Positions 1 to 64,000 of a stretch of DNA of 64,000 nucleotides are shown here, one piece after another. The notes beneath the pieces were generated by a model that was given only the letters and a program-made list of their open reading frames with translations, was not told the origin of the DNA and did not search any database. Source of the DNA: Parcubacteria group bacterium CG10_big_fil_rev_8_21_14_0_10_36_14. Its GTDB lineage: Bacteria > Patescibacteriota > Patescibacteriia > GCA-002772895. A program made the translations under genes and the position numbers. Numbering within the stretch: position 1 is the stretch's first letter; each line of letters opens with the position of its first letter. Where the stretch lies: NCBI GenBank assembly GCA_002772895.1, contig PFCS01000050.1, positions 6,728 through 70,727 of the forward strand, written 5' to 3'.

Positions 1-1329
1 CAGCTTATCAATCTCATCTAAGTCAAAAACTGGATTATTAACGCCAGCCTCAATCATTGCCTTTACAATCCGTCCGGCCATTGTGCCAACATAAGTTCGA
101 CGATGCCCACGGATTGCCGCTTCATCACGAATTCCACCCAAACTAATTCTGACAAACTTTCTGCCAATCGCTTCAGCAATGCCCTTGGCAATTGATGTCT
201 TGCCTGTTCCCGGAGGTCCGTCAAAACAGAGAATCATTCCACGCTTTTTAGGATTAAGCTTAAAAATTGCCAAAAATTCGATAACTCGCCGCTTGAGCTT
301 TTCCAAACCATAATGATCTCTATCTAAAATTTCCTTTGCCAATTTTAGATCAATAATATCTTCTGTCTTTTTATTCCAAGGATAATCACAAAGCATAATG
401 ATATAATCACGCGAAACGTTAGCCTCCATCATACCCTTCGGCATTTGACTATAACGTTCAAGTTCGCGCTGGGCAACTTTCTCTACCCCAATAGGCATAT
501 CAGCCAGTTCAATGCGCCGGGCAAGTTCTTCCGTATCATCCTCTTCATCTGCACCGGTCGTTTTCCTCAATTCATCCAAAACCTGCCTTTTTTTCTGCAT
601 TAAATGATACTGTCGTTGGCTTTCAATAATACTGTCTTTAACTTTGCCGTCAATTTTTTCATCTACTTCTAATTCAACGAGAGTATTAGAAAAACACTCG
701 TATATCTTTTCAAGAAGCTTGAGCGCACTAAATTCATTGAATAGTTCTCGCTGTTCTTTTGAACTCAAAATATTTGACTTCACAAGCTCATAAATCATAA
801 TGTCTACCATAGTATGGACGTTACTCGCTTGGCTGACTTCTTTGATAATTTGATTTTCTATTTTTCCTAATCTTACAAGCTTTTCCAAGATTTCCTTACA
901 GTCACGAAGTAGCCGTCCCACCAAAAGCGAATCAACACCATACAAATTGTAATACTCTACGTTTACAAAAAAAGGCGCGACTGAACTGGTGAAGCTTTTA
1001 ATATGTACCTTTCTTTCTGTAATAAAAGCGCACTGATATTTTGACCCTTCTTTTTTACACGACATAAGCTTGACTTTTACGCCCAATCCATCAAAGGTTT
1101 CCAAATTTTTAGTAGGATCTTTTTCATCATAAGTCGGAATTAAGACAAACCTTGTATGAAAATCGCTTAATACATTGTTATTTCCCAAGTCTAAGCCACT
1201 TTTTAATACTGCCTTAAAAGTCGCAATATTCACATTGGTTTCAAAAAATATTGCTCTTTGCAATTGATCCACAGGAATAAAATTGGCATTAATAAAAACA
1301 GCAGGGAAAACAGACTTTTGCTTCGTCAT
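1..1329 (-). CDS. lon: ATP-dependent Lon protease, N-terminal 443 codons (LON N-domain plus AAA+ module up to Walker B). The 3' remainder, including the protease domain, lies beyond the window start.
   Basis: Missing from the ORF track because it is partial. Reverse-strand translation from the ATG at 1327-1329 reads MTKQKSVFPAVF... and ends ...ILCFDGPPGTGKTSIAKGIAEAIGRKFVRISLGGIRDEAAIRGHRRTYVGTMAGRIVKAMIEAGVNNPVFDLDEIDKL. Walker A (GPPGTGKTS) and Walker B (DLDEIDK) are in the arrangement diagnostic of Lon. 1329 nt is exactly 443 codons in frame with position 1. Confidence 0.9.
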   Translation of the reverse strand, partial: MTKQKSVFPAVFINANFIPVDQLQRAIFFETNVNIATFKAVLKSGLDLGNNNVLSDFHTRFVLIPTYDEKDPTKNLETFDGLGVKVKLMSCKKEGSKYQCAFITERKVHIKSFTSSVAPFFVNVEYYNLYGVDSLLVGRLLRDCKEILEKLVRLGKIENQIIKEVSQASNVHTMVDIMIYELVKSNILSSKEQRELFNEFSALKLLEKIYECFSNTLVELEVDEKIDGKVKDSIIESQRQYHLMQKKRQVLDELRKTTGADEEDDTEELARRIELADMPIGVEKVAQRELERYSQMPKGMMEANVSRDYIIMLCDYPWNKKTEDIIDLKLAKEILDRDHYGLEKLKRRVIEFLAIFKLNPKKRGMILCFDGPPGTGKTSIAKGIAEAIGRKFVRISLGGIRDEAAIRGHRRTYVGTMAGRIVKAMIEAGVNNPVFDLDEIDKL

Positions 1330-1475
1330 TTTTCACCTCTTCCATTTTCAAAGAGCGGGGCGTTCCTACTTATATATAAACATATTTTAGCTAAATATGC
1401 AAGATAGTTTCTATGATATAATAGAAATAAACGAAATGGCGGACAAATACTCTAAAAATAAGCGTTTTTAGCCCT

Positions 1476-1925
1476 ATGGATCGTAATTACTTAAAAAGCA
1501 ATCACATACTAAAAATAGACCTGAATATTTCAAAAAATGCCAGGCTTTTCGTGAATGCTCTTTTAGAGAGCTCAAATGAATTTGATCGGCAAAGATTTGG
1601 CGAAGCGCTTTTAGATGAGTTGTCCGATTTGGCAAAAATTGATATTGTAGAGCTAAAAATTTCTAACACCAAGCAATACCACAAACGTTACCAAAATAAA
1701 ATAGTATCCAAACAATATGGATACTACAAACCAAATGCTAATTATATATTTATATATAACCGCACGGCCGTACAAGGAAAAAACTTGGCGCCAAAAACAT
1801 TTTTAGATACCCTTCTCCATGAATGGCTACATCATTATGATTTCAAAAAATTGGGATTAAACTCAATCCACAGCTCGGGATTTTATAAGCGCCTCGGTCA
1901 TCTCAAAGAAATGCTAGGGATATAA
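1476..1925 (+). CDS. Hypothetical protein with an HExxH motif (TLLHEWLHHYD); possible small metal-dependent hydrolase.
   Basis: 149-aa ORF, divergent from lon. HEWLH resembles a zincin HExxH signature. No other recognisable family features. Confidence 0.45.
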   Translation: MDRNYLKSNHILKIDLNISKNARLFVNALLESSNEFDRQRFGEALLDELSDLAKIDIVELKISNTKQYHKRYQNKIVSKQYGYYKPNANYIFIYNRTAVQGKNLAPKTFLDTLLHEWLHHYDFKKLGLNSIHSSGFYKRLGHLKEMLGI

Positions 1926-1934
1926 TAATTAGAT

Positions 1935-2846
1935 TTATATTATTATCTTAAACTGCTGGGTTGAAATCTTATTCTCATTCATATCCTCTAATAGTCCTCT
2001 GATTATATATTCTCCTTTTTCTAAATAAAACTTATCAAAACTCCGACGAATATCGTCATAACCCCTTGCAGTCACTTTAAAACTTCTATAAAAAGTATTA
2101 TTTATAAAAATCTTTAACACACCCTGAAACTCACTGCATTGCGGATCACGACGACTAATATGCGCTAAAATACTAGTCTCACCATTTTCAGTCTGGCTAT
2201 AAAAATGCTCAATCCAAATATTATATTTTTTCTCTTCTGCCGTAAGGCTTTCAAGCTCCTTTTTTTCCGAATTTTCTTTTGCTTCTTCAATTTTATCATC
2301 AACCAAGATTGCAGTTTGTTCTATTTTTAAAGTTAATTTTTCATTTGCTTCATCATCCAAATTTTCTATTATTTTTCTTACTTCATCCTTACTTTCTTCT
2401 AATTTGCTTTCAATAATAGACTGAACCGCCTTTGGAGCATTTGCATATGTATCTGCCAAAATCTCTTGCTTTTTTAAAATTGCATCACCCAAATCCTCAG
2501 TCAACTTTGCTGTGTCCCCGCCCTCGCTTTTTAGACTATTTATAAAATTCATCGCATCATAAGAATAGTCATCCCCGGCCTTTAAAGCCTTTTCCACTAA
2601 AGCCATATCTCCTTTTTCAAGCAAAGTTCCGGCTTCGCTTATTTTCTCTCCAATCAACTTTGTCAATTTTTCTACTTTTTCACTTTTTTCCTTAGTTCCC
2701 CAAATATCTATTTTTTCAACTAAAGTATCAAAAAAATATAATGGACTGTCCGGCGTTATGCCAGCATTACTTGCAATTGTCTTTCCGCCATAATATGTTA
2801 CCGAAGCAACTGTTATAATTAAGGCTGCGATTAATAATCGAAACAT
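1935..2846 (-). CDS. Membrane-anchored coiled-coil protein of unknown function.
   Basis: N-terminal hydrophobic segment MFRLLIAALIITVASVTYYGG, followed by a long charged K/E-rich, likely coiled-coil region and a C-terminal ~80-aa globular tail. Confidence 0.5.
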   Translation of the reverse strand: MFRLLIAALIITVASVTYYGGKTIASNAGITPDSPLYFFDTLVEKIDIWGTKEKSEKVEKLTKLIGEKISEAGTLLEKGDMALVEKALKAGDDYSYDAMNFINSLKSEGGDTAKLTEDLGDAILKKQEILADTYANAPKAVQSIIESKLEESKDEVRKIIENLDDEANEKLTLKIEQTAILVDDKIEEAKENSEKKELESLTAEEKKYNIWIEHFYSQTENGETSILAHISRRDPQCSEFQGVLKIFINNTFYRSFKVTARGYDDIRRSFDKFYLEKGEYIIRGLLEDMNENKISTQQFKIII

Positions 2847-2857
2847 AGCTATGCTAA

Positions 2858-4006
2858 TTAATCATAAATAATAGTTTTATACTCCTCAATCAGTTTTTCC
2901 ACTATTTTTTTCCAATTATATTTTTCTTCTGCAAATTGACGAGCTTTTCCTCCCATTCTTTTTCTTAAATTTTCATCAAAAATAATTTTACGAATTTTTT
3001 CTGCCAAATCTTTTGCATCCCCAGGCTCTGCCAAAAATCCATTTTCTCCATCATTTATAATGGTTCTTACTCCAGAAAGGTTTGATGCGATAAGTGAGAT
3101 TCCAGAAGCTCCTGCTTCCAAAAGAACAATGCCAAAAGCCTCTGCCCTATCTATTGACGGCAGAACAAAAACGTCGGCTAAGCGATAATAATCCGGAAGC
3201 TCTGCATCTACAACTCCGCCAGTAAAAATAACTTTTTGCGCAATACCCAAGCCCTCTGCCATATTTTGATAATCCTGCTTGAGATCTCCTTCACCAACTA
3301 TAATTAATCTTATATTTTCGTTATTAATTTCTTTTATTGATTTTAATAAAATCGCAAGACCCTTAAAGTTGTGTGGTTTATCCAGACCTCCGACAAAAAG
3401 AATGACTTTATCATTATTATCAATATAGTATTTTTTCAAAAGATCTTCATTTTTTTCTTTTGGAAAAAACTTTTGAGTATCAACTCCAAATGGCAATTCA
3501 AAAAATTTTTCTCTTTTACTATGAAAATATTTTTTTATGTCAGAACTTTCTACATAATCAAACGAAGAAACAATTATTTTATTCGCGCGCTTGAGGAGTA
3601 AAGGGATAATAAATTTTTTATATAGCTGAAAAATAACCCCTCTATATCCATTACTCACCAAGTCCATATGATAAGTCAAAACCAATTTTTTCTTAGGATG
3701 AAAAATAGAATAAAACCAAACCGGAAAACTCGCGCCTAAGAATGGTAAATGGAGATGAATAATATCAAAATCTTTCAATTCAAAAATTATCTTCGGGATC
3801 AATGCGGCATTGCCAATGCTTAAGACGGAATTTATCCTCTTTACTTTAAAATCCTCATTAAAATCAGGACTGATATTACTGTAATTGGGCGTAAAAATAG
3901 TTATGCGAGCACCTCCCTTTGCCAGCTCACGTGAAAAACCATAAACAGAGTTCCCTATGCCTCCTCTATACGGCGGAAATGTGCAAACGATTTGAGCAAT
4001 TTTCAT
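2858..4006 (-). CDS. Glycosyltransferase, GT4 (GT-B fold).
   Basis: N-terminus MKIAQIVCTFPPYRGGIGNSV and C-terminal EAFGIVLLEAGASGISLIASNLSGVRTIINDGENGFLAEPGD (E-x7-E-type GT4 motif). I trimmed the start from the track's 4042 to the MKIAQI methionine, which removes the 28-nt overlap with the upstream GT2. Confidence 0.8.
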   Translation of the reverse strand: MKIAQIVCTFPPYRGGIGNSVYGFSRELAKGGARITIFTPNYSNISPDFNEDFKVKRINSVLSIGNAALIPKIIFELKDFDIIHLHLPFLGASFPVWFYSIFHPKKKLVLTYHMDLVSNGYRGVIFQLYKKFIIPLLLKRANKIIVSSFDYVESSDIKKYFHSKREKFFELPFGVDTQKFFPKEKNEDLLKKYYIDNNDKVILFVGGLDKPHNFKGLAILLKSIKEINNENIRLIIVGEGDLKQDYQNMAEGLGIAQKVIFTGGVVDAELPDYYRLADVFVLPSIDRAEAFGIVLLEAGASGISLIASNLSGVRTIINDGENGFLAEPGDAKDLAEKIRKIIFDENLRKRMGGKARQFAEEKYNWKKIVEKLIEEYKTIIYD

Positions 4007-4014
4007 ATTTTTTA

Positions 4015-5109
4015 TTATAATATTCTTCGAACCATTCTCCAATATAGAGCAAATATCGGATTAGCGATTTTATTTAAAATCCAATTATCCACATCCTGAA
4101 ATAAAATTTTTCCGACAAAGTATTGGGCAATTTCTTTGTCTGTTGTTTTCCGTAATTTTTGTGTTTGCCTTCTTTTGGCGCAAATTTTTCTCCAATTATT
4201 TGGATACAAAAAATATTCATAAACACGAAGTTTCTCCCGCCAAAAACCGGAAAATAATGAAAAGAAAAATAATCCTACCTCCATAACAATAAACGCCGGA
4301 AAAATTAGAATCAATGTCCAAGCGTTATAATTTTTCAAAACCGTTAGATAACGGTTCCTCTCCATAAAATAATACTTTTTTATTGATTTTGAAAACTCAT
4401 ATTTATGATAAATAGTTGATTCGGGCGCCAAAATATTTTTATATCCTGCCAAGCTTAAGCGCCAGCCCAAATCAGTATCTTCGTGATACATAAAAAACTC
4501 TTCATCAAAATACCCAACTTTTTTCAGCGCTTTCATATTAAAAAGTGTTCCCGCTCCACTTGCATAAGCAATATTTAATTCTTCCTCGCGCGCGTACCAA
4601 TCTAATAAATATTTGTCCGCTTTTTCTTTGCTCCATCCATAGCCATAACAATATCCAAAACCAAGATAGTGTATCGCATTTCCCATTGTATTCATAACAT
4701 TGGGTACAGGAAGTCCTGTGGCATCTTTTGGATATAAATAAATCAACGATTGAACTGAACCTATTTTTTCATCCATTTTTTTAAGCGCATTTTCCAAAAA
4801 ATCAAAATTTACAGCAGTATCCTGATTTAAAAGATATGCATAGTCAAACCCTCTTTCTTCCAAATATTTAAATCCAACATTATTCCCTTCGGCAAAACCA
4901 AGATTTTTATAAGATCGTAAAATAGTCAAATTAGAAAATTGTTTTCCAAACTTTTCTTTTACATAATTCGCGCTCCCATCTGTTGAGGCATTATCAATAA
5001 ATAGAATCAAAAAATTAGGATATTTAACTCGCGATAAAGAAAAAAACAAGTCGTCAAGATATGGGCGACTATTATAGGAAACAATAATTATACCTATCTT
5101 TGGATTCAT
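4015..5109 (-). CDS. Glycosyltransferase family 2 (rhamnosyl/galactosyl-transferase-like).
   Basis: IGIIIVSYNSRPYLDDLFFSL...ILFIDNASTDGS is the classic GT2 N-terminal Rossmann-like signature, with DxD-type acidic residues downstream. Confidence 0.8.
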   Translation of the reverse strand: MNPKIGIIIVSYNSRPYLDDLFFSLSRVKYPNFLILFIDNASTDGSANYVKEKFGKQFSNLTILRSYKNLGFAEGNNVGFKYLEERGFDYAYLLNQDTAVNFDFLENALKKMDEKIGSVQSLIYLYPKDATGLPVPNVMNTMGNAIHYLGFGYCYGYGWSKEKADKYLLDWYAREEELNIAYASGAGTLFNMKALKKVGYFDEEFFMYHEDTDLGWRLSLAGYKNILAPESTIYHKYEFSKSIKKYYFMERNRYLTVLKNYNAWTLILIFPAFIVMEVGLFFFSLFSGFWREKLRVYEYFLYPNNWRKICAKRRQTQKLRKTTDKEIAQYFVGKILFQDVDNWILNKIANPIFALYWRMVRRIL

Positions 5110-5148
5110 AATAAACTTTCGTTTGCTATGCTTATTTTATTAAAAGCG

Positions 5149-5466
5149 CTACTCTTTTTTTGCAAGATTTTCTATTATTTTAGAAATGTCCCTTTCAATC
5201 TTTTCCTGCCTCACGAATAACCTGAATATCATATAAAAAACAAAAATAAGCGAACTATAGACCACAAGATCCGCCCCTCTCCCAATACCCAATTTTTCCG
5301 CCAGAAGACTTGTAATTTGCGGAAGAAGAACGACTGCGCCAACCACCAACCAAAAAATAATCCAAAATAAAAACTCACGCAGACTTATTTTTCGTTCTTT
5401 ATACTTTCGAGCCGTCTGCAAAACTATAAGTACAATAATTATTAATATAACGTACTGAATCAGCAT
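5149..5466 (-). CDS. Small two-TM membrane protein (DUF2304-like), typically co-encoded with GtrB-like GT2.
   Basis: 105 aa with two hydrophobic helices (ILIIIVLIVLQ, FWIIFWLVVGAVVLLPQ) and a charged C-terminal tail; lies immediately downstream of a DPM1/GtrB-like GT2. Confidence 0.55.
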   Translation of the reverse strand: MLIQYVILIIIVLIVLQTARKYKERKISLREFLFWIIFWLVVGAVVLLPQITSLLAEKLGIGRGADLVVYSSLIFVFYMIFRLFVRQEKIERDISKIIENLAKKE

Positions 5467-5468
5467 AA

Positions 5469-6125
5469 TTATTTAAAAATTAAATCAAATAAGATATGGA
5501 AAGCGCCAGAAAGACGCTGACCTTTGCGTTTTGAATAAATCGTATATTTCACGGTAATAGGAAGCTCTTTATAGCTCAATTTTAATCGAGCAATTTCATG
5601 AACAATCTCTGACGCATGAGCCATCCTATCCTGACGGATTTTAATTTGTTCCGCTGCTTTGCGGTTCATTATACGAAAACCATTATGTGTATCCGTTAAT
5701 CTCAGTCCGGTGATAGCGCGAGTAAAAAGAATTGCGGATTTAAGAATTATTTTTTTAAAAAGAGGTATTCTATTCCCAGATAAAAATCTCGAACCTAAAA
5801 CTACGTCACATTTTCCGTTAATTACCGGGTGGCACAATCTTGAAATTTCTTCTGCTTCAAATTGACCATCGGCGTCGTATGTTACGACAACATCTGCGCC
5901 CTGCTTTAGGGCATAATTTATTCCTGTGCGCAGAGCTGCCCCCTGACCTCTATTTAAAATATGACGCAAAACCTTTACACCCGCAATCTCTGCAATTTTG
6001 CTTGTCTTGTCTTTTGAACCATCATCAACGACTACTATATCTTTATAAAACTTTTGCACGTCTCTAATCGTATCTGCAATAACAGACGCTTCATTATAAG
6101 CCGGAATGATGACAAAAGTTTGCAT
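5469..6125 (-). CDS. Polyprenol-phosphate sugar synthase, GT2 (DPM1/GtrB/ArnC-like).
   Basis: MQTFVIIPAYNEASVIADTIRDVQKF...VVVDDGSKDKTSKIAEIAG...VVTYDADGQ are the DPM1/GtrB hallmarks. Start trimmed to MQTFVII (the track start at 6197 would overlap the upstream SDR gene). Confidence 0.8.
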   Translation of the reverse strand: MQTFVIIPAYNEASVIADTIRDVQKFYKDIVVVDDGSKDKTSKIAEIAGVKVLRHILNRGQGAALRTGINYALKQGADVVVTYDADGQFEAEEISRLCHPVINGKCDVVLGSRFLSGNRIPLFKKIILKSAILFTRAITGLRLTDTHNGFRIMNRKAAEQIKIRQDRMAHASEIVHEIARLKLSYKELPITVKYTIYSKRKGQRLSGAFHILFDLIFK

Positions 6126-6132
6126 AGATATT

Positions 6133-7125
6133 CTAAATTCCAAAAAGTTCTTTATGTGCCAATGTGTAATCAACCGTCTTCTTAAGTCCATCTTCAAGGC
6201 GTACTAACGGCAACCACCCTAGCTCTTCTTTTGCTTTTTTAATATCTGGCAAAGCAAGCTCGGTTATAAATGGCAGTTCTTTTTTATAAACTATTTTAGA
6301 ATTTGAACCAGTCAGCTTCATAATTTTTTCTGCGACGCTTACAAGGCTCATATCGACATCAGAACCAATATTTACCGGGCCTATATTACTTTTTGCATCT
6401 ATTAATTTTTCCAAAGCATCAACAACATCGGCAACATAAACCATAGAGGTCTTAAATTTTTCATTTCCATATATTTCTAAGTTTTGATTCTGGGTAGCAG
6501 AAACAATAAAATCAATTATCATTTCTCCATCAAAAAGGCGTTGGCGAGGACCATAAACACGGAAAAGACGAGCAATCTTATAATCGGTTTTATAAACCTG
6601 GTGATATGTTGCTACAATTGTTTCCGCAAAACGCTTTCCTTCATCATAACAAGCGCGAGGAGAAAGATGGTCAACTATGCCTTCGGCATCTTCCAAAACT
6701 TTGCCTGCATTTTTTTCTCTTCCGCCATAAACAACCGATGAAGAAACGTGAACAAATTTTGATTTATATTTCAAAACCATCTCCATTATATTTTTCATTC
6801 CTTTAGCGTTTGCATCGAGTGTACTTATTTTATATTTTTCAAAATTTTTAGCCGATGTCGGACAGGCAAAATTTAAAATAGCGTATAATCCCTTGACATT
6901 AATCTGAAACCTTTGGAGTTCGGTCATTTTTTCTAAATCAAATTCCTGGCTTATGTCATGTTTTATAAACTCAAAATCAGAATTCTGAACCAAATGATTT
7001 ATATTTTTCTCACTGCCGGTAGAAAAATTATCCAAACAGATAACATTATATTTTTTTAGCAATCGTTCACATAAATGCGAACCAACAAATCCGGCTCCGC
7101 CGGCAACAAGCACATTTTTTTTCAT
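6133..7125 (-). CDS. NAD-dependent SDR; UDP-glucuronate decarboxylase (UXS)-like epimerase/dehydratase.
   Basis: MKKNVLVAGGAGFVGSHLCERLLKKYNVICLDNFSTGSEKNINHL parallels the UXS N-terminus. Catalytic Y/K sits in ACYDEGKRFAE (UXS: YDEGKRVAE). RLFRVYGPR parallels RIFNTYGPR. Confidence 0.7.
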   Translation of the reverse strand: MKKNVLVAGGAGFVGSHLCERLLKKYNVICLDNFSTGSEKNINHLVQNSDFEFIKHDISQEFDLEKMTELQRFQINVKGLYAILNFACPTSAKNFEKYKISTLDANAKGMKNIMEMVLKYKSKFVHVSSSVVYGGREKNAGKVLEDAEGIVDHLSPRACYDEGKRFAETIVATYHQVYKTDYKIARLFRVYGPRQRLFDGEMIIDFIVSATQNQNLEIYGNEKFKTSMVYVADVVDALEKLIDAKSNIGPVNIGSDVDMSLVSVAEKIMKLTGSNSKIVYKKELPFITELALPDIKKAKEELGWLPLVRLEDGLKKTVDYTLAHKELFGI

Positions 7126-7163
7126 AAAAATTATTTTTTTATTAAAAAATTAATTAAATTAAC

Positions 7164-9155
7164 TTATCTTGAAATAATATATGCGTTAAATTTTACTTTA
7201 CTGTCTTTTCCAAGCGGATATAGAGTTGCTGTACGATTGAAATACTTATCCCAAATGGATATTTCACTGCCCGTTCTAGTCAATATTTCATATTCATTAT
7301 CATTATCTCTATCTCCGGAAGAAACAAAGTCCGCACCACTAAATCCGGGAGATAATAAACGTCCATTTAATGTATAGGTCTTAACTATTTTACCATTTGT
7401 TAAAACTATTTCCGCCCATCCGTCATTATTCATATCTGCGACTGCCATACTTTTATTATATACATAAACAAATTCTCCTAAAAGTTCGCCTTTATTATTT
7501 AAAGTTTTTATATTATTTCCGATTGCAACAATTATCTCATCTTTTCCATCTTTGTTCATATCGCCCAAAGCTATTTGCGAAGCTATTCCCGCAATATCTA
7601 TCTCTTTACCCGCTTCTATTCCATTTTGATTATATACTCTTACTCTCTTTCCATTCCTCGCCTCCACTGTAATTATTTTTGATTTTCCATTACCGTCTAA
7701 ATCACCAATTGCCACTTTGACACCATTGCGGTTGTTGGTATCATAAGCGAAAAATTGATATTCCAATTCTCCGGATAAATTGAAAATTCGTATATGTGGA
7801 CCACCGCCTGCGCCTGCGCCGGCTACAATTTCTGTCATTCCATCATTATCAACATCTCCCAATGCCAAATTAACTCCGCCTCTAAAGCTAGGGGCAAAAG
7901 CATAAAATTCTTTTTTAACATCCCCTTTTCCGTCTAAAAGCCAAATTTTTGGCTCATCGCCTGGATTAGAACCTAAAACATACTTTACTTCCTGCTCTTT
8001 ATTTAATTCCATTGAAATCGGCTCATATCCTACAGTCTTTGCCACATTCAGTCTTCCGCTTCCCAAAAGTCCTGCAAAATACGGGTTTGCTCCATCAATA
8101 TTATCCGTGCTATTTATCAAAACTTCTGTTATCTCTTTATTTGTATAATTTGGATGAATGGCTTTGATTAAAACAGCAGCGCCACTTACTTGTGGAACTG
8201 ACATTGATGTGCCGTTTAGCTTTCCACCAAAAAATTTATTAAAATCACTATCTTTTGAACTATAAAATAAAGAACTATAGATATCTGTCGCTGGAGCTGA
8301 CAAGTCTATGCAACTTTTTCCATAATTGGAAAATTCTGCGCGTTTATCGTCTTTATCTACTCCGGCAACTCCCAAAACCCAGTTCTCGCCATTCTCACCG
8401 AAACAAACAGGATAAGATTTTATATTATCCAAATTAGTCCCATGATTATTACCGCTTTCATTTCCTGCCGCAGCCACCAATAAAATACCTTGTTGATAAG
8501 CTTTTTTTATTGTTTCTTCCAAATCTCTGGAATACCCCAGTCCGACAAAACTCATATTTATAATGTCTGCTCCATTTTTCATAGCATATTCTATAGCTCT
8601 TTGCACAATAACCGTATCTGACTCACCCAACTCATCAAAAGCCCGTAAAACCATTATTTTTGCCTTCCAAGCAACACCTGCTCCGGCAAAAGCGTTATTG
8701 CCTTCTGCCGCAATTAGACCGGCAACAGCTGTTCCATGATGAATTGCTATTTCTGTATGCCAATTTTCTAATTTTGGTTCTGGCTCATTATCATTTTCTA
8801 TAAAATCCCAGCCCTTTACGTCATCTATATATCCATTATTATCATCATCTAACCCATTCCCCGAAATTTCATTTGGATTTATCCAGATATTATTTTTCAA
8901 ATCCGGATGATCCATTTGAACCCCGGAGTCAATAACGGCAACAACTATGTCATTACTTCCTTGTGTTTCTATCCAAGCATCTGGAGCGCCAATTTTTTGT
9001 AAATGCCACTGATATTCTACTCCTATATCACTAACTGTTAATCCAGCAAGATAAAATTTTGCAGGAGACTCTTCTGCTTGACAAACGGGCGTAAAAAAAC
9101 CAAATACAAAAATAAATAAATGGACAAAAACTAATTTTTTTGAAAAATTATGCAT
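7164..9155 (-). CDS. Secreted subtilisin-like serine protease (S8) with C-terminal FG-GAP/VCBS-type repeats.
   Basis: Signal peptide MHNFSKKLVFVHLFIFVFGFFTPVCQA. Catalytic triad boxes are VAVIDSGV (Asp), HGTAVAGLIAA (His) and GTSMSVPQVSGAA (Ser). The C-terminal half carries repeated GDxDNDGxxEI / GDLDGNGKSKII / GDMNKDGKDEII motifs typical of FG-GAP. Confidence 0.85.
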   Translation of the reverse strand: MHNFSKKLVFVHLFIFVFGFFTPVCQAEESPAKFYLAGLTVSDIGVEYQWHLQKIGAPDAWIETQGSNDIVVAVIDSGVQMDHPDLKNNIWINPNEISGNGLDDDNNGYIDDVKGWDFIENDNEPEPKLENWHTEIAIHHGTAVAGLIAAEGNNAFAGAGVAWKAKIMVLRAFDELGESDTVIVQRAIEYAMKNGADIINMSFVGLGYSRDLEETIKKAYQQGILLVAAAGNESGNNHGTNLDNIKSYPVCFGENGENWVLGVAGVDKDDKRAEFSNYGKSCIDLSAPATDIYSSLFYSSKDSDFNKFFGGKLNGTSMSVPQVSGAAVLIKAIHPNYTNKEITEVLINSTDNIDGANPYFAGLLGSGRLNVAKTVGYEPISMELNKEQEVKYVLGSNPGDEPKIWLLDGKGDVKKEFYAFAPSFRGGVNLALGDVDNDGMTEIVAGAGAGGGPHIRIFNLSGELEYQFFAYDTNNRNGVKVAIGDLDGNGKSKIITVEARNGKRVRVYNQNGIEAGKEIDIAGIASQIALGDMNKDGKDEIIVAIGNNIKTLNNKGELLGEFVYVYNKSMAVADMNNDGWAEIVLTNGKIVKTYTLNGRLLSPGFSGADFVSSGDRDNDNEYEILTRTGSEISIWDKYFNRTATLYPLGKDSKVKFNAYIISR

Positions 9156-9158
9156 AAA

Positions 9159-9845
9159 CTAGTTCTTAGCTGGCTCAACTTTAATTTCTAGTTCTTTAAT
9201 TAAATTTTGATATCCGGTGTTATTTGGATAAGCTTGAGAAAGCATCTTATAGTACTTAAGGGCTTTTTCATATTCTCCTACACTATTCAAATAACTGGCG
9301 TAGCTATTCACTAAATTGCCTCCACTTACAACAGTTACTAGTCCTTTTTCGTAAACAGCCATAACGTCTTCTTTGCTTTTATTCATATATAAACGATAAA
9401 GGTCAGCCAATGCGATATACAGATTTTGCTCTCCAATATCTTGCTCAAGCGCAATTTTCAAATCATTTTCTGCTTTGTCATACTCTTCCAACTCTATATA
9501 AACGTTGGCTTGATTTAAAAATGGTAAATAAGCCTTTGTTCCCCAACGTTTTATAACTTCATCATAAAGCTTTGCGGAACGCCATAAATATTTTTCATCT
9601 TTCAGCACCTCGCCAATTCCTTTCCAGTTAAACGCCAAACTCATCCAACCGTCATAAAAGGTAGGGTCTTTCTTAACTTCTTTTTCACGTTGGACTATAA
9701 GAGCATAAGCATCCTTCGTCTGGGGATTTTCCGATAAGAACTTTGCTTCTTTTTGTTTTTCGAAATACGAATATCCATAAAATCCACCGACCGTCAAAAG
9801 TATGACAATAATCAAAACTATTAATAAAATTAGTACTTTTTTCAT
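9159..9845 (-). CDS. Membrane-anchored TPR-repeat protein.
   Basis: N-terminal TM segment MKKVLILLIVLIIVILLTVGGFYGY, followed by TPR-like helical repeats (e.g. EYEKALKYYKMLSQAYPNN, YDKAENDLKIALEQD). Confidence 0.6.
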   Translation of the reverse strand: MKKVLILLIVLIIVILLTVGGFYGYSYFEKQKEAKFLSENPQTKDAYALIVQREKEVKKDPTFYDGWMSLAFNWKGIGEVLKDEKYLWRSAKLYDEVIKRWGTKAYLPFLNQANVYIELEEYDKAENDLKIALEQDIGEQNLYIALADLYRLYMNKSKEDVMAVYEKGLVTVVSGGNLVNSYASYLNSVGEYEKALKYYKMLSQAYPNNTGYQNLIKELEIKVEPAKN

Positions 9846-9969
9846 AAAAATTTATAAAATTGCCTCTACCGCAAATTTATTATTTACGATTATCGGCTAT
9901 CTTTATGTTACTATTGATTTTTTATTTAAAATAAGCTATTCTAAATAAAGAATATCTATTCATTAGAGT

Positions 9970-11328
9970 ATGCTTATTTTAACTAAAATTAAACAATTAA
10001 CTTTACTTTTTGGCGATTTTTTAATACTTCTCGCTTCTCTTTATTTTACCTTGATTGTCCGCTATAGTCAAACTGGAGCAGTAGATCACTGGCAAGAGCA
10101 TTTTTATCCTTTTGCTATTATTTATTTTATCTGGCTTTTAGTATTTTATTCGCAAAATCTATACAATTTGAATTTCGCTAAAAATAATCTCTTCTTTTTT
10201 AAAACACTTTTTGAAGCATTTTTAATAAATATTTTCATAGCGACTTTTTTCTTTTATTTTACTCCTTTTTTCGGAATTGCGCCGAAAACAAATTTATTCT
10301 TAAACGTCATCTTAGCAGGTTGTCTTGTTTTTGTTTGGCGAGGAATTTTCAACCTTTTTACTGCAAAATATTTATTTGTAAATAAAATTGCTTTTTTGGG
10401 ATACTCTAAAGAGGTGGAAGAACTTGCTAAAGCTTTTGAAGCCGAACCTCAACTTGGATATAAAGCCGTGTGTGTTATTCATGATGAAATAATCAACACG
10501 TTTCTTAAACAAGTATCAATGCATGAGCTTCTAAATAGTGTCAAAGAACTCGGCGTTAATACTGTAGTAATCCACCATGGAAAAAATCTTGATAACGACA
10601 CAGCCAATAAACTCTACAAACTTATTTTCTGTGACTTATCTTTTATTAATTTATTAGATCTCTACGAAGAAATAACCGGCAAGCTTCCCTTGGAAACGCT
10701 CTCTCGAGGATGGTTTCTGGAAAACCTAATGGAATCTGAAAAAAAAATATATGACCGAATAAAAATTTTGGGCGACTTTATTCTAGCTCTTTTCTGTAGC
10801 GTAATACTTATTGTTCTTTTTCCTTTTGTTGCAATAATAACACTACTCATAGATAGGGGTCCTGTCTTTTATTCTCAATATCGCATAGGACGAGGAGGAA
10901 GGCCTTTCAAAATATATAAATTTAGGACAATGATAAAAAATGCTGAAAACGGAAATGCGGTGTTTGCACAAAAATCCGATAGCCGTGTTACGCCTTTTGG
11001 AAAATTTTTGCGAAAAACAAGAATTGACGAACTACCACAAATACTAAATGTTCTACGCGGAGAAATGAGTTTCATCGGACCGCGTCCGGAACGACCAGAA
11101 TTTGTAGAAGAATTATCGCAAAAAGCGTCGTTCTATCCTTTGCGTCATCTTTCAAAACCGGGACTAACCGGTTGGGCGCAAATCAACTATCCTTATGCTG
11201 GTAACATTGAAGAAAATGTAAAAAAATTACAATATGATATATACTATATAAAAAACCGTTCTTTCCTTTTGGATGCAACAATAATTCTCAAAACCTTCAA
11301 CATTATCCTAAGATTTAAAGGAAGATAA
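9970..11328 (+). CDS. Undecaprenyl-phosphate sugar phosphotransferase (WbaP/WcaJ-like 'bacterial sugar transferase'); initiating enzyme.
   Basis: N-terminal multi-TM region. C-terminal catalytic domain reads PFKIYKFRTMIKNAE...RVTPFGKFLRKTRIDELPQILNVLRGEMSFIGPRPERPEF, the canonical PF02397 signature. Confidence 0.85.
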   Translation: MLILTKIKQLTLLFGDFLILLASLYFTLIVRYSQTGAVDHWQEHFYPFAIIYFIWLLVFYSQNLYNLNFAKNNLFFFKTLFEAFLINIFIATFFFYFTPFFGIAPKTNLFLNVILAGCLVFVWRGIFNLFTAKYLFVNKIAFLGYSKEVEELAKAFEAEPQLGYKAVCVIHDEIINTFLKQVSMHELLNSVKELGVNTVVIHHGKNLDNDTANKLYKLIFCDLSFINLLDLYEEITGKLPLETLSRGWFLENLMESEKKIYDRIKILGDFILALFCSVILIVLFPFVAIITLLIDRGPVFYSQYRIGRGGRPFKIYKFRTMIKNAENGNAVFAQKSDSRVTPFGKFLRKTRIDELPQILNVLRGEMSFIGPRPERPEFVEELSQKASFYPLRHLSKPGLTGWAQINYPYAGNIEENVKKLQYDIYYIKNRSFLLDATIILKTFNIILRFKGR

Positions 11329-11354
11329 AAATCAAACTGTAGCCTTGTATTTAC

Positions 11355-12515
11355 ATGCCATATATTCGCTACCTCAACCATCACTTATCACGACAATTAA
11401 ACGAACTATACGTGAGTACGGTTATTTTTTCTTTTGGACAATCAATGATTTTGCTTTTTATACCGATTTATTTATACCAGCTAGGGTATGACGCCAAAAA
11501 AATACTTTTGTTTTTTGCTGTTCATTATTTTATATACAGTATAATATTGCCTTTTTTTGGAAAAATAATTTCTCGAATTGGCTATGAATCATCAATTGGC
11601 TGGTCTATGCCTCTTTATACTATTTTTCTCGTTTCACTTTTCGGAATAAGCCAATTTCCAATACTCTTTTATATCTCCGCAATCGCCTGGGCAATCTATA
11701 AGTCATTGTATTGGCCGGCATTTCATGCTGATTTTACAAATTACGGTAATATTGATGCTGTGGGAGAAGAGATAGGCTCATTAAAAGTTATAGTAGGTAT
11801 CACAAGCATTTTAGGCCCGACGATTGGCGGTTTTATTTTAATGAAAATCGGTTTTAACGCCTTATTTATTATTGTTGTCGCTTTATCTTTTATTTCTATC
11901 ATTCCTCTTTTAATAAGCAAAGAAAAATACGAAAAACAAGAATATTCAATAAAAAGAGTTCTAAAAAAATTCATCTCACCTCTTTACAGAAATGATGTCA
12001 TTGCCAATTTAGGAACCGGGGAAGATGTTATTGCACAATCAATCTGGCCAATATTCCTCTTAACTATATTCACAAATTATGAAGACATAGGAATACTCAC
12101 TACTATCTCTTTATTTATTGCCTTTATAATGATTATTTTTGTAGGAAAACTAGCAAATAAACCAACACGAACCCGCCTAATCAAAACAACTACAGCAATT
12201 GTTTCCCTTGCTTGGTTTGCGCGTATTTTTTCTTTTAACTGGTTATCACTTTTTGCTAGCGATAGTTTATATAAAACTTCAAAAAGGACACTTGATGTGC
12301 CGGTTCAGGCATTAGTTTACAGTCGACCAAATAGAAAACGCCTTTTGAATTATTTAATCTTTCGAGAGATGGCACTTTCATTAGGTAAAACGCTCACAGC
12401 TATATTGGGATTTTTGGTAGTTCTCTTTACAGGAGAAATGATTTTTACTTTTGCGTTGGCTGGAGTTCTTGCATTATTCTATTTTTATTGGACGGATAAA
12501 ATATTAGAAAAATAA
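11355..12515 (+). CDS. Polytopic membrane protein, MFS-transporter-like. A Wzy-like polymerase cannot be excluded.
   Basis: About 10-12 predicted TM helices across 386 aa. Two motif-A-like loops (FGKIISRIGYE and VGKLANKPTRTRL) favour MFS. Confidence 0.45.
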   Translation: MPYIRYLNHHLSRQLNELYVSTVIFSFGQSMILLFIPIYLYQLGYDAKKILLFFAVHYFIYSIILPFFGKIISRIGYESSIGWSMPLYTIFLVSLFGISQFPILFYISAIAWAIYKSLYWPAFHADFTNYGNIDAVGEEIGSLKVIVGITSILGPTIGGFILMKIGFNALFIIVVALSFISIIPLLISKEKYEKQEYSIKRVLKKFISPLYRNDVIANLGTGEDVIAQSIWPIFLLTIFTNYEDIGILTTISLFIAFIMIIFVGKLANKPTRTRLIKTTTAIVSLAWFARIFSFNWLSLFASDSLYKTSKRTLDVPVQALVYSRPNRKRLLNYLIFREMALSLGKTLTAILGFLVVLFTGEMIFTFALAGVLALFYFYWTDKILEK

Positions 12516-12549
12516 TCAGCGGCTAATTCTTATATTCTATTTTTGTATT

Positions 12550-12577
12550 TTTAAAATCCCCTTTCGGGGATTTTAAA
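12550..12577. terminator. Intrinsic terminator hairpin between convergent genes (MFS-like on +, SDR epimerase on -).
   Basis: ttaaaatcccc-tttc-ggggattttaa is a perfect 11-12-bp stem with a 4-nt loop, followed by TTTTT on the plus strand. It sits in the 65-nt gap between the stops at 12515 and 12581. Confidence 0.65.
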
Positions 12578-12580
12578 TTT

Positions 12581-13483
12581 TTATAAATAGATTTCCTTTA
12601 CTCTTCTTATTCCTTCTTCAATGTTTATTCTAGGTTCCCAATCAAGCAACTCTTTTGCTCTTGTTACGTCCGCGATAGTGTCTTGCGGATCACCTTTTCT
12701 TCTTTCCAGGTACACTCTTTCTCCGCCAATCAAATCGGCTATTTTATTAATACTTTGATTATTGGCCGCTCCAATATTTATAACATCGCCTTTTCCAGCT
12801 TTAGAACTCATTGCAGCTTTTAAATTTGCCTCCACTACATCATCAACATAAGTAAAATCACGGGTAATCTCACCATCACCAAAAATAGTAAATGCTTTTC
12901 CCTCTTTTTTTTGTTTTATAAACGTAGCGATTGCAGTTGTATATGCTCCGTGGAAAGCCATCTTTGGACCATAAACATTAAAATAACGTAAGGAAACGCC
13001 CTCTAAACCAAACAGGTCATAAAAATTTTTTATATAAAGCTCTCCAACATATTTCTGCACTCCATACGGACTAAGGGGCGCTACCGGCATACTTTCTTCT
13101 AAGGGCATCTTAGTTTGTGCGCCATATGCAGATGATGATGCTGAATATACAACGCGCTTCAATCCATTTTCTTTGGCCGCCATTAAAACATTAATCGTCG
13201 ACTCAACGTTATTGCGGTTAGTCTCTCTCGGCTTTTCTATTGAAAGGGGCACGCGCGCCAAAGCCGCAAAATGAAAGGCATAATCTACTCCTTTGAAATA
13301 GTGTTTCATTATTTCATAGTCGCAAAGGTCAACTTCATAAAAGCTTGCGCGCGGATCAATATTCTCGCGCACTCCGGTTGATAAATTATCCAATATCAAA
13401 ACTTCGTGCCCAAGATCCAGCGCCTTTTGTGTAAAATTAGATCCGATAAAACCAGCCCCTCCTGTGACTAAAAATTTTGACAT
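12581..13483 (-). CDS. NAD-dependent sugar epimerase, SDR family (GalE/WbpP-like UDP-hexose 4-epimerase).
   Basis: MSKFLVTGGAGFIGSNFTQKALDLGHEVLILDNLSTG is the GxxGxxG Rossmann signature. The YxxxK catalytic region falls around YGVQKYVGE. Length 300 aa. Confidence 0.75.
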   Translation of the reverse strand: MSKFLVTGGAGFIGSNFTQKALDLGHEVLILDNLSTGVRENIDPRASFYEVDLCDYEIMKHYFKGVDYAFHFAALARVPLSIEKPRETNRNNVESTINVLMAAKENGLKRVVYSASSSAYGAQTKMPLEESMPVAPLSPYGVQKYVGELYIKNFYDLFGLEGVSLRYFNVYGPKMAFHGAYTTAIATFIKQKKEGKAFTIFGDGEITRDFTYVDDVVEANLKAAMSSKAGKGDVINIGAANNQSINKIADLIGGERVYLERRKGDPQDTIADVTRAKELLDWEPRINIEEGIRRVKEIYL

Positions 13484-13488
13484 ATTTT

Positions 13489-14280
13489 TTATTTTCCTTC
13501 TTTACCAACTAAATTATTATTAATTTCTTCTACGATTTTTAAAAGTCGTTGCTCCGCACCAAGCCGATCACCAAGCTGAATAAATGCTCTTGTATCTTTT
13601 GGAAGACATTTGCCTCCATAACCACGGTAACCTTTGTGCATTACTTTTAGATGAGAAGGGCCTATTCGCTTATCTGCAGCCGCGCACTCAGAAACTAAAT
13701 CATAGTCGGCATTTAATTTTTCACACACATCATACATCTGATTTGCAAAGATTACCTTTGTAGAAAACCATGTATTATTAAAATATTTTATGAGTTCTGC
13801 AACTTTTGCCGGAACAATCCGTTCAAATGGAGCCAAAGGCAACATAAGTACTATATCTTTCGCAACTGTAAAGCTTTTTTCCGTATAACCCACAATTTGT
13901 CTGTCCGGATAACTCATATCCTGGTCAGCCGTAACTTCAGTTAAAAATTCCGGATTAAATAATATCTTGTGCTGAGGGAATTCTTCCTGTAACATATCGG
14001 TAGAACCGGGTAAAATCGTAGATTTTAAAACAATTATTTTTTCGCCTATTAAGATAGAAAAAGCCTGTCTTACATAGGATAAATCAAAGCCACCCCTTTC
14101 TTCATCATAAGGAGTAGGCACACAAACAAAAATTATATCAGCCTTATTGATTTCTTCTTTTGAGTCTAATCCTCTTGGCGGATCATACAAAATTGGCATC
14201 TCACCATTTTTTTCAAAAAAACGGGCCATAGCTCCTCCAACCATCCCTACACCCATTATTCCAATTTTATAATTTTGCAT
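13489..14280 (-). CDS. UDP-glucose/GDP-mannose dehydrogenase family protein, compact form lacking the C-terminal UDP-binding domain.
   Basis: IGIMGVGMVGGAMA (NAD-binding), ILFNPEFLTEVTADQDMSYPDRQIVG and GYRGYGGKCLPKDTRAF (catalytic Cys box, cf. GGSCFPKD). The ORF is only 263 aa and ends just after the central domain; the next gene starts 6 nt later. Confidence 0.65.
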   Translation of the reverse strand: MQNYKIGIMGVGMVGGAMARFFEKNGEMPILYDPPRGLDSKEEINKADIIFVCVPTPYDEERGGFDLSYVRQAFSILIGEKIIVLKSTILPGSTDMLQEEFPQHKILFNPEFLTEVTADQDMSYPDRQIVGYTEKSFTVAKDIVLMLPLAPFERIVPAKVAELIKYFNNTWFSTKVIFANQMYDVCEKLNADYDLVSECAAADKRIGPSHLKVMHKGYRGYGGKCLPKDTRAFIQLGDRLGAEQRLLKIVEEINNNLVGKEGK

Positions 14281-14320
14281 ATTAATCTCCTAATAATTAA
14301 AAAGTTTAAGCTAAAATCAA

Positions 14321-15001
14321 TTAGTACTCAATATCATTTTTTGAACTCATTAAGCTTACATTAGAAACTTCCATCAAATTTTGTAGTTCTTTTACAAAAT
14401 TTGTAGCTTCTTTATCATCAATAAATCTAATGTTGAATGTGAAATCAAGTGCCTTCCCTTCTCCACGAGTTCCTATGTTTATTATGTTGGCATATTTTAA
14501 ATATTTATCAAAAATCGGCTTATATGCATTATTGTCCGAGGAGCTGTTCAAATTAAACATTAAAACATAATCATAATTCTTCATTGAGCCAAAGTCTATC
14601 TTAGACAAAACTAACACAACAATCATTATAAGAATGGTTGCAATAATAGCAACTGTATAGTTCCCGGTACCGACTGCCATGCCCGTCACTAATGCCCAAA
14701 AAACAAATGCGATGTCTCTAGTTTCTTTAATCGCAGTCCTAAAACGAATAATAGTAAAAGCACCTAATAGAGTAAACGCGGCGGCGATGCTGTTTCCTAT
14801 TACCATCATTACAATAGAGATGAGGATACTCATCAAGATAAGCGTAAATACAAACGAACGCGAATAAGAAAGACCCGAATGTGTCTTTTTGTATACTAGC
14901 GCTATTAGTACCGTTAAACCAAAAGACAATCCAATGTTTACTACAATAGTGATTGGATTAATTGATAAACCCCCTCCTGCTCCTTGTAAAATATCAAACA
15001 T
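14321..15001 (-). CDS. DUF4956-family membrane protein (partner of the VTC-domain protein).
   Basis: Four hydrophobic helices in the N-terminal 140 aa, then a soluble tail. Sequence pattern (FTLLGAFTIIRFRTAI, AFVFWALVTGMAVGTG) and the adjacency to a VTC-domain gene match the known DUF4956/VTC pairing. Confidence 0.6.
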   Translation of the reverse strand: MFDILQGAGGGLSINPITIVVNIGLSFGLTVLIALVYKKTHSGLSYSRSFVFTLILMSILISIVMMVIGNSIAAAFTLLGAFTIIRFRTAIKETRDIAFVFWALVTGMAVGTGNYTVAIIATILIMIVVLVLSKIDFGSMKNYDYVLMFNLNSSSDNNAYKPIFDKYLKYANIINIGTRGEGKALDFTFNIRFIDDKEATNFVKELQNLMEVSNVSLMSSKNDIEY

Positions 15002-15005
15002 ATTT

Positions 15006-15767
15006 TTAGTATTTTAATTGATTATTTTTTTTAATTGTATCTATCCCGTAACAATACTTTGAAAACGCTTCACGATTTAATTCATGCTTTTGGATAACCT
15101 TATGCAACCACCCTGGTAAAATATTATTATACTTTATTTCCATTATTGCTAAATCACGAAAAATTGGATTAAAATTTTTTCTATCTGTAAAACTTCCCGC
15201 GCCAGCCGCTTCAATATCATAGTCAAAGGTTATGCGTAAATTATTATCAAAACGCGAAACTAACGGATTCCTCTTATAGCGAACTAACACTAATGGCAGC
15301 ATTGAATAGCTCCGCTGTCTTACCGTAAATTCTTCAAGAATATCACTATCTCTATCATTTTTTTCAAAATGCAATACCTCACCGCTTATCGCTCTTCTAT
15401 AATTGTCTATGCTTAAAAAAGTTCTATCTTTTACAACGATAGCATCCGACTTCCTTTTAATTTCTAAAAAAATTGTTTGTGGATTATCTAACTGCTCACC
15501 GTAAGTTCTTAAGCGAAGTTTTGCCCTATTTTTCATTCCGCTAATTTTTTCATTGTAGCATCTAAGTGTTGGGCTGTCAAAGTATATACTATTTACAGAA
15601 TACCCATCCTGTCCCAATTCTAAAAATGGATCACGCACTAAATGATTTCTAAGTAGAACGCTATACATTTGACCCATTTCTCTTTTAGGTAAAAAATATT
15701 TAAATTCAAACCTCTGGAATCTATTTTTAATTTTTTGGTTGTCTACACCTACTTCGCTATCGTTCAT
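15006..15767 (-). CDS. VTC-domain (polyphosphate-polymerase-like, CYTH/triphosphate-tunnel fold) protein.
   Basis: RFQRFEFKYFLPKRE...SIYFDSPTLRCYNEKISGMKNRAKLRLRTYGE...FLEIKRKSD matches the VTC-domain pattern (cf. ERHEYKYLI) of alternating charged beta strands. Confidence 0.6.
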   Translation of the reverse strand: MNDSEVGVDNQKIKNRFQRFEFKYFLPKREMGQMYSVLLRNHLVRDPFLELGQDGYSVNSIYFDSPTLRCYNEKISGMKNRAKLRLRTYGEQLDNPQTIFLEIKRKSDAIVVKDRTFLSIDNYRRAISGEVLHFEKNDRDSDILEEFTVRQRSYSMLPLVLVRYKRNPLVSRFDNNLRITFDYDIEAAGAGSFTDRKNFNPIFRDLAIMEIKYNNILPGWLHKVIQKHELNREAFSKYCYGIDTIKKNNQLKY

Positions 15768-16129
15768 ATTATAGATAAAATTTTATCATTTTTAGAATCT
15801 TTGTAATAAATATTTTTTAATTTACGACTCTGATCTATGTCCGGTAAAATAGTTATTTGCGGATTAGCCACAAATACCTGTTCAACCAATAAAGCATCAC
15901 CGTCTCTGTCAATAGAGATACAATTAATATTCATAATTTTTACAATCGGACTTATTAAAATAGCACCTTGGAGTAACGCCCTTCTAATATCGCCATCACT
16001 CACAACTCCAAGTAAAGTATCGTTTGAATCTACAATAAAAGCTGCCCCCTTCTGATTAGAGTTTATTGCCTCCATAGCTTCCATTATATTGGCAGTTTCA
16101 CTAATAACAAGATCGCTATCTTTAAACAT
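15764..16129 (-). CDS. CBS-domain pair protein.
   Basis: 121 aa. ...AAFIVDSNDTLLGVVSDGDIRRAL... and ...LLVEQVFVANPQITILPD... are two CBS-like modules. It overlaps the VTC gene by 4 nt (ATGA). Confidence 0.55.
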   Translation of the reverse strand: MFKDSDLVISETANIMEAMEAINSNQKGAAFIVDSNDTLLGVVSDGDIRRALLQGAILISPIVKIMNINCISIDRDGDALLVEQVFVANPQITILPDIDQSRKLKNIYYKDSKNDKILSII

Positions 16130-16133
16130 AAAA

Positions 16134-17279
16134 TTAAAAAGTTATCCTTTTTATTAAAAGTTTGTCATCTATTTTTAAATTCTTTAAAATATTCACGATA
16201 CGTTCTGACGAAGCACCGTCCCCATATGGGTTCACCGCTTGGGAAACAATCGTTTTAAATTCAGCCGACAATGCTCTTTTTATTGCAGACACTACCTCGT
16301 TGGTATCATAACTAGAATGTATTATATTTGTAGCATACTCGCGACCCAACTGTCGTCTACCTACATTAACTGTTGGCAACTTAAAAACAGGTGATTCGAT
16401 AAGCCCGCTTGAAGAATTGCCTATCATTACTGAGGCAACATTCATAATTCCAGCATATTCTCTCCGAGGTAAATTTCTAAAAATTTTCGTCAAAGGCGAA
16501 CGATTTTTATTTATAACATTGCGCACTTCTTTACTTCCGGCATCAGAATTAGGAAAAATAATTACAACCTGTGCACCAAAAGAATTCACTGCCTGCAAAA
16601 CTTTTACAGTATTCTCTGCAGCACTTGCATATTCTTCGGTTACTGGATGCATAACCAAAAGAAAAATGGGCTTACTTGAATCAAAACCAAATTTGTTAAA
16701 AATTTCTTCTTTTGGAGCAATCTCCGAACCATCAACTAGCTCATCCAACATTGGCGCACCAGTATTATAAACCCTAAAATCCTGTTCCCCGCTTTTAATT
16801 AAGCGATCAGCCGCTTGTTGGCTAGCAGCAAAATGAACGTGCGCATATCTTGCAATTGCATGGCGAGTAGCATCATCAATATTCCCCGATACTTCACCAG
16901 CTTGAATATGCGCAACGGGTATATAGAGATGCGATCCTGTTATAGCCGCCATTAACTGCTCCCCTCTATCACCTGCGAGAAGAATAATATCTGGCTTAAG
17001 ACGATCAATAGCTTCTGGAGCTTGCATCAAAAATACTCCAAGAGATTTTACCATCGTTTGATGATTATAGCCATCAAAAGTATTATGTATTGATTCTGAT
17101 ATTTTAAAACCATCTTTTTTTATTTCTTGCGCACTATATCCGAATTCATGCAAAAGATGCAAATTTGTTATAATAATTTCATATTCTAAATCCGGATCTT
17201 TTTCAATCCTTCTAATAATTGGGCGAATATATCCATATTCTCCTCTTGACCCCGTAATTATAGCTATTTTTCGTGACAT
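16134..17279 (-). CDS. neuC: UDP-N-acetylglucosamine 2-epimerase, hydrolysing type (NeuC/LegG family).
   Basis: MSRKIAIITGSRGEYGYIRPIIRRI...DIILLAGDRGEQLMAAITGSHLYIPVAHIQAGEVSG...HMGNMENA is the NeuC-family (Epimerase_2) pattern. 381 aa. Confidence 0.8.
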   Translation of the reverse strand: MSRKIAIITGSRGEYGYIRPIIRRIEKDPDLEYEIIITNLHLLHEFGYSAQEIKKDGFKISESIHNTFDGYNHQTMVKSLGVFLMQAPEAIDRLKPDIILLAGDRGEQLMAAITGSHLYIPVAHIQAGEVSGNIDDATRHAIARYAHVHFAASQQAADRLIKSGEQDFRVYNTGAPMLDELVDGSEIAPKEEIFNKFGFDSSKPIFLLVMHPVTEEYASAAENTVKVLQAVNSFGAQVVIIFPNSDAGSKEVRNVINKNRSPLTKIFRNLPRREYAGIMNVASVMIGNSSSGLIESPVFKLPTVNVGRRQLGREYATNIIHSSYDTNEVVSAIKRALSAEFKTIVSQAVNPYGDGASSERIVNILKNLKIDDKLLIKRITF

Positions 17280-17282
17280 AAT

Positions 17283-17957
17283 TTATTTCAATAAAAAACG
17301 GGCGATTTCTAGATCAAACAGTGTATTTATATCTACGCCCTCTTTTTCTTCAACTACTATAAATGCACTTTTTCCTCCTAAAATTTTGCCACTTTCCTTT
17401 AAAACGCTTGATTTAATAATATACCCTACTCCCGCCTCTTTGTAAAGTGGATCTCTTTCCTGGCTTCTACGCGAAGCATTAGAAAAAAGCGGCGCCCAGT
17501 GGCTATCTTTATTAATCAGCCAAAAGTAGCTTCTATCTTCAATAACAGTACCTACCGAGTCAAATCCTTCATCAATAACCTTATATATCATCTTCTCAAT
17601 CGTATGCTGTTCTCGCATTGGAGAAGTCGGCTCAAGCAATAAAAGATAATCAAAAATCTCGCCTTTTATTAAAAACTCATCTAAAACATTTATTAAAACC
17701 GGTTCTGTTTTTATCATATCTCCAGACAGCTCTGCTGAACGCTTTAATGCTTCCGCTCCATAAGCGGACGCTATAGACAAAATTTTCTCACTATCTGAAG
17801 AAACAACAATCTTATCAATTATAGAAATTTTTTTAGCTAATTCAACCGAATATGCTAAAAGCGGTTTACCATTCAAATCGATGATATTTTTTTCAAGTAT
17901 TCTTTTTGAGCCTCCACGCGCTGGGATAACAGCAACGATTTTTTTATTTTTATACAT
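17283..17957 (-). CDS. neuA: Acylneuraminate (nonulosonate) cytidylyltransferase, CMP-NulO synthetase (NeuA/LegF family).
   Basis: KIVAVIPARGGSKRILEKNIIDLNGKPLLAYSVELAKK...VVSSDSEKIL is the CTP_transf_3 signature. 224 aa, as for short NeuA/LegF. Confidence 0.8.
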   Translation of the reverse strand: MYKNKKIVAVIPARGGSKRILEKNIIDLNGKPLLAYSVELAKKISIIDKIVVSSDSEKILSIASAYGAEALKRSAELSGDMIKTEPVLINVLDEFLIKGEIFDYLLLLEPTSPMREQHTIEKMIYKVIDEGFDSVGTVIEDRSYFWLINKDSHWAPLFSNASRRSQERDPLYKEAGVGYIIKSSVLKESGKILGGKSAFIVVEEKEGVDINTLFDLEIARFLLK

Positions 17958-17959
17958 AT

Positions 17960-18994
17960 TTACTCCAAATCATTCCATTGCAAAATAGCATTTTTTGCAA
18001 TATCATGTTTAGTTTTACGACCAAACAAACCCTCTGAAAATATTTTATCTAAAAATTTTGCTGGTATGCCTGTACCCGGACGCGCAGCCCTCAAATTATG
18101 CGCACCAACTACTTCTCCGGCTCCTATGTCGTCCTTGGCTATAACGCTGTGATGAGCCCAATCGCGCACGTCCTGCTCTTCTTTGGTTATATTTTTTTCT
18201 GAAAAAAGTGTTTTCTCTACCTTTCTTATTGCGGAGACCAATTCTTTAAATTCTTCCGGATCTAATGACACGAGGTCGTCTGGTCCATGTAAATCACGAA
18301 TTGTAAAATGTTTCTCAATCACTCGCGCACCTAACGCTACTGCAGCTATAGAGCTATAAATTTCTTTAGTATGATCCGAATGACCAATTAAAATTCCAAA
18401 TTCTTTTTCTAAAATATTAATCAAATTCAAATTCAAATGCTCATAGTTAGCAGGATATTCGGATGTGCAGTTGGTTAGAACAAAATCAACACCTTCTTCC
18501 TTAAGTACAGCTACCGTTTCCCTAATTTCATCCATTGTACACATACCAGTTGAAACAATCATCGGTTTTCTCTTCTTGGCTATATGACGAATCATCGTAA
18601 GATTTGTCATTTCACCAGAACCGGTTTTAAATGCTTTAACTCCAATTTCATCCAAAATATCGGATGCTTCAATACAAAAGGGTGTACATAAATATTGTAT
18701 CCCAATTTCATTACAATACTTCATTAATTCTTTGTGCTGTTCTTTTTCACCAATGTTAACTTTCGCCAAAATTTTGTCTAATGACCCTGCCCAAAAATTA
18801 ATAACATTGGGAACCATTTCTATTTCCGGAATATGTAATTGAAATTTGGCAATATCGGCCCCGACATTTTTTGCCATCCTTATAAGCTCCTTAGCATTTT
18901 CCATATTTCCCATATGTTCGCATGCAATTTCAGCTATAACAACAACTGGGGTAGTTTTTCCAATAATAATATTTCCAAATTTTATATCTTTCAT
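17960..18994 (-). CDS. neuB: N-acetylneuraminate (nonulosonic acid) synthase, NeuB/LegI/PseI family, with C-terminal SAF domain.
   Basis: PVVVIAEIACEHMGNMENAKELIRMAKNVGADIAKFQ, ...FKTGSGEMTN..., ...VSTGMCTMDEI... and ...GHSDHT... are NeuB TIM-barrel motifs. C-terminal SAF/antifreeze-like segment reads SVIAKDDIGAGEVVGAHNLRAARPGTGI. 344 aa. Confidence 0.85.
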   Translation of the reverse strand: MKDIKFGNIIIGKTTPVVVIAEIACEHMGNMENAKELIRMAKNVGADIAKFQLHIPEIEMVPNVINFWAGSLDKILAKVNIGEKEQHKELMKYCNEIGIQYLCTPFCIEASDILDEIGVKAFKTGSGEMTNLTMIRHIAKKRKPMIVSTGMCTMDEIRETVAVLKEEGVDFVLTNCTSEYPANYEHLNLNLINILEKEFGILIGHSDHTKEIYSSIAAVALGARVIEKHFTIRDLHGPDDLVSLDPEEFKELVSAIRKVEKTLFSEKNITKEEQDVRDWAHHSVIAKDDIGAGEVVGAHNLRAARPGTGIPAKFLDKIFSEGLFGRKTKHDIAKNAILQWNDLE

Positions 18995-19023
18995 AAATTT
19001 TATATATCCATCTTTTTTAAATA

Positions 19024-19046
19024 AAGCCCCGTCATGGATGGGGCTT
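19024..19046 (-). terminator. Hairpin terminator downstream of the B12-rSAM gene, splitting the long minus-strand run ahead of neuB.
   Basis: aagcccc-gtcatggat-ggggctt is a 7-bp GC-rich stem with a 9-nt loop in the 58-nt gap 18995-19052. The minus-strand read-through is followed by an A/T-rich tract. Confidence 0.45.
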
Positions 19047-19052
19047 AAAAAA

Positions 19053-20657
19053 TTATTTTTTCATCTGGGTTCCAGATAGAATACCTTCGTCCCCATTTAA
19101 TTTTAATTTTCTTACATTATGATAAGTAGGAAAAGCCTCCATTAAAATTCTCCACCGTTTATATAAATCTTCACGCGAACACCATGGTGTATTAATCTGA
19201 ACAACCTCAGGTGTCACGGCAGCATAAGAAACGGTCACTAACGTATCTGTGCTATCAGGAAATACAAGATACCCAAATTTTTCACAAAATTCATAAAGTT
19301 CTGTACCAGGAAGTGGCGTAGTAATCAATGGGGTTATACCCTTAGACCCCATATAATGAAACTTTTCTAAAAATTTTAATGTCTTCTCAAAGCTTCTCTC
19401 GTCTTCACCTTGAATATAAGAGTTCCCTTTACTGTCTCTAAAATAAAACTCTTCGTATTTTGGTACATTTCGATAACTTGATCTTTTTATTTTTCCACCC
19501 GGATAACCAACGATCAAAAAGCAACTGAACGGAAGTTTCGCCTCGTTGCACCAATCAGCTACCTGAAGCGCCTGATCTAAATGTTGAAAAGCATTAAACT
19601 TATTCATGGCTACGAGTATTCGCTCATCACCAGACTCTACTGGCAAATAAAGAATTTCCACTCCTGCTCGCGCTATTGCAAAAACAACTTCTTTGTCCAT
19701 CTTCTCCAACATAACACCATTTGGAAAGGTACATTTCAGATCATGTCCTTTTTCTCGAATTTTTGCAATACCGTCTAAAATTTCGAGAACACGTTTCTTA
19801 TTAAACGTAAAATTATCATCGGCAATCTCTATCCGATTTATGCCAAATTCTTCAATACAAAACCTTATTTCTTTTAATACTCTCTCTGTGGAAAATGCCC
19901 GAAAACGCTGACCCTTTTCTGGAGATGAACAAAATTGGCAATCAAAGGGGCATCCTCTAGAACTAATTAAATGAAGGGTTCTGTCAACTCTATTGCCCCA
20001 TGTAGACAATGTTACATATTCTTCCATGGGTCTAAATCTATAACTTGGAAAAGGTAGCTTATCTATGTCTCTAAATTGCTCTACACGCAAACCCGTATCT
20101 TTAATTGTCCCATCGGGCAAACGACACACTAACCCCGGAATGTTTTCCCAAGGTTCGTCATTCAATATGCGCGTAAAGGCTATTTCACCCTCGCCTCTTA
20201 CCACAATATCAGCTCCCGACTCTTCAATAACCTCTCGTGGCAAAGTAGTTGCCAATACGCCACCGACAACAACTGTTATTTTGGAAAAAATAGATTTTAT
20301 CTTTTTAACCAGCGGATACAAGGCCAATCGAGAATCAGTAAACGGTGCATTAATACCAATAATATCTGTCTCTTTTGGAATACGACCAATAATCCATTCA
20401 TCAGAATGTCCAAAACGCCTAATTGGTTGCTGCCTTAAATTATAAACCTCTTCGCTAATTGCTTCTCCACCCTCCATCATCGGATCAATAAAGGCAATAA
20501 TTAAGTGCCCATTTTCTTCTGCATAAGCACCAACATACCCTAACCCGAGTTGCTGTGATCTAAATTCTACCTCATTGTAAAAGAGCCATGGACAAGCGAT
20601 AAGACATACTTTTTTTCGTAGCAACCTATGTTCTATATTTTCTTCACGCTTTTCCAT
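19053..20657 (-). CDS. B12-binding-domain radical SAM enzyme (class B rSAM; putative methyltransferase).
   Basis: N-terminal cobalamin-binding-like Rossmann segment (KVCLIACPWLFYNEVEF...LGLGYVGAYAEENGH) and radical SAM cluster motif SSRGCPFDCQFCSS. 534 aa. Paralogous to 37111-38520 and 60043-61452. Confidence 0.8.
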   Translation of the reverse strand: MEKREENIEHRLLRKKVCLIACPWLFYNEVEFRSQQLGLGYVGAYAEENGHLIIAFIDPMMEGGEAISEEVYNLRQQPIRRFGHSDEWIIGRIPKETDIIGINAPFTDSRLALYPLVKKIKSIFSKITVVVGGVLATTLPREVIEESGADIVVRGEGEIAFTRILNDEPWENIPGLVCRLPDGTIKDTGLRVEQFRDIDKLPFPSYRFRPMEEYVTLSTWGNRVDRTLHLISSRGCPFDCQFCSSPEKGQRFRAFSTERVLKEIRFCIEEFGINRIEIADDNFTFNKKRVLEILDGIAKIREKGHDLKCTFPNGVMLEKMDKEVVFAIARAGVEILYLPVESGDERILVAMNKFNAFQHLDQALQVADWCNEAKLPFSCFLIVGYPGGKIKRSSYRNVPKYEEFYFRDSKGNSYIQGEDERSFEKTLKFLEKFHYMGSKGITPLITTPLPGTELYEFCEKFGYLVFPDSTDTLVTVSYAAVTPEVVQINTPWCSREDLYKRWRILMEAFPTYHNVRKLKLNGDEGILSGTQMKK

Positions 20658-20761
20658 TGCCTTTCCTCCTCTTTTTTGACCAAGCTGTCAAGACATATTA
20701 CTACATAAAGCTTAACACATTATTAAATTTTAATCAAGAGGGTTAAAAATTAAAAAATAGC

Positions 20762-22132
20762 CTATTTAACTAAAATTTCCAATAAAGAATTGGCAATTCT
20801 TTTATTAGCTTGCCCATCATTTTTATAACATAATTGTTCCACTATCCTTCTTCTTCCTTCACTATGCAGGCTATAATTTTCTAAATATTCATTAATCTGA
20901 TTCTTTAAATCCTCAGGACTACTCACCATGCTAACTCCGCCGGTTTCAACCACGTCATTAAAGTGACTGAAAGAATAAAAATAATTTACCGAATGCCTAA
21001 AATCTGCCTGTGGCACAGCATCAAACGCTATGCTTATAAGTGGCTTATCTAGCATTGATCCGTCCAAAGAAAGCGTTGAACAGGTAGATATTATTACATC
21101 CGAATGATAAAGCATATTAAAAAAATCAATCATTTCTTCTTTTGACGCATCCCACGAATCTAAAAATAGATTTGTTATTCTGTGTTTATTGTCTATATAA
21201 ACAAAATCGTATTTATTAAATTCGAGAAAACGTTTTTTTTCTATGTCCGAATAATGCGGACGGATGACCAAAGAAGCATCGTGCAATAATTCTTTATTTT
21301 TTATAAAATTGCATATTATATTAGCCACTCCCTCATCTGCCCGACCCCAAAGACCTTCTGAACCAAAAAAAATTAATTTTTTATTGGGGTCAAGCCCCTT
21401 TTTTTTAAAAAATTCTTCTCTCAAAATAATTAATTCTTTTTTGGAATAAATATCAAACTGCGGAAATCCTGTAACTAAAATTTTTTCGGCACATATATTC
21501 TGCAAGTTACTAACCGTCTCCTTCATTGATTGATTAAATACTATCATTTTGTCTGGTTCTACCCTAAAAAGCCGACGATCAACCGTATCCCATCCTTTTG
21601 CCATAGCAACTGTTTTTATTTTCTTTTTTTTAGCAATCTTTAGAAAAGCAATATCTACTTTCCCTAAAATAGTAGTAGAAAAAATTAGGTCTGGTTTATA
21701 TTTATCAAAAAAGTGTTCATATTTTTTTTCTTTAAAAAGATAGAGTTCCAGCCATCTAAAAATTTTTTTTAAAACGGTGCTTTGTGATAAAACCCCAAAT
21801 ATACCAGCCTCCAAAAAATATATAATTGTATTTTTACCTTTTTTTTTGTACGTTCCATAACGCGACAATAGCCGCGAACCTTTCGTATAAACAAGATTAT
21901 CAATCAATGGAAGAAAAAATTTTCTTTGTATCCTTGATAACTCACCTTCTCCAGTATTTTCAATAATAATTCTCGAATGATTAAATTCTTCTTTAAGATA
22001 TTGAGGTGCTTCTGAAGGAAGCATCAAAACAATTCTGATATTTTCGTCTCTTAATAAATGATCTATTATTCCTGTTCTTAATATATTTCTCGCAATGATT
22101 CCTCTACTTATAATAATAAAAATTGTTTTCAT
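20762..22132 (-). CDS. CDP-glycerol glycerophosphotransferase family (TagB/TagF-like) protein; putative polyol-/sugar-phosphate transferase.
   Basis: C-terminal HSDVIISTCSTLSLDGSMLDKPLISIAFD parallels the TagF motif DILITDYSS...LLDKPIIFYAYD, and VIRPHYSD parallels the TagF histidine region. 456 aa. Paralog of 25248-26615. Confidence 0.55.
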   Translation of the reverse strand: MKTIFIIISRGIIARNILRTGIIDHLLRDENIRIVLMLPSEAPQYLKEEFNHSRIIIENTGEGELSRIQRKFFLPLIDNLVYTKGSRLLSRYGTYKKKGKNTIIYFLEAGIFGVLSQSTVLKKIFRWLELYLFKEKKYEHFFDKYKPDLIFSTTILGKVDIAFLKIAKKKKIKTVAMAKGWDTVDRRLFRVEPDKMIVFNQSMKETVSNLQNICAEKILVTGFPQFDIYSKKELIILREEFFKKKGLDPNKKLIFFGSEGLWGRADEGVANIICNFIKNKELLHDASLVIRPHYSDIEKKRFLEFNKYDFVYIDNKHRITNLFLDSWDASKEEMIDFFNMLYHSDVIISTCSTLSLDGSMLDKPLISIAFDAVPQADFRHSVNYFYSFSHFNDVVETGGVSMVSSPEDLKNQINEYLENYSLHSEGRRRIVEQLCYKNDGQANKRIANSLLEILVK

Positions 22133-22135
22133 AAA

Positions 22136-22963
22136 TTATTTATACCCTACTAAAAAATGTCCTTGCGACAAAGTATAGTTAGTTTTAAATGGATATTTTA
22201 AGAAAATTTTTCTAATCCAAAGCGTAAAATTATATAATTTTGCGATAGCTTTATCCGTTTTCATAGAAATCGGCACAAATATCGGAAAAGGATTTACGTT
22301 TACCGCATAAACTTTTTTAAAACCCATATTTTTTACCTTTTCAATATAATCTTCCGGCGTATCATTGTTCCGATAATAATCTTTTGGTGGATAGAACTTA
22401 CCGGAAAGTAACCTCAAAAACCACTTATACAAATTATTAATATTTTGTGCTGACCATTTTTCAGGAATATTCAAGTGTATCATTACGCCACCCAATTTTA
22501 ATACGCGATAACCCTCTTTAATCGTTACATCATAATTATCTATATGCTCCAAAAGACCTATTGAATAAACAATGTCAACAGAACTATCCGGCATAGGAAT
22601 GGAATCACTCGAACCAACAAAAAATTCCGCTCGTGCATCATACTTGCTAAAATTTTCTTTTGCTAATTTTATTGCGTCTTCAGATATATCAAGAAGCGCT
22701 ACTTCAATCCCATCGTATTTATTCAAAAATAACGACATCGTTCCACGTCCACATCCAAGCTCTAATCCATTTTTATAATTTTTATCTTTTATTAAATTTT
22801 CAAAAAATTTATAATACCAAAAAAAATTTATCTGCCTCTGCGTTCTCGGTTTCATTCCCTTTGGCACAAACAAACTAAATTCATCATCACTACTCTTTTC
22901 TGATATTAATTTCCACTTATCTTCAAACTTTATACTTTGCATATTTAAATGGTTAAACCCCAA
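22136..22963 (-). CDS. Class I SAM-dependent methyltransferase.
   Basis: Motif I GLELGCGRGTMSLFL, then ...LLDISEDAIKLAKENF... and ...VDIVYSIGLLEHID...LKLGGVMIHLN. Confidence 0.75.
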   Translation of the reverse strand: MGFNHLNMQSIKFEDKWKLISEKSSDDEFSLFVPKGMKPRTQRQINFFWYYKFFENLIKDKNYKNGLELGCGRGTMSLFLNKYDGIEVALLDISEDAIKLAKENFSKYDARAEFFVGSSDSIPMPDSSVDIVYSIGLLEHIDNYDVTIKEGYRVLKLGGVMIHLNIPEKWSAQNINNLYKWFLRLLSGKFYPPKDYYRNNDTPEDYIEKVKNMGFKKVYAVNVNPFPIFVPISMKTDKAIAKLYNFTLWIRKIFLKYPFKTNYTLSQGHFLVGYK

Positions 22964-23675
22964 AAAAGTCTTTTTTATTTTCTCCGATTATTTTTTTGGC
23001 ATTCTTTAGCTCTTCCGGAAAATCAACTTCTAGCCAACCATGCCCGGAGATATCTCCAATTAATATTTCATTGGATTCCGACAGCTTCCGAACAACATCT
23101 TCCACAACCAAATTTTCTTCTCCTTGCGCCAATAGTTCATCTATGCAATTTTTGTATTCATTTAACATAGCAATATCACAATAAGTAAGCCCAACATATC
23201 CGCCATTAAATTTATCAAGTTTTTTAGAAATTTTTTTTAAAATAAAACTTTCATGTTCAACCTTCATATCATCATCTCCTAAGGGACGATCAAAATCACA
23301 GAAAGCCGTAATCCCCTTTAACTGATTTTTTACTTTTTCAGCGATTGCTTTTTTATATATATGATCAGCATTACAAATCAAAAAAGAATTTTCTATTTTT
23401 GGCAAAGCCTTTAACAATGTGTATAAATTACCCTTCAAATATTCCGGATTTTCAATTACCTCCGCTTCACTGTCGTAGCCAATAACCTTTTCTTTCAATT
23501 TTTCATAATCGCATCCGCCAATAATTTTTATTTCATCTGCACCAACCGCACGCAAAAAATCAATAGCATAATGCGCTAAGGGCTTTCCTTCAATTTCTAC
23601 CAACGCCTTTGTTGTACCGGCACCCAGACGTTTACCAATTCCGGCCGCTAAAAGAACACCTGTTAATTTGCTCAT
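22953..23675 (-). CDS. Nucleotidyltransferase (NTP_transferase fold; LicC/MobA-like sugar- or alcohol-phosphate cytidylyl/nucleotidyltransferase).
   Basis: LTGVLLAAGIGKRLGAGTTKALVEIEGKPLAHYAIDFL is the G-x-G-x-R-L nucleotide-binding signature of the sugar-phosphate nucleotidyltransferase family. 240 aa. Confidence 0.7.
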   Translation of the reverse strand: MSKLTGVLLAAGIGKRLGAGTTKALVEIEGKPLAHYAIDFLRAVGADEIKIIGGCDYEKLKEKVIGYDSEAEVIENPEYLKGNLYTLLKALPKIENSFLICNADHIYKKAIAEKVKNQLKGITAFCDFDRPLGDDDMKVEHESFILKKISKKLDKFNGGYVGLTYCDIAMLNEYKNCIDELLAQGEENLVVEDVVRKLSESNEILIGDISGHGWLEVDFPEELKNAKKIIGENKKDFFGV

Positions 23676-24307
23676 ATAATTAAATTGCTAATTTTTTTAA
23701 TAATTGGAATTTCATTATTAAGCGCCTTAAAATCATCTTCTTTAAAAGTTCCGACTTTTCCTATAAAATCAATATTTTCGGCATTTGCTAAAAAATAATC
23801 GTTCAAAGAATCGCCAATAAAGACTATTTTATCTTTCTCTAAGCCCAACTCTTTTATAGTAAAATCAAAATGATTCCTCCCCTTAGCAAAACCGTCTTTA
23901 AAACCTAATGCTAAATCAAAAATACTATGTAAATTATTATTATCAATAAATTTATCAATATTATACTGAAAATTATTTGAAGATATCACCAAGTTATAAT
24001 TAACTTCCTTTAGCTGTTTCAGAGCTTCCAGCGCCCCATCTTCCAATTCAACATCAGATGTTGCGAATAACTTTTGTTCTTCGTATATCGGCGCAACAAT
24101 TTTATTTTTTTCATTTCCCGGAAAAATTATTTCTAATTGTTGATAAAACGGAAAACCACTAGTTTTCAAATACATCTTCCGCGCCTCGCATTTATCCATT
24201 CCGTAATGCTCCGATATAAGGGAGCTCGCTACGTCAGTAAAAATCTGCATCGTATCAGCCAATGTACCGTCAAAATCAAAAATAATTGTATTTTTATTAG
24301 ATAACAT
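23672..24307 (-). CDS. HAD-superfamily hydrolase (phosphatase-like).
   Basis: Motif I IIFDFDGTLADT, motif II LVISSNN, motif III/IV ...KDKIVFIGDSLNDY. Overlaps the NTP-transferase gene by 4 nt (ATGA). Confidence 0.75.
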   Translation of the reverse strand: MLSNKNTIIFDFDGTLADTMQIFTDVASSLISEHYGMDKCEARKMYLKTSGFPFYQQLEIIFPGNEKNKIVAPIYEEQKLFATSDVELEDGALEALKQLKEVNYNLVISSNNFQYNIDKFIDNNNLHSIFDLALGFKDGFAKGRNHFDFTIKELGLEKDKIVFIGDSLNDYFLANAENIDFIGKVGTFKEDDFKALNNEIPIIKKISNLII

Positions 24308-24313
24308 AATTCT

Positions 24314-25237
24314 TTATATTAATTTTGCATTAAGACGTTTTAATGCCCACCTCTCCAAATTCTTGCCATTAATCCCCAACTTAGTGCTTAATGCCACATC
24401 ATAGCCTAATTCTTCTAAAATAGCAATGGTATTCGCATTATAATTTCCATGAGGATAAGAAATGGCATAAATAGGAATGTTTATAATATTTTCTAATATA
24501 TCTTTTGGCTTTTTTATTTCTTCATACATATCGTTTTTCGATAGCTCATCTAAACGTAAATGCCTATCGCCATGCGTCCCGATTGTCATTCCCGCCTCCG
24601 CCATTTCCGCTATTTCGCGTTTATTTAAATAAAGATTTTCGCAAAATTCTCTTTCATCACCTATATATTTCGGAAAAACTGCGCCTAAAAACTCCATCTT
24701 CTTTTCTTCAGGCAAAGTTTGTAAAATAATTTTCAAATTAACCGTAAGCACATCATCATATATATACCTATCGTCTCTTTTTTCTTTATCACTTAAAGCA
24801 AATTCTTTTTGTATCGTTTTATTTTGTTTTTTAATAAACTCATAATATTCTTCCGCTAATCTTTTTGTACCTATTTTAGCAAGTAAAAAATGCACCTTAT
24901 GTACATTGGCTACTTTTCCCTCTAAAGACATCGTGATAGGAAAAAATACACCCTTTATTCCATATTTTTTTAAAATCGGAAAGACACTGTCATAATGATC
25001 ACTCAATCCATCATCAAAAGTAAAAACACACGCCTTTGATGGTAACTCTTTTTGTCCTAATACGGATTGTCGCACGTCTTCTAAAGAAATTATTTCATAT
25101 TCGCTTTTAAATCTTTCAATATGATTCTTAAATAAGTCTGTCCCTATAGCATTTATCTTTGGAAAGGGCGTTTTATCCGCATCTCGCACATAATGATACA
25201 TTATTATAGCCAATTCTTTTTCTTGTCCTTCTTTCAT
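24314..25237 (-). CDS. Polysaccharide deacetylase (NodB-homology, CE4).
   Basis: ACVFTFDDGLSDHYDSVFPILKKYGIKGVFFPIT (NodB motifs 1-2) and GTHGDRH (His motif). Confidence 0.75.
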   Translation of the reverse strand: MKEGQEKELAIIMYHYVRDADKTPFPKINAIGTDLFKNHIERFKSEYEIISLEDVRQSVLGQKELPSKACVFTFDDGLSDHYDSVFPILKKYGIKGVFFPITMSLEGKVANVHKVHFLLAKIGTKRLAEEYYEFIKKQNKTIQKEFALSDKEKRDDRYIYDDVLTVNLKIILQTLPEEKKMEFLGAVFPKYIGDEREFCENLYLNKREIAEMAEAGMTIGTHGDRHLRLDELSKNDMYEEIKKPKDILENIINIPIYAISYPHGNYNANTIAILEELGYDVALSTKLGINGKNLERWALKRLNAKLI

Positions 25238-25247
25238 AAATATTTTT

Positions 25248-26615
25248 TTATAAACTTATTAATGCTTCGGCAATACGTTTTCCTGATTGTCCATCTACCT
25301 TATAACAAAAATTATTCCTCAATTTTTCACGACCCTCGCTTCTTAAGGTGGAATTTTTCAGATATCCATTGATTGCTATCTTCAATTCATTAGGAGATTT
25401 AACAATTTCTATTCCTCCTGAAGCTACAATCGGCTTAAAATGAGTCGAGTCATACCAACGCGCCACCGAACTCCCGTACTCTTTCTTTTTATAGCCATCA
25501 AAAGCTATCCCTACTATCGGCTTGTCGCATACAGCCGCATCAATAGTCAATGTAGAAGAATAATTCATCATTATTGTCATCTGCATCATTAATGCAGAAA
25601 AATATTCCATATGCTCATACGAGTAATCCCAGGAATCGCGAAAAATATTATTTCGTTTAAACCAATGGTCAATGATAATATTTTTTTCTCCTAAAAATTT
25701 TTCAAATTTCTTTTCACCATCTCTTGCTGAAAAATAAGGACGAATAAATAAAATACAATCTTTTTCAAGCTCGCCTTTATTTATCCAGTCCCGAACCATT
25801 TCTGCAATCTCTATATCAGTCGAGGAATATTTGGCATCTGACCCAAGCACTAAAATTTCTTTTTTCGGATCTACGCCTATTTTCTTAAAAAACTCTTCTC
25901 GCGAAAAAGAACTCATCGGCTTAGAATAAACATCAAACTGCGGAATCCCAACAACAAAGATATCGTCACTATCAATATTCTGATACTTTTTTGCTTCTTT
26001 TATAAGACCACTTCCCCATAAAAATAATTTCTCTGGCTTTACTCGAAAGCTCATCTTGGAAAGGTTGTCCCAGCTTTTAGGCATAGCTATAATTTTTACG
26101 CCAAATCTTTTTGCAGCCTTTAACACATAAGAATCAGCATCATCCATGGGATTTGTAGAAAAAACTATATCCGGACTGTATTTCTGAAAAAAAACGTAAT
26201 ACTCCTTACCGGGACAAAAAAGAAAATCAATATAGCGAATTACCTCTTTAATAAATCCAAATTTGGAAAGGGGCTTAAAAAAAATTCTTTTTAATATTCT
26301 ACGCATGGCGCTAGTTTCGCTTTTGTCCATAATGCCATATTTATCACGCAGAACAGTACTCTCATTGTAAACTAAGGCCTTATTGAGACCGGCAAAAAAA
26401 TAATCACGTAGATTCCATTTATGGTTATAAAGCGGTTCAAAAAAAATATTTTCTTCGCCAAACTCCTTCCTAAAGACTTCGTCACTAAAAGCAGGGCTCA
26501 AAATTATAATTTTCCAGCCCTCTTTTTTAAGAATCTCATAAAACTCGTTATGTAAAAAATTCTTTGCGATAGAACCGCGTGAAATAGTTATAAAAATTGT
26601 TTTTTTTGTTTGCAT
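25248..26615 (-). CDS. TagB/TagF-like glycerophosphotransferase-family protein (paralog of 20762-22132).
   Basis: Same length (455 aa) and colinear similarity to the first copy (MQTKKTIFITISRGSIAKNFL vs MKTIFIIISRGIIARNIL; FIRPYFS...; ...MNYSSTLTIDAAVCDKPIVGIAFD). Confidence 0.55.
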   Translation of the reverse strand: MQTKKTIFITISRGSIAKNFLHNEFYEILKKEGWKIIILSPAFSDEVFRKEFGEENIFFEPLYNHKWNLRDYFFAGLNKALVYNESTVLRDKYGIMDKSETSAMRRILKRIFFKPLSKFGFIKEVIRYIDFLFCPGKEYYVFFQKYSPDIVFSTNPMDDADSYVLKAAKRFGVKIIAMPKSWDNLSKMSFRVKPEKLFLWGSGLIKEAKKYQNIDSDDIFVVGIPQFDVYSKPMSSFSREEFFKKIGVDPKKEILVLGSDAKYSSTDIEIAEMVRDWINKGELEKDCILFIRPYFSARDGEKKFEKFLGEKNIIIDHWFKRNNIFRDSWDYSYEHMEYFSALMMQMTIMMNYSSTLTIDAAVCDKPIVGIAFDGYKKKEYGSSVARWYDSTHFKPIVASGGIEIVKSPNELKIAINGYLKNSTLRSEGREKLRNNFCYKVDGQSGKRIAEALISL

Positions 26616-26618
26616 ATT

Positions 26619-27359
26619 TTAAGCAATATCTATTTCATTTTTCCTGCATTCATCACGAAAACAAGTAAATCCTGTCGTTTCGTATTTATAAAGGCCAACG
26701 TCTTTTATTTTGGCACCAAAACACATTTTAAATTTAGCAATCCCCATTTTATTCTTTTCTTTAATACTTATACCACCTAAATCGAAATGCACATATCCTT
26801 TTTCTTTAGCATATTCACAGATTTCATACACTAACCTTCTTGTGGCATACCCAACTATTGCATTTTTTATGTTTTTTTCATTTTCTAATCGCCTTGAAAA
26901 TATTTTTTCAATTCTTAAAAAATTATTATCATCATAACATGTTATGCCCGAGATTGTCTGTCCATCAAAATAAGCTGAAAAAAGTTTAGTTTTCCCAAAT
27001 TGTTCTTTCGGTTCAGGCGCCCAACCGCGAATTAAATCAAACTCCTTACTTAAATTATAAGCCTCTTCCATATTTTCATCTTCTCTCACAAAAGATAGCC
27101 CCTCTATATTTTGTGTTTTTCTAATTTCATTTCGAGTTGTAGAATTAAAACTCTTAAAAATATCTCCCAACCCTTGTTTTAAACTGATAATCGCATCTTG
27201 TTTTTCTTGCATTTCGAATCCAGTCAACGACGGCCCCCTTTCATAGCATACAATATGAAGACAATCAAAATTATCTTTTAAGCTTTGAATTTTTTTAAAA
27301 TTAAATTCATCAAAAATAAATTTTCCGTATCTAAATCCCGACAATGAAACGTCAAGCAT
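26619..27359 (-). CDS. FemAB / GNAT-fold (Acetyltransf_6-like) protein; candidate acyl- or aminoacyl-transferase acting on the glycan.
   Basis: C-terminal HFDLGGISIKEKNKMGIAKFKMCFGAKI resembles the FemAB-family ...GLYRFKKGFGG... box. 246 aa is short for a full FemX. Confidence 0.4.
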   Translation of the reverse strand: MLDVSLSGFRYGKFIFDEFNFKKIQSLKDNFDCLHIVCYERGPSLTGFEMQEKQDAIISLKQGLGDIFKSFNSTTRNEIRKTQNIEGLSFVREDENMEEAYNLSKEFDLIRGWAPEPKEQFGKTKLFSAYFDGQTISGITCYDDNNFLRIEKIFSRRLENEKNIKNAIVGYATRRLVYEICEYAKEKGYVHFDLGGISIKEKNKMGIAKFKMCFGAKIKDVGLYKYETTGFTCFRDECRKNEIDIA

Positions 27360-27370
27360 ACTATTTAAAA

Positions 27371-28747
27371 TTAATGTTTGCTTATTGACAATGGTTTTTT
27401 CCTAAAAATTATAAAAAATCTATTTATCATTTCCATAATTATTACTTTATCCGTTTCGTCAACTGAAAAAAACGATTTCCATCCTATAGTTTTCAGTCCG
27501 TATTTTTTTCTTAGATATATTTCCCGTATTATTGAAACAATAAATATTGTTATAATTGCTTCTATTATTGTACCAATAATACCAAATCGTAACATAAGAA
27601 CGGGTGACAAAATAAAAGTTAACAAGAAAGATATCACCGCACATAAAAACATAAATTTTTGTTCACGATAAGCAAATAAAATAGGCGTTTGCGATATTGA
27701 AAAAGCATTAAATAAAAGACGTAAAACCAAAAGATTAAAAAGCGGTATTGCAATAATATATTTTGGAAAAACATACGGTATAAGAGGAGAGATGACAACA
27801 TAGGAGCTAATTATCATCAAAATATACAAAACTAAAGAATATTTTGTAGCCTTTTGCAATATTTTTTTTAAAACGACTACATCGTGCAACTTTCTGGCAA
27901 TAATCGGAAAGATTACTGTCCCAAGCGGAATAAGCGAGGCGAGAACTGAATATAAATTTTGCGCAAGTGCCAGATAGCCGACCGCCTCGGTAGAAATTAT
28001 AACTTTTACCAACCAAAATTTTATTGTATTTGTAGAACTGGAAATAACGTTATTTGCAATCTGCCATTTACCATGAGCTCTAAAAATTTCATATATAAAC
28101 CTCATTTTTTCCATTGGAATATCTCTAAATAACAATAAAGTTTTCTTAAATTGTGGCAAACTAATAATTGCGGCAAAAAAGGTCCCAAAAATATAACAAA
28201 GAATCAGTGTAATAATATTTAATTTTCCAAACAATAAAAAAATGATAATAAAAATAAATTTTACAACAACTTCCGATATATTAGTTATTGATAAAAGCTT
28301 GAATCTTTCATTAATTTGTATAAGTAGAGAAGATATACCGCGCATATATTGCGCCAATGTCAATAACACCACCAGCCAAAAATATTGTTCGGCTATCATG
28401 CTATAATCCGATTTTAAATACGCCTTAATGATAAATAATACCAATAGCATTATAAAAAGTAGCCCTGCCCTTAATATCCAAAAATTATAAAGCAAACTTT
28501 TTGCTCTTGAGAGATTATTTTCGCCAAAATTTCTGGAAACATCAGATAAGACAAGGCTATCTATACCCATATTTGACCAAGCACCCAAAAGCCCGGCCAA
28601 AGACATAATTAGCGTAAAAATTCCATAGTCATGAACACTTACAACCCTTACGACAATAAGGATGGTAAAAAAAGAAAAAATGCGCATCAAAACATTTGCC
28701 GCACTAAGCACCATTGTTCCGGATATTATTTTTTCTCTAATGTCCAT
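27371..28747 (-). CDS. Polysaccharide/oligosaccharide flippase (Wzx-like, MOP superfamily).
   Basis: 458 aa and about 12 TM helices. N-terminus SGTMVLSAANVLMRIFSFFTILIVVRVVSVHDYGIFTLIMSL is typical of Polysacc_synt (PF01943) proteins. Confidence 0.75.
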   Translation of the reverse strand: MDIREKIISGTMVLSAANVLMRIFSFFTILIVVRVVSVHDYGIFTLIMSLAGLLGAWSNMGIDSLVLSDVSRNFGENNLSRAKSLLYNFWILRAGLLFIMLLVLFIIKAYLKSDYSMIAEQYFWLVVLLTLAQYMRGISSLLIQINERFKLLSITNISEVVVKFIFIIIFLLFGKLNIITLILCYIFGTFFAAIISLPQFKKTLLLFRDIPMEKMRFIYEIFRAHGKWQIANNVISSSTNTIKFWLVKVIISTEAVGYLALAQNLYSVLASLIPLGTVIFPIIARKLHDVVVLKKILQKATKYSLVLYILMIISSYVVISPLIPYVFPKYIIAIPLFNLLVLRLLFNAFSISQTPILFAYREQKFMFLCAVISFLLTFILSPVLMLRFGIIGTIIEAIITIFIVSIIREIYLRKKYGLKTIGWKSFFSVDETDKVIIMEMINRFFIIFRKKPLSISKH

Positions 28748-29636
28748 AAATCTTCTTTTTTATTTGCTTGAATAAATCAATTAATTTTCTTTGTTTAATG
28801 TAAAAATATACTTGACGATAACTGCCCGGTTCCCAAAAAGCGTCTTCTCCAACATCTGGATAGTTCGCATCCTGTGGCGCAATTAGTACTTGCAAACGGT
28901 ATCTTTTATTTTTATTTATTTTAATTATTTTAAAATTATTTTTAGATACTAAATATTTGAAAGTTTTCGGAGAATAACTAAAAGGATGCATATAATTAAA
29001 GAATGCATTAACTGGTTTTTTAAAAGATGATACATTAGGTATCTCTATATATACAACTCCTTTTTCTGATAACAGGCCTCTAAATTGCTTTAACTTTTCT
29101 AAAGGATCGACAAAATGTTCAAAAACATGATGCAATATCAAAATATTAAATTTATCTTGACTCAGCTTATAATAATCGTCAAAAAGTCCATTGAAAACAT
29201 TTATATCTAATTTTTTACTTACGACTTCTGAAAATAATTTTGAAGGATCTATTGCTTGTACTGTACATCCACCATTCTTTTTTAAATAATGTGAAATCTG
29301 CCCAGTAGTGCACCCTATATCCAAAACCGTCCTCTCCTCTCCTAAATAATCTTTTATAAATTCGTATACCGTTCTGCCTTTTTCGTTATCTTTAAAATCA
29401 AGTAACTTACTAATTTTATCTAAATATTGAAGGCCATAACAGTTTCTTTCATATTCATTATAGATATCCGCATATTCTTCCATGCTGGGTTGTGGATTTA
29501 AAAATACCAACCCGCACTTCTTGCAAATTACATTGTTAAACTTAATGGGTGATGCGCCTTTTTCTAAAATACCCCATGTGCTTATAATTTTGAAATTTCG
29601 GTCGTCACACAATGGACATCGTGATATATCATTCAT
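28737..29636 (-). CDS. Class I SAM methyltransferase with N-terminal Cys4 zinc ribbon (TylC3-like N-terminus); putative sugar C-/O-methyltransferase.
   Basis: CPLCDDRNFKII...VICKKCGLVFLNPQP (C-x2-C-x~27-C-x2-C), then motif I LDIGCTTGQISHYLKKNGG and ...HHVFEHFVDPLEKL...GVVYIEIPNV. Paralogs at 41269-42219 and 44185-45120. Confidence 0.7.
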   Translation of the reverse strand: MNDISRCPLCDDRNFKIISTWGILEKGASPIKFNNVICKKCGLVFLNPQPSMEEYADIYNEYERNCYGLQYLDKISKLLDFKDNEKGRTVYEFIKDYLGEERTVLDIGCTTGQISHYLKKNGGCTVQAIDPSKLFSEVVSKKLDINVFNGLFDDYYKLSQDKFNILILHHVFEHFVDPLEKLKQFRGLLSEKGVVYIEIPNVSSFKKPVNAFFNYMHPFSYSPKTFKYLVSKNNFKIIKINKNKRYRLQVLIAPQDANYPDVGEDAFWEPGSYRQVYFYIKQRKLIDLFKQIKKKIYGH

Positions 29637-29637
29637 T

Positions 29638-30342
29638 TTATTTTTTTTGTTGCATTAAAAATTCCGCGAACTCAAAATCAATTGGTGCGTTTATATCAAC
29701 AGAACGCTCTTCTGACATAATATAAGCACGACTGTCCTTACCAAATAAATCTCCTCGCATTATTAAATCTGTTCGCGTCAAATAAATAGCGCAATTTCTT
29801 TTATAAACGTTTTTTAATGATTGACGAGATGCGCTTTTGTTTCCTTCGTCTTCCATTAAAGGAAAAATTTTATCGCCATCTAAAACCTTCAATTTTGCAA
29901 TCGACATATCTTCCATTTTTTTCATTCCCATAACAGAATCCGCGTCCGTTTCAACTATTTTTTCTATTGACATGTCAATATCTTCTGCTGTGCGAAGTGG
30001 ACTTGTAGGCTGTAAAATCATTACATAATCAAAGGTTCTATCTTCATTTTCTTGGAGCCATTTTACAACGTGCTGAATTACAGGAATGCTTTTTGCATTG
30101 TCGGTCGCCAATTCATCAGGTCTCATAAATGGCACAAGCGCACCATATTCGCGCGAAATTCCAGCAATCTCACTATCGTCGGTTGAAACCAAAAAATAAT
30201 CCAAACATTTGCTATTTTTAGCCGCCTCTATCGTATAGGCAATAAGCGGTTTTCCCGCCAACTCTTTTATATTTTTCCGTGGTATTCCTTTAGACCCTCC
30301 ACGTGCTGTAATTACAGCTAAAATTGTCTTATTTTTGAACAT
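29638..30342 (-). CDS. neuA: Second acylneuraminate/nonulosonate cytidylyltransferase (NeuA/LegF family).
   Basis: TILAVITARGGSKGIPRKNIKELAGKPLIAYTIEAAKNSK...LVSTDDSEIAGISREYGA is the CTP_transf_3 signature. 234 aa. Confidence 0.8.
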   Translation of the reverse strand: MFKNKTILAVITARGGSKGIPRKNIKELAGKPLIAYTIEAAKNSKCLDYFLVSTDDSEIAGISREYGALVPFMRPDELATDNAKSIPVIQHVVKWLQENEDRTFDYVMILQPTSPLRTAEDIDMSIEKIVETDADSVMGMKKMEDMSIAKLKVLDGDKIFPLMEDEGNKSASRQSLKNVYKRNCAIYLTRTDLIMRGDLFGKDSRAYIMSEERSVDINAPIDFEFAEFLMQQKK

Positions 30343-30399
30343 ATTATAATAATGTAGTATTCATATGATATTCTTATAAAATACACTAATCTGACCAAT

Positions 30400-30428
30400 T
30401 TGACAAGAAATTTATATAGGTGTAAATT
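30400..30428 (+). promoter_or_regulatory. Candidate sigma70-like promoter for the second neuC-like gene (TTGACA-N17-TAAATT).
   Basis: ttgaca at 30400-30405, a 17-nt spacer, taaatt at 30423-30428, and the ATG at 30455. It lies in the 112-nt divergent intergenic region. The -10 element is weak. Confidence 0.3.
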
Positions 30429-30454
30429 TATATTATATAATAACATCAAAAATT

Positions 30455-31648
30455 ATGCAAAATAAGCGAAAAATTGCCGTTTTAATCATCAACCGAGCCA
30501 ATTATGGCCGCCTAAAACCGGTGTTAAGAGCAATTCAAGAACATCCGGACTTAGAATTGCAATTAATAGTCGGCTCATCAATGTTGCTTTACAGATTTGG
30601 AAATGACATTGATTATATTGAGCGAGACGGCTTTAAAATTTCAGCTAAATTCAACATGATTATTGAAGGTGGCACACCAACAACAATGGCCCAATCTGCC
30701 GGTTTAGGGCTTATGAATTTGCCAACTATCCTAGAACAACTTAATCCTGATATTTTTTTAGTTAATGCAGACCGATTTGAAATTCTGCCAGCCGCTATTG
30801 CCGCCGCATATATGAACATCACCTTAGCACATACTTTGGGCGGAGAAATAACCGGCACAATTGACGAATCTGTGCGCCATGCGGTTACAAAACTGGCGCA
30901 TATTCATTTCGCTGCGCATAAACCGGCGGCAGAAAGAATTGCCAGCATGGGCGAAGATCCAAATAATATATTTATAGTCGGAAACCCTTCTTTGGATATT
31001 GCAAAAACAATCTCTGAAAAAATAAATATTGAAAAGTTTATAGATATTAGTCGAGGTACAGGATCCCCAATAGATTTTTCTAAACCATATATTCTTTGCT
31101 ATCAACATCCAGTAACTACCGAATATCAAGATGCATATAAACAAATTATTACTACTCTTGAAGCGTTGAGAAATATAAATATACAAACAATCATGCTTTG
31201 GCCAAATCCTGACGCCGGTACAGATATGCTTTCAAAAGGAATTAGAGTATTTAGAGAAAAAAATCCGGAATCACTAATCCACTTTTACAGAAGCTTTGCC
31301 AATGAAGATTATTTGAGCTTAATAAAAAACGCCTCCTGCATTGTCGGTAACTCATCATCAGCAATAATGGAAGGCGGATTTTTCGGTACACCCGCAGTAA
31401 ATATCGGCACCCGTCAGCAAGGACGCGAGAAATGTATCAACGTTGTAAATACAGGATATAGTAGAGAAGAAATAGAAAACGCCATAAAAGGACAGCTGGC
31501 ATACGGAAAATATAATCCCGATTATTTTTTCGGCGACGGACAGAGCGCCAAGCGTATTGCCGAAATTCTAGCAAACCATAACGTCCAGATACAAAAACAA
31601 TTTAATAAAGAAAAGGGCTTTCACTTGATAAAAAACTATATTAATTAA
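30455..31648 (+). CDS. neuC: Second UDP-GlcNAc 2-epimerase, hydrolysing type (NeuC/LegG family).
   Basis: KIAVLIINRANYGRLKPVLRAI...DIFLVNADRFEILPAAIAAAYMNITLAHTLGGEITG...HAVTKLAHIHF is colinear with the first NeuC-like copy. 397 aa. Confidence 0.8.
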   Translation: MQNKRKIAVLIINRANYGRLKPVLRAIQEHPDLELQLIVGSSMLLYRFGNDIDYIERDGFKISAKFNMIIEGGTPTTMAQSAGLGLMNLPTILEQLNPDIFLVNADRFEILPAAIAAAYMNITLAHTLGGEITGTIDESVRHAVTKLAHIHFAAHKPAAERIASMGEDPNNIFIVGNPSLDIAKTISEKINIEKFIDISRGTGSPIDFSKPYILCYQHPVTTEYQDAYKQIITTLEALRNINIQTIMLWPNPDAGTDMLSKGIRVFREKNPESLIHFYRSFANEDYLSLIKNASCIVGNSSSAIMEGGFFGTPAVNIGTRQQGREKCINVVNTGYSREEIENAIKGQLAYGKYNPDYFFGDGQSAKRIAEILANHNVQIQKQFNKEKGFHLIKNYIN

Positions 31649-31676
31649 AACATCCTGCGATATCGCAGGATGTTTT
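31647..31676. terminator. Perfect 30-bp palindrome; bidirectional intrinsic terminator shared by convergent neuC-like (+) and 2-hydroxyacid dehydrogenase (-) genes.
   Basis: aaaacatcctgcgat|atcgcaggatgtttt. Both stop codons (TAA at 31646-31648 on +, TAA encoded at 31675-31677 on -) overlap the stem ends. A-tract upstream and T-tract downstream. Confidence 0.7.
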
Positions 31677-32625
31677 ATAATATTTTTTTCACTTTCTCAG
31701 CAATGAAAATTTCCGTATTTTTCATTGAGTCATAAGTTGCACCACCGATGTGCGGAACAATTATTAGATTATTATGCGACTTAGTATATTCAAGAAGCAA
31801 ATTACCTTTTAAAAATTCTCCACCAGCGGTTTCTTCTGCCATAACATCAAGCCCTGCTCCGGCAATTTTCTTGGCCTTTAAGGCATTTAAAAGCGCGCTT
31901 TCATTTATAATTTTTCCCCGCGAAGTGTTTACTAGATATGCGCTTTCTTTCATCATCTTAAATTCCCGTTCACCTATTAAATCAACCGTCTCTTCATCCA
32001 AAGGCACATGCACGCTAATAAAATCAGCCCGCGACAGAAGCTCTTCAAAAATTGCTGACTCTGCCGCGCCACGCTCAATTTCCTCTTGGTTAACATACGG
32101 ATCATAGGCAACAACATTCATAAAAAACGCATTTCCATATTGAGCAATAATTTTTCCTAGCCGTCCAAAACCAATTATTCCTAAAGTTTTACCACGCAGC
32201 TCTATACCCTTAAAACTATCACGGTCCCAATTTTCTTTTTTCACCGACTCATATGCATCAGGTATATGCCGGATTAAAGCCAAGAACAGTCCCCAAGACA
32301 ATTCTGCAGTAGCTGTTATTGTATTTAAAAATTCCGTCTCCCCCTTTAAGCTTGCAACTTGCACGCCATGCTTCCCTGCCTCTTTCATATCAATATGGTC
32401 CAGCCCGGTTGTCGGACAAGCAATAATTTTTAAATCTTCCGCTGCATCTAAAATCTCTTTATCAATTTTATGTTCTAAACGGATAACTAAAATATCAGCG
32501 TCTTTTACGCCTGCCAGTAATTCACCTCGCGATAATTTCTTTTCTGCAAAAACATCTCCCACCTCTTGATAAATTGCAAGCGCCTCCTTACTGTAATCGC
32601 CGGGTTCACTAATTAAAATTTTCAT
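31675..32625 (-). CDS. D-isomer-specific 2-hydroxyacid dehydrogenase (SerA/GhrB/PdxB-like, NAD-binding).
   Basis: GKTLGIIGFGRLGKIIAQYG (GxGxxG), ...ISVHVPLDEETVDLIGEREFKMMKESAYLVNTSRGKIINESALLNALK...GAGLDV is the D-2-HADH catalytic domain pattern. Confidence 0.8.
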   Translation of the reverse strand: MKILISEPGDYSKEALAIYQEVGDVFAEKKLSRGELLAGVKDADILVIRLEHKIDKEILDAAEDLKIIACPTTGLDHIDMKEAGKHGVQVASLKGETEFLNTITATAELSWGLFLALIRHIPDAYESVKKENWDRDSFKGIELRGKTLGIIGFGRLGKIIAQYGNAFFMNVVAYDPYVNQEEIERGAAESAIFEELLSRADFISVHVPLDEETVDLIGEREFKMMKESAYLVNTSRGKIINESALLNALKAKKIAGAGLDVMAEETAGGEFLKGNLLLEYTKSHNNLIIVPHIGGATYDSMKNTEIFIAEKVKKIL

Positions 32626-35312
32626 AAGTTTGTAATTTTAGACAAAACGTCAGTCGCTATATCCTGACCATTATTTTCAAAAGTATTCTTTCCAAGCTTT
32701 GGAAATCCTCCGCCAAAAAATTCTTTCTTCTGATAGACGGATATTCCCGTCTGGTTGCCGGAAATTATATTGTCATATATTTTTGGTTCAGACAAGTCTT
32801 TCACAGCAATACCCATAACGCATCCATTAAGCTTATTACTAAAAATATCCGGATTAGAGTTTTCTCCCAAACTGATGCATTTATCGCCTGAACTTTTTAC
32901 TTCATTATTCGATATTTCCACGCTGGAACCGGAAATATCAATTCCGTCATTACCGTTACCATCAAAAATGTTGTCATAGATCTTACCACTTATAAAATCG
33001 CCGTCCAAACCGTCAAATCCATTTTTATAAAAATAAGAGTCCACTATTTCTACTTTTGCATTTTTAACATTCAATCCGTCATCCCCGCCGGCATATTTAA
33101 ATTGACAATTTTTTATTGAGATATCCGAACTGTGGCTTGCCAGGGCACCGGAAAAATGAATTCCATTTACGCGAGTATCCCCGCCATATTCAAATTCAAC
33201 ATATTCAAATTCACTCTTCTCCGGCACATCCACTATGCCAAAATTTCCCCAATAATCGTTGGAGTTCGCCGATAAAAATTTAATCGGATAGTCCTTACTT
33301 CCTTTAGCAATAACTGGGCTATAAGAACCGATTGATACTCCTTTTGCCATATAAAAAATTGCACCCGGCTCTATTTTTAGATGAATCCCCTTCGGGACTA
33401 TTAGCGTTTTATTAATATAATACGTACCCGCCGAAACATATGCGTCTCCATTTCCCGTAGCTTTAAACGAAGGATTTTTAGATATAAACTCATTAAGAGA
33501 TAGGTTGATATCATCTAAATTATTAAAATTACTATTATCTATATAAATTACTTCCGAACCCACTTTTTTACCGGTTAAAGAATTATCCAGCTCCATGTCA
33601 ACCGCAAAATCATCCGAATAAAATCCGGTTCCAATGCCTGCGGTAAAAAATATTTTATGGGTTACAGGCTGTAGAATAAAGCCTGTTCTTACATATTCAT
33701 CGTCATACTTATCAGCAGGAGGAACAAGTTTGGAAGATAGCACTATTTTCTGTTCTCCAAATTTAGCTTCTCCGTCCTTGTTAACAGTGTCTTTTTCTAA
33801 AAGAATATCGGCCGAGGTTAATTTTCCATCCATATCGCTGTCATAATAAGCGCTTACCAGAAAACCAGGAACAAGCCCGCTTATTTTTATTTCTTTTATC
33901 GTCATATCCACCGCGCTGTTTACCGTTATATCAGCCTCTGCAATTTCATAGTTTAAGAATGAATTTTTGTTATAGATAACCTTTGTAAAGGCTTCCGATT
34001 TTTTAAGATATTCTTTTATGAAATTAAAATTACTTTCTATCAAGCTCCTTGTTTCCTTATAACCCTTGATAAAAGTGCTATTTGAAAAATTCTTTTTCGA
34101 ATCCTTAAAAAATTCAATGCGGACGCTGTTGTATAAATCATCTATAAACTTTAAATCATCTTTAAGATTATCTTTGTCGCTAACATAATCCCAAGCCCTT
34201 TGGTTTATTTCAGTGGCAAAATCTGGAGATTCTAAAACGCGCGTTATAAGAGGATTAAAGAAAAGATAAGGAGAACCGATTGAAGCCAGGTCATTTCCCT
34301 CTGATTGCCAAGTAAAAAATTTAAATTTTCCATTTGTATTATCATAATACAAGTTCATGTTATGTCTCCAGTCCTCATGATTTCCACCAATTAAAAGTGT
34401 GTGCAAATACCACTCCATAAAACTTTTCTTATCTACAATATTAAAAATATTGTCATGAAATTCTTCTTGGTCTGCCTGGTTTACTAAATATGTAAGGCGA
34501 GCAATTGCCACGTAATTATCCGGTCTCTCGCCCGGATCAGCAACTCTTTTATCCCAATAATAAGGATCTTCAAAAATATATTTTTCATTTATATACCTTT
34601 CCGTAAAAAAATCAGTATCTCCAGAAAGTTTGTTTGTTTCCAGAAACTCTTTGCTCCATTGATTTATCTTATAATAAACTCCATATGCCTTGCCATTTAT
34701 CCTAAGCAACACAAAATCGCTGTCCAACACCTTTAATCCAATCTTTTCCGCTCTATAGTTATTGAACGGTTCAAGTAAATCACCGCCCACAATAAGATTT
34801 ATCGCACTCGTCCCTTCAAAAATCGCAGAATCACTAAATCTTATGCGCCATGATTTTTTATCATATCTCCAATGAAAATCAGAATTGCCTCTATATCTTA
34901 CCTCAACATTATAACTCTTACCCCCATATGAAAACTTGGCATTTATATACTTTTGATTTTCCTCAACAAACATCGCACCTTCTTCGGTTGGCAACGAATC
35001 ATTTATTTTCTTCCAATCTTTCTCGTCTATTATCAAATCGTAAACAGGCAGGTCTGGTTTCTTAAAAGAATAAATCAAATACGGCGCATCTTGGATCTTG
35101 CGCACAATTTTATCGGCCCATTTTGAATAAGGTGCTGGAAGTATGCTAAAAAGATATCTTTTTTTAATGCCATAATCATAAAAAAGAGATACAAGCACAA
35201 CCAAAACAATCAGATTGGCCACAAAAAGGCACCTGAAAAATATCTTTCTAAATACAGGGCTTCTTAATTTGTTATTTAATAACTTTATATATCTTAATAT
35301 CATCTGAATCAT
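32622..35312 (-). CDS. Large membrane-anchored/secreted protein: N-terminal CotH-family (atypical kinase) domain fused to a C-terminal right-handed parallel beta-helix (pectate-lyase/NosD-like) repeat domain.
   Basis: N-terminal TM segment (FFRCLFVANLIVLVVLVSLF). CotH-like core reads FSYGGKSYNVEVRYRGNSDFHWRYDKKSWRIRFSD...INLIVGGDLLEPFNNYRAEKIGLKV...LRINGKAYGVYY. C-terminal beta-helix repeats read NGFDGLDGDFISGKIYDNIFDGNGNDGIDISGSSVEISNNEV...GISVY. Paralog at 55840-58659. Confidence 0.65.
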   Translation of the reverse strand: MIQMILRYIKLLNNKLRSPVFRKIFFRCLFVANLIVLVVLVSLFYDYGIKKRYLFSILPAPYSKWADKIVRKIQDAPYLIYSFKKPDLPVYDLIIDEKDWKKINDSLPTEEGAMFVEENQKYINAKFSYGGKSYNVEVRYRGNSDFHWRYDKKSWRIRFSDSAIFEGTSAINLIVGGDLLEPFNNYRAEKIGLKVLDSDFVLLRINGKAYGVYYKINQWSKEFLETNKLSGDTDFFTERYINEKYIFEDPYYWDKRVADPGERPDNYVAIARLTYLVNQADQEEFHDNIFNIVDKKSFMEWYLHTLLIGGNHEDWRHNMNLYYDNTNGKFKFFTWQSEGNDLASIGSPYLFFNPLITRVLESPDFATEINQRAWDYVSDKDNLKDDLKFIDDLYNSVRIEFFKDSKKNFSNSTFIKGYKETRSLIESNFNFIKEYLKKSEAFTKVIYNKNSFLNYEIAEADITVNSAVDMTIKEIKISGLVPGFLVSAYYDSDMDGKLTSADILLEKDTVNKDGEAKFGEQKIVLSSKLVPPADKYDDEYVRTGFILQPVTHKIFFTAGIGTGFYSDDFAVDMELDNSLTGKKVGSEVIYIDNSNFNNLDDINLSLNEFISKNPSFKATGNGDAYVSAGTYYINKTLIVPKGIHLKIEPGAIFYMAKGVSIGSYSPVIAKGSKDYPIKFLSANSNDYWGNFGIVDVPEKSEFEYVEFEYGGDTRVNGIHFSGALASHSSDISIKNCQFKYAGGDDGLNVKNAKVEIVDSYFYKNGFDGLDGDFISGKIYDNIFDGNGNDGIDISGSSVEISNNEVKSSGDKCISLGENSNPDIFSNKLNGCVMGIAVKDLSEPKIYDNIISGNQTGISVYQKKEFFGGGFPKLGKNTFENNGQDIATDVLSKITNL

Positions 35313-37104
35313 ATACTTTTATTAACCAGTCTTCGCCTTCCAGACTGCTATTTTTTATAAAATCATAAATGCCTTCACTTTTATAGGCACCAAAATACAA
35401 ATAATCAATCTTATATTTATTGATCAAATAATGGATATTGCGCGGATACGCCATATACAATTTCGATATGTCGCCAAGCTTTTCCGCAATAAGCTTTTCT
35501 GCTGTTTTCTCATATTCTGGATCTTTTTTGAATTGGCTACCAATTCTTGTATCACTAAAATAATCTCCAAATAAATACAGCGAATCTTTATTTATTATCC
35601 CATCAAAAACATCTTGCGAAACATTAAACAGCTTATGGACAATAATCCACCGGTCATAAAGCTCTTCGGAAGATCCAGGAAACATCATTGGGTCTCCGTA
35701 CATTACTTTGCCAGAAGTATATACGGGCACCAAAAAATTTATAAAAAGCGACGGAGAAACAACGACCGCATCTTTTTCTATATTTTTATCCATCCATTCC
35801 AGCGAATTACTAATATTTTTAGGGATAGTATGAGCCGGATAATCCATTATCCCCCTATATATATTTACATGAACTGCGCGTGCTGTTATTATAAGCGCCA
35901 ACAAAATAAAACATCCGGTCACAATCTTTCGCCTCGTCGGATATTTCGCTTCCAACCACTTATATAAAGTATAGGCAAAGGCTATCCAAGCCAAAGCAAA
36001 TCCGTAATAAAATTGATGGTAATACCAATTTGTAGCAAAAGGCGAATATCCTCCAAAAAGCTGGATATTAAGCAGGAATATTGGCGCCAATGCAAAGCCT
36101 ATTAAATATATGGCAGTCTTTTTTTCTTTTATTGTTTTCCAAATAAGCAAAGCAAAAGCAACATACAGTAGATATTCGAAAACATGCCGTCCCAAGCGGA
36201 GCGTCCTGCCAAATTCGCCCCCTAAACGCAAGAATATGTCCGTTGACCACGGAAGGGACTTAAGAGCAAAGAAATTAAAGAAAAATAGCGATGAAATCAG
36301 CATGGCCAGCATTAAAATCCAAAAAATTCTTTTTGCCACCAAATGGTCTTTAAATAATAAAAATAATATCATCATTATCCCCAAAGCAGTCCAAATGTAC
36401 ATAGCGCTTGTTGGAAAAAAATAAACGAGCAAACCACTAAATATTCCGGCTAAGGCTATATACAACTTCTTTCCTTTTGTTATGGCTAAATATGTAAAAA
36501 GAAAGGTTAGAGAAAAAGGAATAAGCCCCGGCAATACCGATACGCTGTCATATTTATTCGTAAGGATGTGGATTGGCGGGCTACCCAAAAAAGTCAGCGT
36601 TCTTACAGAAATCTTTATCTGCTCCAATGTAATGGGAAATATCAGATAAAAAATATTTGCGGCTGAAGTAAAAACAAGAGAAGAAAAAATGCTAAAATAT
36701 CGGTTGCCGGTTATATTTTTTATAATCAAATAAAAAATTAAAAAGGTAAAAAAACCCACAATAAAATATCCCACCAAATAAAGATACTGCAGGGAGCCAA
36801 ATAGAGCAACCAGAGGAAAAAGAAGCCATGCATTATAATATGTACTCCAAAGCGCAGGCGCGTGCATATACTCATATGTTGCGCCGTCAGACCCCAGCCA
36901 ATGCCCATCCAAAAGATCCCTTATTTGCGGAGCAATAAAAGTGATTGGATCAGGCGCTCCTGGCACAAAATCACTATAAGGTAAACCATATTCTTTCAAT
37001 TTGAAAAAAGCTGACGCTTTAGTTAAATCAAAAATACAACCCGCAACTATGGCGGATAATAATACTGCTACTATAAGTAATGTCTTTTTCTTTTTTTTAT
37101 CCAT
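35272..37104 (-). CDS. Large polytopic membrane protein with C-terminal extracytoplasmic domain; candidate GT-C-fold glycosyl/oligosaccharyl transferase or polymerase.
   Basis: 610 aa, more than 12 predicted TM helices, then a ~200-aa soluble C-terminal domain (YPAHTIPKNISNSLEWMDKNIEKDAVVVSP...). No diagnostic motif recognised. Overlaps the downstream gene by 41 nt. Confidence 0.45.
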   Translation of the reverse strand: MDKKKKKTLLIVAVLLSAIVAGCIFDLTKASAFFKLKEYGLPYSDFVPGAPDPITFIAPQIRDLLDGHWLGSDGATYEYMHAPALWSTYYNAWLLFPLVALFGSLQYLYLVGYFIVGFFTFLIFYLIIKNITGNRYFSIFSSLVFTSAANIFYLIFPITLEQIKISVRTLTFLGSPPIHILTNKYDSVSVLPGLIPFSLTFLFTYLAITKGKKLYIALAGIFSGLLVYFFPTSAMYIWTALGIMMILFLLFKDHLVAKRIFWILMLAMLISSLFFFNFFALKSLPWSTDIFLRLGGEFGRTLRLGRHVFEYLLYVAFALLIWKTIKEKKTAIYLIGFALAPIFLLNIQLFGGYSPFATNWYYHQFYYGFALAWIAFAYTLYKWLEAKYPTRRKIVTGCFILLALIITARAVHVNIYRGIMDYPAHTIPKNISNSLEWMDKNIEKDAVVVSPSLFINFLVPVYTSGKVMYGDPMMFPGSSEELYDRWIIVHKLFNVSQDVFDGIINKDSLYLFGDYFSDTRIGSQFKKDPEYEKTAEKLIAEKLGDISKLYMAYPRNIHYLINKYKIDYLYFGAYKSEGIYDFIKNSSLEGEDWLIKVYDSDDIKIYKVIK

Positions 37105-37110
37105 ACTGCT

Positions 37111-38520
37111 CTACTTTGTTGGGCGCAAATAATTAAAAACTCGCTTTAATATAAGCTTCAAATGCGCGGGCGATCTTAAATCCCGTAAAACGTTAAAAAC
37201 AATTCTTGGCCTTAACCAAAACCCCAAAAAAATCTTCCTATGCCATTTTTTTAAAGTTTCTCTACTAATACCCTTTGGACAAACAGTAATATTATCAAAG
37301 CGTATCTTGTCCCAATCAACGCCATCAATCCGCCCACTTTCTTTGAGCCATGTATACATTTCCGATCCTGGGAGTGGAAGATAAAAATTAAACCCAGCCC
37401 TATCCAGCATAAGCTTTCTAGAAAATTCATAAGTTTGCCTCAAATCATCCTCATTTTCCTCGGGATAACCGATTATAAAAGCACCACCAGTCCTAAATCC
37501 CATTTTTCTAATGGCTTTTATTCTTTCTTCAACCATTTCTTTTTTTATGTGCTTATTCATATGGTCCATAATCCTCTGGGAACCAGACTCAATTCCTACA
37601 TGAATTGCATAAAACCCAGCTTTTTTCATTAATTTCAAAAGCTCGTCATCCAGCGTGTCCAAGCGAAGACCATTTGCACCAAAAAGCGAAATATTAAAAT
37701 TATTAGCCACTATTTTCTCAAGTACCTCTACTGCACGCGCCCTATGGGCTGTAAAATTATCATCCATAATATGAAATTCCTTGATACCATATTTTTCTAT
37801 CGCCCATTTCATTTCCTCTATAATATTATCCGCGCTTCTCATCCTCATATTTCTACCAACCACCGACTTTGAGGCGCAAAAAGTACAATTATAAGGGCAT
37901 CCTCGCGAAGTTACCAAATAGCCGATAGGGAGCTGTTTAAAGAAACTTCCGGCTGGTGCCTCGGGATATTCACCGGGTGGCATAAAGTCCCACGCCGGAA
38001 ACGGAAGACTATCTAGGTCTTCTTCAAAATAAACGGGATTAAAAAAAACTTCCCCTTCGCTTCTATAAACAAGTCCGGGAATATGGCTTAGGGGTATGTC
38101 TTTATTTTGAAATAATTTTTCAAGGAGCATCTTTAGACCTTTTTCTCCTTCACCCTTAAAAGCAAAGTCAATTTTATCAAAGTAGCCCATCAATTCTTTT
38201 GAATCTATAGCTGAAGCATGCGGACCACCAATTACCACAAGGACTTCTGGATTAGCTTCTTTTGCTACATTAATTTGCTCTTTTACTATTTTTATATTGT
38301 TTGAATACACCGTAACCCCTATGACATCCGGCTTTTTTTCCAAAACATATTCTTTAAATTTTTCTGGCGATACTTGTTTTAGGGTACAATCAAGAATTTC
38401 AATATTACTCCATCCATCTTTTCTTAAATATGAAGCAAGATAGCCCAAAGAAAGAGGCGGAGTTATTGCATAACCAAGAGTGCTAAAGGGTTTAACAAAT
38501 AAAATTTTCTGCTCTTTCAT
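37111..38520 (-). CDS. B12-binding-domain radical SAM enzyme (class B rSAM), paralog 2.
   Basis: N-terminal B12-binding-like region (ILFVKPFSTLGYAITPPLSLGYLASYLRKDG) and cluster motif TSRGCPYNCTFCAS. 469 aa. Confidence 0.8.
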   Translation of the reverse strand: MKEQKILFVKPFSTLGYAITPPLSLGYLASYLRKDGWSNIEILDCTLKQVSPEKFKEYVLEKKPDVIGVTVYSNNIKIVKEQINVAKEANPEVLVVIGGPHASAIDSKELMGYFDKIDFAFKGEGEKGLKMLLEKLFQNKDIPLSHIPGLVYRSEGEVFFNPVYFEEDLDSLPFPAWDFMPPGEYPEAPAGSFFKQLPIGYLVTSRGCPYNCTFCASKSVVGRNMRMRSADNIIEEMKWAIEKYGIKEFHIMDDNFTAHRARAVEVLEKIVANNFNISLFGANGLRLDTLDDELLKLMKKAGFYAIHVGIESGSQRIMDHMNKHIKKEMVEERIKAIRKMGFRTGGAFIIGYPEENEDDLRQTYEFSRKLMLDRAGFNFYLPLPGSEMYTWLKESGRIDGVDWDKIRFDNITVCPKGISRETLKKWHRKIFLGFWLRPRIVFNVLRDLRSPAHLKLILKRVFNYLRPTK

Positions 38521-38529
38521 AAAAAATCA

Positions 38530-39258
38530 TTACTTTTTAAATTTATTTATTACCATTCCGTACTCTTTTAGAGTTTTAATTAAATTCATCTTACTCTTCC
38601 CTTTTTTTAATCCGTAATTATAAACAAGAGGGCATTCATCAATTTTCTTAACAAATTTTCTTAATTTTAATAAAATCTCTAAATTGGCCGCAAAAGAATT
38701 TGTAGTAATAAAATTATTCCCATAAAATGCCAATGCTTTTTTTAGAATTTCTGCCCGATACGCGCGATAAAAAATAGAATAGTCCGTCACATTTGGCAAG
38801 TGGACCAATAACTTGACAATACTATTTACTACATTGCTACCAATGGTGCGGTACAACGGAAAGTTTTTATAACTTCCGCCCGCTATGTAGCGGGAACCTA
38901 TAACTATATCGCTTCCTAAATTTATTTTTTCTATCATCTCAGGCATTAAGGAAAGCTTACTCGTATTATCCGCTTCCATAATCAAAACGATATCGTCGTC
39001 CTCCGCATTAACACAAGCCGCCGTAATACCATCAAAAAAAGTCCTTGGTACGCCCAAATTTTTAGCGTGAACAAGAATTTCTAAATCCATCTGATTTTTA
39101 AAATTCATTGCTAGTTCTTTTGTTTTATCCGTGCTTCCATCGTCAACTAAAATTACTTTTTTATCAAAAATTAATTTTATATTCTTAATGCTAGACAATA
39201 AATCAACGACATTCTCGTCCTCATTATAGGCAGGGATAATTATAAATATTTTTTTCAT
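38530..39258 (-). CDS. Polyprenol-phosphate sugar synthase, GT2 (DPM1/GtrB-like).
   Basis: KIFIIIPAYNEDENVVDLLSSI...VILVDDGSTDKTKELA...VLIMEADNT are DPM1 hallmarks. 242 aa. It lies immediately downstream of the B12-rSAM gene (9-nt gap). Confidence 0.8.
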   Translation of the reverse strand: MKKIFIIIPAYNEDENVVDLLSSIKNIKLIFDKKVILVDDGSTDKTKELAMNFKNQMDLEILVHAKNLGVPRTFFDGITAACVNAEDDDIVLIMEADNTSKLSLMPEMIEKINLGSDIVIGSRYIAGGSYKNFPLYRTIGSNVVNSIVKLLVHLPNVTDYSIFYRAYRAEILKKALAFYGNNFITTNSFAANLEILLKLRKFVKKIDECPLVYNYGLKKGKSKMNLIKTLKEYGMVINKFKK

Positions 39259-39328
39259 ACTAAATAATCAAAATTAAATTTTTCACTCGCACCTTGACAA
39301 TATGGCAACAAAATGTCTAATTCGGTTG

Positions 39329-40351
39329 CTATTTTTTAAAAAAATGTATATTATCTTTAATCCACTTATATAAAATATCAATTCCATCCTCATAATTAGT
39401 TATCGGTTCCCATCCCAAATTCAATTTAAGTTTAGAATTGTCACTTATAAAAATCTTCTGATCACCAATACGCATTTCTCCATGACCAAAATTCAGTTTT
39501 GTCCCCATTTTTTCTTCCAGTAGTCTAACAAAGCTAACTAAAGATAACGAATTTTCCACTCCTCCGCCAATGTTATAAATTTGTCCTGCAGTTATATTAA
39601 TATTTTTGATCGCCATATCATATGCCCTGATTAGATCATCAACAAATAATATATCTCGTACCTGAAAACCATCGCCATATATCATCATTGGTTGATCGGT
39701 CATAGCCACAATAATAAACCAAGCGACCCAGCCTTGATCTTCTTTGCCAAATTGACGATAACCATAAATACAGGACTGCCTAAAAACAACTGTCCGTAAA
39801 TTAAATATTCTGGAATAATCTCTAAAATATTGATCTGCCGAGCCCTTTGAACATCCATAAGGCGAATGAAAATCTAAAGGATACTCCTCTTTTATACCCC
39901 TTGGATAATCAGTGAGTTTGTAAGCATCACCGCTTAACTCAATCTTTTCATTTTCCATTCCACCATAAACCTTATTTGTTGAAGAATATATAATAACTGG
40001 ATTCTGAGCTGAAATCCTTACTGCTTCAAGAAGATTAAAGGCGCCTAGTGCATTACTTTCAAAATCTTCTCGCGGATTCAAAACTGATGAAGTAACTGCT
40101 ACTTGAGCGGCTAAATGTAGAACTACATCAAACCGATAATCAGAAAAAAGATGACTTAGTTCTTCAAAATTTCGAACATCGCCTTTAATAAATTTAAATT
40201 GCCCAAAAGTTTTTAACCATTCAAGATTTTTTTCAACCCCTACTCGACAAAGGTTATCAAAAATGACGACGTCGTGTCCGTCAAGTATAAATTTTTTAGC
40301 AGCATTTGAACCAATAAATCCCGCTCCGCCGGTAATTAATATTTTACTCAT
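39329..40351 (-). CDS. NAD-dependent SDR epimerase, CDP-paratose/tyvelose 2-epimerase-like.
   Basis: MSKILITGGAGFIGSNAAKKFILDGHDVVIFDNLCRVGVEKNLEWL closely parallels the RfbE/CDP-tyvelose-2-epimerase N-terminus (…FDNLSRKGAxxNLxWL). 340 aa. Confidence 0.7.
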   Translation of the reverse strand: MSKILITGGAGFIGSNAAKKFILDGHDVVIFDNLCRVGVEKNLEWLKTFGQFKFIKGDVRNFEELSHLFSDYRFDVVLHLAAQVAVTSSVLNPREDFESNALGAFNLLEAVRISAQNPVIIYSSTNKVYGGMENEKIELSGDAYKLTDYPRGIKEEYPLDFHSPYGCSKGSADQYFRDYSRIFNLRTVVFRQSCIYGYRQFGKEDQGWVAWFIIVAMTDQPMMIYGDGFQVRDILFVDDLIRAYDMAIKNINITAGQIYNIGGGVENSLSLVSFVRLLEEKMGTKLNFGHGEMRIGDQKIFISDNSKLKLNLGWEPITNYEDGIDILYKWIKDNIHFFKK

Positions 40352-41154
40352 AACTTTTTTGCTGTAATCGTATAATTAGTGCCATTGTTAAGTCCAGCTT
40401 CGTGCTGCTTTGTCCTTTTAATTATTGCCTTTAGCATGCTTTTGTTTGAAGAGCTAAACGGAACATATCCGATTGTTTTTATAAAAAATTGTTGAAGGGC
40501 TGAAAGTGGCATTAAAACGTCATACCACTTCATATGCTTTGGCGAATGAGTATATTTTATTTCCACCACTTCAAAACCGGCTGATTTTAAAAGCTCTTCC
40601 CATCTTTCTTTTGTAAACAGGTTATAATGCTTAAAAATCTTATTTACAGAATTCATATAAGCCTTAGCCAAAAAACCAAGCCCTAGCTTGTTAAAAATTT
40701 TTGGATAAAATAAATCCGTCATATAAAAATTAGAGTGTGTGGTAAAAAAGAACACGCCTCTCGGAGCCAACACCCTGTACGCCTCTCTTACTGTTTCTTC
40801 CACCGCGGGAATATGTTCTATGACGCAATTTGATATCGCCATACTAAAACGGTTGTCTGGAAAAAGCATTTTATGCGAAGGGACACATTTTACTTCCTTA
40901 TATATACCGGATTTCTCCGCTCCTCGGCATGCACTCTCAGATATGTCCAGTCCATAAATTTCCCTGAGCACACCTTTGTCTTCCTGTTCTTTGCCCTCTA
41001 AAATCATTTTCAAAAAACTGCCATCGCCACAGCCTAAATCAAGCATCGGATAAGAAAAATCCTTACCAACCATTTCAGTATATTCCCACACCCTGCAAAG
41101 CGCATGGGAAATAGAATATTTTTTCGATGCTTTATTATAAAAATTATCAAGCAT
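40348..41154 (-). CDS. Class I SAM-dependent methyltransferase.
   Basis: LDLGCGDGSFLKMI (motif I), ...GLDISESA... and ...SNCVIEHIP...LAPRGVFFFTT. Overlaps the SDR gene by 4 nt. Confidence 0.75.
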   Translation of the reverse strand: MLDNFYNKASKKYSISHALCRVWEYTEMVGKDFSYPMLDLGCGDGSFLKMILEGKEQEDKGVLREIYGLDISESACRGAEKSGIYKEVKCVPSHKMLFPDNRFSMAISNCVIEHIPAVEETVREAYRVLAPRGVFFFTTHSNFYMTDLFYPKIFNKLGLGFLAKAYMNSVNKIFKHYNLFTKERWEELLKSAGFEVVEIKYTHSPKHMKWYDVLMPLSALQQFFIKTIGYVPFSSSNKSMLKAIIKRTKQHEAGLNNGTNYTITAKKL

Positions 41155-41180
41155 ATCTACGCATAAATACTATATTATAG

Positions 41181-41209
41181 TATCAATATTAATTATAATA
41201 TCAATATTA
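41181..41209. promoter_or_regulatory. Direct 11-mer repeat (tatcaatatta x2, 18-bp spacing) in the 114-nt intergenic region upstream of the minus-strand methyltransferase gene; candidate regulator-binding site.
   Basis: tatcaatatta occurs at 41181-41191 and 41199-41209, within one of the few intergenic gaps over 100 nt in the long minus-strand run. Confidence 0.2.
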
Positions 41210-41268
41210 CCCGATTTATCAAAAAATGTAAAGAATTGCTAAGATATTTTAGCCAAATTTAGCAAAAA

Positions 41269-42219
41269 TTATATTTTTTTAAGCAATCTGTTTATCGCCC
41301 TAGAAAGCTTTAGCCTCAATCTAGCCGGCAACCAGAAAAAAAGCCTATCCCGCAACCTCCTAAAAAGGGAAAATTTATTTTCAATTTCTTTCACATATTC
41401 TACCACTTTACGATAATCGTCTTTTTTAAATACAATGCCTTTTTCGGCAGGGCTAGAAGATATTATCATTTCCATTCCGCCAGGAAAAGCCGCACGATTG
41501 CTGAATTTTATAATTTTAAATCCAGACTTTTCTAAAACCTTACCGATAGTATATAAAGAATAGCTGAAAGGGTGACCTATTTGAAAAAATACATCAGGCC
41601 GCTTTTTGACGTTCAGTATATTAGGCACGCCAATATAAACTTTTCCGGAATCTTTTAATATGCTTTTGATGAATTCCAGCTTTTCTAAAGGATCGGGGAA
41701 ATGCTCAAAGGTATGGTGCATGGCAATAAAATCAAACTTGTTTTTGTTTTCCGGTTGGCTGGCAAAATCATCAAAATTGATATTCAAGAGGTTTAAATTA
41801 TAATATTTTTTTCCGGCTTCAACATCAAGTTGCGAAAGCTCTATACCCCAAATATTACAATGTTTCTTCTCTTGTATTATATGGAGAAGCGTCCCAAACC
41901 CACATCCGATGTCCAAAACATTATCTCCCTCTTTTAGATACTCTTCCAAAAAATCATATACTTTTCCCTTTAAGCGCAAATTGCTTTCTTGTTTTTCCGC
42001 AAACTGCGATACATCTTTCAAGCCATGGCTATCGCGTAGAAATTCTTCTTTATGGAATTCTAAATATTCCTCCTCCGAGGGGCGTGGATTTATATAGACA
42101 AGCGAACAATTCTTGCAGATAACATTAATTAAACCTTTACTTAGATTTCCCTTCGTATAAATCGTCTCAGTATTATCTTCTCCGCAAAGCGGACATTTTA
42201 TATAAATATTTTGCTGCAT
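41269..42219 (-). CDS. Zinc-ribbon-containing class I SAM methyltransferase (paralog 2 of 28737-29636).
   Basis: CPLCGEDNTETIY...VICKNCSLVYINPRP, LDIGCGFGTLLHIIQEKKHC, ...HHTFEHFPDPLEKL...GKVYIGVPNI. Confidence 0.7.
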   Translation of the reverse strand: MQQNIYIKCPLCGEDNTETIYTKGNLSKGLINVICKNCSLVYINPRPSEEEYLEFHKEEFLRDSHGLKDVSQFAEKQESNLRLKGKVYDFLEEYLKEGDNVLDIGCGFGTLLHIIQEKKHCNIWGIELSQLDVEAGKKYYNLNLLNINFDDFASQPENKNKFDFIAMHHTFEHFPDPLEKLEFIKSILKDSGKVYIGVPNILNVKKRPDVFFQIGHPFSYSLYTIGKVLEKSGFKIIKFSNRAAFPGGMEMIISSSPAEKGIVFKKDDYRKVVEYVKEIENKFSLFRRLRDRLFFWLPARLRLKLSRAINRLLKKI

Positions 42220-42224
42220 ATTTT

Positions 42225-44066
42225 TTATAGATAATTTCTAGCCCAGACTTGAAATGTCATAAGCGACCATATAGTATTCAATCCATACTCTTTTTTATCA
42301 ATATGATTATTTAGTATATCATTTATTACCTCCCAATTAAATAACTCTGCAGTTTTTGAAGAATAACCGGGAGAAAGAATCTCACAGACCATCGGTTTCA
42401 AATCAGTACGCAACCACTTTGCCGCAGGCGAGAAAAATCCTCGCTTCCTCTCTTCTAAAACAAACTCCGGCAGAATATCCGCAAAGGCATTTTTTAAACA
42501 TTTTTTTCCTTGATATCTACTATTTAATTTATATTTTGACGGTATCCTAAAAGCTAGCTCCACAAGTTCTTTATCTAAAAAAGGCACTCTTTCTTCAAGT
42601 CCGTGAGCCATTGTCAGTTTATCACTACGAATAAGTGACTCATCCGGAAGCCAAGTTTTTAAATCAGTCAATATCATTTGATTAACGTTATCTTTTACAC
42701 TTTTTTCAAAATACCTGGTATAAGCATTCCTTACAGAATAAGCATTATTGAAATCATTATTTAAAAATCTTGATATAACATCTTCTTTCTGCGCCATAAA
42801 AAGCCAAAAACGGTCCAATCCGTGTTCACTAGATAACTTTTTTGCCAACTCTTCTTTACCAAAAATTCCTCCGATAGATTGAACAATTTTTTTATTCATT
42901 AACAACGGGAAAAACATTCGCGCTCTTTCTATAAAATAGTTATAATAATACCTATCATAACCCCCAAAAGTTTCATCTCCCCCGTCTCCCCCTAAAACAA
43001 CTGCGACCTGATTTTTTGCTTCTTTCGCAAGAATATAAGTTGCTACTTGGATATGATTGGAGACCGGTTCATCCATAGCAATAATACAATTTTCAAAATT
43101 ATCCTTAACGTCTTTTGCCGTAATAGTAATTGGAGTATGCGCTGTATTAAAATACTCGGCAGTTTTTTTCGCTAAGTTAAAATCCGCATTAAATTTTTCT
43201 TTTTCAATCTCTGTTTCAAATCCAACTGAAAATGTTTTTATCGGTCCCTTTGCGCTCTTTGTCATTGCCGCGCAAATAATACTTGAATCAAGCCCGCCTG
43301 AAAGAAAAAGTCCAACCGGCCTATCAGAAATAAGCTGACGTTCTACTGCACGTTCCACTTGTTCTCTAATCAATATCCGTAGATCAGCCTCACTCTCTTT
43401 TAGATATGTCCCCTCTTCTAAATCGTAATAACTTTCTATTTTTAAATTATTATCCTTTACAATTGCGAAATGTCCGGGCTGTAATTTCATAATTCCTTGC
43501 CACATCGTTTCTGGACCTAAGCAATATAAAAAACGCAAGTATTTGTTCAATGCATCAATATTTAAATCTTTCCTTACATTTTCATATTCCAAAATTGCTT
43601 TTACTTCTGATGAAAAAATAAATTTTCTATTGTTATGCCAGTAATATAGTGGCTTTACGCCAGATTGATCACGCGCCAAAAAAAGCTCTTTCTTTTGCTT
43701 ATCCCAAATAGCAAAAGAAAAAATTCCATTAAATTTTTTCAGCGCATCTTCCCCCCATTTTATAAAACTGTATAGAACAACCTCCGTATCGGAATCAGAT
43801 TTAAAATTAAATTCTAATAATTCTTTTTTTATTTCTTTAAAATTATATAACTCGCCGTTATAGGTAATAACAAATCTTCCATCAGCGCTCTTCATTGGCT
43901 GACTGGCCTTATCACTCAAATCAATAATAGCTAACCGCCTATGTCCTAAAGAAATATTTTCATCCAAAAAAATACCCCCGCCGTCAGGTCCGCGGTGAGT
44001 AATTTTTGTATTCATCTTTTTTATCAAGTCTTCGTCGCGCCAATTAAAACCGTTTATTCCACACAT
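42225..44066 (-). CDS. asnB: Asparagine synthetase B-type glutamine amidotransferase (AsnB/WbpS-like); putative glycan carboxyl amidation.
   Basis: Class II amidotransferase N-terminus MCGINGF (Cys2 nucleophile; start trimmed to this Met), ...HRGPDGGGIF...GHRRLAIIDL... and the PP-loop SGGLDSS. Confidence 0.85.
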   Translation of the reverse strand: MCGINGFNWRDEDLIKKMNTKITHRGPDGGGIFLDENISLGHRRLAIIDLSDKASQPMKSADGRFVITYNGELYNFKEIKKELLEFNFKSDSDTEVVLYSFIKWGEDALKKFNGIFSFAIWDKQKKELFLARDQSGVKPLYYWHNNRKFIFSSEVKAILEYENVRKDLNIDALNKYLRFLYCLGPETMWQGIMKLQPGHFAIVKDNNLKIESYYDLEEGTYLKESEADLRILIREQVERAVERQLISDRPVGLFLSGGLDSSIICAAMTKSAKGPIKTFSVGFETEIEKEKFNADFNLAKKTAEYFNTAHTPITITAKDVKDNFENCIIAMDEPVSNHIQVATYILAKEAKNQVAVVLGGDGGDETFGGYDRYYYNYFIERARMFFPLLMNKKIVQSIGGIFGKEELAKKLSSEHGLDRFWLFMAQKEDVISRFLNNDFNNAYSVRNAYTRYFEKSVKDNVNQMILTDLKTWLPDESLIRSDKLTMAHGLEERVPFLDKELVELAFRIPSKYKLNSRYQGKKCLKNAFADILPEFVLEERKRGFFSPAAKWLRTDLKPMVCEILSPGYSSKTAELFNWEVINDILNNHIDKKEYGLNTIWSLMTFQVWARNYL

Positions 44067-44184
44067 TTTATTTTTTTGCAATTAAATATAAAATATCTCT
44101 CCTTGCCGAAAAAATTTCCGACTTTATTAAGATTCAATTTTTTAAAAACTACCTTTATATTATTTTAAACACAAATAGAATAGT

Positions 44185-45120
44185 TTACTTCTTCTGTAAT
44201 ATTCTTTGTGAAATAAATTTTAAAATTTTTTTAGTGTATGCGGGAATTACATAAAAAGAATCAGAAATTATCCTTTTTCTAATATATTTTTTAATTTCTT
44301 TATAAGAATTCTCGTTTTCTAAATTTAATTCTAAAATATTACTTTCTATTCTAGTAGCAATTACTTGAATACGAGAGGGTTTTTTAACATTCCTACTAAT
44401 TATTTTAAACCCACCATTTTTTAAAACCCTACTTAATGTAGCTGGCGAATAATTGTAATAATGCCAAAAATCGAAAAAATGCCTTACTCGCCGCTCAAAA
44501 TTTAGAATATTCGGAACTTCTATATATAAAAATCCATTCAGATTTAAAAAAGTACTAATCTTTTTTAATATTTGGACTGGCTCAGAAAAATGTTCAAAAA
44601 CATGATGCATTAAGATAATATCAAATTTTTCCGCGCCTCTTTCTTTATCATAAAATTCCTCAAAAGTGCCATGATAAATATCAAGACCATACTTGGCTAT
44701 CGCGTAACAGGCTGAAGTAGCCGGCTCTATCCCCTTAGTTTTGCAACCATAGCTATTTTTAATGTCTTTCAAAAATAAACCAAAACCGGAACCGATTTCC
44801 AATACATTATATTCTGGTTTTAAAAATTTTGATAAAAAAGTCAAATTAATATTTTCACCCTTATTCTTTTCCAATACGTGTTGCATATATTCTTCTATCT
44901 TTTCTTCAGTATCTAACGCGAAACAACTGGCAACATAATTTTCTTTAGAAAAACCCATTACATCATTCGGCGCCTTTCTCGGATTTATATAAACTAAGCC
45001 ACACTCTTTGCAAATAACATTATTAAACTTCACAAGCTTTTCCCCTCTTTTAAAAATACCCTTATTGTAAATAAGCTCCGAACTACTATCGTTACAAATC
45101 GCACAAGTTATTTTTTTCAT
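44185..45120 (-). CDS. Zinc-ribbon-containing class I SAM methyltransferase (paralog 3).
   Basis: CAICNDSSSELIY...VICKECGLVYINPRK, LEIGSGFGLFLKDI, ...HHVFEHFSEPVQIL...GFLYIEVPNI. Confidence 0.7.
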   Translation of the reverse strand: MKKITCAICNDSSSELIYNKGIFKRGEKLVKFNNVICKECGLVYINPRKAPNDVMGFSKENYVASCFALDTEEKIEEYMQHVLEKNKGENINLTFLSKFLKPEYNVLEIGSGFGLFLKDIKNSYGCKTKGIEPATSACYAIAKYGLDIYHGTFEEFYDKERGAEKFDIILMHHVFEHFSEPVQILKKISTFLNLNGFLYIEVPNILNFERRVRHFFDFWHYYNYSPATLSRVLKNGGFKIISRNVKKPSRIQVIATRIESNILELNLENENSYKEIKKYIRKRIISDSFYVIPAYTKKILKFISQRILQKK

Positions 45121-45171
45121 AATTTATGATTTTACAAAAATTCTCTTGAAACTCCACCTATTCCACGCGCC

Positions 45172-45918
45172 TTATTTCTTTGTAATTAAATATAGAGTGT
45201 CTCTTCTCGATTGAAAAATCTCTGACAATAACCAACTTAAAAATTTTGGAAATTTTTTAAAATTAAACATCCATTGTTTTTTAAAATAAGTATTATGCAT
45301 ATGGACTTCCATGTCTTTAAATCCAACAATCTTTGCCATTTTCTTTAATTCATCCGCAGTAAATTCTCTAGTATGTCCATACGGCTGACCGTTCACGAAA
45401 AAATCATCAAAATCCCAATATACGCTTTTTCCAAACAAAAATCTTGCTTGTTTTAAAAAAGTCGCCAAATTAGGAGTTGATAAAACCAAGATCCCGCCCG
45501 GCTTAAGAGTTTTATATATTTTTTCTAAAAATCTTTTTTGACTATAGCCTAAATGTTCTATAACGTTTTCAGAAATAATCGCATCATAAGTTCCCTCTTC
45601 TAAACTACAATCAAAAAGATCTTCCACTTTTATATCCAATCCAAACTTTTGCCACAAGTCTTCTACGCCCTCTATCCCCCATTCTTCCAAAATGTACTTA
45701 TCAATCCCACTTGTTTTTGCTCCTAATAAATTTAAGGTATGTACCAAGATACCGAGACCACTTCCAACTTCTAATATTTTTTTATTTTCAAAACTACCCA
45801 TCCTTTCCTTGAATAAAGACAGTGTATTCAAGTGCTCCTTCTCCTCTTTTTTCCATCTTTTAGAAAGAGGCGATAAATCATGATACGATTTTTCTAATTT
45901 TATTTTAAAATCTTCCAT
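45172..45918 (-). CDS. Class I SAM-dependent methyltransferase.
   Basis: ILEVGSGLGILVHTL (motif I), ...AIISENVIEHLG...LKPGGILVLSTPN. Confidence 0.75.
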   Translation of the reverse strand: MEDFKIKLEKSYHDLSPLSKRWKKEEKEHLNTLSLFKERMGSFENKKILEVGSGLGILVHTLNLLGAKTSGIDKYILEEWGIEGVEDLWQKFGLDIKVEDLFDCSLEEGTYDAIISENVIEHLGYSQKRFLEKIYKTLKPGGILVLSTPNLATFLKQARFLFGKSVYWDFDDFFVNGQPYGHTREFTADELKKMAKIVGFKDMEVHMHNTYFKKQWMFNFKKFPKFLSWLLSEIFQSRRDTLYLITKK

Positions 45919-45919
45919 A

Positions 45920-46924
45920 TTAATTTCCTGCTTTTATATATTCTCCCATTTTTTTAACAAGCGACTCTAAAGAATGATTTTCTTTAACAATTTTGCGCGA
46001 TTCTTCTATCGATAAAAAATTAATATTTTTTATATATTCTGCAATCGCTTCCGGCGTTTCTTCTTTTGGAAAATCCGGTAATCCAATCGCTCTGGCATTG
46101 TTTGACGTTGTTACTACTTGCAGTCCGGCAAGCATCGCCTCTATCATTGTTTTATCAATAGTTTCTAAAGCCATATTTACCATAATCTGATATTGAGGAT
46201 ATATTTTTAAAAGTTCGGGCATTGGCACAGAACCCATCAGTTTTACCCTATCTACAAGATTTAATTCTTTAATTAAATCCTTTATTTCTTTTGCATAGTT
46301 ATCCTCTAATTCACGACCATAAACTGTTAGGGTGTATTCATCAGGTAAAAATTTTAGCGCTTTTATTACCAAGTCGAGACGTTTTGAGCGACATACCCTG
46401 TGTATCGATAAGAGTTCTGTCTTTGCCCTTCTCTCGTTCTGAGGCGTAGCATTAAAATCCCAAAAACGCATGTCTATCCCATGTCCAGTAACTATCTTTT
46501 TAGGATCTCCTTCATACTGAGGCATACTATTTTTTGTTGCGCAAAAAAGACGTTTACAAAGCCAATGACTAACTCGTAAAGGAAAATGCATTGTATAATG
46601 GGTGTACCATAAATAAACAGGGGTATTTTTTATCCGCCAAAATAAAGCACCGGGTACAATCCATTTTGGATTCATATGAACAAATACCCTATCATAATCA
46701 AGGCTTAAAATAAGTTTTAAAAATATCAGCATTGACTTAAACTTACTAAATCCTTTTTCACGGCCTAAAGAATAAACTGGAAAATTGTCAGTATAAACCT
46801 CTTTCTCATGACAAATAACACTTATGTCAAAGCCTTGGCGTATAAACTCTTTCACCCAAAGAGAAGCGAATGCAAAATCATCATCTCGCTCATGTATCTT
46901 TGTGGTTATAAATAAAAGTTTCAT
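45920..46924 (-). CDS. Glycosyltransferase, GT-B fold (GT4/GT1-like).
   Basis: C-terminal half ...LLSIHRVCRSKRLDLVIKALKFLPDEYTLTVYG...MIEAMLAGLQVVTT matches GT4 C-domain topology. 334 aa. Confidence 0.65.
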   Translation of the reverse strand: MKLLFITTKIHERDDDFAFASLWVKEFIRQGFDISVICHEKEVYTDNFPVYSLGREKGFSKFKSMLIFLKLILSLDYDRVFVHMNPKWIVPGALFWRIKNTPVYLWYTHYTMHFPLRVSHWLCKRLFCATKNSMPQYEGDPKKIVTGHGIDMRFWDFNATPQNERRAKTELLSIHRVCRSKRLDLVIKALKFLPDEYTLTVYGRELEDNYAKEIKDLIKELNLVDRVKLMGSVPMPELLKIYPQYQIMVNMALETIDKTMIEAMLAGLQVVTTSNNARAIGLPDFPKEETPEAIAEYIKNINFLSIEESRKIVKENHSLESLVKKMGEYIKAGN

Positions 46925-48009
46925 ATATTAAGATGTTCGGCTAATATGCCCATTATCCTTTTGCTTGCATTACCATCCCAGCCCATTATTTCTCCTTCTC
47001 TTTTTTTCCACTCACCATTCAAAACTCTTCCCACAGCTTCAAATATTTTTTCTTTATCTCTTCCCACAACTTCATTTGTTCCAAGTTCGCAAGTTACCGG
47101 TCTTTCTGTTTCTTCGCGTAAAGTAATACATGGCACATTAAAAATAGTCGTCTCTTCCTGTATTCCGCCGGAATCAGTTAAAACGAATTCGGCATTTTTT
47201 TGTAAATTTATGAAATCCAAATATGGTTGAGGTCCTAGAATAGTAAAATTTGCAGTCAAATTAAAATCTTTTAACGCTTTTTCTGTTCTAGGATGAAGCG
47301 GACAAATAACGGGTATACTTTTATTTATTTCATTGATAGCAAAAAGTAATTCTGCCAGATGTTTACCATCGCTTACGTTTTCCGTGCGATGCAAAGTTAA
47401 CAAAGCATAACCTTTCGGAGTTAAAGAATTTTTCACAAGAGCATCAGACCTCTCAGATAAATCACCAAAATGTAAAAGTGTATCAATCATCACGTTACCA
47501 CTAAAAAATACTTTATCCTCTGTAATGCCCTCTGCTTTCAAATTATTAACAGCGCTATTTTCGGTTACAAAAAGAAAATCTGACAGATGGTCTGTCATAA
47601 CTCTATTTGCTTCTTCCGGCATTTTCCAATTAAAACTACGGAGTCCTGCTTCAACGTGGGCGACTGGAACATTTTCACTGGCTCCAGCCAAGGCTCCTGC
47701 TAAAGTAGAATTAACATCTCCGACAACAACTATCAAATCCGGTTTTAATGCTCTGATATATAAAGAAAGCATTTTTAAGGTCTTACCGATCTGCTCCCTT
47801 CTCGATCCAGAGCCTATGCCCAAGTTTGCCAAAGGTCTTGGCATTTTGAACTCTCTAAAAAATACTTCCGAAAGTTCGTCATCATAATGCTGTCCCGTAT
47901 GTATTATTCCTATTTGCAACTTATCCGCATATAAAGAAGCCGCCCTTGTAAGGGCAGATATCTTCATAAAATTAGGTCTGGCTCCAGCTATAAATAGGAT
48001 TTTCTTCAT
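46921..48009 (-). CDS. wecB: UDP-N-acetylglucosamine 2-epimerase, non-hydrolysing (WecB/MnaA family).
   Basis: MKKILFIAGARPNFMKISALTRAA...IHTGQHYDDELSEVFF...DLIVVVGDVNSTLAGALAGASENVPVAHVEAGLRSFN is the WecB signature. 362 aa. Confidence 0.85.
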   Translation of the reverse strand: MKKILFIAGARPNFMKISALTRAASLYADKLQIGIIHTGQHYDDELSEVFFREFKMPRPLANLGIGSGSRREQIGKTLKMLSLYIRALKPDLIVVVGDVNSTLAGALAGASENVPVAHVEAGLRSFNWKMPEEANRVMTDHLSDFLFVTENSAVNNLKAEGITEDKVFFSGNVMIDTLLHFGDLSERSDALVKNSLTPKGYALLTLHRTENVSDGKHLAELLFAINEINKSIPVICPLHPRTEKALKDFNLTANFTILGPQPYLDFINLQKNAEFVLTDSGGIQEETTIFNVPCITLREETERPVTCELGTNEVVGRDKEKIFEAVGRVLNGEWKKREGEIMGWDGNASKRIMGILAEHLNI

Positions 48010-48070
48010 AATTCGAAAAAATTATTATTATAATATAATAGAGGAAAAAGGGCAAAAAGTCAATATTTGT

Positions 48071-49198
48071 CTAATTTTCCACAAATTTTAAAATATTTTC
48101 CGCTCTATTATCCCAAGAAAACCATTTTGCGAATGTCTCAGTATCTCTTACCGAGCCTGAATACTTTTCATAATTTGATAATACTTCTTCTATCTTATTA
48201 CTCAAATCATCTGGATTGTCCGGTTCAAAAAAAACAACCTCTTTTTCACTCACCACCTCCCTTATGGATGGTAAATCAGACGCAATCACCGGTTTACCAG
48301 AAGCCATATATTCAAAAAGTTTTAGAGGTGAAGTCTCGCGTAAAGAAATACGTTCTCTGGCAGTATTTGGCAAAACTAAAACATCTGACGCTCTTAAAAA
48401 ATAAGGTATCTTTTTATATTCTTGGTGCCCTAATATCAAAGTAGCATCATCGTTACCAAAATCTTCACGAAATTTTTTTTCATCTTCCCTTGTGCCACCA
48501 ACAAAGACAGTCAAAACATCTCTGCTCATTTTTCTTGCCGCCTTCCCAAGTGTTTCCGCCCCCTTCCAAGAATACAGGTGTCCTGTATATAAAACTATTT
48601 TTTTATCTTCTGGTAAATTCAATATCTTTCTGGCTTCAGCTTTATTTTCTTTAATATTGAAAAAATCAAAATCAACTCGATTTGTTGCTACTAATATTTT
48701 TCCTTCATTAATGCCAAAGCTATTTATCAACTCCTGCTTTTTAAAAGCGTTAGTTGTGATAAATTTATAAATTTTTTTAAATGCAAATCTTGTTATTTGA
48801 TGCTGATTTGGAGAATCGTGTATTTCATACACTACTTTTTTTCCAAATAAAGATAGAAAAAAGCTTGACCAAAAATCACGGCTAAAAAATAAATCAGCTT
48901 GAGAAAAAGCCAATCTTAAAGAAACAAAAATCGCAAAAGAAATATTCTGAAAATAAAAGGCAGCTCTACCAAAAAGCCATTGCATCGGCAAAAAATCCAA
49001 AGAAAATATTTTTTTAATTTTAAAATTCTTTTCTACACCATAAAAATCAAATGGATTTTTTTTAATATAATTAATCCGCCAAGGCGACCACAAAACAACC
49101 TGGTGCTTTTTGCCCCAGGCCTCGCACATTTTCATAATTTGTCCGCCATGCGCCTTTTCGGTCGGCATCCTGACATTAGCGATATAAAAAATCTTCAT
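48071..49198 (-). CDS. Glycosyltransferase, GT4.
   Basis: ...VLYTGHLYSWKGAETLGKAARKM... and ...LFEYMASGKPVIASDLPSIREVV...FFEPDNPDDL (the E-x7-E region). Confidence 0.8.
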   Translation of the reverse strand: MKIFYIANVRMPTEKAHGGQIMKMCEAWGKKHQVVLWSPWRINYIKKNPFDFYGVEKNFKIKKIFSLDFLPMQWLFGRAAFYFQNISFAIFVSLRLAFSQADLFFSRDFWSSFFLSLFGKKVVYEIHDSPNQHQITRFAFKKIYKFITTNAFKKQELINSFGINEGKILVATNRVDFDFFNIKENKAEARKILNLPEDKKIVLYTGHLYSWKGAETLGKAARKMSRDVLTVFVGGTREDEKKFREDFGNDDATLILGHQEYKKIPYFLRASDVLVLPNTARERISLRETSPLKLFEYMASGKPVIASDLPSIREVVSEKEVVFFEPDNPDDLSNKIEEVLSNYEKYSGSVRDTETFAKWFSWDNRAENILKFVEN

Positions 49199-49208
49199 TT
49201 TGATTATA

Positions 49209-49943
49209 TTATAATTTTCTTATTCGTTTCCATTGCCTCAACATTTTATATATCCATATCATAAAAAATCCCGATGCGTAAAAATATAAATACCAGTCTA
49301 TATGCCCTATGAGAACGGCTATAATAAGCACAAAAAACATTCCCGTGCCGGTAAAAAAATTTCTGTATATTAAATAAAATATGTTTGTGGGTGCCTTTTT
49401 ATACTGGAGCCAACCGTAAGTCTTGCCTTGTTTTTCCGCGACAATCCTCTGCATTGCGTCATACCTAAACTCCGCAAGCCGAAATAAAAGCTTTGATACA
49501 GTCGCTATAAGGGTGGCTATTAAAGGCAGACGGTTTCCAAGAATCAATGACTGGCCGATACCTATCGGCAAAAAATAAAAGGCATACATTATGTCATGAC
49601 TTACCGGCTCTACATAAGCGCCACCTATATTTCCTCCTTGAGCGGATTTTTTATAGCGCGCAACTTCGCCGTCACAAGCATCCAATATGAATGATATGAA
49701 CATCAAAATAAGTCCAATTATATAAAAATTCACTCTTCCAAAAATAAATAGTGACACTCCTGACAAATAAAAAATAGTTCCAAGCGCTGTAATCTGATTT
49801 GGTGTAATAGGTGTATGGATAAAAACATGGGTAAAATAAATAGAAAAAATCCTGTTTATCCTACCCTCAATGCTTTGTGTTTGCCATGAAGGCGCGTATT
49901 CTGATTTTTGGCAAATCTTTCTAAGTTCTTTTATTCCCGACAT
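49209..49943 (-). CDS. CDP-alcohol phosphatidyltransferase-family membrane enzyme.
   Basis: LDACDGEVARYKKSAQGG...D matches the CDP-OH_P_transf D-x2-DG-x2-AR...G...D...D signature. About 6 TM helices. Confidence 0.6.
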   Translation of the reverse strand: MSGIKELRKICQKSEYAPSWQTQSIEGRINRIFSIYFTHVFIHTPITPNQITALGTIFYLSGVSLFIFGRVNFYIIGLILMFISFILDACDGEVARYKKSAQGGNIGGAYVEPVSHDIMYAFYFLPIGIGQSLILGNRLPLIATLIATVSKLLFRLAEFRYDAMQRIVAEKQGKTYGWLQYKKAPTNIFYLIYRNFFTGTGMFFVLIIAVLIGHIDWYLYFYASGFFMIWIYKMLRQWKRIRKL

Positions 49944-49954
49944 AAAAAAATAGA

Positions 49955-50572
49955 TTATTTTTTTAAAAGATAAAAATGTTTTGTCGGCACATCATATGGC
50001 GTAAAACTTTTTTCTATTTTCCAGCCTGTCGCTTTTATCCGACTCTCTACCCGCTTTAACGGATATCTTCTTCTACCCGGCTCCCAATAGTGCTGACCGT
50101 CAAATTTATGCGCTTTCATTGCCGGCATTTTTAAAAATAATTTTAACGGCGGTAAAAACGGTTTTTTCAAATAAAAATTACAAAGTGTTCTCCTTGCATC
50201 AGGAAGAGAAATAATCGCCCATTTTTTGGAAACCCTTGCCATTTCTTTAAGGCAAGCGTCAAATTTTTCAAACGGCAAATGTTCCAAAACCTCAGCCGCC
50301 AGCACGCAATCAACCGTTTCTCCTTCCATTGGTATTTTTTCTACCGACCCGACAAAATCCGGTTCAAGTCCTTTGTCTATATCCAGAGCCAAAACCGATT
50401 TGCCGGCTTTTTTTAAATAATCCTTTACAATCCCATTACCAATGCCAACTTCCAAAACAGACCTTGCGTCTATCTCTAATGCTAAATCTATCTGATACCA
50501 ATAAGAAAGCCATCGTGCCTTATGGTTATAGCGTCTATTAAAATAATGATTTTTTTCTACTTGCAAATCCAT
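49955..50572 (-). CDS. Class I SAM-dependent methyltransferase.
   Basis: VLEVGIGNGIVKDYLKKAGKSVLALDID and ...VDCVLAAEVLEHLPFEKF... Confidence 0.7.
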   Translation of the reverse strand: MDLQVEKNHYFNRRYNHKARWLSYWYQIDLALEIDARSVLEVGIGNGIVKDYLKKAGKSVLALDIDKGLEPDFVGSVEKIPMEGETVDCVLAAEVLEHLPFEKFDACLKEMARVSKKWAIISLPDARRTLCNFYLKKPFLPPLKLFLKMPAMKAHKFDGQHYWEPGRRRYPLKRVESRIKATGWKIEKSFTPYDVPTKHFYLLKK

Positions 50573-50575
50573 GAG

Positions 50576-51679
50576 TTACTTTTGATATAATTCTTTTAAA
50601 AGTCCGGCAACATATTTTATCTGTTCTTCTCTAAGTTCAGGATACATCGGCAAAGACAAAATCTTCTTCGCAAGCCCTTCCGAAACCGGATAATCGCCAT
50701 TCTTCCAACCAAAATCTGCATAAGCTTCTTGCAAATGTACCGGTATTGGATAATGAATTCCGGAAAAAACATCATGCTTTTTTAAATAATCCACAAGCTC
50801 ATCTCTTTTTTCCGTCAAAATCACAAATAAATGATAATTATGCTTATTGTATTCTTCTTCTTTAATTATTTCCACTGGCAAGCCCGATAGATTCTCTCTA
50901 TATAATCTTGCATTTTTTCTTCTGGATTCTATCCAATTGTCCAGATACTTAAGCTTTAAACCTAAAACAGCACCCTGAAAGCCACTCATTCTAAAATTCC
51001 CCCCGATTACGCTATGTTTATATTTCTCCAGCGCACCATGATCGCGGATTAATTTTACTTTGCTTATTAAATCGGCATTATTTGAAGCAACTGCTCCGCC
51101 TTCTCCATATGCGCCAAGATTTTTTCCCGGATAAAAGCTAAAAGCACCCACATCGCCTATCGTACCGGCTTTCTTACCTTTATATTCGGCCCCATGAGCC
51201 TGACAAGCATCTTCTATCACAAATAATCCGCGTTCTTTCGCAATTCTTAAAATTTCATCCATATCGGCACACTGGCCGTATAAGTGAACAGGTATAATTG
51301 CTTTTGTTTTTTCTGTAATAGTACTCTCTAATTGTGAAACGTCCATAAGCGCGCTTTCTTTGCAAACATCAACAAAAACAGGTTTTGCACCGGTTAAGGA
51401 CACTGCCTCGGCTGTAGCTATAAAAGTATTCGGAACGGTTATTACTTCGTCTTCCGGACCTATACCTAACGCGCGTAAAGCGCAATAAAGGGCTGACGTA
51501 CCGGAATTTACACATGCCACGGCTTGCGCCCCCAGATAATCGGCAAAATCCCTTTCAAAATTAAAAACTGCCGGACCTTGAATAAAAGCGCAAGAATCTA
51601 AGATACCCTCCAATGCGCTTTTTATTTCCCCTTTCATCGGTTGATACTGTGCCTCTAAGTCTATAAATGGTACTTTCAT
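50576..51679 (-). CDS. PLP-dependent sugar aminotransferase, DegT/DnrJ/EryC1/StrS family (WbpE/ArnB-like).
   Basis: MKVPFIDLEAQYQPMKGEIKSALEGIL...AVACVNSGTSALYCALRALGIGPEDEVITVPNTFIATAEAV...AIIPVHLYGQ...FSFYPGKNL (catalytic Lys region). Start trimmed to MKVPFIDL. Confidence 0.85.
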   Translation of the reverse strand: MKVPFIDLEAQYQPMKGEIKSALEGILDSCAFIQGPAVFNFERDFADYLGAQAVACVNSGTSALYCALRALGIGPEDEVITVPNTFIATAEAVSLTGAKPVFVDVCKESALMDVSQLESTITEKTKAIIPVHLYGQCADMDEILRIAKERGLFVIEDACQAHGAEYKGKKAGTIGDVGAFSFYPGKNLGAYGEGGAVASNNADLISKVKLIRDHGALEKYKHSVIGGNFRMSGFQGAVLGLKLKYLDNWIESRRKNARLYRENLSGLPVEIIKEEEYNKHNYHLFVILTEKRDELVDYLKKHDVFSGIHYPIPVHLQEAYADFGWKNGDYPVSEGLAKKILSLPMYPELREEQIKYVAGLLKELYQK

Positions 51680-51687
51680 ATATTTTA

Positions 51688-52473
51688 TTATTTTTTTATG
51701 GCGTCTTTTGATAAAATCAAATGATAGCGCACAAACCTCCAAATAAATTTAATAGGTAAACTGTCTTTCGGATGCATAATTTTATCATATAGCGACTTTC
51801 GTAATATGTTTAGAGCTTTTAAAAAATTTATTACCGCTACTCTTGATCCTTTTCTAAAACCCAAACCGCTTCTTTTCTTTTTCATTATACTTAAATAATT
51901 ATTATCTTTTATAATACACTCATCATAAGTAGGCCATCCGCTTATTGCAGTTGATTTTAGATATACACTTTTTACATTTTCGGGAATTATCAGTGTTTCA
52001 TGAACAACTTTCTTGGGGTCAAAATGAATTCCGGTTTTAAGGTTAAACAACCTAGGATAATAATCCGGCATGAAAAAAGCGTATTTTATGATGCGTCCGC
52101 TTTTTAACAAAGGAGAACGTTGGATACATCCGATAATATTTTCATCCTCGGATTCGATAAAGCTGCTAATCTCATTTTCAAGCTCCGAAGTTATATATTC
52201 ATCAGAGTCTATGTCAAAAATCCAGTCATAGCGGGCAAAGGACAGTGCCCTATTCCTCATCTCGGCAAAATTTGAAATACGCACATTAGGCTCATTGGTA
52301 TCAACTTGCTTATAAACTGGGATATTATATTTTTTTGCTATTTCAAGGGTTTTATCCGTGCTGTTTCCATCAACAAGGTACACGTCATCAAAATTTATCA
52401 GGCTAGAAAGCAAACGCTCAAGCGTCTCCTCGTTATTTAATGTCAAAATTGGTACTGAACAAGCTATTTTCAT
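51688..52473 (-). CDS. Glycosyltransferase family 2-like protein.
   Basis: MKIACSVPILTLNNEETLERLLSSL...VYLVDGNSTDKTLEIAKKY...DIDSDE is a GT2-type N-terminal fold with a DxD/DxSDE motif. Start trimmed to MKIACS. Confidence 0.55.
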   Translation of the reverse strand: MKIACSVPILTLNNEETLERLLSSLINFDDVYLVDGNSTDKTLEIAKKYNIPVYKQVDTNEPNVRISNFAEMRNRALSFARYDWIFDIDSDEYITSELENEISSFIESEDENIIGCIQRSPLLKSGRIIKYAFFMPDYYPRLFNLKTGIHFDPKKVVHETLIIPENVKSVYLKSTAISGWPTYDECIIKDNNYLSIMKKKRSGLGFRKGSRVAVINFLKALNILRKSLYDKIMHPKDSLPIKFIWRFVRYHLILSKDAIKK

Positions 52474-53189
52474 AAAGTTGCAAAGACATAAATTTCTGCA
52501 CACAATTCTGCAGGAATATCTTTACTTACATTATACAAAGCGCTAATCATTTTTGGCTCTAATCCATTCAATTGACTATTAGATAACATCTTAAGAAAAA
52601 AACCGCCTTTTTTCTTTATTTGCCAACCAGCACCTTCAATATCAGCAACAAGGCTCTTCATGTCATAAATTCTCTGATGACAAAACTTTATATCGCGTTC
52701 ATTAAATTCATATAAATTTTCTAACATACCCATTTCCTTTCCGATTTGACGATGAAGAGATTGTGCATTTGGAACATTAATATATATCATACCATCTTCT
52801 TTAATTAAATTTTTATATTTTTTTAATAACTCTACAGGCTCATCAACTTCGTGCAACATACTAGAAAAAATAATTGCATCATATTTTTTATTCGATTCGA
52901 AATCAATAAATAGCGAATGATTAAATTTAATGGCTTCTGCCTTAGCTCCTAATTTTTTTTTCGTTGCTAAAATATAATGTTCGCCGCCTTCTACAACCTC
53001 TAAGGATTTACTAATTTCTAAAAGATTCTTAGTCATTAATCCGTTTGCGCACCCAAGCTCTAATGCATCTCCTAAATTTGGATAATTTTCTTGTAAACAT
53101 CTAAAACGAAAATCAATAAAATAGCGATCAAAATCAACTTCCGTATTATAACACCCTGCATATTTATTTATTGAATCTTTAGTCTGCAT
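52470..53189 (-). CDS. Class I SAM-dependent methyltransferase.
   Basis: ALELGCANGLMTKNLLEI (motif I), ...AIIFSSMLHEVDEPVELL...GMIYINVPN. Confidence 0.75.
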   Translation of the reverse strand: MQTKDSINKYAGCYNTEVDFDRYFIDFRFRCLQENYPNLGDALELGCANGLMTKNLLEISKSLEVVEGGEHYILATKKKLGAKAEAIKFNHSLFIDFESNKKYDAIIFSSMLHEVDEPVELLKKYKNLIKEDGMIYINVPNAQSLHRQIGKEMGMLENLYEFNERDIKFCHQRIYDMKSLVADIEGAGWQIKKKGGFFLKMLSNSQLNGLEPKMISALYNVSKDIPAELCAEIYVFATL

Positions 53190-53190
53190 A

Positions 53191-54708
53191 TTATTTTATC
53201 CATTTTTCTTCTGGATGGTCATTTCTATTTTTTTTAGTTTGGGTTATTTCAATAAAATATTCCGGCAAGCGCACTCCGCATCCTTCCCTATACAAGGATC
53301 GTAAAGCTCCGTAAATATAATTTAAATGGCGCTCATTTAAGTTCTGATGGATTGGGAAAAAACATGCGTTATTATGATAATAAGCTCCGCATTCAATTCC
53401 AAAATGCCTGAGCCTGCCACTTACTTCAAGCATTTTTTCGTGGCTTCCAACCCTCAACATCAGCGCTGCCGGCACTTCGCCCAACTTTAATTCAAAAAAA
53501 GTTTCGAAACCTTCTTCTTTTGCCAGCTTTTCTAAATATCTATAATTATACAACCTCTTTTCCGCCGCTTCATCTTCTCCTTTTATAAATGCGGAAAGTT
53601 GTTCTTTTATTACCTCCCTTTTCTTAACGTCCAAACAATAAAAATTATCCCATATTTCCTTATCACTAAAGGACACGCCGACTAAAATACCTCCGTATTG
53701 GACGGGAAAAAATTTTGGAAAAGAATAAATTACATAATCGCCATATTGCCCGGCATCTCCGCTATTCCATGCATATGCACAGTCCTCAATAAGAGGCCAG
53801 CCATGTTCTTTGCACATTTGTTTTATCTCTTTTCGTTTGGGATGCAAAAAACCAAACTCATGTATTAAAATAACCGCTTTTGTCTTACTGGATATTTTGC
53901 GCGACCAGGAACATACCTCTTCTACGGTTGTGGAAACTCCGATAGACAAATAAGGTGATCCTGTTGTCGTGGTAATGAATACCTCATCATCCTGTTTTAG
54001 TCCTAAATATTTTAATACTGCAAAGATAGCATACTTTCCGCGAGGAAAATATGTAAAAGGCTTATGATCAAATTTTTCGCCAAGCTTTTTATCGACATCA
54101 ATACCGTTATCAGGCATTGACCCAAGACTACTGGTATCAAAAGGGGTTATGTCTATTTGGGGGATTAAGTCGGGCGCATGGAAAATAGTAGGATACTCGT
54201 ATGTCGCCCAATTTTTAAAAAACTCTTGCAAGGATGGCTTAAAAGAACACCCTATATCAAGATATCTAAATTTTGAGTTATGGTATTGCTCTACAATATT
54301 CCATATCATCAAACTAGGAATCCCAAACTTTTTTGCCTCTTCATTGGCGCCATTAAACCATAAAAATAATATATTATCCACTTCGCCGACAATCGTTCCT
54401 GCAACAAATTTACCATTTAAATAAGCAAACCATCCGCGCCAATTATCTTTAAACCCCCCTCCACCTAAATTCAAATCTGAATCTTGCGGATTGTACCATA
54501 CTGTCCGAAAGAGGTCTATGTCGCTTTTTGTACCTGCAACTTTTTTTATTTCCAAACCGCTTAAATTTTTGGCCTTTACTATTGAGCGCTTTGCTCTGCG
54601 AGAAATCCTATCCCAAGCCAGCTCTTTATTCAGAATTAAAGAGCTACCAAAAGACAGACAGTCCTTTCCAATATATTTTTTTTGGAATATATCGCGCTTG
54701 CCGGGCAT
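53191..54708 (-). CDS. Two-domain protein: N-terminal FemAB/GNAT-like (Acetyltransf_6-type) domain fused to a C-terminal DegT-like PLP-fold (aminotransferase-like) domain.
   Basis: N-terminal FVAGTIVGEVDNILFLWFNGANEEAKKFGIPSLMIWNIVEQY...RYLDIGCSFKPSLQEFFKNWATYEY is FemAB-like. C-terminal GKYAIFAVLKYLGLKQDDEVFITTTTGSPYLSIGVSTTVEEV...KTKAVILIHEFGF...LIEDCAYAWNSG...YGDYVIYSFPKFFPVQYGGILVG parallels DegT motifs (DEVI, TKAIipVHlyG, IEDaAqA, SFxxxK). Confidence 0.45.
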   Translation of the reverse strand: MPGKRDIFQKKYIGKDCLSFGSSLILNKELAWDRISRRAKRSIVKAKNLSGLEIKKVAGTKSDIDLFRTVWYNPQDSDLNLGGGGFKDNWRGWFAYLNGKFVAGTIVGEVDNILFLWFNGANEEAKKFGIPSLMIWNIVEQYHNSKFRYLDIGCSFKPSLQEFFKNWATYEYPTIFHAPDLIPQIDITPFDTSSLGSMPDNGIDVDKKLGEKFDHKPFTYFPRGKYAIFAVLKYLGLKQDDEVFITTTTGSPYLSIGVSTTVEEVCSWSRKISSKTKAVILIHEFGFLHPKRKEIKQMCKEHGWPLIEDCAYAWNSGDAGQYGDYVIYSFPKFFPVQYGGILVGVSFSDKEIWDNFYCLDVKKREVIKEQLSAFIKGEDEAAEKRLYNYRYLEKLAKEEGFETFFELKLGEVPAALMLRVGSHEKMLEVSGRLRHFGIECGAYYHNNACFFPIHQNLNERHLNYIYGALRSLYREGCGVRLPEYFIEITQTKKNRNDHPEEKWIK

Positions 54709-54709
54709 A

Positions 54710-55717
54710 TTACCTATTGCGTTTTAATATTTTTTGAGTAGCCTCCAAAATACGGACCACCTCATAGCCTTCTTCTCCGCCGGTTAAAGAAGGTTTGCCA
54801 TTCACCGCGCAATCCGCAAAATGGCTTATTTCTATAGCTAGTGCTTCGGACCGTTCCAATGCCGGAATATAGACATCACCGCTCCTGTATATTACGTCAC
54901 TTGGTGTCTCACTTTTAAAATCCAAGTCTGCTCCATGATCATACACCTTGACTTTTTCAGTTGGTTCTATATCGTTATATAAAACCATTTTTTTGCTTCC
55001 GCCAATCAACATTTTTCTTATTTTAACCGGTGAGAGCCATCCTATGTGTATGTGCGCCATGGTCCCAGAAGGATATTCCAAATGAATATGCGCCATTTCC
55101 TCTACTGGATTTTCTCTGTTCTGCGTAACATAACTTTTCCCAAAAGCCGCCACAGACATAGGCTTTTCCTTTAAAATATAATTAAAAATCGAAAGATCAT
55201 GAACTGCCAAGTCATAAATGACATTTACATCCGGCTGTATAAGCCCGAGATTAATCCTTTCGGAATCAATATACCTTATTTCTCCCAATTCATCAGCATT
55301 AATAAGCTCCTTTATTTTCCTGACAGCGCCAGTATAAATAAACGTATGGTCAACATGAAGTAATAAATTATTTTTCTTTGCCAATTCAATCAATTCTCTT
55401 GCTTCGGCGGATGTTTCAGTCATAGGCTTTTCAACAAAAACATGCTTACTCGACTCCAAAGCACGTTTGGCTAGCTTATAATGGCTCACAACCGGCGTTG
55501 CTATAAAAACAGCTTCAATATCTTTTGCCTTAAATATGTCTTCGGAATCACAAGTGGTTTTTATAAATGGAAAATTACTTCTTGCCCTTTCCAAAAGCCT
55601 GAGGTCCAAATCACATACATAGACCAAAGAAACGCTTGCGGACGAAGCTGCATTTCGTATCAAGTTTTTTCCCCAGTAACCTGCGCCAATAATTGCTATT
55701 TTTAACGGGTATTCCAT
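54710..55717 (-). CDS. Gfo/Idh/MocA-family NAD(P)-dependent sugar dehydrogenase (WbpB/WlbA-like UDP-sugar 3-dehydrogenase).
   Basis: LKIAIIGAGYWGKNLIRN (Rossmann) and ...HVFVEKPMTET... (the EKP motif of the Gfo/Idh/MocA family). 335 aa. Confidence 0.8.
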   Translation of the reverse strand: MEYPLKIAIIGAGYWGKNLIRNAASSASVSLVYVCDLDLRLLERARSNFPFIKTTCDSEDIFKAKDIEAVFIATPVVSHYKLAKRALESSKHVFVEKPMTETSAEARELIELAKKNNLLLHVDHTFIYTGAVRKIKELINADELGEIRYIDSERINLGLIQPDVNVIYDLAVHDLSIFNYILKEKPMSVAAFGKSYVTQNRENPVEEMAHIHLEYPSGTMAHIHIGWLSPVKIRKMLIGGSKKMVLYNDIEPTEKVKVYDHGADLDFKSETPSDVIYRSGDVYIPALERSEALAIEISHFADCAVNGKPSLTGGEEGYEVVRILEATQKILKRNR

Positions 55718-55839
55718 ATTTTATGTTAAAATTATATACATATACCTTACTCTATAATATATAGAGCGTCAAATATGATAATTTGAAAAAATATGAAAAT
55801 AGTGGTAAATAGATACAAGGTCAATACAGCCACAAAATT

Positions 55840-58659
55840 ATGCTCAAAATAATAATTGAAAAGCACAAAAAGAAACTGCTGGCATGCGCGGTGTTATTTA
55901 TTATCGGTATTTTATCTGCCAATTTATTTTTCTTGGGAATATATATAAGAAACAACAAAAATATCTTGATTTTTGATTCTGCAGTACAATATCTCCTACC
56001 TGTTTATCGATTTATGCGCAAAAGTTATAATAACGCGATAAATACGTTCTATCTGCCAAAAACAATAGGGGCATCGGAAATACCCCACTACAAATTGACG
56101 ATTAAAAAAAATCAGCTGGAAAAATTAAATAAAAATTTGCCTGAGTCGATATCCGATGCCGTTTTTAGCGGAAGTGTTTTCTTGGAGGACGAATATAAGA
56201 AAACAGTGCCCGCAATCTTTTCTTATGGTGACAAAAAATACGAAGTAGAGGTACATTACCGAGGTGACAACCCAAACCATTGGACCAAAGAAAAAAAATC
56301 TTGGCAAATAATATTCAGCCAGGAAAACTTATTTAACGGCCAAGAAGTGTTAAAACTTATATTGCCCATAGACCGAGGTTATCTTGCGGAGGCTCTAAAT
56401 GCTTATCGGGCAAAAAAAATGGGTCTATTGGTGCCTGCGGACAATTTTGTAAATTTAGAAATAAATAAAAAAAATGCTGGCGTATATTACCAAGTCGAAG
56501 ATTGGTCAAAAGGATTTTTGGAAAAACAACAAGTGCCGGCCGACTCCAGTATTTATACGACCAATGACGGTCTTATTAGCCTCAGAAAAGAAGAAAACCG
56601 CCAAGATACATCAGCCTTTGAAGATATAAATCTTTGGAAAAAAAATATATCTGATAAATTATTTACTTATAATAATTTTTCAGATATAAAAAAACTGGTC
56701 GAAATACTGCAAAGCCAAAATAAAGACGAAGCATACAAAATATTGCCACAAATACTTGATATGGAAAAGTTTTACAGCTGGACTAACGTTGCCCTATTGG
56801 TTTCAGGAGGCCATCAGGGAGGTAAAGGCAATATGCGTCTATACTTTAACAATAGTAGCGGAAAATTTGAACCAATCCCTTGGGATGTAACAATAAGAGA
56901 TAGCGATGCGCTTTTTGAAGACTGGCAAAGTATCATCAATAACTTTATATATTCAAATAAAAAATTATTTTTTGAACAAAAAAAATCCCTGTGGAATTAT
57001 TTAAGTAACGAAGATAATTTAAAAGACGACCTAAGCTTTTATGATAAACTTTATGAAACAACACGCCCAGCTTTTTACGATGATTGGATAAAAGTAGACA
57101 ATAATTTAACCTTTGATAAAAAAATAAAAGAAATGCGCGATATTATTAAAAATAGGTTTAGTAATCTAAAAGATCTTTATAAAATTGATAATTCAAGCAT
57201 GATTATAAATTATGACTCCGATATAAATCTGATAACGGCAACGACTAAAGCGGATAATTTCGCCGGCATAATGCTAAAAAGCCTTAAACTACCGACAGAC
57301 GACAATATGTTTGTTGAAGCATTTGATGATTCCAATAATAATCTTAAACTTGATAAGGACGATAAAATCATAAAAACCGGCTACATCAATAAAAATGACA
57401 ACACAATAAAAGATATTAATAAATTAATTTATGATAAAGATGAAGTGGCCATATTCATAAAAATTATTCCTTATGGAACACAGCAAAACGGCTTAAATCT
57501 TAAAAATGTAAAAATAAAATTTGACAATGCAATCACCAAAAAAGATATTGATATAAAAAGCATAGTCTTATCAGACGACACCTCTTTTAATTATCTTCCC
57601 AAGACTATCTATAGTCCTCGGCAATTTGTAAACGAAAATCCCATATTTAAAACAGATGGAGAAAAAATATTTCTACCCGCTGGCTCTTATACCATCACAA
57701 AAAATATAATAATTCCGCAAAAATCCCAGTTGATAATACAGCCTGGCGTTGTCCTAACCTTTTATCCAAAAATATCACTCATATCTTACAGCCCTGTTTC
57801 GGCAATTGGCTATTCCGATAGTCCTATTATATTCCAATCCGCCTATCAAGGGCAACCGTGGGGATCTTTTGGCATAGTTAATACCGAGAAAGAAAAAAAC
57901 AAGCTACAATTTATAAATATATCCGGTGGTGGGAGTTCTTATATAAACGGTATTTTCTTTAGTGGAATGTTATCAGCCTACCATGCCGACCTTGAATTAA
58001 GCGATAGTTTAATTCAAAACAGCTCATCGGATGACGGCGCAAATGCAAAGTACGGAAATGTGGTAATAAAAAATAACAGATTTATAAAAAATAGTGCGGA
58101 CGGCTTGGATATAGACTACGCAAAAGGAGAGATAAGTAATAATTATTTTAGTAGCAATGGCAATGACGGCATAGATATCTCCGGTTCTTCAATCAGTATT
58201 AAAAATAATACAATACTTGCATCAGGGGACAAATGTATAAGCGTAGGAGAGAATTCAAAAGAGCCGGTTATTTTTAATAATATTTTAAATGGATGTAATA
58301 TAGGAATAGAATCAAAAGATTTATCAACCCCGGTTATTTTGAATAATGTCATTATAAATAATAATATAGGCATAAATGCCTATAGAAAAAAAGAGATTTT
58401 TGGTGGCGGATTTGGAAAAATATATAACAATATTATCTGGGACAATAAAGAAAATATAAAAACGGATGAATACTCACAATTCGAAGCTGATTACAACGAC
58501 ATTGAAACCAACTATTCAGGAGAGTATAACTTTTATGAAGAGCCATCTGAAAATTATTATAAACCGGGTTTAGAAAATTATCACGGTAAAGGAAACCGGG
58601 ACATTCTAAAAAAATATCTTGAAATTAATCTTGAGGAAGCTCCGGTAGGGCTAATGTAA
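55840..58659 (+). CDS. CotH-family domain fused to a right-handed beta-helix repeat domain (paralog of 32622-35312), membrane-anchored/secreted.
   Basis: TM anchor LLACAVLFIIGILSANLFFL. CotH-like FSYGDKKYEVEVHYRGDNPNHWTKEKKSWQIIFSQENLF...LKLILPIDRGYLAEALNAYRAKKMGL. Beta-helix repeats ...DGLDIDYAKGEISNNYFSSNGNDGIDISGSSISIKNN...NIGINAY... are colinear with the other copy. Confidence 0.65.
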   Translation: MLKIIIEKHKKKLLACAVLFIIGILSANLFFLGIYIRNNKNILIFDSAVQYLLPVYRFMRKSYNNAINTFYLPKTIGASEIPHYKLTIKKNQLEKLNKNLPESISDAVFSGSVFLEDEYKKTVPAIFSYGDKKYEVEVHYRGDNPNHWTKEKKSWQIIFSQENLFNGQEVLKLILPIDRGYLAEALNAYRAKKMGLLVPADNFVNLEINKKNAGVYYQVEDWSKGFLEKQQVPADSSIYTTNDGLISLRKEENRQDTSAFEDINLWKKNISDKLFTYNNFSDIKKLVEILQSQNKDEAYKILPQILDMEKFYSWTNVALLVSGGHQGGKGNMRLYFNNSSGKFEPIPWDVTIRDSDALFEDWQSIINNFIYSNKKLFFEQKKSLWNYLSNEDNLKDDLSFYDKLYETTRPAFYDDWIKVDNNLTFDKKIKEMRDIIKNRFSNLKDLYKIDNSSMIINYDSDINLITATTKADNFAGIMLKSLKLPTDDNMFVEAFDDSNNNLKLDKDDKIIKTGYINKNDNTIKDINKLIYDKDEVAIFIKIIPYGTQQNGLNLKNVKIKFDNAITKKDIDIKSIVLSDDTSFNYLPKTIYSPRQFVNENPIFKTDGEKIFLPAGSYTITKNIIIPQKSQLIIQPGVVLTFYPKISLISYSPVSAIGYSDSPIIFQSAYQGQPWGSFGIVNTEKEKNKLQFINISGGGSSYINGIFFSGMLSAYHADLELSDSLIQNSSSDDGANAKYGNVVIKNNRFIKNSADGLDIDYAKGEISNNYFSSNGNDGIDISGSSISIKNNTILASGDKCISVGENSKEPVIFNNILNGCNIGIESKDLSTPVILNNVIINNNIGINAYRKKEIFGGGFGKIYNNIIWDNKENIKTDEYSQFEADYNDIETNYSGEYNFYEEPSENYYKPGLENYHGKGNRDILKKYLEINLEEAPVGLM

Positions 58660-58673
58660 AACAAAAAACAACC

Positions 58674-58704
58674 AGAAATGCCACTATTTTTTAGTGGCAT
58701 TTTT
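58674..58704. terminator. Intrinsic terminator hairpin between convergent genes (CotH paralog on +, GT-C membrane protein on -).
   Basis: aaatgccacta-ttttt-tagtggcattt is an 11-bp perfect stem, extendable by G-U and A-T pairs, with a 5-nt loop and a T-tract downstream on +. The minus-gene stop codon (cta at 58684-58686) lies inside the left arm. Confidence 0.65.
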
Positions 58705-60033
58705 TATTTTATAAGCAAACCCATAGACTCCTAGGGCAATATATATGTATATGTACGGATTGACTGGTTGCCGGAAACGGGAATAAGACGCTACGCCTGT
58801 CGCCAGGACAAAATAATAAATTAAAAAAAGAAGGAATACCGCACTTATTCTATTGTCCTTGAAGCCAAATATCCAATAAAGCACACCAAACAAAGCGAAT
58901 AAATTCAGTATCAAAAGTATTGCCTTGCCACCCAAAAATATGACCCCGCCAACTCCCCTATATTGTAGTACGGGAATTTTTAAAATATCTTTCCAGGAAT
59001 AAAACCAAGTTTCAAAAACTACTCTTTGCTGTTCAAGCGGTGGATATATAGCAGCGGCTGTAGTAAAATAACTATCACCCAGAAAAAAAGGAATCATATT
59101 TGATAAATGAACCTCCATAAAAGCAATGGGATGAGCGGCAATGTACTTTAAAGTAACTAATTTTAGATCATTCATTTTTATGTCACCTATTTCTGCCACA
59201 TTATCACCGACATTTAAATATGTCATCGTCAAATATTTTCTAAAAGCTACGGTTTTGCTTGCTGAAGATAAATCAAAAGTATTAAATAAAACTTTATTCC
59301 TTGCGGCCCAGGGAGAGATCAAAATTATAAATGCTGCAACCATCAACAATATGGCAACAAAATAGCGGAAAAAAGAGCAAAAATTTATTTTTTTAATTAC
59401 TGCTAAGGAAAAAATTACAAAAACTAATAAAATAAATTGCGCGACCGGTCTCACATAATTAAGACATGCCAATAACGCGCCTGTCACAAGAAAAGCTAAA
59501 GGGTTGACCTGGCGGTTTATGAGAATCTTTTTTACAAAAATATAAACGCTAACTACCAATATAAAAGTAAACAATGTCTCGCTAAGCAACTGATTATTCC
59601 AATAAATCACAGCTGGTTCGCACGCATATATGGCCGCCGCTAACAGAGCTATTGATTTTTTTCGCAAGAGCAAAATACACAACTTATAAATAATAACTAT
59701 AACAAAAAGCGCAAGTAAATCTTGGAATAAAACTGTGGGCCAGGCTACGGGAATAAAACGGTAAAAAATAGAAATAACAAAGGGATAGCCCGGCGTCCTA
59801 AAAAACTCATTCTCAAAAGGGGACGTTTCGTTTCTTGAAAAAACACTATGTTCAGATAGATTCTTTGCCAGTGTCAGATACTGCTCAGAATCCTCGCTGT
59901 TATGAGGATAAAAACCCTTATCTCCGAAATTATGTAAAATAAACCCAAAAAAAATTATGCGCAAAATGAGAGCCACCGCTAAAACAAGTAGCAAGCCTCT
60001 ATTTTTCTTAATGAATTTTTTAATTCTAAGCAT
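58684..60033 (-). CDS. GT-C-fold membrane glycosyltransferase, GT39/PMT/ArnT-like (polyprenyl-phosphate-sugar dependent).
   Basis: N-terminus LLLVLAVALILRIIFFGFILHNFGDKGFYPHNSEDSEQYLTLAKNL is the characteristic first TM plus acidic loop-1 (D-E) region of PMT/ArnT-type enzymes. About 11 TM helices, 449 aa. Confidence 0.6.
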   Translation of the reverse strand: MLRIKKFIKKNRGLLLVLAVALILRIIFFGFILHNFGDKGFYPHNSEDSEQYLTLAKNLSEHSVFSRNETSPFENEFFRTPGYPFVISIFYRFIPVAWPTVLFQDLLALFVIVIIYKLCILLLRKKSIALLAAAIYACEPAVIYWNNQLLSETLFTFILVVSVYIFVKKILINRQVNPLAFLVTGALLACLNYVRPVAQFILLVFVIFSLAVIKKINFCSFFRYFVAILLMVAAFIILISPWAARNKVLFNTFDLSSASKTVAFRKYLTMTYLNVGDNVAEIGDIKMNDLKLVTLKYIAAHPIAFMEVHLSNMIPFFLGDSYFTTAAAIYPPLEQQRVVFETWFYSWKDILKIPVLQYRGVGGVIFLGGKAILLILNLFALFGVLYWIFGFKDNRISAVFLLFLIYYFVLATGVASYSRFRQPVNPYIYIYIALGVYGFAYKIKNATKK

Positions 60034-60042
60034 AATAGATGC

Positions 60043-61452
60043 TTATTTAAACTTCATTTGGGTTGACGGCACTTTGGCACCTCTACCAAAACCCAAAATC
60101 CACTTAATAAAAAATTTTGATATTGCTTTTATCGTATTCAAATCGTAAACGCCTATTTTATAAAAACGCCTCAAAATATATTTTGGACGAAAATAAAATG
60201 TTTTAAATGCTTTTTTATAAAATTCTTCCACTTTTTCCGAAGCAACGGTAGGCAATTCCATAATTGACTGAGAAAAATTATATTGGGTCCAATCCTCCGT
60301 TTTTAAATACCCCTCTTCTTTTGCCCAGTAGTACATTTCTGTCCCAGGATAAGGCGTGGCAATATTAAAAACCGCTAAATCAGGATCGAGCTCCACGGCG
60401 TAATTTAAAGTTTTTTGCATTGTTTCTTCTGTCTCTCCCGGATTGCCAAACATAAAAGCCAACCTACAATTAATCCCAACTTCTTTCGTCATTTTTACGA
60501 CTTCCTCAACGCGTGGCAAATTTATACGTTTCCGAATATTTAATAAAATTTGCGGGTCAGCCGACTCAACACCATACATTATTTGATGGCAACCTGCCTT
60601 TTTTAAAATATCCAAAGTTTCTCTATCCACACAATCAACACGCGAAAAACAAGACCATGATATATTAACCTTTTCTGCGATAACCAGTTCACAAAATTCT
60701 TTTATATTTCTTTTCACCGCAGTAAAAGTATCATCGTAAAAAGATATTTCTCGAATTCCATGGTTTTTTTGTAATAATTTTATTTCATCTAAAAGACGAC
60801 GCGCTGTAAAATATCTTATTCGCGGACCAAAGTTCTGATAACAATAGGTACATGTACCCGGGCAACCTCTCGTCGCTATAAAACCAAAAGCCGGCAATCG
60901 TTTGTATGCTCCTAGGGCTGGATGATACTTTTCCATCGGTAAAAGATGAGTAGGGAGAAATGGTAAAATATCCAAATCTACTAAAAATGGGCGTCTTTCA
61001 TTATGGATAATTTGCTGATCTTTTTTATAAGATAATCCCAAAATTTCGCTCAAGGATTTACCGAAAACAAGCTCGTTCATAGCAAATTCTCCTTCATCAC
61101 GAATAACATAATCTACAAAATCATTCGATAAAACCTCGTCAGGTCTTAATGTGGAATGGACTCCACCAAAAACAATTTTGCTATCTGGAAAAATTTCTTT
61201 ACAAATTTTAGCGCTTTCCAAAGCATTATTTATAATTCTAGTTGTGCCGGTAAGACCAATAAAATCCGGCTTTTCTTTTAATCCTTCTAAACGCAGTTTC
61301 AACAACTCTGCCGTCAATTGTTCTGCACGCGCATCTATCATAATAACTTTTCGTGGCCCTTTTCCAAAAGAACTCCCGCAACTGACAATAAACCTATGGA
61401 TGGGTAGCACGGATTTATAATTGACCATGCACTTATATTGTCTATAATCCAA
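60043..61452 (-). CDS. B12-binding-domain radical SAM enzyme (class B rSAM), paralog 3.
   Basis: ...DFIGLTGTTRIINNALESAKICKE... (B12-binding-like region) and cluster motif ATRGCPGTCTYCYQ. 469 aa. The precise start is uncertain (alternative internal Met codons exist). Confidence 0.75.
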   Translation of the reverse strand: MDYRQYKCMVNYKSVLPIHRFIVSCGSSFGKGPRKVIMIDARAEQLTAELLKLRLEGLKEKPDFIGLTGTTRIINNALESAKICKEIFPDSKIVFGGVHSTLRPDEVLSNDFVDYVIRDEGEFAMNELVFGKSLSEILGLSYKKDQQIIHNERRPFLVDLDILPFLPTHLLPMEKYHPALGAYKRLPAFGFIATRGCPGTCTYCYQNFGPRIRYFTARRLLDEIKLLQKNHGIREISFYDDTFTAVKRNIKEFCELVIAEKVNISWSCFSRVDCVDRETLDILKKAGCHQIMYGVESADPQILLNIRKRINLPRVEEVVKMTKEVGINCRLAFMFGNPGETEETMQKTLNYAVELDPDLAVFNIATPYPGTEMYYWAKEEGYLKTEDWTQYNFSQSIMELPTVASEKVEEFYKKAFKTFYFRPKYILRRFYKIGVYDLNTIKAISKFFIKWILGFGRGAKVPSTQMKFK

Positions 61453-61482
61453 GGAGGATTAATTAATAATACCTTCATAGCT

Positions 61483-62178
61483 TTAATCAAAAAAATTAAA
61501 TTTTATAATACACCACAGGGCGCTAATAGCATCTTTCCAATTTATTTTTTTTCCCTCTTCATATGTCCTACCTGAATAGGAAATACCTACCTCATATATA
61601 CGAAATTTATTTTTTGCAATCTTGGCTGTGATTTCTGGTTCAAATCCAAAACGATTTGATTGTAAAGTAGGACCTATTGTTTCTATTACTTTTTTTACAA
61701 AAACCTTATAACACGTTTCCATGTCAGTTAAAGTTAGATTGGTAAACATATTTGAAAGAAGTGTTAAAAATTTATTTCCCAATAAGTGCCAAAAATATAA
61801 AACACGATGGCTTCCTCCGCCAATAAAACGCGAACCATAAACAACATCTGCCCGCCCTGATAAAATCGGCTCCAAAAGTTTTGGATATTCCCCCGGGCTA
61901 TACTCTAAATCAGCATCTTGAATTAAAAATATATCTCCGGTTGCCTCTTTGAAACCGCGTCTCAAAGCAGCGCCCTTACCCTGGTTCTTTTCTTGATAGA
62001 AAACCCTGTATCTATTCTCTAAACTCTTCAAAATATCACGCGTACTATCAGTTGAAAAATCATCAATTAAAACTGTCTCTTTTTCTATGTCCCCCAAATC
62101 CACAGCATCAATCCTCTCTAATATTTTGAGAATTGTTTTTTCTTCATTATAAATTGGAACAATTATTGATAATTTCAT
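61483..62178 (-). CDS. Polyprenol-phosphate sugar synthase, GT2 (DPM1/GtrB-like).
   Basis: [23 protein letters not shown]...[15 protein letters not shown]...[12 protein letters not shown] are DPM1 hallmarks. It lies directly downstream of a B12-rSAM gene, the same arrangement as 37111-39258. Confidence 0.8.
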
Positions 62179-62185
62179 AAAAATA

Positions 62186-63277
62186 TTATTGAATTTTATT
62201 CCATATTTCTTTTATTTTATTTAAATATTCTTCTTTTGTTAATAATATATTTTCTATCACTAGTCTAGCATTTTGCGCTAACCGATTGGCAAGCCCTCTG
62301 TCTTTTGCCAATCTTAATATTGCCTCCTTCAATGCTTCTTTATCATTTACCGGAACAACGAGCCCAGATTCTTCATTTTTTATTACCTCATCAGCCAGAC
62401 CAACATCCGTCATTATAATCGGCAAGCCACAAAAAACCGCCTCTATCACAGCCCTTCCCCAACCCTCATAAAGTGACGAATGAACAAAAATATCTGCTTC
62501 TCCGTAATATTTATCCAAATTTGTTTGATATCCGATAAAAGCAACGCTTTCTCCAAGTTGTAAATTGCGAACTAAAAGTTGTAAACTTTTTTTAAGCCAA
62601 CCCTCACCAGCAATAATAAGTTTTGCATTTGGTAGTTGCTTTTTTATTTCCGCAAACGCTTCTATAAGCTGTTTATGATTTTTAACAGGCACTAAATTTC
62701 CAACCGATAAAATAATAAAATCATTATTATCTTTCTGGGTTTTTATCAATTCTTTTCTTTCCGTAAAAATCGGAACAGTAGTAATATTTTTATTTATTTC
62801 TTCAATTGATCTTCTAATTCTTTCACTAACAACACGAACAAAAGTCGCTCGTCTTAAAATAAATTTTCCCAAATACCATCTAAAACGATTTAATAATCTT
62901 TCGTTTTTCCAATATTTATTTCCATACAAATCACCATGAAGCTGAACTTCCAGCCCAATTTTATATTTTTGCGCTAAAAGCCAGCCAATAAAACCCGTCT
63001 CAAACGGATCTTGAGATGTAATCACCCACTCATCTTTTACGCTTAAAATTTTACTCCCTATATTTTTTGCTTTCAATAAAGCAGCTAATCTATTACCAGA
63101 AGTCGGATAAACGAATATATTTTTATCCAGATTGTTTTTTTCCCCTGATTTACCCAAAATAATTATATGTAGCTCGTCGCAAATAGAGCCGTAATCCCTC
63201 ATTCGGCCAGCTGAACTTGAATTTTTGTCTAAAATTGAACCATCTAAGCTCAACATTAAAATCTTCATAATTGACAA
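62186..63277 (-). CDS. Glycosyltransferase, GT4.
   Basis: ...[27 protein letters not shown]... and ...[46 protein letters not shown] (E-x7-E). Confidence 0.8.
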
Positions 63278-63325
63278 ATTGGTCTTATTATATTAACATA
63301 ATATAATTATATATTCAATGTTTAT

Positions 63326-64000
63326 ATGAATAAAACACCGCATAATTGCCTAAATAACGATAAAATTTTTATTATAGCCGAAGCAGGCAAAAATTTTATA
63401 CAGACAGAAAATGGCCGTCCCATATCGGAATACCTGGAAAACGCCAAAAAACTAGTACTGGAAGCTAAAAAAGCCGGAGCTGATGCCATAAAATTCCAAA
63501 CGCATAATGTTTACGATGAACAGCTTGATATAAATGTGATTTCATCACATTTTAAGAGTTCTGACCGCTATTCATGGGTAACTCGTAATACACTTGCAAC
63601 GCCCATGGAATTTTGGACGGAATTAAAAAACTTTTGCGACAAAATCGGAATTATCTTTTTTTCTACGCCAATGTCAAGAGGCGCAGCAAAAAAAATTAAT
63701 CACTTAATACCCTTTTGGAAGGTGGGATCAGGCGATATCCTAGACTTTGTAATGCTCGATTATCTTGCAGACACTAAAAAACCAATTATCCTTTCGTCGG
63801 GAATGAGCACACTTGAAGAAACCGACTTAGCAATTAATTTTTTAAAAAAACGAGGTGCAGAAATACATCTTTTGCATTGCGTTTCCAAATATCCGTGCGC
63901 GCCCGAGGATCTAAAATTAAATACAATCCCCTTCTTGAATGAAAGATATGGCATTAGAACCGGATTTTCCGACCATTCTTTAAATATTACTTCCGTGCTT
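63326..64000 (+). CDS. neuB: Second N-acetylneuraminate/nonulosonate synthase (NeuB/LegI/PseI family), 5' partial; continues beyond window end.
   Basis: Missing from the ORF track because it is partial. Translation from the ATG at 63326 reads MNKTPHNCLNNDKIFIIAEAGKNFIQTENG...ADAIKFQTHN...IPFWKVGSGDILD...ILSSGMSTLEE...IHLLHCVSKYPCAPEDLKLNTIPFL...GFSDHSLNITSV. The IAEAG, KFQ, KVGSGD, SSGM, LHCVSxYP and GxSDHS boxes are NeuB signatures. Confidence 0.8.
   Translation, partial: MNKTPHNCLNNDKIFIIAEAGKNFIQTENGRPISEYLENAKKLVLEAKKAGADAIKFQTHNVYDEQLDINVISSHFKSSDRYSWVTRNTLATPMEFWTELKNFCDKIGIIFFSTPMSRGAAKKINHLIPFWKVGSGDILDFVMLDYLADTKKPIILSSGMSTLEETDLAINFLKKRGAEIHLLHCVSKYPCAPEDLKLNTIPFLNERYGIRTGFSDHSLNITSVL

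Follow-up and report, generated by a model that had tools for sequence, protein, structure and literature searches.

The stretch analysed here (the window, 64,000 nucleotides) probably carries a glycan super-locus for the cell envelope of a Parcubacteria (CPR) bacterium, composite in make-up and working by the steps proposed below. Most of the kinds of glycan machinery brought together in the island are known ones, to which a few unusual modules are added; there are four layers: a Bac_transf phosphoglycosyl transferase with GT4/GT2 enzymes and a Wzx-type flippase; two NeuC/NeuB/NeuA sets with two TagB-like transferases; three small GT2s, two of them within a duplicated GT2/B12-radical-SAM/GT-C-like/CotH module; and a VTC + DUF4956 pair. 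The gene content was observed directly, and the mechanistic steps are inferred from established knowledge of these protein families.

Extent and gene content of the island

Glycan genes lie back to back for at least 61 kb, from position 2858 to the window end (ORF listing). This span holds 56 ORFs, beginning with a GT4 gene and ending with a partial NeuB gene, and 51 of them are on the minus strand. Summed ORF lengths equal 98% of the span and intergenic gaps are mostly <15 nt; such dense, mostly co-directional packing points to transcription as a few long operons. The left boundary is real: to the left of 2858 are genes for a DUF5667 protein and a Lon-like AAA protein, and an ORF without known family. 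A tRNA search of the window found none, no scanned window ORF had a Pfam match to a transposase or integrase, and no long repeats were found in the window.

We compared the contig with independent assemblies from several samples (JGI 3300004208/3300004210, ENA ERZ27293400/412/414, SRR6240784/89). Gene order matched over ~5.0–25.8 kb and identity was 99.99–100% over 25,272–63,623, so that together ~5.0–63.6 kb was reproduced at ≥99.99% identity. We therefore rejected a contig chimera. One island protein has an identical record in a genome bin of Parcubacteria (CPR) from Crystal Geyser; the host belongs to the Candidate Phyla Radiation, lives in groundwater and has a tiny genome.

To annotate the island, every ORF was scanned against Pfam, and NCBIfam profiles with curated cutoffs were also used. 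Sugar-nucleotide, glycosyl-transfer or tailoring families account for 47 of the 56 ORFs and plausible accessories for 7; the other 2, at 7164–9845, are clearly unrelated and encode a TPR protein and an S8 peptidase that carries FG-GAP repeats. We counted 11 glycosyltransferases (4 GT4, 5 GT2, 2 TagF-like), two polytopic GT-C-like proteins, one Bac_transf initiating transferase and one Polysacc_synt (Wzx) flippase. Dehydrogenase-type enzymes comprise three SDRs, one UGDH-like and one GFO/IDH/MocA protein (plus one 2-hydroxyacid dehydrogenase). Also present are three Epimerase_2 proteins (2 NeuC, 1 WecB), two NeuB, two NeuA-type cytidylyltransferases, eight SAM methyltransferases, three B12-binding radical SAM enzymes, and single copies of an AsnB-type amidotransferase, a polysaccharide deacetylase, a DegT aminotransferase and a CDP-alcohol phosphotransferase. 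NeuC (both copies), WecB, EPS_sugtrans and AsnB scored above curated NCBIfam cutoffs; most enzyme-level calls (NeuB, NeuA, small GT2s, radical-SAM enzymes, BFO_1060 matches) fell below equivalog cutoffs. A glycan role is inferred from context alone for several members of generic families, namely the methyltransferases, radical-SAM enzymes, HAD phosphatase and AsnB.

These counts essentially match the tallies of a first-pass annotation, made from the sequence alone. Its description of an uninterrupted surface-glycan island, unusual in its size and its wealth of tailoring genes, is borne out by the HMM annotation it had called for, which gave a glycan majority, and the blocks are functionally related, not a mosaic of unrelated operons. 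The absence of transposases, integrases and tRNAs was likewise confirmed. Its statement that essentially every gene is glycan-related or accessory holds for 54 of 56, the exceptions being the peptidase and the TPR protein. As for its treatment of the region as one island, the genes are indeed contiguous, but they are better seen as several glycan systems than as a single locus, and not as a single oversized O-antigen-type cluster. It had left unnamed the two non-glycan genes, two CotH-kinase + beta-helix proteins (896/939 aa), the VTC + DUF4956 + CBS trio, the GNAT/DegT-like and FemAB-like proteins, the NTP_transf_3 + HAD pair and the MFS transporter.

Table 1. Features of the island, with positions in the window and supporting matches.
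Feature	Description	Position	Strand	Evidence
g03	GT4 glycosyltransferase, island left edge	2858..4042	-	Pfam Glycos_transf_1 E 5e-44
g04	GT2 glycosyltransferase, 364 aa, one C-terminal TM	4015..5109	-	Pfam Glycos_transf_2; TM scan
g05	DUF2304 small 3-TM membrane protein	5149..5466	-	Pfam DUF2304 E 5e-23; TM scan
g06	small GT2, polyprenyl-phosphate-sugar synthase-like	5469..6197	-	Pfam GT2; NCBIfam best PpgS 212 bits < cutoff 370
g07	SDR NDP-sugar dehydratase/epimerase	6133..7125	-	Pfam Epimerase/GDP_Man_Dehyd
g08	secreted S8 (mycosin-like) peptidase, FG-GAP repeats, non-glycan	7164..9155	-	Pfam Peptidase_S8 E 2e-49; NCBIfam
g09	TPR protein, N-terminal TM/signal, non-glycan	9159..9845	-	Pfam TPR; TM scan
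g10	initiating polyprenyl-phosphate glycosyl-1-phosphate transferase, WbaP/WcaJ type	9970..11328	+	Pfam Bac_transf E 2e-63; NCBIfam EPS_sugtrans 350 bits > cutoff 295
g11	MFS transporter	11355..12515	+	Pfam MFS_1
hairpin	between convergent g11 and g12	12536..12591	.	terminator-like on both strands
g12	SDR 4-epimerase (GalE/TviC-like)	12581..13483	-	Pfam Epimerase E 4e-65
g13	short NDP-sugar dehydrogenase-like, without C-terminal domain	13489..14280	-	Pfam UDPG_MGDP_dh_N + central domain only
g14	DUF4956/MgtC-like membrane protein	14321..15001	-	Pfam DUF4956
g15	VTC-domain (polyphosphate-polymerase-like) protein	15006..15767	-	Pfam VTC E 2e-40
g16	CBS-domain protein	15764..16129	-	Pfam CBS
g17	NeuC-1, hydrolysing UDP-HexNAc 2-epimerase	16134..17279	-	NCBIfam NeuC_NnaA 392 bits > cutoff 236
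g18	NeuA-1, CMP-nonulosonate synthetase-like	17283..17957	-	Pfam CTP_transf_3; PseF-like below cutoff
g19	NeuB-1, nonulosonate synthase	17960..18994	-	Pfam NeuB E 3e-72 + SAF; NCBIfam NeuB 300 bits < cutoff 400
g20	B12-binding radical SAM enzyme 1	19053..20657	-	Pfam B12-binding + Radical_SAM
g21	TagB/TagF-like GT-B transferase 1, candidate nonulosonate or polyol-phosphate transferase	20762..22132	-	Pfam Glyphos_transf; NCBIfam BFO_1060 66 bits < cutoff 200
g22	SAM methyltransferase	22136..22963	-	Pfam Methyltransf_11
g23	nucleotidyl(cytidylyl)transferase, inositol-phosphate-cytidylyltransferase-like	22953..23675	-	Pfam NTP_transf_3
g24	HAD phosphatase	23672..24307	-	Pfam HAD_2
g25	polysaccharide deacetylase	24314..25237	-	Pfam Polysacc_deac_1
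g26	TagB/TagF-like GT-B transferase 2	25248..26615	-	36% identical to g21
g27	FemAB-like (GNAT-fold) acyl/aminoacyl transferase	26619..27359	-	weak match, Pfam FemAB 26 bits
g28	Wzx/MOP-type flippase, 10 TM	27371..28747	-	Pfam Polysacc_synt; NCBIfam MOP flippase; TM scan
g29	SAM methyltransferase, paralogue of g39 and g41	28737..29636	-	Pfam; within-window comparison
g30	NeuA-2 cytidylyltransferase	29638..30342	-	Pfam CTP_transf_3
g31	NeuC-2	30455..31648	+	NCBIfam NeuC_NnaA 373 bits > cutoff 236
g32	D-2-hydroxyacid/phosphoglycerate dehydrogenase-like	31675..32625	-	Pfam 2-Hacid_dh_C
g33	CotH-kinase + beta-helix protein 1, N-terminal TM anchor	32622..35312	-	Pfam CotH + Beta_helix; 35% identical to g53
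g34	polytopic membrane protein, 610 aa, GT-C-like	35272..37104	-	without Pfam/NCBIfam/PDB match
g35	B12-binding radical SAM enzyme 2	37111..38520	-	Pfam/NCBIfam
g36	small GT2, polyprenyl-phosphate-sugar synthase-like	38530..39258	-	Pfam GT2; best NCBIfam ArnC/PpgS/AglJ
g37	SDR 4,6-dehydratase-like	39329..40351	-	Pfam/NCBIfam
g38	SAM methyltransferase	40348..41154	-	Pfam
g39	SAM methyltransferase	41269..42219	-	Pfam
g40	AsnB-type glutamine amidotransferase	42225..44081	-	Pfam Asn_synthase E 2e-88; NCBIfam
g41	SAM methyltransferase	44185..45120	-	Pfam
g42	SAM methyltransferase	45172..45918	-	Pfam
g43	GT4 glycosyltransferase	45920..46924	-	Pfam
g44	WecB, non-hydrolysing UDP-GlcNAc 2-epimerase	46921..48009	-	NCBIfam wecB 305 bits > cutoff 210
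g45	GT4 glycosyltransferase	48071..49198	-	Pfam
g46	CDP-alcohol phosphotransferase, membrane protein	49209..49943	-	Pfam CDP-OH_P_transf; TM scan
g47	SAM methyltransferase	49955..50572	-	Pfam
g48	DegT/PseC/LegC-type sugar aminotransferase	50576..51742	-	Pfam DegT E 3e-119
g49	GT2 glycosyltransferase	51688..52503	-	Pfam
g50	SAM methyltransferase, NodS-like	52470..53189	-	Pfam
g51	GNAT (Acetyltransf_6) + partial DegT-like protein	53191..54708	-	Pfam
g52	GFO/IDH/MocA sugar 3-dehydrogenase-like	54710..55717	-	NCBIfam UDP-GlcNAc 3-dehydrogenase-like, below cutoff
g53	CotH-kinase + beta-sandwich + beta-helix protein 2 (NCBI PIR66443.1), TM-anchored	55840..58659	+	Pfam; AF2 model
g54	GT39/PMT_2-like GT-C glycosyltransferase, 9 TM	58684..60033	-	Pfam PMT_2 weak; TM scan
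g55	B12-binding radical SAM enzyme 3	60043..61452	-	31% identical to g35
g56	small GT2, polyprenyl-phosphate-sugar synthase-like	61483..62178	-	Pfam GT2 E 3e-34; best NCBIfam AglJ/PgfS/Dol-P-hexose transferase
g57	GT4 glycosyltransferase	62186..63277	-	Pfam
g58	NeuB-2, partial, crosses window edge	63365..64000	+	Pfam NeuB E 3e-47

Duplicated modules and the CotH layer

The GT2 – B12-radical-SAM – GT-C – CotH module occurs twice in the window, and its copies are 35% (CotH), 31% (radical SAM) and 28% (GT2) identical. The triad of GT2, radical SAM and PMT_2 genes was found again in another Parcubacteria genome. All three small GT2s (g06, g36, g56) scored highest against PpgS, ArnC, AglJ and Dol-P-hexose transferases. 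Homologues of g54 carry PF13231/PF02366 (PMT_2/PMT) domains and bear the name GT39. For the g34 family, 1563 representatives were counted, with members in which a GtrA flippase, GT2, GT4 or methyltransferase domain is fused on, and the family aligned with the GT39-like family in hhalign (probability 93.6%, E 2e-7); in two relatives a Wzx-type flippase is followed directly by a g34 homologue. Because its structure model is poor (pLDDT 53), the GT-C fold of g34 is assigned from the profile comparison and domain fusions only. The family to which g34 belongs is large and uncharacterised, and its homology to GT39 is remote. Neither g34 nor g54 matched any Wzy or ligase model, even at E<=5.

Both CotH proteins have predicted N-terminal TM anchors (TM scan). 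The AF2 model of g53 (pLDDT 86) resembles B. cereus CotH (5jd9; Foldseek TM 0.82), with alginate lyases/epimerases (beta-helix) as the next matches. At the column of the Bacillus CotH catalytic Asp, g53 has Gln and no acidic residue nearby, and it may be inactive as a kinase. A CotH gene is directly followed by VTC and DUF4956 in 3/3 relatives examined, in one of which (L017) no glycan genes occur within 10 kb of the trio; the distance between VTC/DUF4956 and the closest CotH gene in the window is 17 kb. This trio has been reported next to Gram-positive pel loci, where it influences Pel levels.

Proposed assembly pathway and acceptor

Cytoplasmic enzymes would supply activated sugars, the two NeuC/NeuB/NeuA sets yielding two CMP-nonulosonic acids; the homologue of the partial NeuB-2 in one relative (L007, 68% identical) adjoins NeuA-2-like and NeuC-2-like genes. 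WecB, three SDRs, the DegT aminotransferase, the GFO-type dehydrogenase, acyltransferases and the AsnB amidotransferase could produce amino, deoxy and N-acyl variants. The WbaP-type phosphoglycosyl transferase would initiate a polyprenyl-diphosphate-linked oligosaccharide, to be extended and capped by four GT4, two larger GT2 and the two TagB-like transferases, and the Wzx-type flippase would carry it to the membrane's outer face. The three small GT2s would make polyprenyl-monophosphate sugars, which the two GT-C-fold transferases would attach outside the membrane. The B12 radical-SAM enzyme between GT2 and GT-C in both modules most likely modifies (C-methylates) the lipid-linked sugar or the glycan, and eight SAM methyltransferases and the deacetylase would tailor the product. 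At the outer face, the two membrane-anchored CotH-kinase/lyase-epimerase-like beta-helix proteins would act on the exported glycan or its protein carrier, probably cooperating with the VTC + DUF4956 pair.

In agreement with the first-pass annotation, Wzy, Wzz, ABC and Wza genes were not recognisable in Pfam/NCBIfam scans. Pfam/profile scans of the island likewise gave no match to a GtrA-type flippase, a chain-length regulator, an LCP ligase or an oligosaccharyltransferase of PglL/PilO type. As annotated, export and attachment thus lack some of their expected components.

The first-pass annotation suggested that the acceptor may be a protein or a lipid instead of a classical polysaccharide. A protein target is supported by the GT39-like GT-C and by the TagB-like pair (g21/g26), whose nearest match, below cutoff, is the Tannerella forsythia family of nonulosonate transferases acting on a protein O-glycan; of the enzymes in the island, these two are the likeliest to transfer nonulosonate or polyol-phosphate. 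A polymer substrate is supported by the polysaccharide lyase/epimerase-like beta-helix domains and on the CotH/VTC/DUF4956 set, familiar elsewhere from Pel exopolysaccharide loci.

Content and integrity of the surface-glycan island

The window carries 59 ORFs of at least 100 aa, which tile it with almost no gaps, and we scanned every one of them against Pfam. The island, whose left edge is the GT4 gene g03, holds 56 of these ORFs (51 on the minus strand); by summed ORF length 98% of its span is coding, and most gaps are shorter than 15 nt or are overlaps. Its glycosyltransferases, classed by Pfam family, are four GT4, five GT2 and two TagF-like proteins, alongside one Bac_transf protein and one Wzx-type flippase. 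Sugar-nucleotide enzymes are represented by three SDRs, one UGDH-like protein, one GFO/IDH/MocA protein, three Epimerase_2, two NeuB and two NeuA-type proteins, and tailoring enzymes by eight SAM methyltransferases, three B12-binding radical-SAM enzymes, one AsnB, one polysaccharide deacetylase and one DegT aminotransferase; one CDP-alcohol phosphotransferase and two polytopic membrane proteins are also present. Sugar-nucleotide, glycosyl-transfer or tailoring families account for 47 of the 56 ORFs, and about 28 of these 47 fall in glycan-specific families; for the generic ones (methyltransferases, radical-SAM, HAD phosphatase, AsnB) we infer a glycan role from gene context. Seven ORFs are plausible accessories (two CotH/beta-helix, VTC, DUF4956, CBS, DUF2304, MFS), and two, an S8 peptidase and a TPR protein, are unrelated. 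The first-pass annotation had read this stretch as a surface-glycan island; our Pfam counts match its tallies and confirm the island, and the 47 ORFs in glycan families support its core interpretation.

Strand switches and a few gaps longer than 100 nt split the island into about ten blocks. A hairpin with 26-nt arms and T-runs on both sides, lying between convergent MFS and SDR genes, is the sole convincing terminator-like element in the first 20 kb. A promoter scan returned 94 sites against 77 expected and is uninformative, as the DNA is AT-rich. All-against-all comparison of the proteins paired the NeuC genes g17 and g31 (37% identity), the NeuA genes g18 and g30 (38%), the NeuB genes g19 and g58 (35%) and the TagF-like genes g21 and g26 (36%), and grouped the methyltransferases g29, g39 and g41 (32-35%). 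The S8 peptidase is secreted and mycosin-like, with FG-GAP repeats, and its gene and that of the TPR protein lie within the island in line with the flanking glycosyltransferase genes. The UDP-glucose-dehydrogenase-like protein g13 (263 aa) has an N-terminal GxGxxG and a central domain and is without the C-terminal UDP-binding domain, which makes it either a remnant or a short form of an unusual kind. We rejected the idea that g13 and the CBS protein g16 are halves of a CBS-UGDH fusion split by insertion of VTC and DUF4956, because g13 has its own N-terminal GxGxxG and only about 26% similarity to the fused protein of the relative L016.

Positions of features in the window
Feature	Coordinates	Strand	Remark
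Partial Lon-like AAA protein	1-1329	minus	left of island
ORF without match	1476-1925		left of island
DUF5667 protein	1935-2846		left of island
Surface-glycan island	2858-64000		
GT4 (g03)	2858-4042	minus	left island edge
S8 peptidase and TPR protein	7164-9845	minus	within island
Hairpin	12536-12591		terminator-like
UGDH-like protein (g13)	13489-14280	minus	
DUF4956 protein (g14)	14321-15001		
VTC protein (g15)	15006-15767		
CotH/beta-helix protein (g33)	32622-35312		module copy A
Polytopic membrane protein (g34)	35272-37104		module copy A
B12 radical-SAM enzyme (g35)	37111-38520		module copy A
Small GT2 (g36)	38530-39258		module copy A
CotH/beta-helix protein (g53)	55840-58659		module copy B
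Polytopic membrane protein (g54)	58684-60033		module copy B
B12 radical-SAM enzyme (g55)	60043-61452		module copy B
Small GT2 (g56)	61483-62178		module copy B

We rejected a mobile element or recent transfer as the source of the island: no tRNA gene, integrase, transposase, flanking repeat or long repeat was found in the window, and its GC content is uniform (about 34% overall and 29-39% per gene). That the 61-kb contiguity is an assembly or binning error joining unrelated loci has a negligible probability, even though the sequence comes from a metagenome bin and several assemblies break near 63.3-63.6 kb. Against such an error stand the uniform composition and a set of independent, overlapping assemblies from different samples and assemblers. 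Over about 5.0-25.8 kb their gene order is that of the window, and over 25,272-63,623 their sequence matches it at 99.99-100% identity; a chimera is excluded for practical purposes. The NCBI locus tags also run consecutively along one 88.6-kb contig: g53 is PIR66443.1 (COU51_04135, hypothetical protein of a groundwater CPR/Patescibacteria bacterium) at 100% identity, and four other window proteins have tags that run on from its own. Exact-protein look-ups with g57 and g53 returned contigs that all end at 63.2-63.6 kb, and a genome-collection scan with the partial NeuB (g58) found only relatives, at no more than 69% identity. Several same-population assemblies (L005/L014, L006 and L012) end at 63246-63623, at or just inside this NeuB-2 gene, and these ends may mark a strain-variable junction directly right of the window.

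An island of this size is two to four times as large as the usual O-antigen or capsule locus. Surface chemistry is probably central to the life of CPR bacteria, whose genomes are very small and whose lifestyle is believed to be one of attachment to other cells, and a general remark in the literature credits Parcubacteria with about 20 glycosyltransferases (PMC5220378). With at least 56 surface-sugar genes, two sialic-acid-like pathways and cobalamin-dependent enzymes, the island shows a large investment in the envelope by a minimal genome.

GT2 - B12 radical-SAM - GT-C modules

A four-gene module, consisting of a small GT2, a B12 radical-SAM enzyme, a polytopic membrane protein and a CotH/beta-helix protein, is present twice in the island. 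Identity between the copies is 35% for CotH (over its full length), 31% for the radical-SAM enzyme and 28% for the GT2. The island's small GT2s (g06, g36 and g56, 231-242 aa) matched PpgS, ArnC, AglJ and Dol-P-hexose transferase best, all below the equivalog cutoffs, and the nearest models of the radical-SAM enzymes were P-methyltransferases, HpnJ and BchE, all below cutoff. The membrane protein of copy B, g54, has 449 aa and about nine TM segments; its own PMT_2 match is weak, its homologues carry PMT_2/PMT domains and are named GT39, and sequence and profile searches of the PDB with g54 found nothing.

The membrane protein of copy A, g34, has 610 aa, 10-12 TM segments and a soluble C-terminal part and, even with thresholds relaxed, matched nothing in Pfam, NCBIfam or the PDB. 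An exhaustive profile search recovered 1563 cluster representatives of its family at E<=1e-3 and 409 at E<=1e-30, mostly of 570-630 aa. Among the longer members, two begin with a GtrA-type flippase domain and two with a methyltransferase, and a GT2 or a GT4 is fused to the N-terminus of others. When a 51-member g34 alignment was compared, profile against profile, with the GT39-like family of g54, the probability was 93.6% (E 2e-7, 193 columns), up from 77.8% with an earlier five-sequence alignment; the match takes in the first external loop, where a conserved Asp lies, and the helices after it. An AlphaFold model built from the five-sequence alignment (pLDDT 53) was too poor for use. On the strength of the family search, the domain fusions and the profile homology, we treat g34 as a putative member of an undescribed GT-C-like family. 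A GT-C-like membrane family with more than 1500 cluster representatives and no Pfam model is a lead in itself.

A second lead is the conserved unit to which such proteins belong. In the Parcubacteria locus L019, GT2, B12 radical-SAM and PMT_2 genes stand in the same order, the PMT_2 protein being 56% identical to g54, and are followed by genes syntenic with 42-52 kb of the window. No CotH gene is present there, so we take the triad rather than the tetrad as the conserved unit. Pairing a GT2 with a GT-C transferase follows the known logic of three-component extracytoplasmic glycosylation (GtrA/GtrB/Gtr*, CsbB/GtcA/YfhO, ArnC/ArnT, Ppm1/PMT and PpgS/Rv3779). The island resembles these systems in that a small GT2 similar to polyprenyl-phosphate-sugar synthases adjoins a GT-C-fold transferase, and the g34 family is fused to GtrA or GT2 elsewhere. 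Unlike them, it places a B12 radical-SAM gene between GT2 and GT-C, twice here and again in L019, has a CotH/beta-helix gene beside each module, and has no stand-alone GtrA (the GtrA_DPMS_TM model had no match in the window). We propose, as a long shot and jointly with the phosphoryl-transfer system discussed below, that the triad is a new route in which a lipid-linked monosaccharide would be C-methylated before its transfer outside.

On two metagenomic contigs, L018 and L025, a Wzx-type flippase gene overlaps at its end with the start of a g34 homologue, after which come a NeuA-UGDH fusion, NeuB, 2-Hacid_dh, TagF-like, HAD and NTP_transf_3 genes. The window has these families at about 17-32 kb. 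On L025 (19212-21159), a phosphodiesterase and a PEP mutase gene come after the Wzx - g34-like - NeuB - TagF-like block, suggesting phosphonate decoration in that relative. The B12 radical-SAM enzymes of the window score best against P-methyltransferase models; we did not adopt phosphonate decoration for the window, as it has no PEP mutase. A 35%-identical homologue of g54 lies in an Uhrbacteria locus (L024, GCA_016181485.1, 8001-16039) among genes for GFO/IDH/MocA, phosphopantetheinyl transferase, AMP-binding enzyme, Fe-ADH, LuxE and LuxC, a context that hints at acyl or fatty-aldehyde chemistry tied to the g54-type GT-C clade.

CotH/beta-helix proteins and their putative VTC and DUF4956 partners

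Both CotH/beta-helix proteins, g33 and g53, have a predicted N-terminal TM helix. The model of g53 (pLDDT 86, 24-sequence alignment) predicts an anchor helix, a CotH domain at about residues 83-446, a beta-sandwich at 453-579 and a right-handed beta-helix at 600-885. Foldseek matched g53 to B. cereus CotH (5jd9, target TM-score 0.82, E 6e-17) and its beta-helix to alginate lyases, the alginate C5-epimerases AlgG/AlgE, NosD and phage tailspikes; the beta-helix has many invariant Asp residues, suggesting a catalytic rather than a purely binding role. The kinase domain retains the Lys, the Asn and the metal-binding Asp (PWD motif). Kinases of the Bacillus CotH type have the catalytic residues Asp228 and Asp251 (B. 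subtilis numbering), and a D228Q mutant is inactive (PMC7821199). In the column of D228, the catalytic Asp, g53 has Gln (His-Gln-Gly-Gly, with no acidic residue nearby) and g33 has Glu-Asp, an alignment-based difference on which two aligners agree, and one CotH paralogue may accordingly be a pseudokinase or have a different chemistry. In the majority of close g53 homologues an Asp lies one or two positions away from the D228 column.

In all three relatives compared (L015, L016 and L017), a CotH/beta-helix gene is directly followed by VTC and then DUF4956. The trios of L015 and L016 lie within glycan loci, with fused ABC exporters adjoining CotH, and that of L017 has no glycan genes within 10 kb. 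Homologues of the window gene g01 (64% identical) and of the DUF5667 gene lie directly upstream of the trio in L017 (6264-14331), and the glycan island may have grown at the ancestral site seen there. The window has all three families but not contiguously: the VTC and DUF4956 genes are separated by 17 kb from one CotH gene and by 40 kb from the other.

In Gram-positive pel loci, CotH, a polyphosphate polymerase and DUF4956 are known as accessory genes (PMC7112168), and S. intermedius mutants deleted for the CotH-like or the DUF4956/MgtC-like gene have less Pel and aggregate less (PMC12345266). The authors of that study reported that they had not found the trio outside pel loci (PMC12345266); our CPR loci provide an example. 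As in the pel trio (PMC7112168; SIR_1592-1594, PMC12345266), a secreted or anchored CotH, VTC and a DUF4956/MgtC-like protein are associated with glycan genes. In contrast to pel loci, the pelDEAFG families are absent from the window, CotH is duplicated and fused to a beta-sandwich and a lyase/epimerase-like beta-helix instead of FN3, and the window CotH genes lie at least 17 kb from VTC/DUF4956, although the trio is contiguous in the three CPR relatives. A second, non-Pel glycan context for CotH - VTC - DUF4956 is a further lead, as it broadens an unexplained association that affects Pel levels in streptococci.

We consider it rather improbable, but worth stating, that the CotH/beta-helix, VTC and DUF4956 proteins form an outer-face phosphoryl-transfer system for surface glycans. 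By analogy with the eukaryotic VTC complex, VTC and DUF4956 would make polyphosphate and thread it across the membrane, and CotH would use polyphosphate or another exported donor to phosphorylate a glycan held by the beta-helix. If true, this would be a way to power a kinase outside the cell without periplasmic ATP.

Proposed lipid-linked assembly, nonulosonic acids and possible targets of the glycan

Assembly on a lipid carrier is represented by the initiating transferase g10 (Bac_transf, E 2e-63; EPS_sugtrans, 350 bits against a cutoff of 295) and the flippase g28 (Polysacc_synt, 66.9 bits against 28.2; about ten TM segments). No Pfam match to Wzy, Wzy_C or EpsG was found in the window, nor for the two polytopic membrane proteins even at E<=5, and the Pfam families of Wzz/PCP, the CpsCD chain-length regulator and Wza/OPX export are absent from all 59 ORFs. 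The window likewise yielded no ABC exporter (TagGH, Wzm-Wzt or fused ABC), no MraY-type TagO, no LCP ligase, PglL/PilO or PglB as attachment enzyme, and no Maf, pilin or flagellin family; its teichoic-acid-type matches are confined to weak Glyphos_transf hits (42 and 25 bits) and one NTP_transf_3. The island falls short of full membership of the Wzx/Wzy, ABC-dependent, teichoic-acid, flagellin-type and pel classes.

The window holds what its gene families indicate are two nonulosonic-acid pathways, whose products the family scores do not identify. Both NeuC proteins exceed the NCBIfam cutoff of 236 (NeuC_NnaA; g17 392 bits, g31 373 bits), as WecB (g44), g10 (EPS_sugtrans) and AsnB exceed their curated cutoffs. 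The NeuB, NeuA, SDR and aminotransferase proteins match Neu/Pse/Leg families below equivalog cutoffs: g19 (with SAF) and the partial g58 reach 243 and 161 bits against Pfam NeuB, and g18 and g30 are above the Pfam cutoff for CTP_transf_3, with PseF-like scores below the equivalog cutoff. We read the dispersed second Neu set as one pathway, because in L007 a 68%-identical homologue of g58 adjoins NeuA-2-like and NeuC-2-like genes. L007 is CAZCGN010000001.1, a 780-kb contig labelled 'uncultured Methanosarcinales archaeon', and its NeuB could reflect a taxonomic mislabel or horizontal transfer. Full-text searches turned up neither a paper on nonulosonic acids in CPR bacteria nor one on a comparable island.

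The best NCBIfam match of the TagB/TagF-like proteins g21 and g26 is the BFO_1060 family (66 and 57 bits against a cutoff of 200), about 445-aa TagB-like proteins that T. forsythia requires for terminal addition of a Pse/Leg derivative to its protein O-glycan (PMC5420450). The HP and D/E-D/E-G sialyltransferase motifs of the Tannerella transferases are not clearly present in g21 and g26, and the match is a lead to possible nonulosonate transferases, not an assignment. For the NTP_transf_3 protein g23 and the CDP-alcohol phosphotransferase g46, the closest families are inositol-phosphate cytidylyltransferase and CDP-inositol transferase enzymes.

Gene content can be read directly from the island, and the mechanism that we consider most likely draws on established knowledge of the families. 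Enzymes in the cytoplasm would produce UDP- and CMP-activated sugars, among them two nonulosonic acids as well as amino, deoxy and N-acylated derivatives. A WbaP-type transferase would initiate a polyprenyl-diphosphate-linked oligosaccharide, which GT4, GT2 and TagB-like enzymes would extend and cap before Wzx flips it. In parallel, the three small GT2s would make polyprenyl-monophosphate sugars that the two GT-C enzymes add at the outer face; C-methylation of the lipid-linked sugar or glycan is the most plausible role for the B12 radical-SAM enzymes of the modules. Tailoring would fall to the eight SAM methyltransferases, the deacetylase and the amidotransferase, and the anchored CotH/beta-helix proteins would act on the exported glycan or its carrier.

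Each layer of the island has a known counterpart, and the whole is best filed as a composite glycan super-locus. The flagellin O-glycosylation island of Campylobacter jejuni has about 50 genes, with several neuB/neuA/neuC-type paralogues and tailoring genes for methyl, amidino and acyl groups, and is not known to have classical polysaccharide export genes. Our island is similarly large and contiguous, with more than one nonulosonic-acid pathway, many tailoring genes and no classical polysaccharide export genes, but it is without Maf-type transferases and flagellin; the C. jejuni island in turn is not known to have a phosphoglycosyl transferase, Wzx, GT-C, B12 radical-SAM or CotH/VTC, all of which occur in the window. 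With Wzx/Wzy loci it shares the WbaP-type transferase, GT4 and GT2 enzymes, MOP/Wzx flippase and sugar-nucleotide genes, and differs from them in having no recognisable Wzy, Wzz/PCP or OPX and in its extra GT-C, radical-SAM and CotH layers. As in the general protein O-glycosylation locus of T. forsythia (PMC5420450; BFO_1060/Tanf_01245), where the glycan is built on a lipid carrier and then flipped, nonulosonate genes lie beside TagB-like GT-B proteins of about 450 aa and methyltransferases; unlike there, g21 and g26 score far below the BFO_1060 cutoff, the CPR host has a single membrane and no oligosaccharyltransferase was identified. Less ordinary are the size of the island in a CPR genome, the GT2 - B12 radical-SAM - GT-C unit, the Pfam-less GT-C-like family, and the CotH/beta-helix fusion with its VTC/DUF4956 partnership outside Pel.

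Two readings of the target seem to us equally possible, though neither reaches an even chance. One is that the whole island is dedicated to protein glycosylation (S-layer, pilin or general O-), with en bloc transfer of a nonulosonate-capped oligosaccharide and addition of further sugars by PMT-like GT-C enzymes. The place of g54 in the GT39/PMT_2 group, the best (though weak) scores of g21 and g26 against transferases capping a protein O-glycan with Pse/Leg derivatives, and the failure to find a polymerase, chain-length regulator or exporter in the window all favour it, as does the position of the g34 homologue after Wzx in relatives, which would suit an oligosaccharyltransferase or ligase; CPR genomes are also thought to produce glycoproteins or glycosylated S-layers. 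But the window has no PglL/PilO (Wzy_C), PglB/AglB, Maf-type transferase, pilin or S-layer gene, the PMT_2 superfamily includes lipid- and glycan-modifying enzymes such as ArnT, the beta-helix domains resemble polysaccharide lyases and epimerases, and the CotH trio is elsewhere tied to the exopolysaccharide Pel. These last features would suit the other reading, to which we give the same modest weight: a single long-chain wall-linked or capsular polymer, teichoic-acid-like or an acidic heteropolysaccharide, with g34 as its Wzy-like polymerase or ligase and the TagF-like proteins adding polyol-phosphate. Consistent with a polymer are the Bac_transf, Wzx, two Glyphos_transf, NTP_transf_3, HAD and CDP-alcohol phosphotransferase genes, a UGDH-like protein and a TviC-like epimerase for uronic acids, the alginate-lyase/epimerase-like beta-helices, the overlap of g34-homologue and wzx-type genes in L018 and L025, and the ABC exporters and Capsule_synth genes that adjoin CotH in relatives. 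However, the GT39-type homology of g34 and its GtrA/GT2 fusions fit a polyprenyl-monophosphate-sugar transferase better than Wzy, TagO, TagD, TagGH, LCP and Wzz/CpsCD are absent from the window, and the Glyphos_transf matches are weak (42 and 25 bits).

It is far less probable than either that the block at about 39-56 kb serves the synthesis of a small molecule, glycosylated or of the aminocyclitol type, instead of an envelope glycan, and we regard this as very unlikely. Its GFO/IDH/MocA protein has inositol 2-dehydrogenase as second-best match, its CDP-alcohol transferase is nearest to inositol-phosphate enzymes, and DegT aminotransferases, B12 radical-SAM, many methyltransferases and AsnB lie in the block, families that also occur in aminoglycoside-type clusters. 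Yet genes for a 2-deoxy-scyllo-inosose synthase, an inositol-phosphate synthase, resistance or export are absent from it. The block also contains WecB, GT4s and a polyprenyl-phosphate-type GT2 and adjoins the GT-C genes in the same orientation, and in L019 its syntenic counterpart lies between PMT_2 genes.

Follow-up and report, generated by a model that had tools for sequence, protein, structure and literature searches.

A widespread two-domain subfamily of UDP-glucose dehydrogenase homologs without the UDP-sugar-binding domain

UDP-glucose dehydrogenase (UGDH) is a textbook three-domain enzyme. A gene in a 64,000-nt stretch of the genome of a Parcubacteria group bacterium (contig PFCS01000050.1; hereafter "the window") encodes a relative with only two of these domains, which belongs to a distinct, old two-domain subfamily of the UDP-glucose/GDP-mannose dehydrogenase superfamily. 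Patescibacteria and phage-like contigs harbor a large family of such short forms, which is strongly conserved and always lacks the domain holding the UDP-sugar. From its architecture, conservation, purifying selection, fold, and gene neighborhoods, we infer both an enzymatic activity and a substrate: on balance, the gene probably encodes an active, compact nucleotide-sugar 6-dehydrogenase, most likely one that converts UDP-glucose to UDP-glucuronate.

Domain architecture of the short dehydrogenase

The gene and the elements discussed below are located as follows.

14287–14291, minus strand: Shine-Dalgarno-like AGGAG, 6 nt upstream of the dehydrogenase ATG (sequence)
13489–14280, minus strand: short dehydrogenase gene, 263 aa, with NAD-binding and central/dimerization domains (open reading frame, Pfam, TIGR03026, AlphaFold, structural matches)
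14233–14253, minus strand: codons of GVGMVGG (residues 10–16), dinucleotide-binding glycine motif (translation)
13936–13956, minus strand: codons of NPEFLTE (residues 109–115), PEF loop of the sugar pocket (conservation)
13774–13788, minus strand: codons of K165 to N169 on the long central helix, catalytic Lys/Asn pair of UGDHs (conservation)
13624–13653, minus strand: codons of HLKVMHKGYR (residues 210–219), family-specific loop with the insertion 214–217, H210, and R219 (alignment)
13594–13617, minus strand: codons of GGKCLPKD (residues 222–229), catalytic cysteine box (conservation)
13484–13488, minus strand: 5-nt spacer between the dehydrogenase stop and the ATG of the adjacent SDR gene (sequence)

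A preliminary description of the region had reported a GxGxxG motif, a PEFL box, and the box GGKCLPKD in a protein without a C-terminal UDP-binding domain. The three motifs are present in the translation as GVGMVGG, NPEFLTE, and GGKCLPKD, and Pfam recovers two domains only: the NAD-binding domain PF03721 (residues 39–138, profile positions 69–181; score 75 bits, cut-off 27) and the central domain PF00984 (residues 160–255, profile positions 2–93 of 94; score 88 bits, cut-off 25.4). The C-terminal UDP/GDP-sugar-binding domain PF03720 has no Pfam match in the 263-aa protein, which stops 34 residues past the Cys box. The same layout emerges with TIGR03026, where residues 40–256 align to model positions 70–295 of 413, about 118 C-terminal model positions are missing, and the score (162.5 bits) falls below the curated cut-off of 189.8. 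A further shortening, by about 30 residues relative to canonical enzymes, affects the N-terminal domain and was not remarked on in the preliminary description; residues 1–38 replace positions 1–68 of the PF03721 profile, and because the first part of the protein is shortened in this way, only positions 69–181 align.

The dehydrogenase gene ends with TAA at 13489–13491, and the ATG of the SDR gene follows at 13483–13481; the spacer is thus 5 nt, not the 6 nt given previously. A Shine-Dalgarno-like GAAGGA at 13495–13500, within the final dehydrogenase codons, would serve as the ribosome-binding site of the SDR gene.

The lost domain does not persist elsewhere in the region. Neither an HMM of three C-domains nor a tblastn search with five C-domains detected any match below E = 0.4 in the 64-kb window, which agrees with the earlier statement that no leftover fragment is visible. 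When the HMM was run with --max on all open reading frames of 60 aa or more from the window and from 83 related genome loci, the matches were exclusively full-length paralogs; a stand-alone UDP-binding domain was found neither in the window nor, in these 83 loci, at a distance of up to 10 kb from the gene. By these searches, a split or relocated C-domain is ruled out. A phmmer search of the six-frame open reading frames of the 64 kb for a full-length ugd or a paralog of the N-terminal or central domain returned only the gene itself.

Distribution, conservation, and selection

We define the short two-domain UGDH-like family by a length of about 250–300 aa, an end after the central domain, the signature R219-G-[YF]-G-G-x-C, and the 4-residue insertion; the window protein has all four, namely length, end point, signature, and insertion. 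Among 7141 database matches, the best 120 measure 249–317 aa, and none of these 120 contains PF03720; nearly all of the best 150 of 490 clusters (50% identity, E < 1e-30) fall between 250 and 295 aa. Relatives are encoded in at least 367 species genomes, the best 80 of which are Patescibacteria, and in these 80 genomes all open reading frames stop just past the central domain. Complete Patescibacteria genomes with the short gene include CP179889.1 and CP129476.1. The short layout is shared by thousands of database proteins and is found also in the 80 IMG/VR loci examined. A median of 38 residues separates the Cys box from the end of the protein, and this end point is common to 270 retrieved homologs and to all loci examined. 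Long N-terminal fusions that appeared in three high-GC contigs (L008, L028, and L037) turned out to be Arg/Pro-rich upstream extensions from open reading frame calling and were rejected as domains.

In 115 short-family sequences with 34–86% identity, P110, E111, K165, N180, G220, C225, and K228 are invariant; N169 and T88 are each conserved in 114 and D229 in 113 of the sequences, and G10, G12, G15, F112, and L113 are conserved in at least 90%. Other positions set the family apart from full-length enzymes. R219 is Arg in 107 of the 115 short members but Leu, Met, Pro, or Phe in all 11 full-length comparators; H210 is His in 100 of the short members but Tyr in 7 of the 11 comparators; and positions 214–217 correspond to gaps in 8 of them. 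The neighbor-joining bipartition that separates the short clade has a bootstrap support of only 58%.

Full-length members of the superfamily adjoin the short gene or lie near it in several loci (L078, L040, and L001/L012), where the short-family profile gives them only 57–60 bits but the short genes of the same loci over 430 bits. Because full-length paralogs occur beside the short gene in several lineages, the short form is a gene in its own right and not the product of a local truncation. In all related genomes examined, this position is occupied by the short gene, and in none by the full-length gene that, according to the preliminary description, would have pointed to a local frameshift or an assembly error.

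The preliminary description had left two options, a decayed gene or a naturally compact variant that needs a partner for substrate binding. Decay is refuted and compactness supported, since the short form recurs among homologs and is under purifying selection (dN/dS = 0.048 relative to the closest homolog, which is 90% identical); the partner is no more than a candidate idea, taken up below with the adjacent SDR. That decay, a frameshift, or an assembly error removed the C-terminal domain in this particular genome has a next to negligible probability. The one point in its favor is the absence of the domain; against it stand the identical stop position in all homologs examined, which come from independent assemblies, the low dN/dS, the retention of catalytic residues down to 34% identity, the lack of a C-domain remnant in any frame, the start of the downstream gene 5 nt past the stop, and a confidently folding AlphaFold model.

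Fold and relationship to known enzymes

The AlphaFold model of the 263-aa protein (pLDDT 97, pTM 0.92) has its best structural matches among full-length UGDHs (e.g., 3gg2, 2y0c, and 3vtf), with TM scores of 0.80–0.85 when normalized to the query and about 0.5 when normalized to the target. Canonical UGDHs (Ugd/HasB/TuaD/BceC; 3gg2, 2y0c, 1dli, 4a7p, and 3vtf) share with the short form the Rossmann and helical central domains, with 24–28% identity in this part, and the same catalytic set (Thr88, Glu111, Lys165, Asn169, Cys225, and Asp229). The short form differs from them by the absence of the entire PF03720 domain (about 120–190 residues), of about 30 residues between strands 2 and 3 of the N-terminal domain, and of the invariant Gly of PEFLxEG, and by the presence of the 4-residue insertion and the conserved Arg ahead of the Cys box. 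The models for UDP-glucose dehydrogenases score highest (TuaD NF047673, 113.6 bits; AglM NF041297, 99.2 bits; Ugd PRK15057, 74.4 bits; equivalog cut-offs 670–757), whereas those for UDP-ManNAc dehydrogenases reach only 38 and 33 bits; Cap5O and the archaeal UDP-ManNAcA dehydrogenase rank far down the list of solved structures.

A two-domain layout can constitute a complete enzyme, as illustrated by the 6-phosphogluconate-dehydrogenase C-terminal-like superfamily. In 3-hydroxyisobutyrate, glycerol-3-phosphate, and ketopantoate dehydrogenases/reductases, a Rossmann domain is combined with an all-helical domain, and the substrate is bound in the cleft without a second nucleotide-binding domain. 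The window protein, however, has no significant Pfam match to these families, and it groups with UGDHs by sequence, by its catalytic Cys, and by its best structural matches.

Closer counterparts in architecture are genes of cultured phages annotated as ordinary UDP-glucose dehydrogenases: CP220 gp019 and F379 (Campylobacter; 256 aa), Fireman (Microbacterium; 262 aa), and C48C1 (319 aa). They likewise encode two-domain proteins with a Cys box (e.g., GFGGKCFPKD in CP220), the TM scores between their predicted structures and the model of the window protein are 0.73–0.83, and the short gene of phage C48C1 adjoins an epimerase gene. The phage proteins differ in that their identity is only 20–28%; the short-family profile gives 125 bits for CP220, 210 bits for C48C1, and 205 bits or more for the metagenomic members to which it was applied. 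A report on phage IBB_35 calls its short gene a UDP-glucose dehydrogenase, with no mention of the missing domain and no experiment (PMC3322345). In the literature, we found no paper describing a UGDH without the UDP-binding domain.

Gene neighborhood

The short dehydrogenase is part of a cluster that comprises the following genes.

12581–13483, minus strand: extended SDR, 300 aa, of the nucleotide-sugar 4-epimerase type; co-transcribed partner (Pfam Epimerase, 220 bits)
9970–11328, plus strand: initiating phosphoglycosyl transferase (Bac_transf; PF02397, 213 bits)
6133–7125, minus strand: UXS-like SDR, likely UDP-glucuronate consumer (best solved relatives)
2858–6197, minus strand: glycosyltransferase group of the same cluster (Pfam)
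5469–6197, minus strand: GT2 (Pfam)
between the two GT2 genes, minus strand: DUF2304 (Pfam)
4015–5109, minus strand: GT2 (Pfam)
2858–4042, minus strand: GT4 (Pfam)

The best NCBIfam models for the partner SDR are GalE and then TviC, each below its cut-off, and its best solved relatives are 4zrm (a UDP-hexose 4-epimerase of T. maritima), 6dnt, WbgU, and WbpP. The UXS-like character previously proposed for the SDR at 6133–7125 is borne out by scores of 195–197 bits with human UDP-glucuronate decarboxylase, compared with 105 bits for the next family, with the proviso that this SDR too is below every NCBIfam equivalog cut-off. The glycosyltransferases at 2858–6197 are presumed users of nucleotide sugars. 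The cluster also contains a gene of the UDP-GlcNAc 2-epimerase family, NeuB, and a cytidylyltransferase.

Pairing with an SDR is common throughout the family. Of 76 related loci with sufficient flank, 48 have an ortholog-grade partner SDR next to the dehydrogenase and in the same orientation; an extended SDR of any kind is so placed in 56 of 81 non-duplicate genome loci and in 61 of 80 IMG/VR loci. The pairing holds down to about 31% dehydrogenase identity, and the genes of the IMG/VR pairs mostly overlap by 4 nt, which suggests translational coupling. The adjacent SDR is of the 4-epimerase type in 49 loci, of the UDP-glucuronate 4-epimerase type in 6 (with relatives 5u4q, MoeE5, and the UDP-GlcA epimerase of B. 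cereus), and a true UXS ortholog in L035 (390 bits to human UXS1). SDRs of the UXS or UDP-glucuronate-epimerase type also recur at distances of up to 10 kb in many loci (15, 12, and 11, respectively, with three reference types), and homologs of the phosphoglycosyl transferase lie within about 1–2 kb of the dehydrogenase–SDR pair in many related loci. About one-fourth to one-third of the adequately flanked loci have no adjacent SDR; in L003 and L164, for example, the dehydrogenase is flanked by GT4 genes.

Gene fusions are a further source of evidence. In a verified single open reading frame, a GalU-like uridylyltransferase is fused to the short dehydrogenase; it is located among WbpB-, WbpD-, and WbpE-like genes, at the place of the 6-dehydrogenase WbpA. 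Other, rare fusions are to GT2 and GT4, and the database protein P0125 reads as a putative dehydrogenase–SDR fusion but is absent from the contig index.

A 6-dehydrogenase coupled to an extended-SDR 4-epimerase in a surface-glycan cluster is known also from TviB/TviC (Vi antigen), WbpO/WbpP (P. aeruginosa O6), and Ugd with UDP-GlcA 4-epimerase. In these pairs, the dehydrogenase is a full-length, three-domain enzyme; the window dehydrogenase, by contrast, has two domains, and the specificity of both partners is putative.

Proposed function and alternative explanations

The active site of canonical UGDHs is located between the NAD-binding and the substrate-binding domain (PMC11713868), so that an enzyme deprived of the latter should bind UDP-sugars weakly or not at all. 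If the short protein is nevertheless a compact UDP-glucose 6-dehydrogenase, NAD+ would, by analogy with the canonical enzyme, be bound by the Rossmann domain (GxGxxG motif, Asp33), and the hexose would occupy a pocket formed by the PEF loop (Glu111), Thr88, Lys165 and Asn169 on the long helix, and Cys225, Lys228, and Asp229. C6 would be oxidized twice, via a thiohemiacetal and then a thioester on Cys225, whose hydrolysis would release the uronic acid. The product, UDP-glucuronate, may then serve two SDRs, the 4-epimerase-type enzyme whose gene starts 5 nt downstream and the UXS-like enzyme encoded another 6 kb away, as well as the glycosyltransferases in the surface-glycan cluster. A candidate for holding the UDP moiety is the loop preceding the Cys box (4-residue insertion, His210, and Arg219), possibly assisted by the second subunit of a dimer. 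UDP-glucose and UDP-glucuronate are the compounds to which both the neighbors of the UXS and UDP-GlcA-epimerase types and the GalU-like fusion point. The scores, below the cut-off of TIGR03026 and far below those of all equivalogs, count against this reading, as does the fact that canonical UGDH genes often lie beside SDR genes, too.

The frequency of the SDR pairing in genome and IMG/VR loci, its persistence at low identity, the 4-nt overlaps, the 5-nt spacer in the window with the ribosome-binding site inside the last dehydrogenase codons, and the putative fusion P0125 all speak for an obligate heteromer with the same chemistry, in which the short dehydrogenase would depend on complex formation with the adjacent extended SDR, whose own UDP-sugar-binding domain would supply or complete nucleotide binding or accept the product without release. 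We consider this improbable, given the loci without an adjacent SDR, the occurrence of SDR genes also after full-length UGDH genes, the absence of P0125 from the contig index, and the recruitment of partners from at least three SDR subfamilies, a pattern more in keeping with metabolic coupling than with a fixed interface; moreover, a sugar bound to the SDR would face the SDR's own NAD, and its C6 is not obviously reachable by a second site. An equally doubtful alternative is that the protein is a compact 6-dehydrogenase for UDP-GlcNAc or UDP-GalNAc that yields UDP-GalNAcA in a pair resembling WbpO/WbpP or TviB/TviC. The relatives of the partner SDR include the UDP-GlcNAc/GalNAc 4-epimerases 6dnt, WbgU, and WbpP, with TviC as the second-best NCBIfam model, in L168, a distant member takes the place of WbpA in a WbpB/D/E-like set, and the window cluster contains other pathways derived from HexNAc; the balance is tipped by the much higher scores with UDP-glucose dehydrogenase than with UDP-ManNAc dehydrogenase models (114 and 99 versus 38 and 33 bits) and by the neighbors and the fusion that point to UDP-glucose and UDP-glucuronate.

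The retention of the sugar pocket and the catalytic residues despite the loss of the entire nucleotide-binding domain would also be explained if the substrate were not a nucleotide sugar but a hexose already linked to a lipid carrier, to an oligosaccharide, or to a polymer, whose C6 would be oxidized while the bulky aglycone fills the space of the lost domain. The recurrent phosphoglycosyl transferase, GT4, and GT2 neighbors, which act at the lipid-linked stage, are in line with such a substrate, but we regard it as very unlikely: in several lineages, the adjacent genes have characterized relatives that use UDP-glucuronate, the fusion partner resembles an enzyme that makes UDP-glucose, the open reading frame has no membrane-associating segment, and we know of no precedent in the superfamily for the oxidation of a hexose that is not linked to a nucleotide. 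Even taken together, the two more radical readings, i.e., a split enzyme in which an SDR domain replaces the lost one and the UDP-hexose is oxidized and then epimerized or decarboxylated without release, or a site opened to lipid-linked or polymer-bound hexoses, are rather unlikely. If the latter were true, the family would provide the superfamily's first case of uronic acid formation beyond the nucleotide-sugar stage.

Implications

The family retains every catalytic residue yet dispenses with the substrate-binding domain, and it does so in hundreds of species of Patescibacteria, in phage-like contigs, and in some cultured phages. If active, the short proteins would mark the catalytic minimum of the superfamily and pose the concrete question of how the UDP moiety is recognized. 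The short genes are currently annotated either as "hypothetical" or simply as "UDP-glucose dehydrogenase", which affects metabolic reconstructions of surface glycans in bacteria with reduced genomes; whether such bacteria make UDP-glucuronate, UDP-xylose, or UDP-galacturonate hinges on the assignment of this gene.

Architecture and genomic setting

The short dehydrogenase is encoded in a large surface-glycan cluster, which also comprises GT4 and GT2 glycosyltransferases, a phosphoglycosyl transferase, methyltransferases, a polysaccharide deacetylase, and the following features:

6133-7125, minus strand, UXS-like gene (197 bits vs 105 bits for the next family, in agreement with the preliminary description)
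7164-9845, secreted-looking S8 subtilase with FG-GAP repeats and TPR protein
12581-13483, minus strand, extended SDR, 300 aa
13489-14280, minus strand, short dehydrogenase ORF, 263 aa
14321-15767, minus strand, VTC-domain protein (253 aa) and DUF4956 membrane protein (226 aa)
15764-20657, minus strand, CBS-domain protein, UDP-GlcNAc 2-epimerase-family protein, cytidylyltransferase, and NeuB with SAF domain, and after these a B12-binding radical SAM enzyme

The ATG of the short gene is preceded by AGGAG at a distance of 6 nt. The protein consists of an NAD-binding domain (PF03721, residues 39–138) and a central domain (PF00984, residues 160–255); the C-terminal UDP-binding domain (PF03720), reported missing in the preliminary description, was not detected by Pfam, and all motifs named there are present. 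Likewise, no frame of the 64-kb window contains a C-terminal-domain fragment, and the window has no second copy of the family. The spacer to the SDR gene, previously given as 6 nt, is 5 nt long (stop codon at 13489-13491, next start at 13483), and an SD-like GAAGGA lies within the final codons of the short gene.

Residues 40–256 align with positions 70–295 of the 413 positions of the nucleotide-sugar dehydrogenase model TIGR03026 (NCBIfam), and ~38 N-terminal residues stand for ~68 canonical positions of the N-terminal domain. By criteria based on a third domain and on the curated score, the protein falls outside the family (no PF03720; 162.5 bits, below the cut-off of 189.8). The solved relatives recovered by sequence search are all full-length (388–495 residues) and aligned only across the first ~300 residues; no solved two-domain structure was present among sequence or fold matches. 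In the literature searched, we found no description of a UGDH-family protein without the UDP-binding domain; in a phage genome paper, the short gene is simply regarded as a standard UDP-glucose dehydrogenase (PMC3322345).

Conservation of the short architecture

A hypothetical protein from a Parcubacteria-group MAG has the same sequence as the window protein, and the best 120 of 7141 database matches (62–100% identity, 249–317 aa) all lack PF03720. When 1.84 billion cluster representatives were searched exhaustively, 490 clusters had E < 1e-30, and nearly all of the top 150 are 250–295 aa long. The 270 retrieved proteins extend a median of 38 residues beyond the Cys box. Relatives occur in 367 genomes (one genome per species scanned); the best 80 are Patescibacteria, and each of their ORFs terminates just past the central domain.

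Among 115 aligned short-family members, which share 34–86% identity with the window protein, P110, E111, K165, N180, G220, C225, and K228 are invariant, and conservation is 90% or higher at T88, N169, D229, and R219; all known catalytic residues of UGDH are among these positions. AlphaFold2 predicted a compact structure from this alignment with very high confidence (pLDDT 97, pTM 0.92), whose top Foldseek matches are full-length UGDHs (TM-score 0.80–0.85 with query normalisation and ~0.5 with target normalisation). Together with a dN/dS of 0.048 (dN 0.065, dS 1.37) relative to the closest DNA homolog, the recurrent architecture, the catalytic conservation, and the confident fold refute the decayed gene that had been considered initially, and a pseudogene or assembly artefact is effectively excluded. 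The alternative proposed at the same time, a naturally compact variant, is supported.

A lineage separate from full-length paralogs

The short dehydrogenase is a separate lineage and not a local truncation. The family has its own signature, which comprises a four-residue insertion (214–217; gaps in 8 of 11 full-length sequences), Arg219 just ahead of G-[YF]-G-G-x-C (107 of 115 short vs none of 11 full-length sequences), His210 (100 of 115; Tyr in 7 of 11 full-length sequences), and loss of a Gly, which the full-length sequences invariably have in PEFLxEG. One bipartition of a neighbor-joining tree (32 short and 11 full-length sequences) separates the two groups, with a bootstrap of only 58/100.

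Full-length members occur close to the short gene in several lineages: 5 kb upstream (469 aa; L001, L002, and L012), directly upstream (462 aa, UGDH-like; L078 and L040), and at a distance of ~3 kb in four IMG/VR loci (416–457 aa). With the short-family profile, the paralogs of the genome loci score 57–60 bits, where the short genes of the same loci exceed 430 bits, and those of the IMG/VR loci score 110–114 bits. The 462-aa genes have an unusual Cys box (AGGSCFIKD); each is paired in tandem with the short gene, its deeply divergent paralog (L078:517-2762 and L040:8561-10783).

Gene neighborhoods

An ortholog-grade SDR partner adjoins the short gene on the same strand in 48 of the 76 related loci with sufficient flanks; the best solved relatives of the window SDR are nucleotide-sugar 4-epimerases (4zrm, 6dnt, WbgU, and WbpP). 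The adjacent SDR is of the 4-epimerase type in 49 loci, is most similar to 5u4q (deposited as dTDP-glucose 4,6-dehydratase), MoeE5, and the UDP-glucuronate epimerase of B. cereus in six, and in L035 is clearly orthologous to UXS (390 bits with human UXS1). SDRs of two UXS reference types or the UDP-GlcA-epimerase type also lie within 10 kb in many other loci (15, 12, and 11 loci, respectively); when the neighbors were clustered, a GT4 was present in 30 loci and the phosphoglycosyl transferase in 11. The window is syntenic with an Uhrbacteria contig across the short dehydrogenase, SDR, phosphoglycosyl transferase, TPR protein, S8 peptidase, and a further SDR; the subtilase and TPR protein correspond to L001:9478-12540. 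L012, which is the same contig as L002, matches the gene order of this Uhrbacteria locus.

Many 'binchicken' GTDB representative MAGs with the short gene (L005, L006, L008, L012, and others) carry titles ('uncultured Gammaproteobacteria bacterium' or 'Candidatus Saccharibacteria') that look like placeholder taxonomy. The VTC/DUF4956 genes directly upstream of the dehydrogenase are a polyphosphate-polymerase-like pair within the glycan cluster; DUF4956 homologs are close to the short gene in just two other loci (L047 and L065). The nonulosonic-acid-type set followed by the radical SAM enzyme suggests that this Parcubacteria glycan contains a modified sialic-acid-like sugar.

Relatives in IMG/VR and cultured phages, and fusions

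Relatives with 31–62% identity occur on 94 IMG/VR contigs. In the 80 loci examined (L084–L163), whose contigs may be truly viral or misclassified Patescibacteria, nearly all complete ORFs have 254–302 aa, most with a clear Cys box, and an extended SDR adjoins on the same strand in 61, mostly with a 4-nt overlap. This divergent SDR (~300 aa), located directly before or after the dehydrogenase, matched no curated subfamily. One ORF (634 aa; L089:4995-6899, UViG_3300033149_007560) contains an intein of ~370 aa with LAGLIDADG-type motifs (LFGYFVAEGN, LKGYFRGDGS) and the end IVHN. It is inserted directly ahead of the catalytic cysteine (RGYWGK / C...HN / CLPKD), which is thus the +1 extein residue.

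Among cultured phages, two-domain versions annotated as ordinary UDP-glucose dehydrogenase are present in Campylobacter phages CP220 (gp019, L169:2501-3271) and F379 (256 aa), Microbacterium phage Fireman (262 aa), and phage C48C1 (319 aa, beside an epimerase); other phage matches are full-length. The 256–262-aa proteins, which include the BFVD entries A0A7L8ZKG0 and A0A481VXA9, have an intact Cys box, and the CP220 gene adjoins QueE-like radical-SAM genes of a 7-deazaguanine DNA-modification region.

Rare multi-domain members combine the short dehydrogenase with a GalU-like uridylyltransferase, GT2, GT4, APS kinase, or apparently an SDR. On its contig (Logan SRR15425353_9591), the GalU-like fusion is a continuous ORF of 511 aa between a GFO/IDH/MocA oxidoreductase (WbpB-like), a hexapeptide acetyltransferase (WbpD-like), and a DegT aminotransferase (WbpE-like) in the region L168:4003-8071; a sulfotransferase is nearby. 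The genes are those of the WbpA-B-E-D route toward UDP-diacetamido-uronic acids, in which the short dehydrogenase takes the WbpA position, and the region resembles a diacetamido-uronic acid pathway centered on the short enzyme.

Putative function

The active site of human UGDH lies between the NAD-binding and substrate-binding domains (PMC11713868), and the short dehydrogenase lacks the latter domain. An obligate complex with the coupled SDR is an unlikely explanation, despite the frequent adjacency of the two genes. A HexNAc substrate, to be considered in view of the L168 gene set, is equally doubtful, and a non-nucleotide substrate is more improbable still, given that neighborhoods and fusions place the enzyme among those of nucleotide-sugar metabolism.

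Conservation of the sugar pocket and of the Cys/Lys/Asn/Asp/Glu/Thr set indicates UGDH chemistry, and the short dehydrogenase most probably works like UGDH: two NAD+-dependent oxidations at C6 would proceed via a Cys-bound thiohemiacetal and then a thioester, with Arg219, His210, and the insertion loop beside the catalytic Cys as candidates for nucleotide recognition. In several lineages, the gene directly downstream of the short gene encodes an enzyme with characterised relatives that consume UDP-glucuronate. Because the UGDH catalytic set coincides with nucleotide-sugar neighborhoods and fusions, the best explanation, which we favor with some reserve, is that the short dehydrogenase is a functional, compact, putative UDP-glucose 6-dehydrogenase.

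What the first reader, a model, noticed from the sequence alone, without database searches (positions are those of the whole stretch)
14321..15767. VTC-domain + DUF4956 membrane-protein pair inside the glycan operon
The VTC domain is the triphosphate-tunnel catalytic core of eukaryotic vacuolar polyphosphate polymerase; that is established. In bacteria it recurs next to a DUF4956 multi-pass membrane protein, as here, and the function of that pair is undefined. The pair is co-transcribed in the middle of the sugar-nucleotide genes; the VTC gene overlaps the downstream CBS gene by 4 nt. This raises the possibility of a membrane-coupled (poly)phosphate or nucleotide-triphosphate-processing step linked to glycan assembly.
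Basis: partly seen in the sequence, partly recalled or inferred. Interest (0 to 1): 0.5.

Follow-up and report, generated by a model that had tools for sequence, protein, structure and literature searches.

The report
VTC–DUF4956 polyphosphate module, CotH-linked
A surface-sugar gene cluster of a Parcubacteria genome carries a widespread two-gene cassette, a yeast-type polyphosphate-polymerase domain with every catalytic residue intact plus an MgtC-like membrane partner, that usually travels with a cell-surface CotH kinase-like protein; the module has been noted before, but what it does is still untested.

Summary
ORF 15006-15767(-) is a full-length VTC domain (Pfam 2.3e-40). ORF 14321-15001(-) is DUF4956 (1.7e-16), with five predicted TM helices and an ACT-like C-domain. 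All nine Vtc4 residues that bind triphosphate/Mn are present and conserved across the family. The AF2 model (pLDDT 93.5) matches Vtc4 best (TM 0.72-0.75).

In relatives the unit is CotH–VTC–DUF4956:
- VTC lies directly upstream of DUF4956 in 63 of 75 genomes.
- CotH is in the locus in 59 of 70.

In this window the module is split. Two membrane-anchored CotH/β-helix genes lie 17 and 40 kb away, and a sialic-acid-type cassette ending in the CBS gene sits where CotH sits in the closest relatives.

The pair is enriched in glycan loci but not confined to them. One lineage fuses VTC to a GT2 polysaccharide synthase.

The trio is already described as an accessory set of Gram-positive pel operons with unknown function; deletions there gave no Pel or aggregation phenotype.

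Best model (inferred, about 0.35): polyphosphate is made at the membrane, handed through or to DUF4956, and used by the extracytoplasmic CotH to phosphorylate surface polymers.

Verdict: a new member of a known but uncharacterised module. Interest is moderate.

The parts
15006..15767 (-). Stand-alone VTC (triphosphate-tunnel) domain protein of 253 aa, soluble. It is the predicted catalytic subunit, a Vtc4-type polyphosphate polymerase domain.
   Evidence: Pfam PF09359 scores 2.3e-40 over the full length. The family profile hits Vtc4 3g3q at E=5.9e-24 across the whole catalytic domain. The AF2 model has pLDDT 93.5 and pTM 0.90. The Foldseek top hits are Vtc4 structures at TMq 0.72-0.75, against about 0.5 for CYTH triphosphatases. 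No TM segment was found. K23, R85, R87, K104, Y164, R166, E210, S236 and K237 correspond to Vtc4 K200, R264, R266, K281, Y359, R361, E426, S457 and K458.
14321..15001 (-). DUF4956 membrane protein of 226 aa, with five predicted TM helices (16-40, 48-68, 72-88, 94-111, 115-134), a cytoplasmic ACT-like C-terminal domain (145-219) and an invariant acidic tail, D223-x-E225-Y226. It is the obligate partner of the VTC protein.
32622..35312 (-). CotH kinase-like plus right-handed β-helix protein (CotH1, 896 aa) with one N-terminal TM anchor. It is the likely third component of the module, displaced 17 kb from the pair. It lacks the DFG-like Asp, having Gln instead.
   Evidence: Pfam hits are CotH 1.6e-13, Beta_helix 1e-12 and NosD 3.6e-10. 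A TM-like segment spans residues 19-50. It is 39% identical over 881 aa to the CotH that directly precedes VTC in L003.
55840..58659 (+). Second CotH kinase-like plus β-helix protein (CotH2, 939 aa) with an N-terminal TM anchor, on the opposite strand at the edge of the glycan locus.
   Evidence: Pfam hits are CotH 3.4e-19 and Beta_helix 2.3e-12. phmmer against B. cereus CotH 5jd9 gives E=4.3e-16 over residues 122-441. A TM-like segment spans residues 11-37. It keeps the Asn and the 'IPWD' Asp but has His at the catalytic-Asp column.
15764..16129 (-). Stand-alone CBS-domain protein of 121 aa whose stop overlaps the VTC start (ATGA). It is probably part of the NeuC/NeuA/NeuB cassette rather than of the module. 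A regulatory role for VTC is possible but unsupported.
   Evidence: Pfam CBS scores 5.5e-8 and the protein resembles KpsF/GutQ CBS regions. CBS homologues are not recurrent next to the pair, with 2 weak hits in 80 loci.
12581..14280 (-). Conserved downstream neighbours in the closest relatives: a short UDP-glucose-dehydrogenase-like protein (13489-14280, 263 aa, no C-terminal domain) and a GalE-like epimerase (12581-13483). These are the last genes of the minus-strand unit.
   Evidence: Pfam results are. The same order VTC-DUF4956-short UGDH-epimerase occurs in L003 (81% and 90% identity) and in L092. A bidirectional hairpin terminator lies at 12550-12577.

Best explanation
The two genes are the invariant core of a three-part module, CotH–VTC–DUF4956, that bacteria attach to surface-polymer loci. 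What is shown: the 253-aa protein is a Vtc4-type triphosphate-tunnel domain with the complete set of triphosphate- and Mn-binding residues, including the Lys (K237, equivalent to Vtc4 K458) that is lost in the inactive yeast paralogues Vtc2/3. It is soluble and almost always encoded immediately before a DUF4956 membrane protein whose most conserved residues are basic and polar residues on the predicted cytoplasmic loops. What is inferred: the VTC protein docks on an oligomer of DUF4956 at the inner face of the membrane and polymerises phosphate from ATP or another NTP into a polyphosphate chain. As in the yeast VTC complex, where the tunnel domain sits on a membrane channel, the chain is passed to or through the membrane partner rather than accumulating in the cytoplasm. 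Outside the membrane, the anchored CotH kinase-like/β-helix proteins (two in this window) use that phosphate polymer as the phosphoryl source to modify the glycopolymer or surface proteins made by the surrounding locus. Extracytoplasmic space has no ATP. The ACT-like domain of DUF4956 would gate the process in response to a cytoplasmic ligand. In this genome the module has been split: a CBS–NeuC–NeuA–NeuB–rSAM cassette occupies the place that CotH holds in the nearest relatives.
For: Identity and catalytic competence: Pfam VTC at 2.3e-40; profile against Vtc4 at E=5.9e-24 over the whole domain; AF2 pLDDT 93.5; Foldseek best hits to Vtc4 at TM 0.72-0.75. K23, R85, R87, K104, Y164, R166, E210, S236 and K237 are invariant or at least 90% conserved in 57 homologues. 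They map onto exactly the residues whose mutation lowers polyP in yeast. Obligate pairing: VTC is directly upstream of DUF4956 in 63 of 75 loci and in the locus in 70 of 75, across Patescibacteria, Planctomycetota, Fermentibacteria, Proteobacteria and others. The pair persists without CotH or glycan genes. DUF4956 is more than an anchor: in the GT2-synthase::VTC fusion, where VTC is already membrane-tethered, DUF4956 is still encoded next, overlapping by 11 nt, and is followed by a secreted CotH. CotH link and topology: CotH is in 59 of 70 loci, and it directly precedes VTC in the closest relatives L003, L007, L092 and L093. Both window CotHs have an N-terminal TM anchor. At least 42 of 67 module CotHs have an N-terminal hydrophobic segment. 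The streptococcal homologue is described as secreted. Glycan link: published pel-operon adjacency, the GT2 fusion, glycan genes enriched among neighbours, and an exopolyphosphatase (Ppx-GppA) gene near one pair. Precedent: yeast Vtc4 couples synthesis to translocation through a channel lined with Lys/Arg rings.
Against: No biochemical data exist for any bacterial member. DUF4956 has no detectable similarity to the yeast VTC transmembrane domain. Its only relatives, the MgtC family, are regulators and are not known to be channels. Characterised CotH uses ATP and phosphorylates proteins inside the mother cell. Most module-associated CotHs, including both in the window, have His rather than Asp at the catalytic-base column, and CotH1 lacks the metal-binding Asp, so they may not be conventional kinases. 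Deleting each of the three genes in S. intermedius did not change Pel production or aggregation. About 15% of loci lack CotH, and roughly half of the full-size loci show no glycan gene nearby, so glycan phosphorylation cannot be the only role. In this window CotH is not adjacent, so its functional link to the pair here rests on comparison alone.
Confidence: 0.35

Rival explanations
1. The VTC protein makes polyphosphate that stays in the cytoplasm. DUF4956 is an MgtC-like regulator or anchor with an ACT sensor domain that tunes phosphate/ATP homeostasis or the output of the neighbouring polymer machinery. CotH acts independently of it.
For: This is the reading given for the streptococcal homologues. 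DUF4956 shows weak MgtC similarity in sequence and in the fold of its C-domain, and MgtC proteins are regulators. Pairs exist without CotH. A Ppx-GppA gene lies near one pair.
Against: It does not explain why a soluble polymerase needs a dedicated multi-pass membrane partner in 84-93% of loci. It does not explain why that partner is kept when VTC is already fused to a membrane synthase. It does not explain why an extracytoplasmic CotH is the commonest third gene, often translationally coupled to VTC.
Confidence: 0.27
2. The VTC-domain protein is not a polymerase. It is a tunnel-type metal-dependent triphosphatase or (poly)phosphate hydrolase, like bacterial CYTH enzymes, working at the membrane with DUF4956.
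For: The fold is shared with CYTH/TTM triphosphatases such as ygiF, AtTTM3 and ThTPase. The bacterial family keeps a Glu (E21, at least 90% conserved) at the position of the second Glu of the classical CYTH ExExK motif, where Vtc4 has Thr198.
Against: The protein is much closer to Vtc4 than to CYTH enzymes, with TM 0.72-0.75 against about 0.5, and it has no Pfam CYTH hit. It retains the Vtc4-specific Ser-Lys pair (S236-K237). That Lys is what distinguishes active Vtc4 from inactive Vtc2/3.
Confidence: 0.13
3. The pair is an enzyme step of this operon's sugar-nucleotide pathway (an NTP or triphosphate-processing step for nonulosonic-acid activation), with the CBS protein as its partner.
For: The pair sits directly after NeuB, a cytidylyltransferase, NeuC and CBS, and is translationally coupled to CBS.
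Against: The same pair occurs in loci with no NeuB/NeuC/cytidylyltransferase genes and in loci with no glycan genes at all. CBS is not a recurrent neighbour. In the nearest relatives CotH, not CBS, precedes VTC.
Confidence: 0.05

Closest known systems
Yeast vacuolar transporter chaperone complex (Vtc4 catalytic tunnel domain on the Vtc1/3/4 membrane channel)
   Same: The tunnel fold is the same, and all residues that bind triphosphate and Mn2+ are the same (K200, R264, R266, K281, Y359, R361, E426, S457, K458). A catalytic domain is combined with a membrane component.
   Different: There is no SPX regulatory domain and no fused DUF202-type 3-TM channel domain. The membrane partner is a separate, unrelated DUF4956/MgtC-like protein with an ACT-like domain. 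The bacterial family has extra conserved residues E21, R81 and K83 where Vtc4 has T198, A260 and A262. Activity is untested.
SIR_1592–SIR_1594 accessory genes of the Streptococcus intermedius pel operon, and the 'CotH / poly-phosphate polymerase / DUF4956 (/DUF4832)' accessory set of Gram-positive pel loci
   Same: The three protein families are the same: a secreted CotH, a VTC-like polymerase with catalytic residues, and a multi-TM MgtC-like protein with a C-terminal ACT domain. Both sit beside an exopolysaccharide locus, and function is unknown in both.
   Different: Here there are no pel genes. The host is a CPR bacterium and the locus is a nonulosonic-acid/teichoic-like glycan locus. CotH carries a β-helix instead of FN3 and is not adjacent to the pair. 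The preprint reported not finding the trio outside pel operons, which the loci examined here contradict.
MgtC/SapB/YhiD family membrane proteins
   Different: Scores are below the curated family thresholds: Pfam 19.7 against a cut-off of 31.4, and NCBIfam 28.5 against 214. DUF4956 has its own invariant motifs (THxGLSYS, IIRFRTAIK, C-terminal DxEY) and an obligate VTC neighbour, which MgtC does not have.
Bacillus CotH spore-coat Ser/Thr kinase (PDB 5JD9)
   Same: The window's two large proteins share the CotH atypical-kinase domain, with E=4.3e-16 to 5jd9. The Asn of the catalytic loop is conserved, and CotH2 also keeps the DFG-like Asp.
   Different: They are membrane-anchored or extracytoplasmic and fused to a β-helix (carbohydrate-binding type) domain. 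They have His at the column of the catalytic Asp (B. subtilis D228, whose D228Q mutant is inactive), and CotH1 has Gln at the D251 column. Substrate and donor are unknown.
Bacterial CYTH/TTM triphosphatases (for example E. coli YgiF)
   Same: They share the eight-stranded triphosphate tunnel fold with basic lining.
   Different: Structural similarity is lower, at TM about 0.5 against 0.72-0.75 for Vtc4. There is no Pfam CYTH hit. The signature is VTC-specific, and CYTH enzymes have no DUF4956 partner.

Membership tests
VTC domain family (Pfam PF09359; Vtc4-type triphosphate tunnel) | Full-length match to the VTC profile above the curated threshold | tested here: met
   139.1 bits against a cut-off of 23, covering profile positions 2-233 of 235. 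The family profile against Vtc4 3g3q gives E=5.9e-24.
VTC domain family (Pfam PF09359; Vtc4-type triphosphate tunnel) | Closed β-barrel tunnel fold closest to the Vtc4 catalytic domain | tested here: met
   The AF2 model has pLDDT 93.5. The Foldseek top 13 hits are all Vtc2/3/4, at TMq 0.64-0.75 and E down to 4.5e-14. CYTH enzymes score about 0.5.
Catalytically active Vtc4-type polyphosphate polymerase | Triphosphate/Mn-binding residues K200, R264, R266, K281, Y359, R361, E426, S457 and K458 (K458 is lost in inactive Vtc2/3) | tested here: met
   The window residues K23, R85, R87, K104, Y164, R166, E210, S236 and K237 align to them. They are invariant or at least 90% conserved in 57 homologues.
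Catalytically active Vtc4-type polyphosphate polymerase | Synthesis of polyphosphate from ATP | not testable with these tools
   This needs an enzyme assay. No paper in the searched library reports one for a bacterial member.
Eukaryotic VTC complex (Vtc1/2/3/4) | SPX regulatory domain and a C-terminal three-helix VTC1/DUF202-type channel domain | tested here: not met
   The protein is 253 aa, with only the VTC domain and no TM segment. The neighbouring membrane protein is DUF4956, with no PDB sequence or fold match to the VTC channel.
DUF4956 (Pfam PF16316) | Profile match above threshold | tested here: met
   60.8 bits against a cut-off of 30.6. There are 675 homologues at E<=1e-4, and the best 120 listed range from 45% to 100% identity.
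MgtC/SapB family (PF02308; NCBIfam PRK09977) | Profile match above the curated threshold | tested here: not met
   Pfam gives 19.7 bits against 31.4, and NCBIfam gives 28.5 against 214. The architecture and the fold of the C-domain are similar, so this is a distant relative at most.
CotH–VTC–DUF4956 module (pel-accessory type, SIR_1592-1594) | All three families encoded contiguously | tested here: not met
   VTC and DUF4956 are contiguous, but the two CotH genes lie 17 kb and 40 kb away, one on the other strand. In the relatives L003, L007, L092 and L093 the three are contiguous.
CotH–VTC–DUF4956 module (pel-accessory type, SIR_1592-1594) | Location in or next to an exopolysaccharide or surface-glycan locus | tested here: met
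   The pair lies within a roughly 54-kb run of glycan genes: GT2, GT4, NeuB/NeuC, Glyphos_transf, a flippase and Bac_transf. No pel genes were seen.
CotH protein kinase (B. subtilis type) | Catalytic Asp (D228) and metal-binding Asp (D251) | tested here: inconclusive
   In the alignment of 64 module CotHs with B. cereus CotH, the D228-equivalent column is His in both window proteins (His 38, Asp 11, Ser 8 of 64). The D251-equivalent column is Asp in CotH2 and Gln in CotH1. The alignment in this loop differs by one position.

The most novel reading that the evidence does not exclude
The module is a bacterial trans-membrane phosphate relay. A Vtc4-like polymerase builds polyphosphate on the cytoplasmic face, and an oligomer of the MgtC-like DUF4956 protein conducts it outward. 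Surface-anchored CotH-like enzymes with a non-canonical His active site use polyphosphate instead of ATP to phosphorylate or polyphosphorylate cell-surface glycans or proteins. This would be a third, PPK-independent route to polyP in bacteria. It would also explain how a kinase-like enzyme can be powered outside the cell, and it would operate in minimal CPR genomes as well as in streptococci, clostridia and marine bacteria.
Probability: 0.22. Interest if true: 0.85.

Novelty: new member of a known kind. Interest (0 to 1): 0.45.

Why it matters
If the VTC-type proteins are active, bacteria have a widespread polyphosphate synthase unrelated to PPK1 and PPK2. The VTC profile matched 12,514 protein clusters (50% identity) at E<=1e-10, a count that also includes the eukaryotic Vtc proteins. 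The constant pairing with a dedicated membrane protein, and the frequent pairing with an extracytoplasmic kinase-like protein, points to chemistry on the outer face of the membrane. There the source of phosphoryl groups is an open problem. The module sits in virulence-associated loci (the streptococcal pel operon, C. perfringens NELoc-2) and in the surface-glycan loci of CPR bacteria, whose envelopes are almost unstudied. This window does not answer the question. It does extend the module well beyond pel operons, and the comparison identifies testable residues and culturable carriers.

Tried and rejected
(1) The search for related loci with the VTC alignment failed because no stretch was conserved enough. 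I anchored on DUF4956 instead, so the co-occurrence figures are conditional on DUF4956 and biased towards its closer relatives.

(2) I tested the CBS protein as a conserved regulatory partner of VTC and rejected it, with 2 weak hits in 80 loci.

(3) I looked for VTC::DUF4956 or CotH::VTC fusions. There were none among the 120 listed DUF4956 homologues, the 57 VTC homologues or the top 150 representatives. The one fusion found was GT2::VTC. It is a single lineage: it is the only one among 332 relatives, and unfused orthologues of the GT2 part lack the module. It is therefore supportive but not recurrent evidence.

(4) The DUF4956 TM domain had no significant sequence hit and no fold match apart from the ACT-like C-domain. 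The afdb50 library was unavailable.

(5) The promoter and terminator scans showed no excess over shuffles, so they neither prove nor disprove co-transcription.

(6) The glycan-gene count by phmmer with window proteins is a lower bound for distant phyla. The Pfam census of the nearest neighbours confirmed enrichment without obligate linkage.

(7) Literature searches for any biochemical work on bacterial VTC or DUF4956 found none in the held library.
Full report
**Observation**

The first, 15006-15767, is 253 aa. The second, 14321-15001, is 226 aa. Pfam assigns the first to VTC (PF09359; E=2.3e-40; profile positions 2-233 of 235). It assigns the second to DUF4956 (PF16316; E=1.7e-16, above threshold), with a sub-threshold MgtC match. 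The window has one copy of each.

The gene upstream in the direction of transcription is a 121-aa CBS protein (15764-16129) whose TGA stop overlaps the VTC ATG. DUF4956 starts 4 nt after the VTC stop. A short UDP-glucose-dehydrogenase-like gene follows after 39 nt with an AGGAG site.

Terminator-like and promoter-like sites are not in excess. The only convincing hairpin lies after the last gene of the run, at 12550-12577. Co-transcription is therefore plausible but inferred.

The DUF4956 protein is 100% identical to a protein of a Parcubacteria MAG from the CG10 series. The host is therefore a CPR bacterium.

**The VTC protein**

A profile of 57 homologues aligns to the entire catalytic domain of yeast Vtc4 (3g3q, E=5.9e-24). 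Counting along the full-length chain 8i6v_E gives these correspondences:

| Window | Vtc4 |
|---|---|
| K23 | K200 |
| R85 | R264 |
| R87 | R266 |
| K104 | K281 |
| K113 | K294 |
| Y164 | Y359 |
| R166 | R361 |
| R178 | R373 |
| E210 | E426 |
| S236 | S457 |
| K237 | K458 |

The cryo-EM study of the VTC complex states that K200, R264, R266, K281, R361, K458, S457 and Y359 hold the triphosphate and that E426 holds Mn2+. Mutating any of the eight triphosphate-binding residues lowers polyP. K458 is the one residue replaced (by Ile or Leu) in the inactive paralogues Vtc2/3. All nine are present in the window protein and are invariant or at least 90% conserved in the family.

The AlphaFold model is confident (pLDDT 93.5, pTM 0.90). 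Its best structural matches are the Vtc4/2/3 tunnel domains (TM 0.64-0.75, E down to 4.5e-14). CYTH triphosphatases follow at about 0.5. The protein has no SPX domain, no TM segment and no channel domain.

The bacterial family also conserves E21, R81 and K83, where Vtc4 has T198, A260 and A262. E21 recalls the ExExK motif of CYTH hydrolases, so a hydrolytic activity cannot be excluded from sequence alone.

**The DUF4956 protein**

Conservation is much higher than in VTC, with a mean column identity of 57% against 29%. It is concentrated in the loops that the positive-inside rule places in the cytoplasm (H41, S45, Y46, S47; R86, F87, R88, K92, D96) and in the last residues (D223, E225, Y226). 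A basic, invariant cytoplasmic face is what one would expect of a docking or entry site for a phosphate polymer. That is an inference.

**Context in other genomes**

The closest VTC homologues with usable contigs all show CotH–VTC–DUF4956 inside glycan loci. A scan of one genome per species found at least 588 genomes with DUF4956 relatives. Eighty loci were kept, from Patescibacteria, Planctomycetota, Fermentibacteria, Pelagibacter, Roseovarius aestuarii KCTC 22174, Desulfocapsaceae and others.

I searched these loci with HMMs built from my own alignments:
- VTC lies directly upstream of DUF4956 on the same strand in 63 of 75 loci with enough flank.
- VTC is somewhere in the locus in 70 of 75.
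- CotH is present in 59 of 70.

More distant pairs occur with neither CotH nor glycan genes. In two cases they follow a 350-364-aa coiled-coil protein, and in one case they lie near an exopolyphosphatase gene. The two-gene pair is therefore the invariant unit and CotH is a frequent third member.

Glycan genes are common neighbours:
- At least 3 glycan-like ORFs occur in 14 of 39 full-size loci, mostly CPR.
- GT4, GT2, DegT and epimerases are among the commonest families in the four nearest genes.
- 19 of 39 loci have none detectable.
- No family other than the trio is obligate.

**This window compared with its relatives**

The window does contain CotH, twice. One copy is 32622-35312(-), 896 aa. 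The other is 55840-58659(+), 939 aa. Each has a CotH domain, a right-handed β-helix and a single N-terminal TM anchor.

In L003 the order is NTP_transf_3 – Glyphos_transf – CotH/β-helix – VTC – DUF4956 – short UGDH – epimerase. Identity to the window proteins is 69, 36, 39, 58, 70, 81 and 90% respectively. L092 and L093 are similar.

In the window, the block rSAM – NeuB – cytidylyltransferase – NeuC – CBS lies between Glyphos_transf and VTC. That is the position CotH holds in the relatives. CBS homologues are not found next to the pair elsewhere.

**A domain fusion**

Among the best 150 of 18,189 representative clusters matching the VTC profile, nearly all are stand-alone proteins of 231-292 aa. 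One, P0303 (718 aa), is a membrane-embedded GT2 synthase of the PgaC/cellulose-synthase type with a C-terminal VTC domain.

It occurs on contigs from two metagenome records, one held by ENA and one by JGI. There it sits between a DUF2334 deacetylase-like gene and DUF4956 (11-nt overlap), followed by a secreted LTD/CotH protein.

The fusion is a single lineage. It ties the tunnel domain physically to a polysaccharide synthase at the inner membrane face. Because DUF4956 is retained, it also shows that DUF4956 is not merely an anchor.

**CotH**

CotH2 aligns to B. cereus CotH (E=4.3e-16). In B. subtilis, D228Q and D251A are inactive.

I aligned 64 module-associated CotH domains with B. cereus CotH:
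- The column of the catalytic Asp holds His in 38, including both window proteins, Asp in 11 and Ser in 8.
- The catalytic-loop Asn is kept in 62.
- The DFG-like Asp is kept in 58.
- CotH1 is the only one with Gln at the DFG-like column.

The register in this loop shifted by one position between two alignments, so I treat this as a lead. At least 42 of 67 module CotHs have an N-terminal hydrophobic segment, and the streptococcal one is described as secreted. The CotH partner is therefore generally outside the cytoplasm.

**What is already known**

Whitfield et al. listed CotH, a 'poly-phosphate polymerase', DUF4956 and DUF4832 as an accessory set contiguous with pelDEADAFG in streptococci and clostridia. 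Bifidobacteria carry a variant in which a diguanylate cyclase/phosphodiesterase gene replaces DUF4832.

A 2024 study of S. intermedius described the three proteins: a secreted CotH-FN3, a VTC-like protein with catalytic residues, and a 4-TM MgtC-like protein with ACT. Deleting them did not affect Pel production or aggregation. The authors reported not finding the trio outside pel operons.

C. perfringens NELoc-2 carries VTC genes next to membrane proteins then annotated as 'tubulin/FtsZ', together with CotH and a chitin-synthase-like GT.

I found no biochemical study of a bacterial member.

**Mechanism**

Three things are shown:
- a Vtc4-type tunnel with a complete active site;
- an obligate membrane partner with a conserved basic cytoplasmic face and an ACT-like domain;
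- a frequent extracytoplasmic CotH/β-helix partner and frequent glycan context.

The rest is inferred by analogy with yeast, where the tunnel domain sits over a Lys/Arg-lined channel and synthesis is coupled to translocation. In this model polyP is made at the membrane and passed to or through DUF4956. It then serves the outside CotH as phosphoryl source for modifying the surface polymer. I put this at about 0.35.

The main rival, at about 0.27, is that polyP stays inside and DUF4956 is an MgtC-like regulator. A hydrolase role is at about 0.13.

**Verdict**

The finding is real and correctly identified. It is a new member, with a split arrangement and in a CPR non-pel glycan locus, of a module that is already on record as uncharacterised.

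The comparison adds several points:
- the pair is the invariant core;
- the module is widespread outside pel operons;
- the active site is fully conserved;
- the CotH partners are extracytoplasmic and often non-canonical;
- one lineage fuses VTC to a glycan synthase.

Interest is moderate. The function is a real open question with a testable model, but nothing in this window resolves it.

Noticed in passing
window 13489-14280 (-); L003 6361-7158; L092 11841-12605: A short UDP-glucose/GDP-mannose-dehydrogenase-like protein (263 aa; N-terminal and central domains only, no C-terminal UDP-binding domain) directly follows DUF4956. It is conserved at 81% identity and the same length class (254-265 aa) in related loci. 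The truncation is therefore not an assembly artefact.
   Followed up: partly
L090 3251-5407 and L091 607-2763 (protein P0303): A natural fusion joins a membrane-embedded GT2 polysaccharide synthase to a C-terminal VTC domain. It is followed by DUF4956 and a secreted LTD/ILEI/CotH protein and preceded by a DUF2334 deacetylase-like gene. It is seen on contigs from two metagenome records but is a single lineage.
   Followed up: yes
window 32622-35312 and 55840-58659; CotH ORFs of L007-L086: Most CotH domains that accompany the pair have His at the column of the catalytic Asp of Bacillus CotH (38 of 64; Asp in only 11). CotH1 of the window also has Gln at the metal-binding Asp column. These may be non-canonical phosphotransferases or pseudokinases.
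   Followed up: partly
window 19053-20657 (-) and 37111-38520 (-): There are two B12-binding radical-SAM enzymes inside the glycan locus. The first is most similar, below threshold at 149 bits, to the Sden_1168 family of P-methyltransferases. This hints at an unusual methylation or phosphonate-type modification of the glycan.
   Followed up: no
window 1935-55717: An almost unbroken minus-strand run of about 54 kb of glycan genes. It includes three Epimerase_2 (NeuC/WecB-like) paralogues, two TagF-like glycerophosphotransferases, a CDP-alcohol phosphatidyltransferase, at least nine class-I SAM methyltransferases, an AsnB-like amidotransferase, and FemAB-like and GNAT proteins. This is very large for a CPR genome.
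   Followed up: partly
window 35272-37104 (-): A 610-aa multi-pass membrane protein with no Pfam match lies immediately upstream of CotH1 and overlaps its start by 41 nt. Its function is unknown.
   Followed up: no
L087 7908-8960 and L089 7886-8980; L089 6544-7482: In CotH-less pairs from distant phyla, a 350-364-aa protein with weak HlyD/YbhG-hairpin or OEP-like similarity directly precedes VTC in two independent loci. An exopolyphosphatase (Ppx-GppA) gene lies nearby in one of them.
   Followed up: partly
window 15580-15552 (-): An 11-of-12 match to the sigma-70 consensus with an extended -10 TG lies inside the VTC gene, upstream of DUF4956. Promoter-like sites are not in excess in the region, so it may be chance.
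   Followed up: no
L007, L009, L012, L013, L017 (record titles): Several MAG contigs labelled 'uncultured Gammaproteobacteria' carry the DUF4956 versions most similar to the CPR-type query among the kept loci (45-52% identity), with CotH/β-helix and CPR-like glycan genes. The taxonomic labels of these bins look doubtful.
   Followed up: no
literature: bioRxiv 10.1101/2024.04.20.589940: The preprint reports that the CotH/VTC/MgtC-like trio was not found outside pel operons. The loci examined here show it in many non-pel contexts and phyla.
   Followed up: yes
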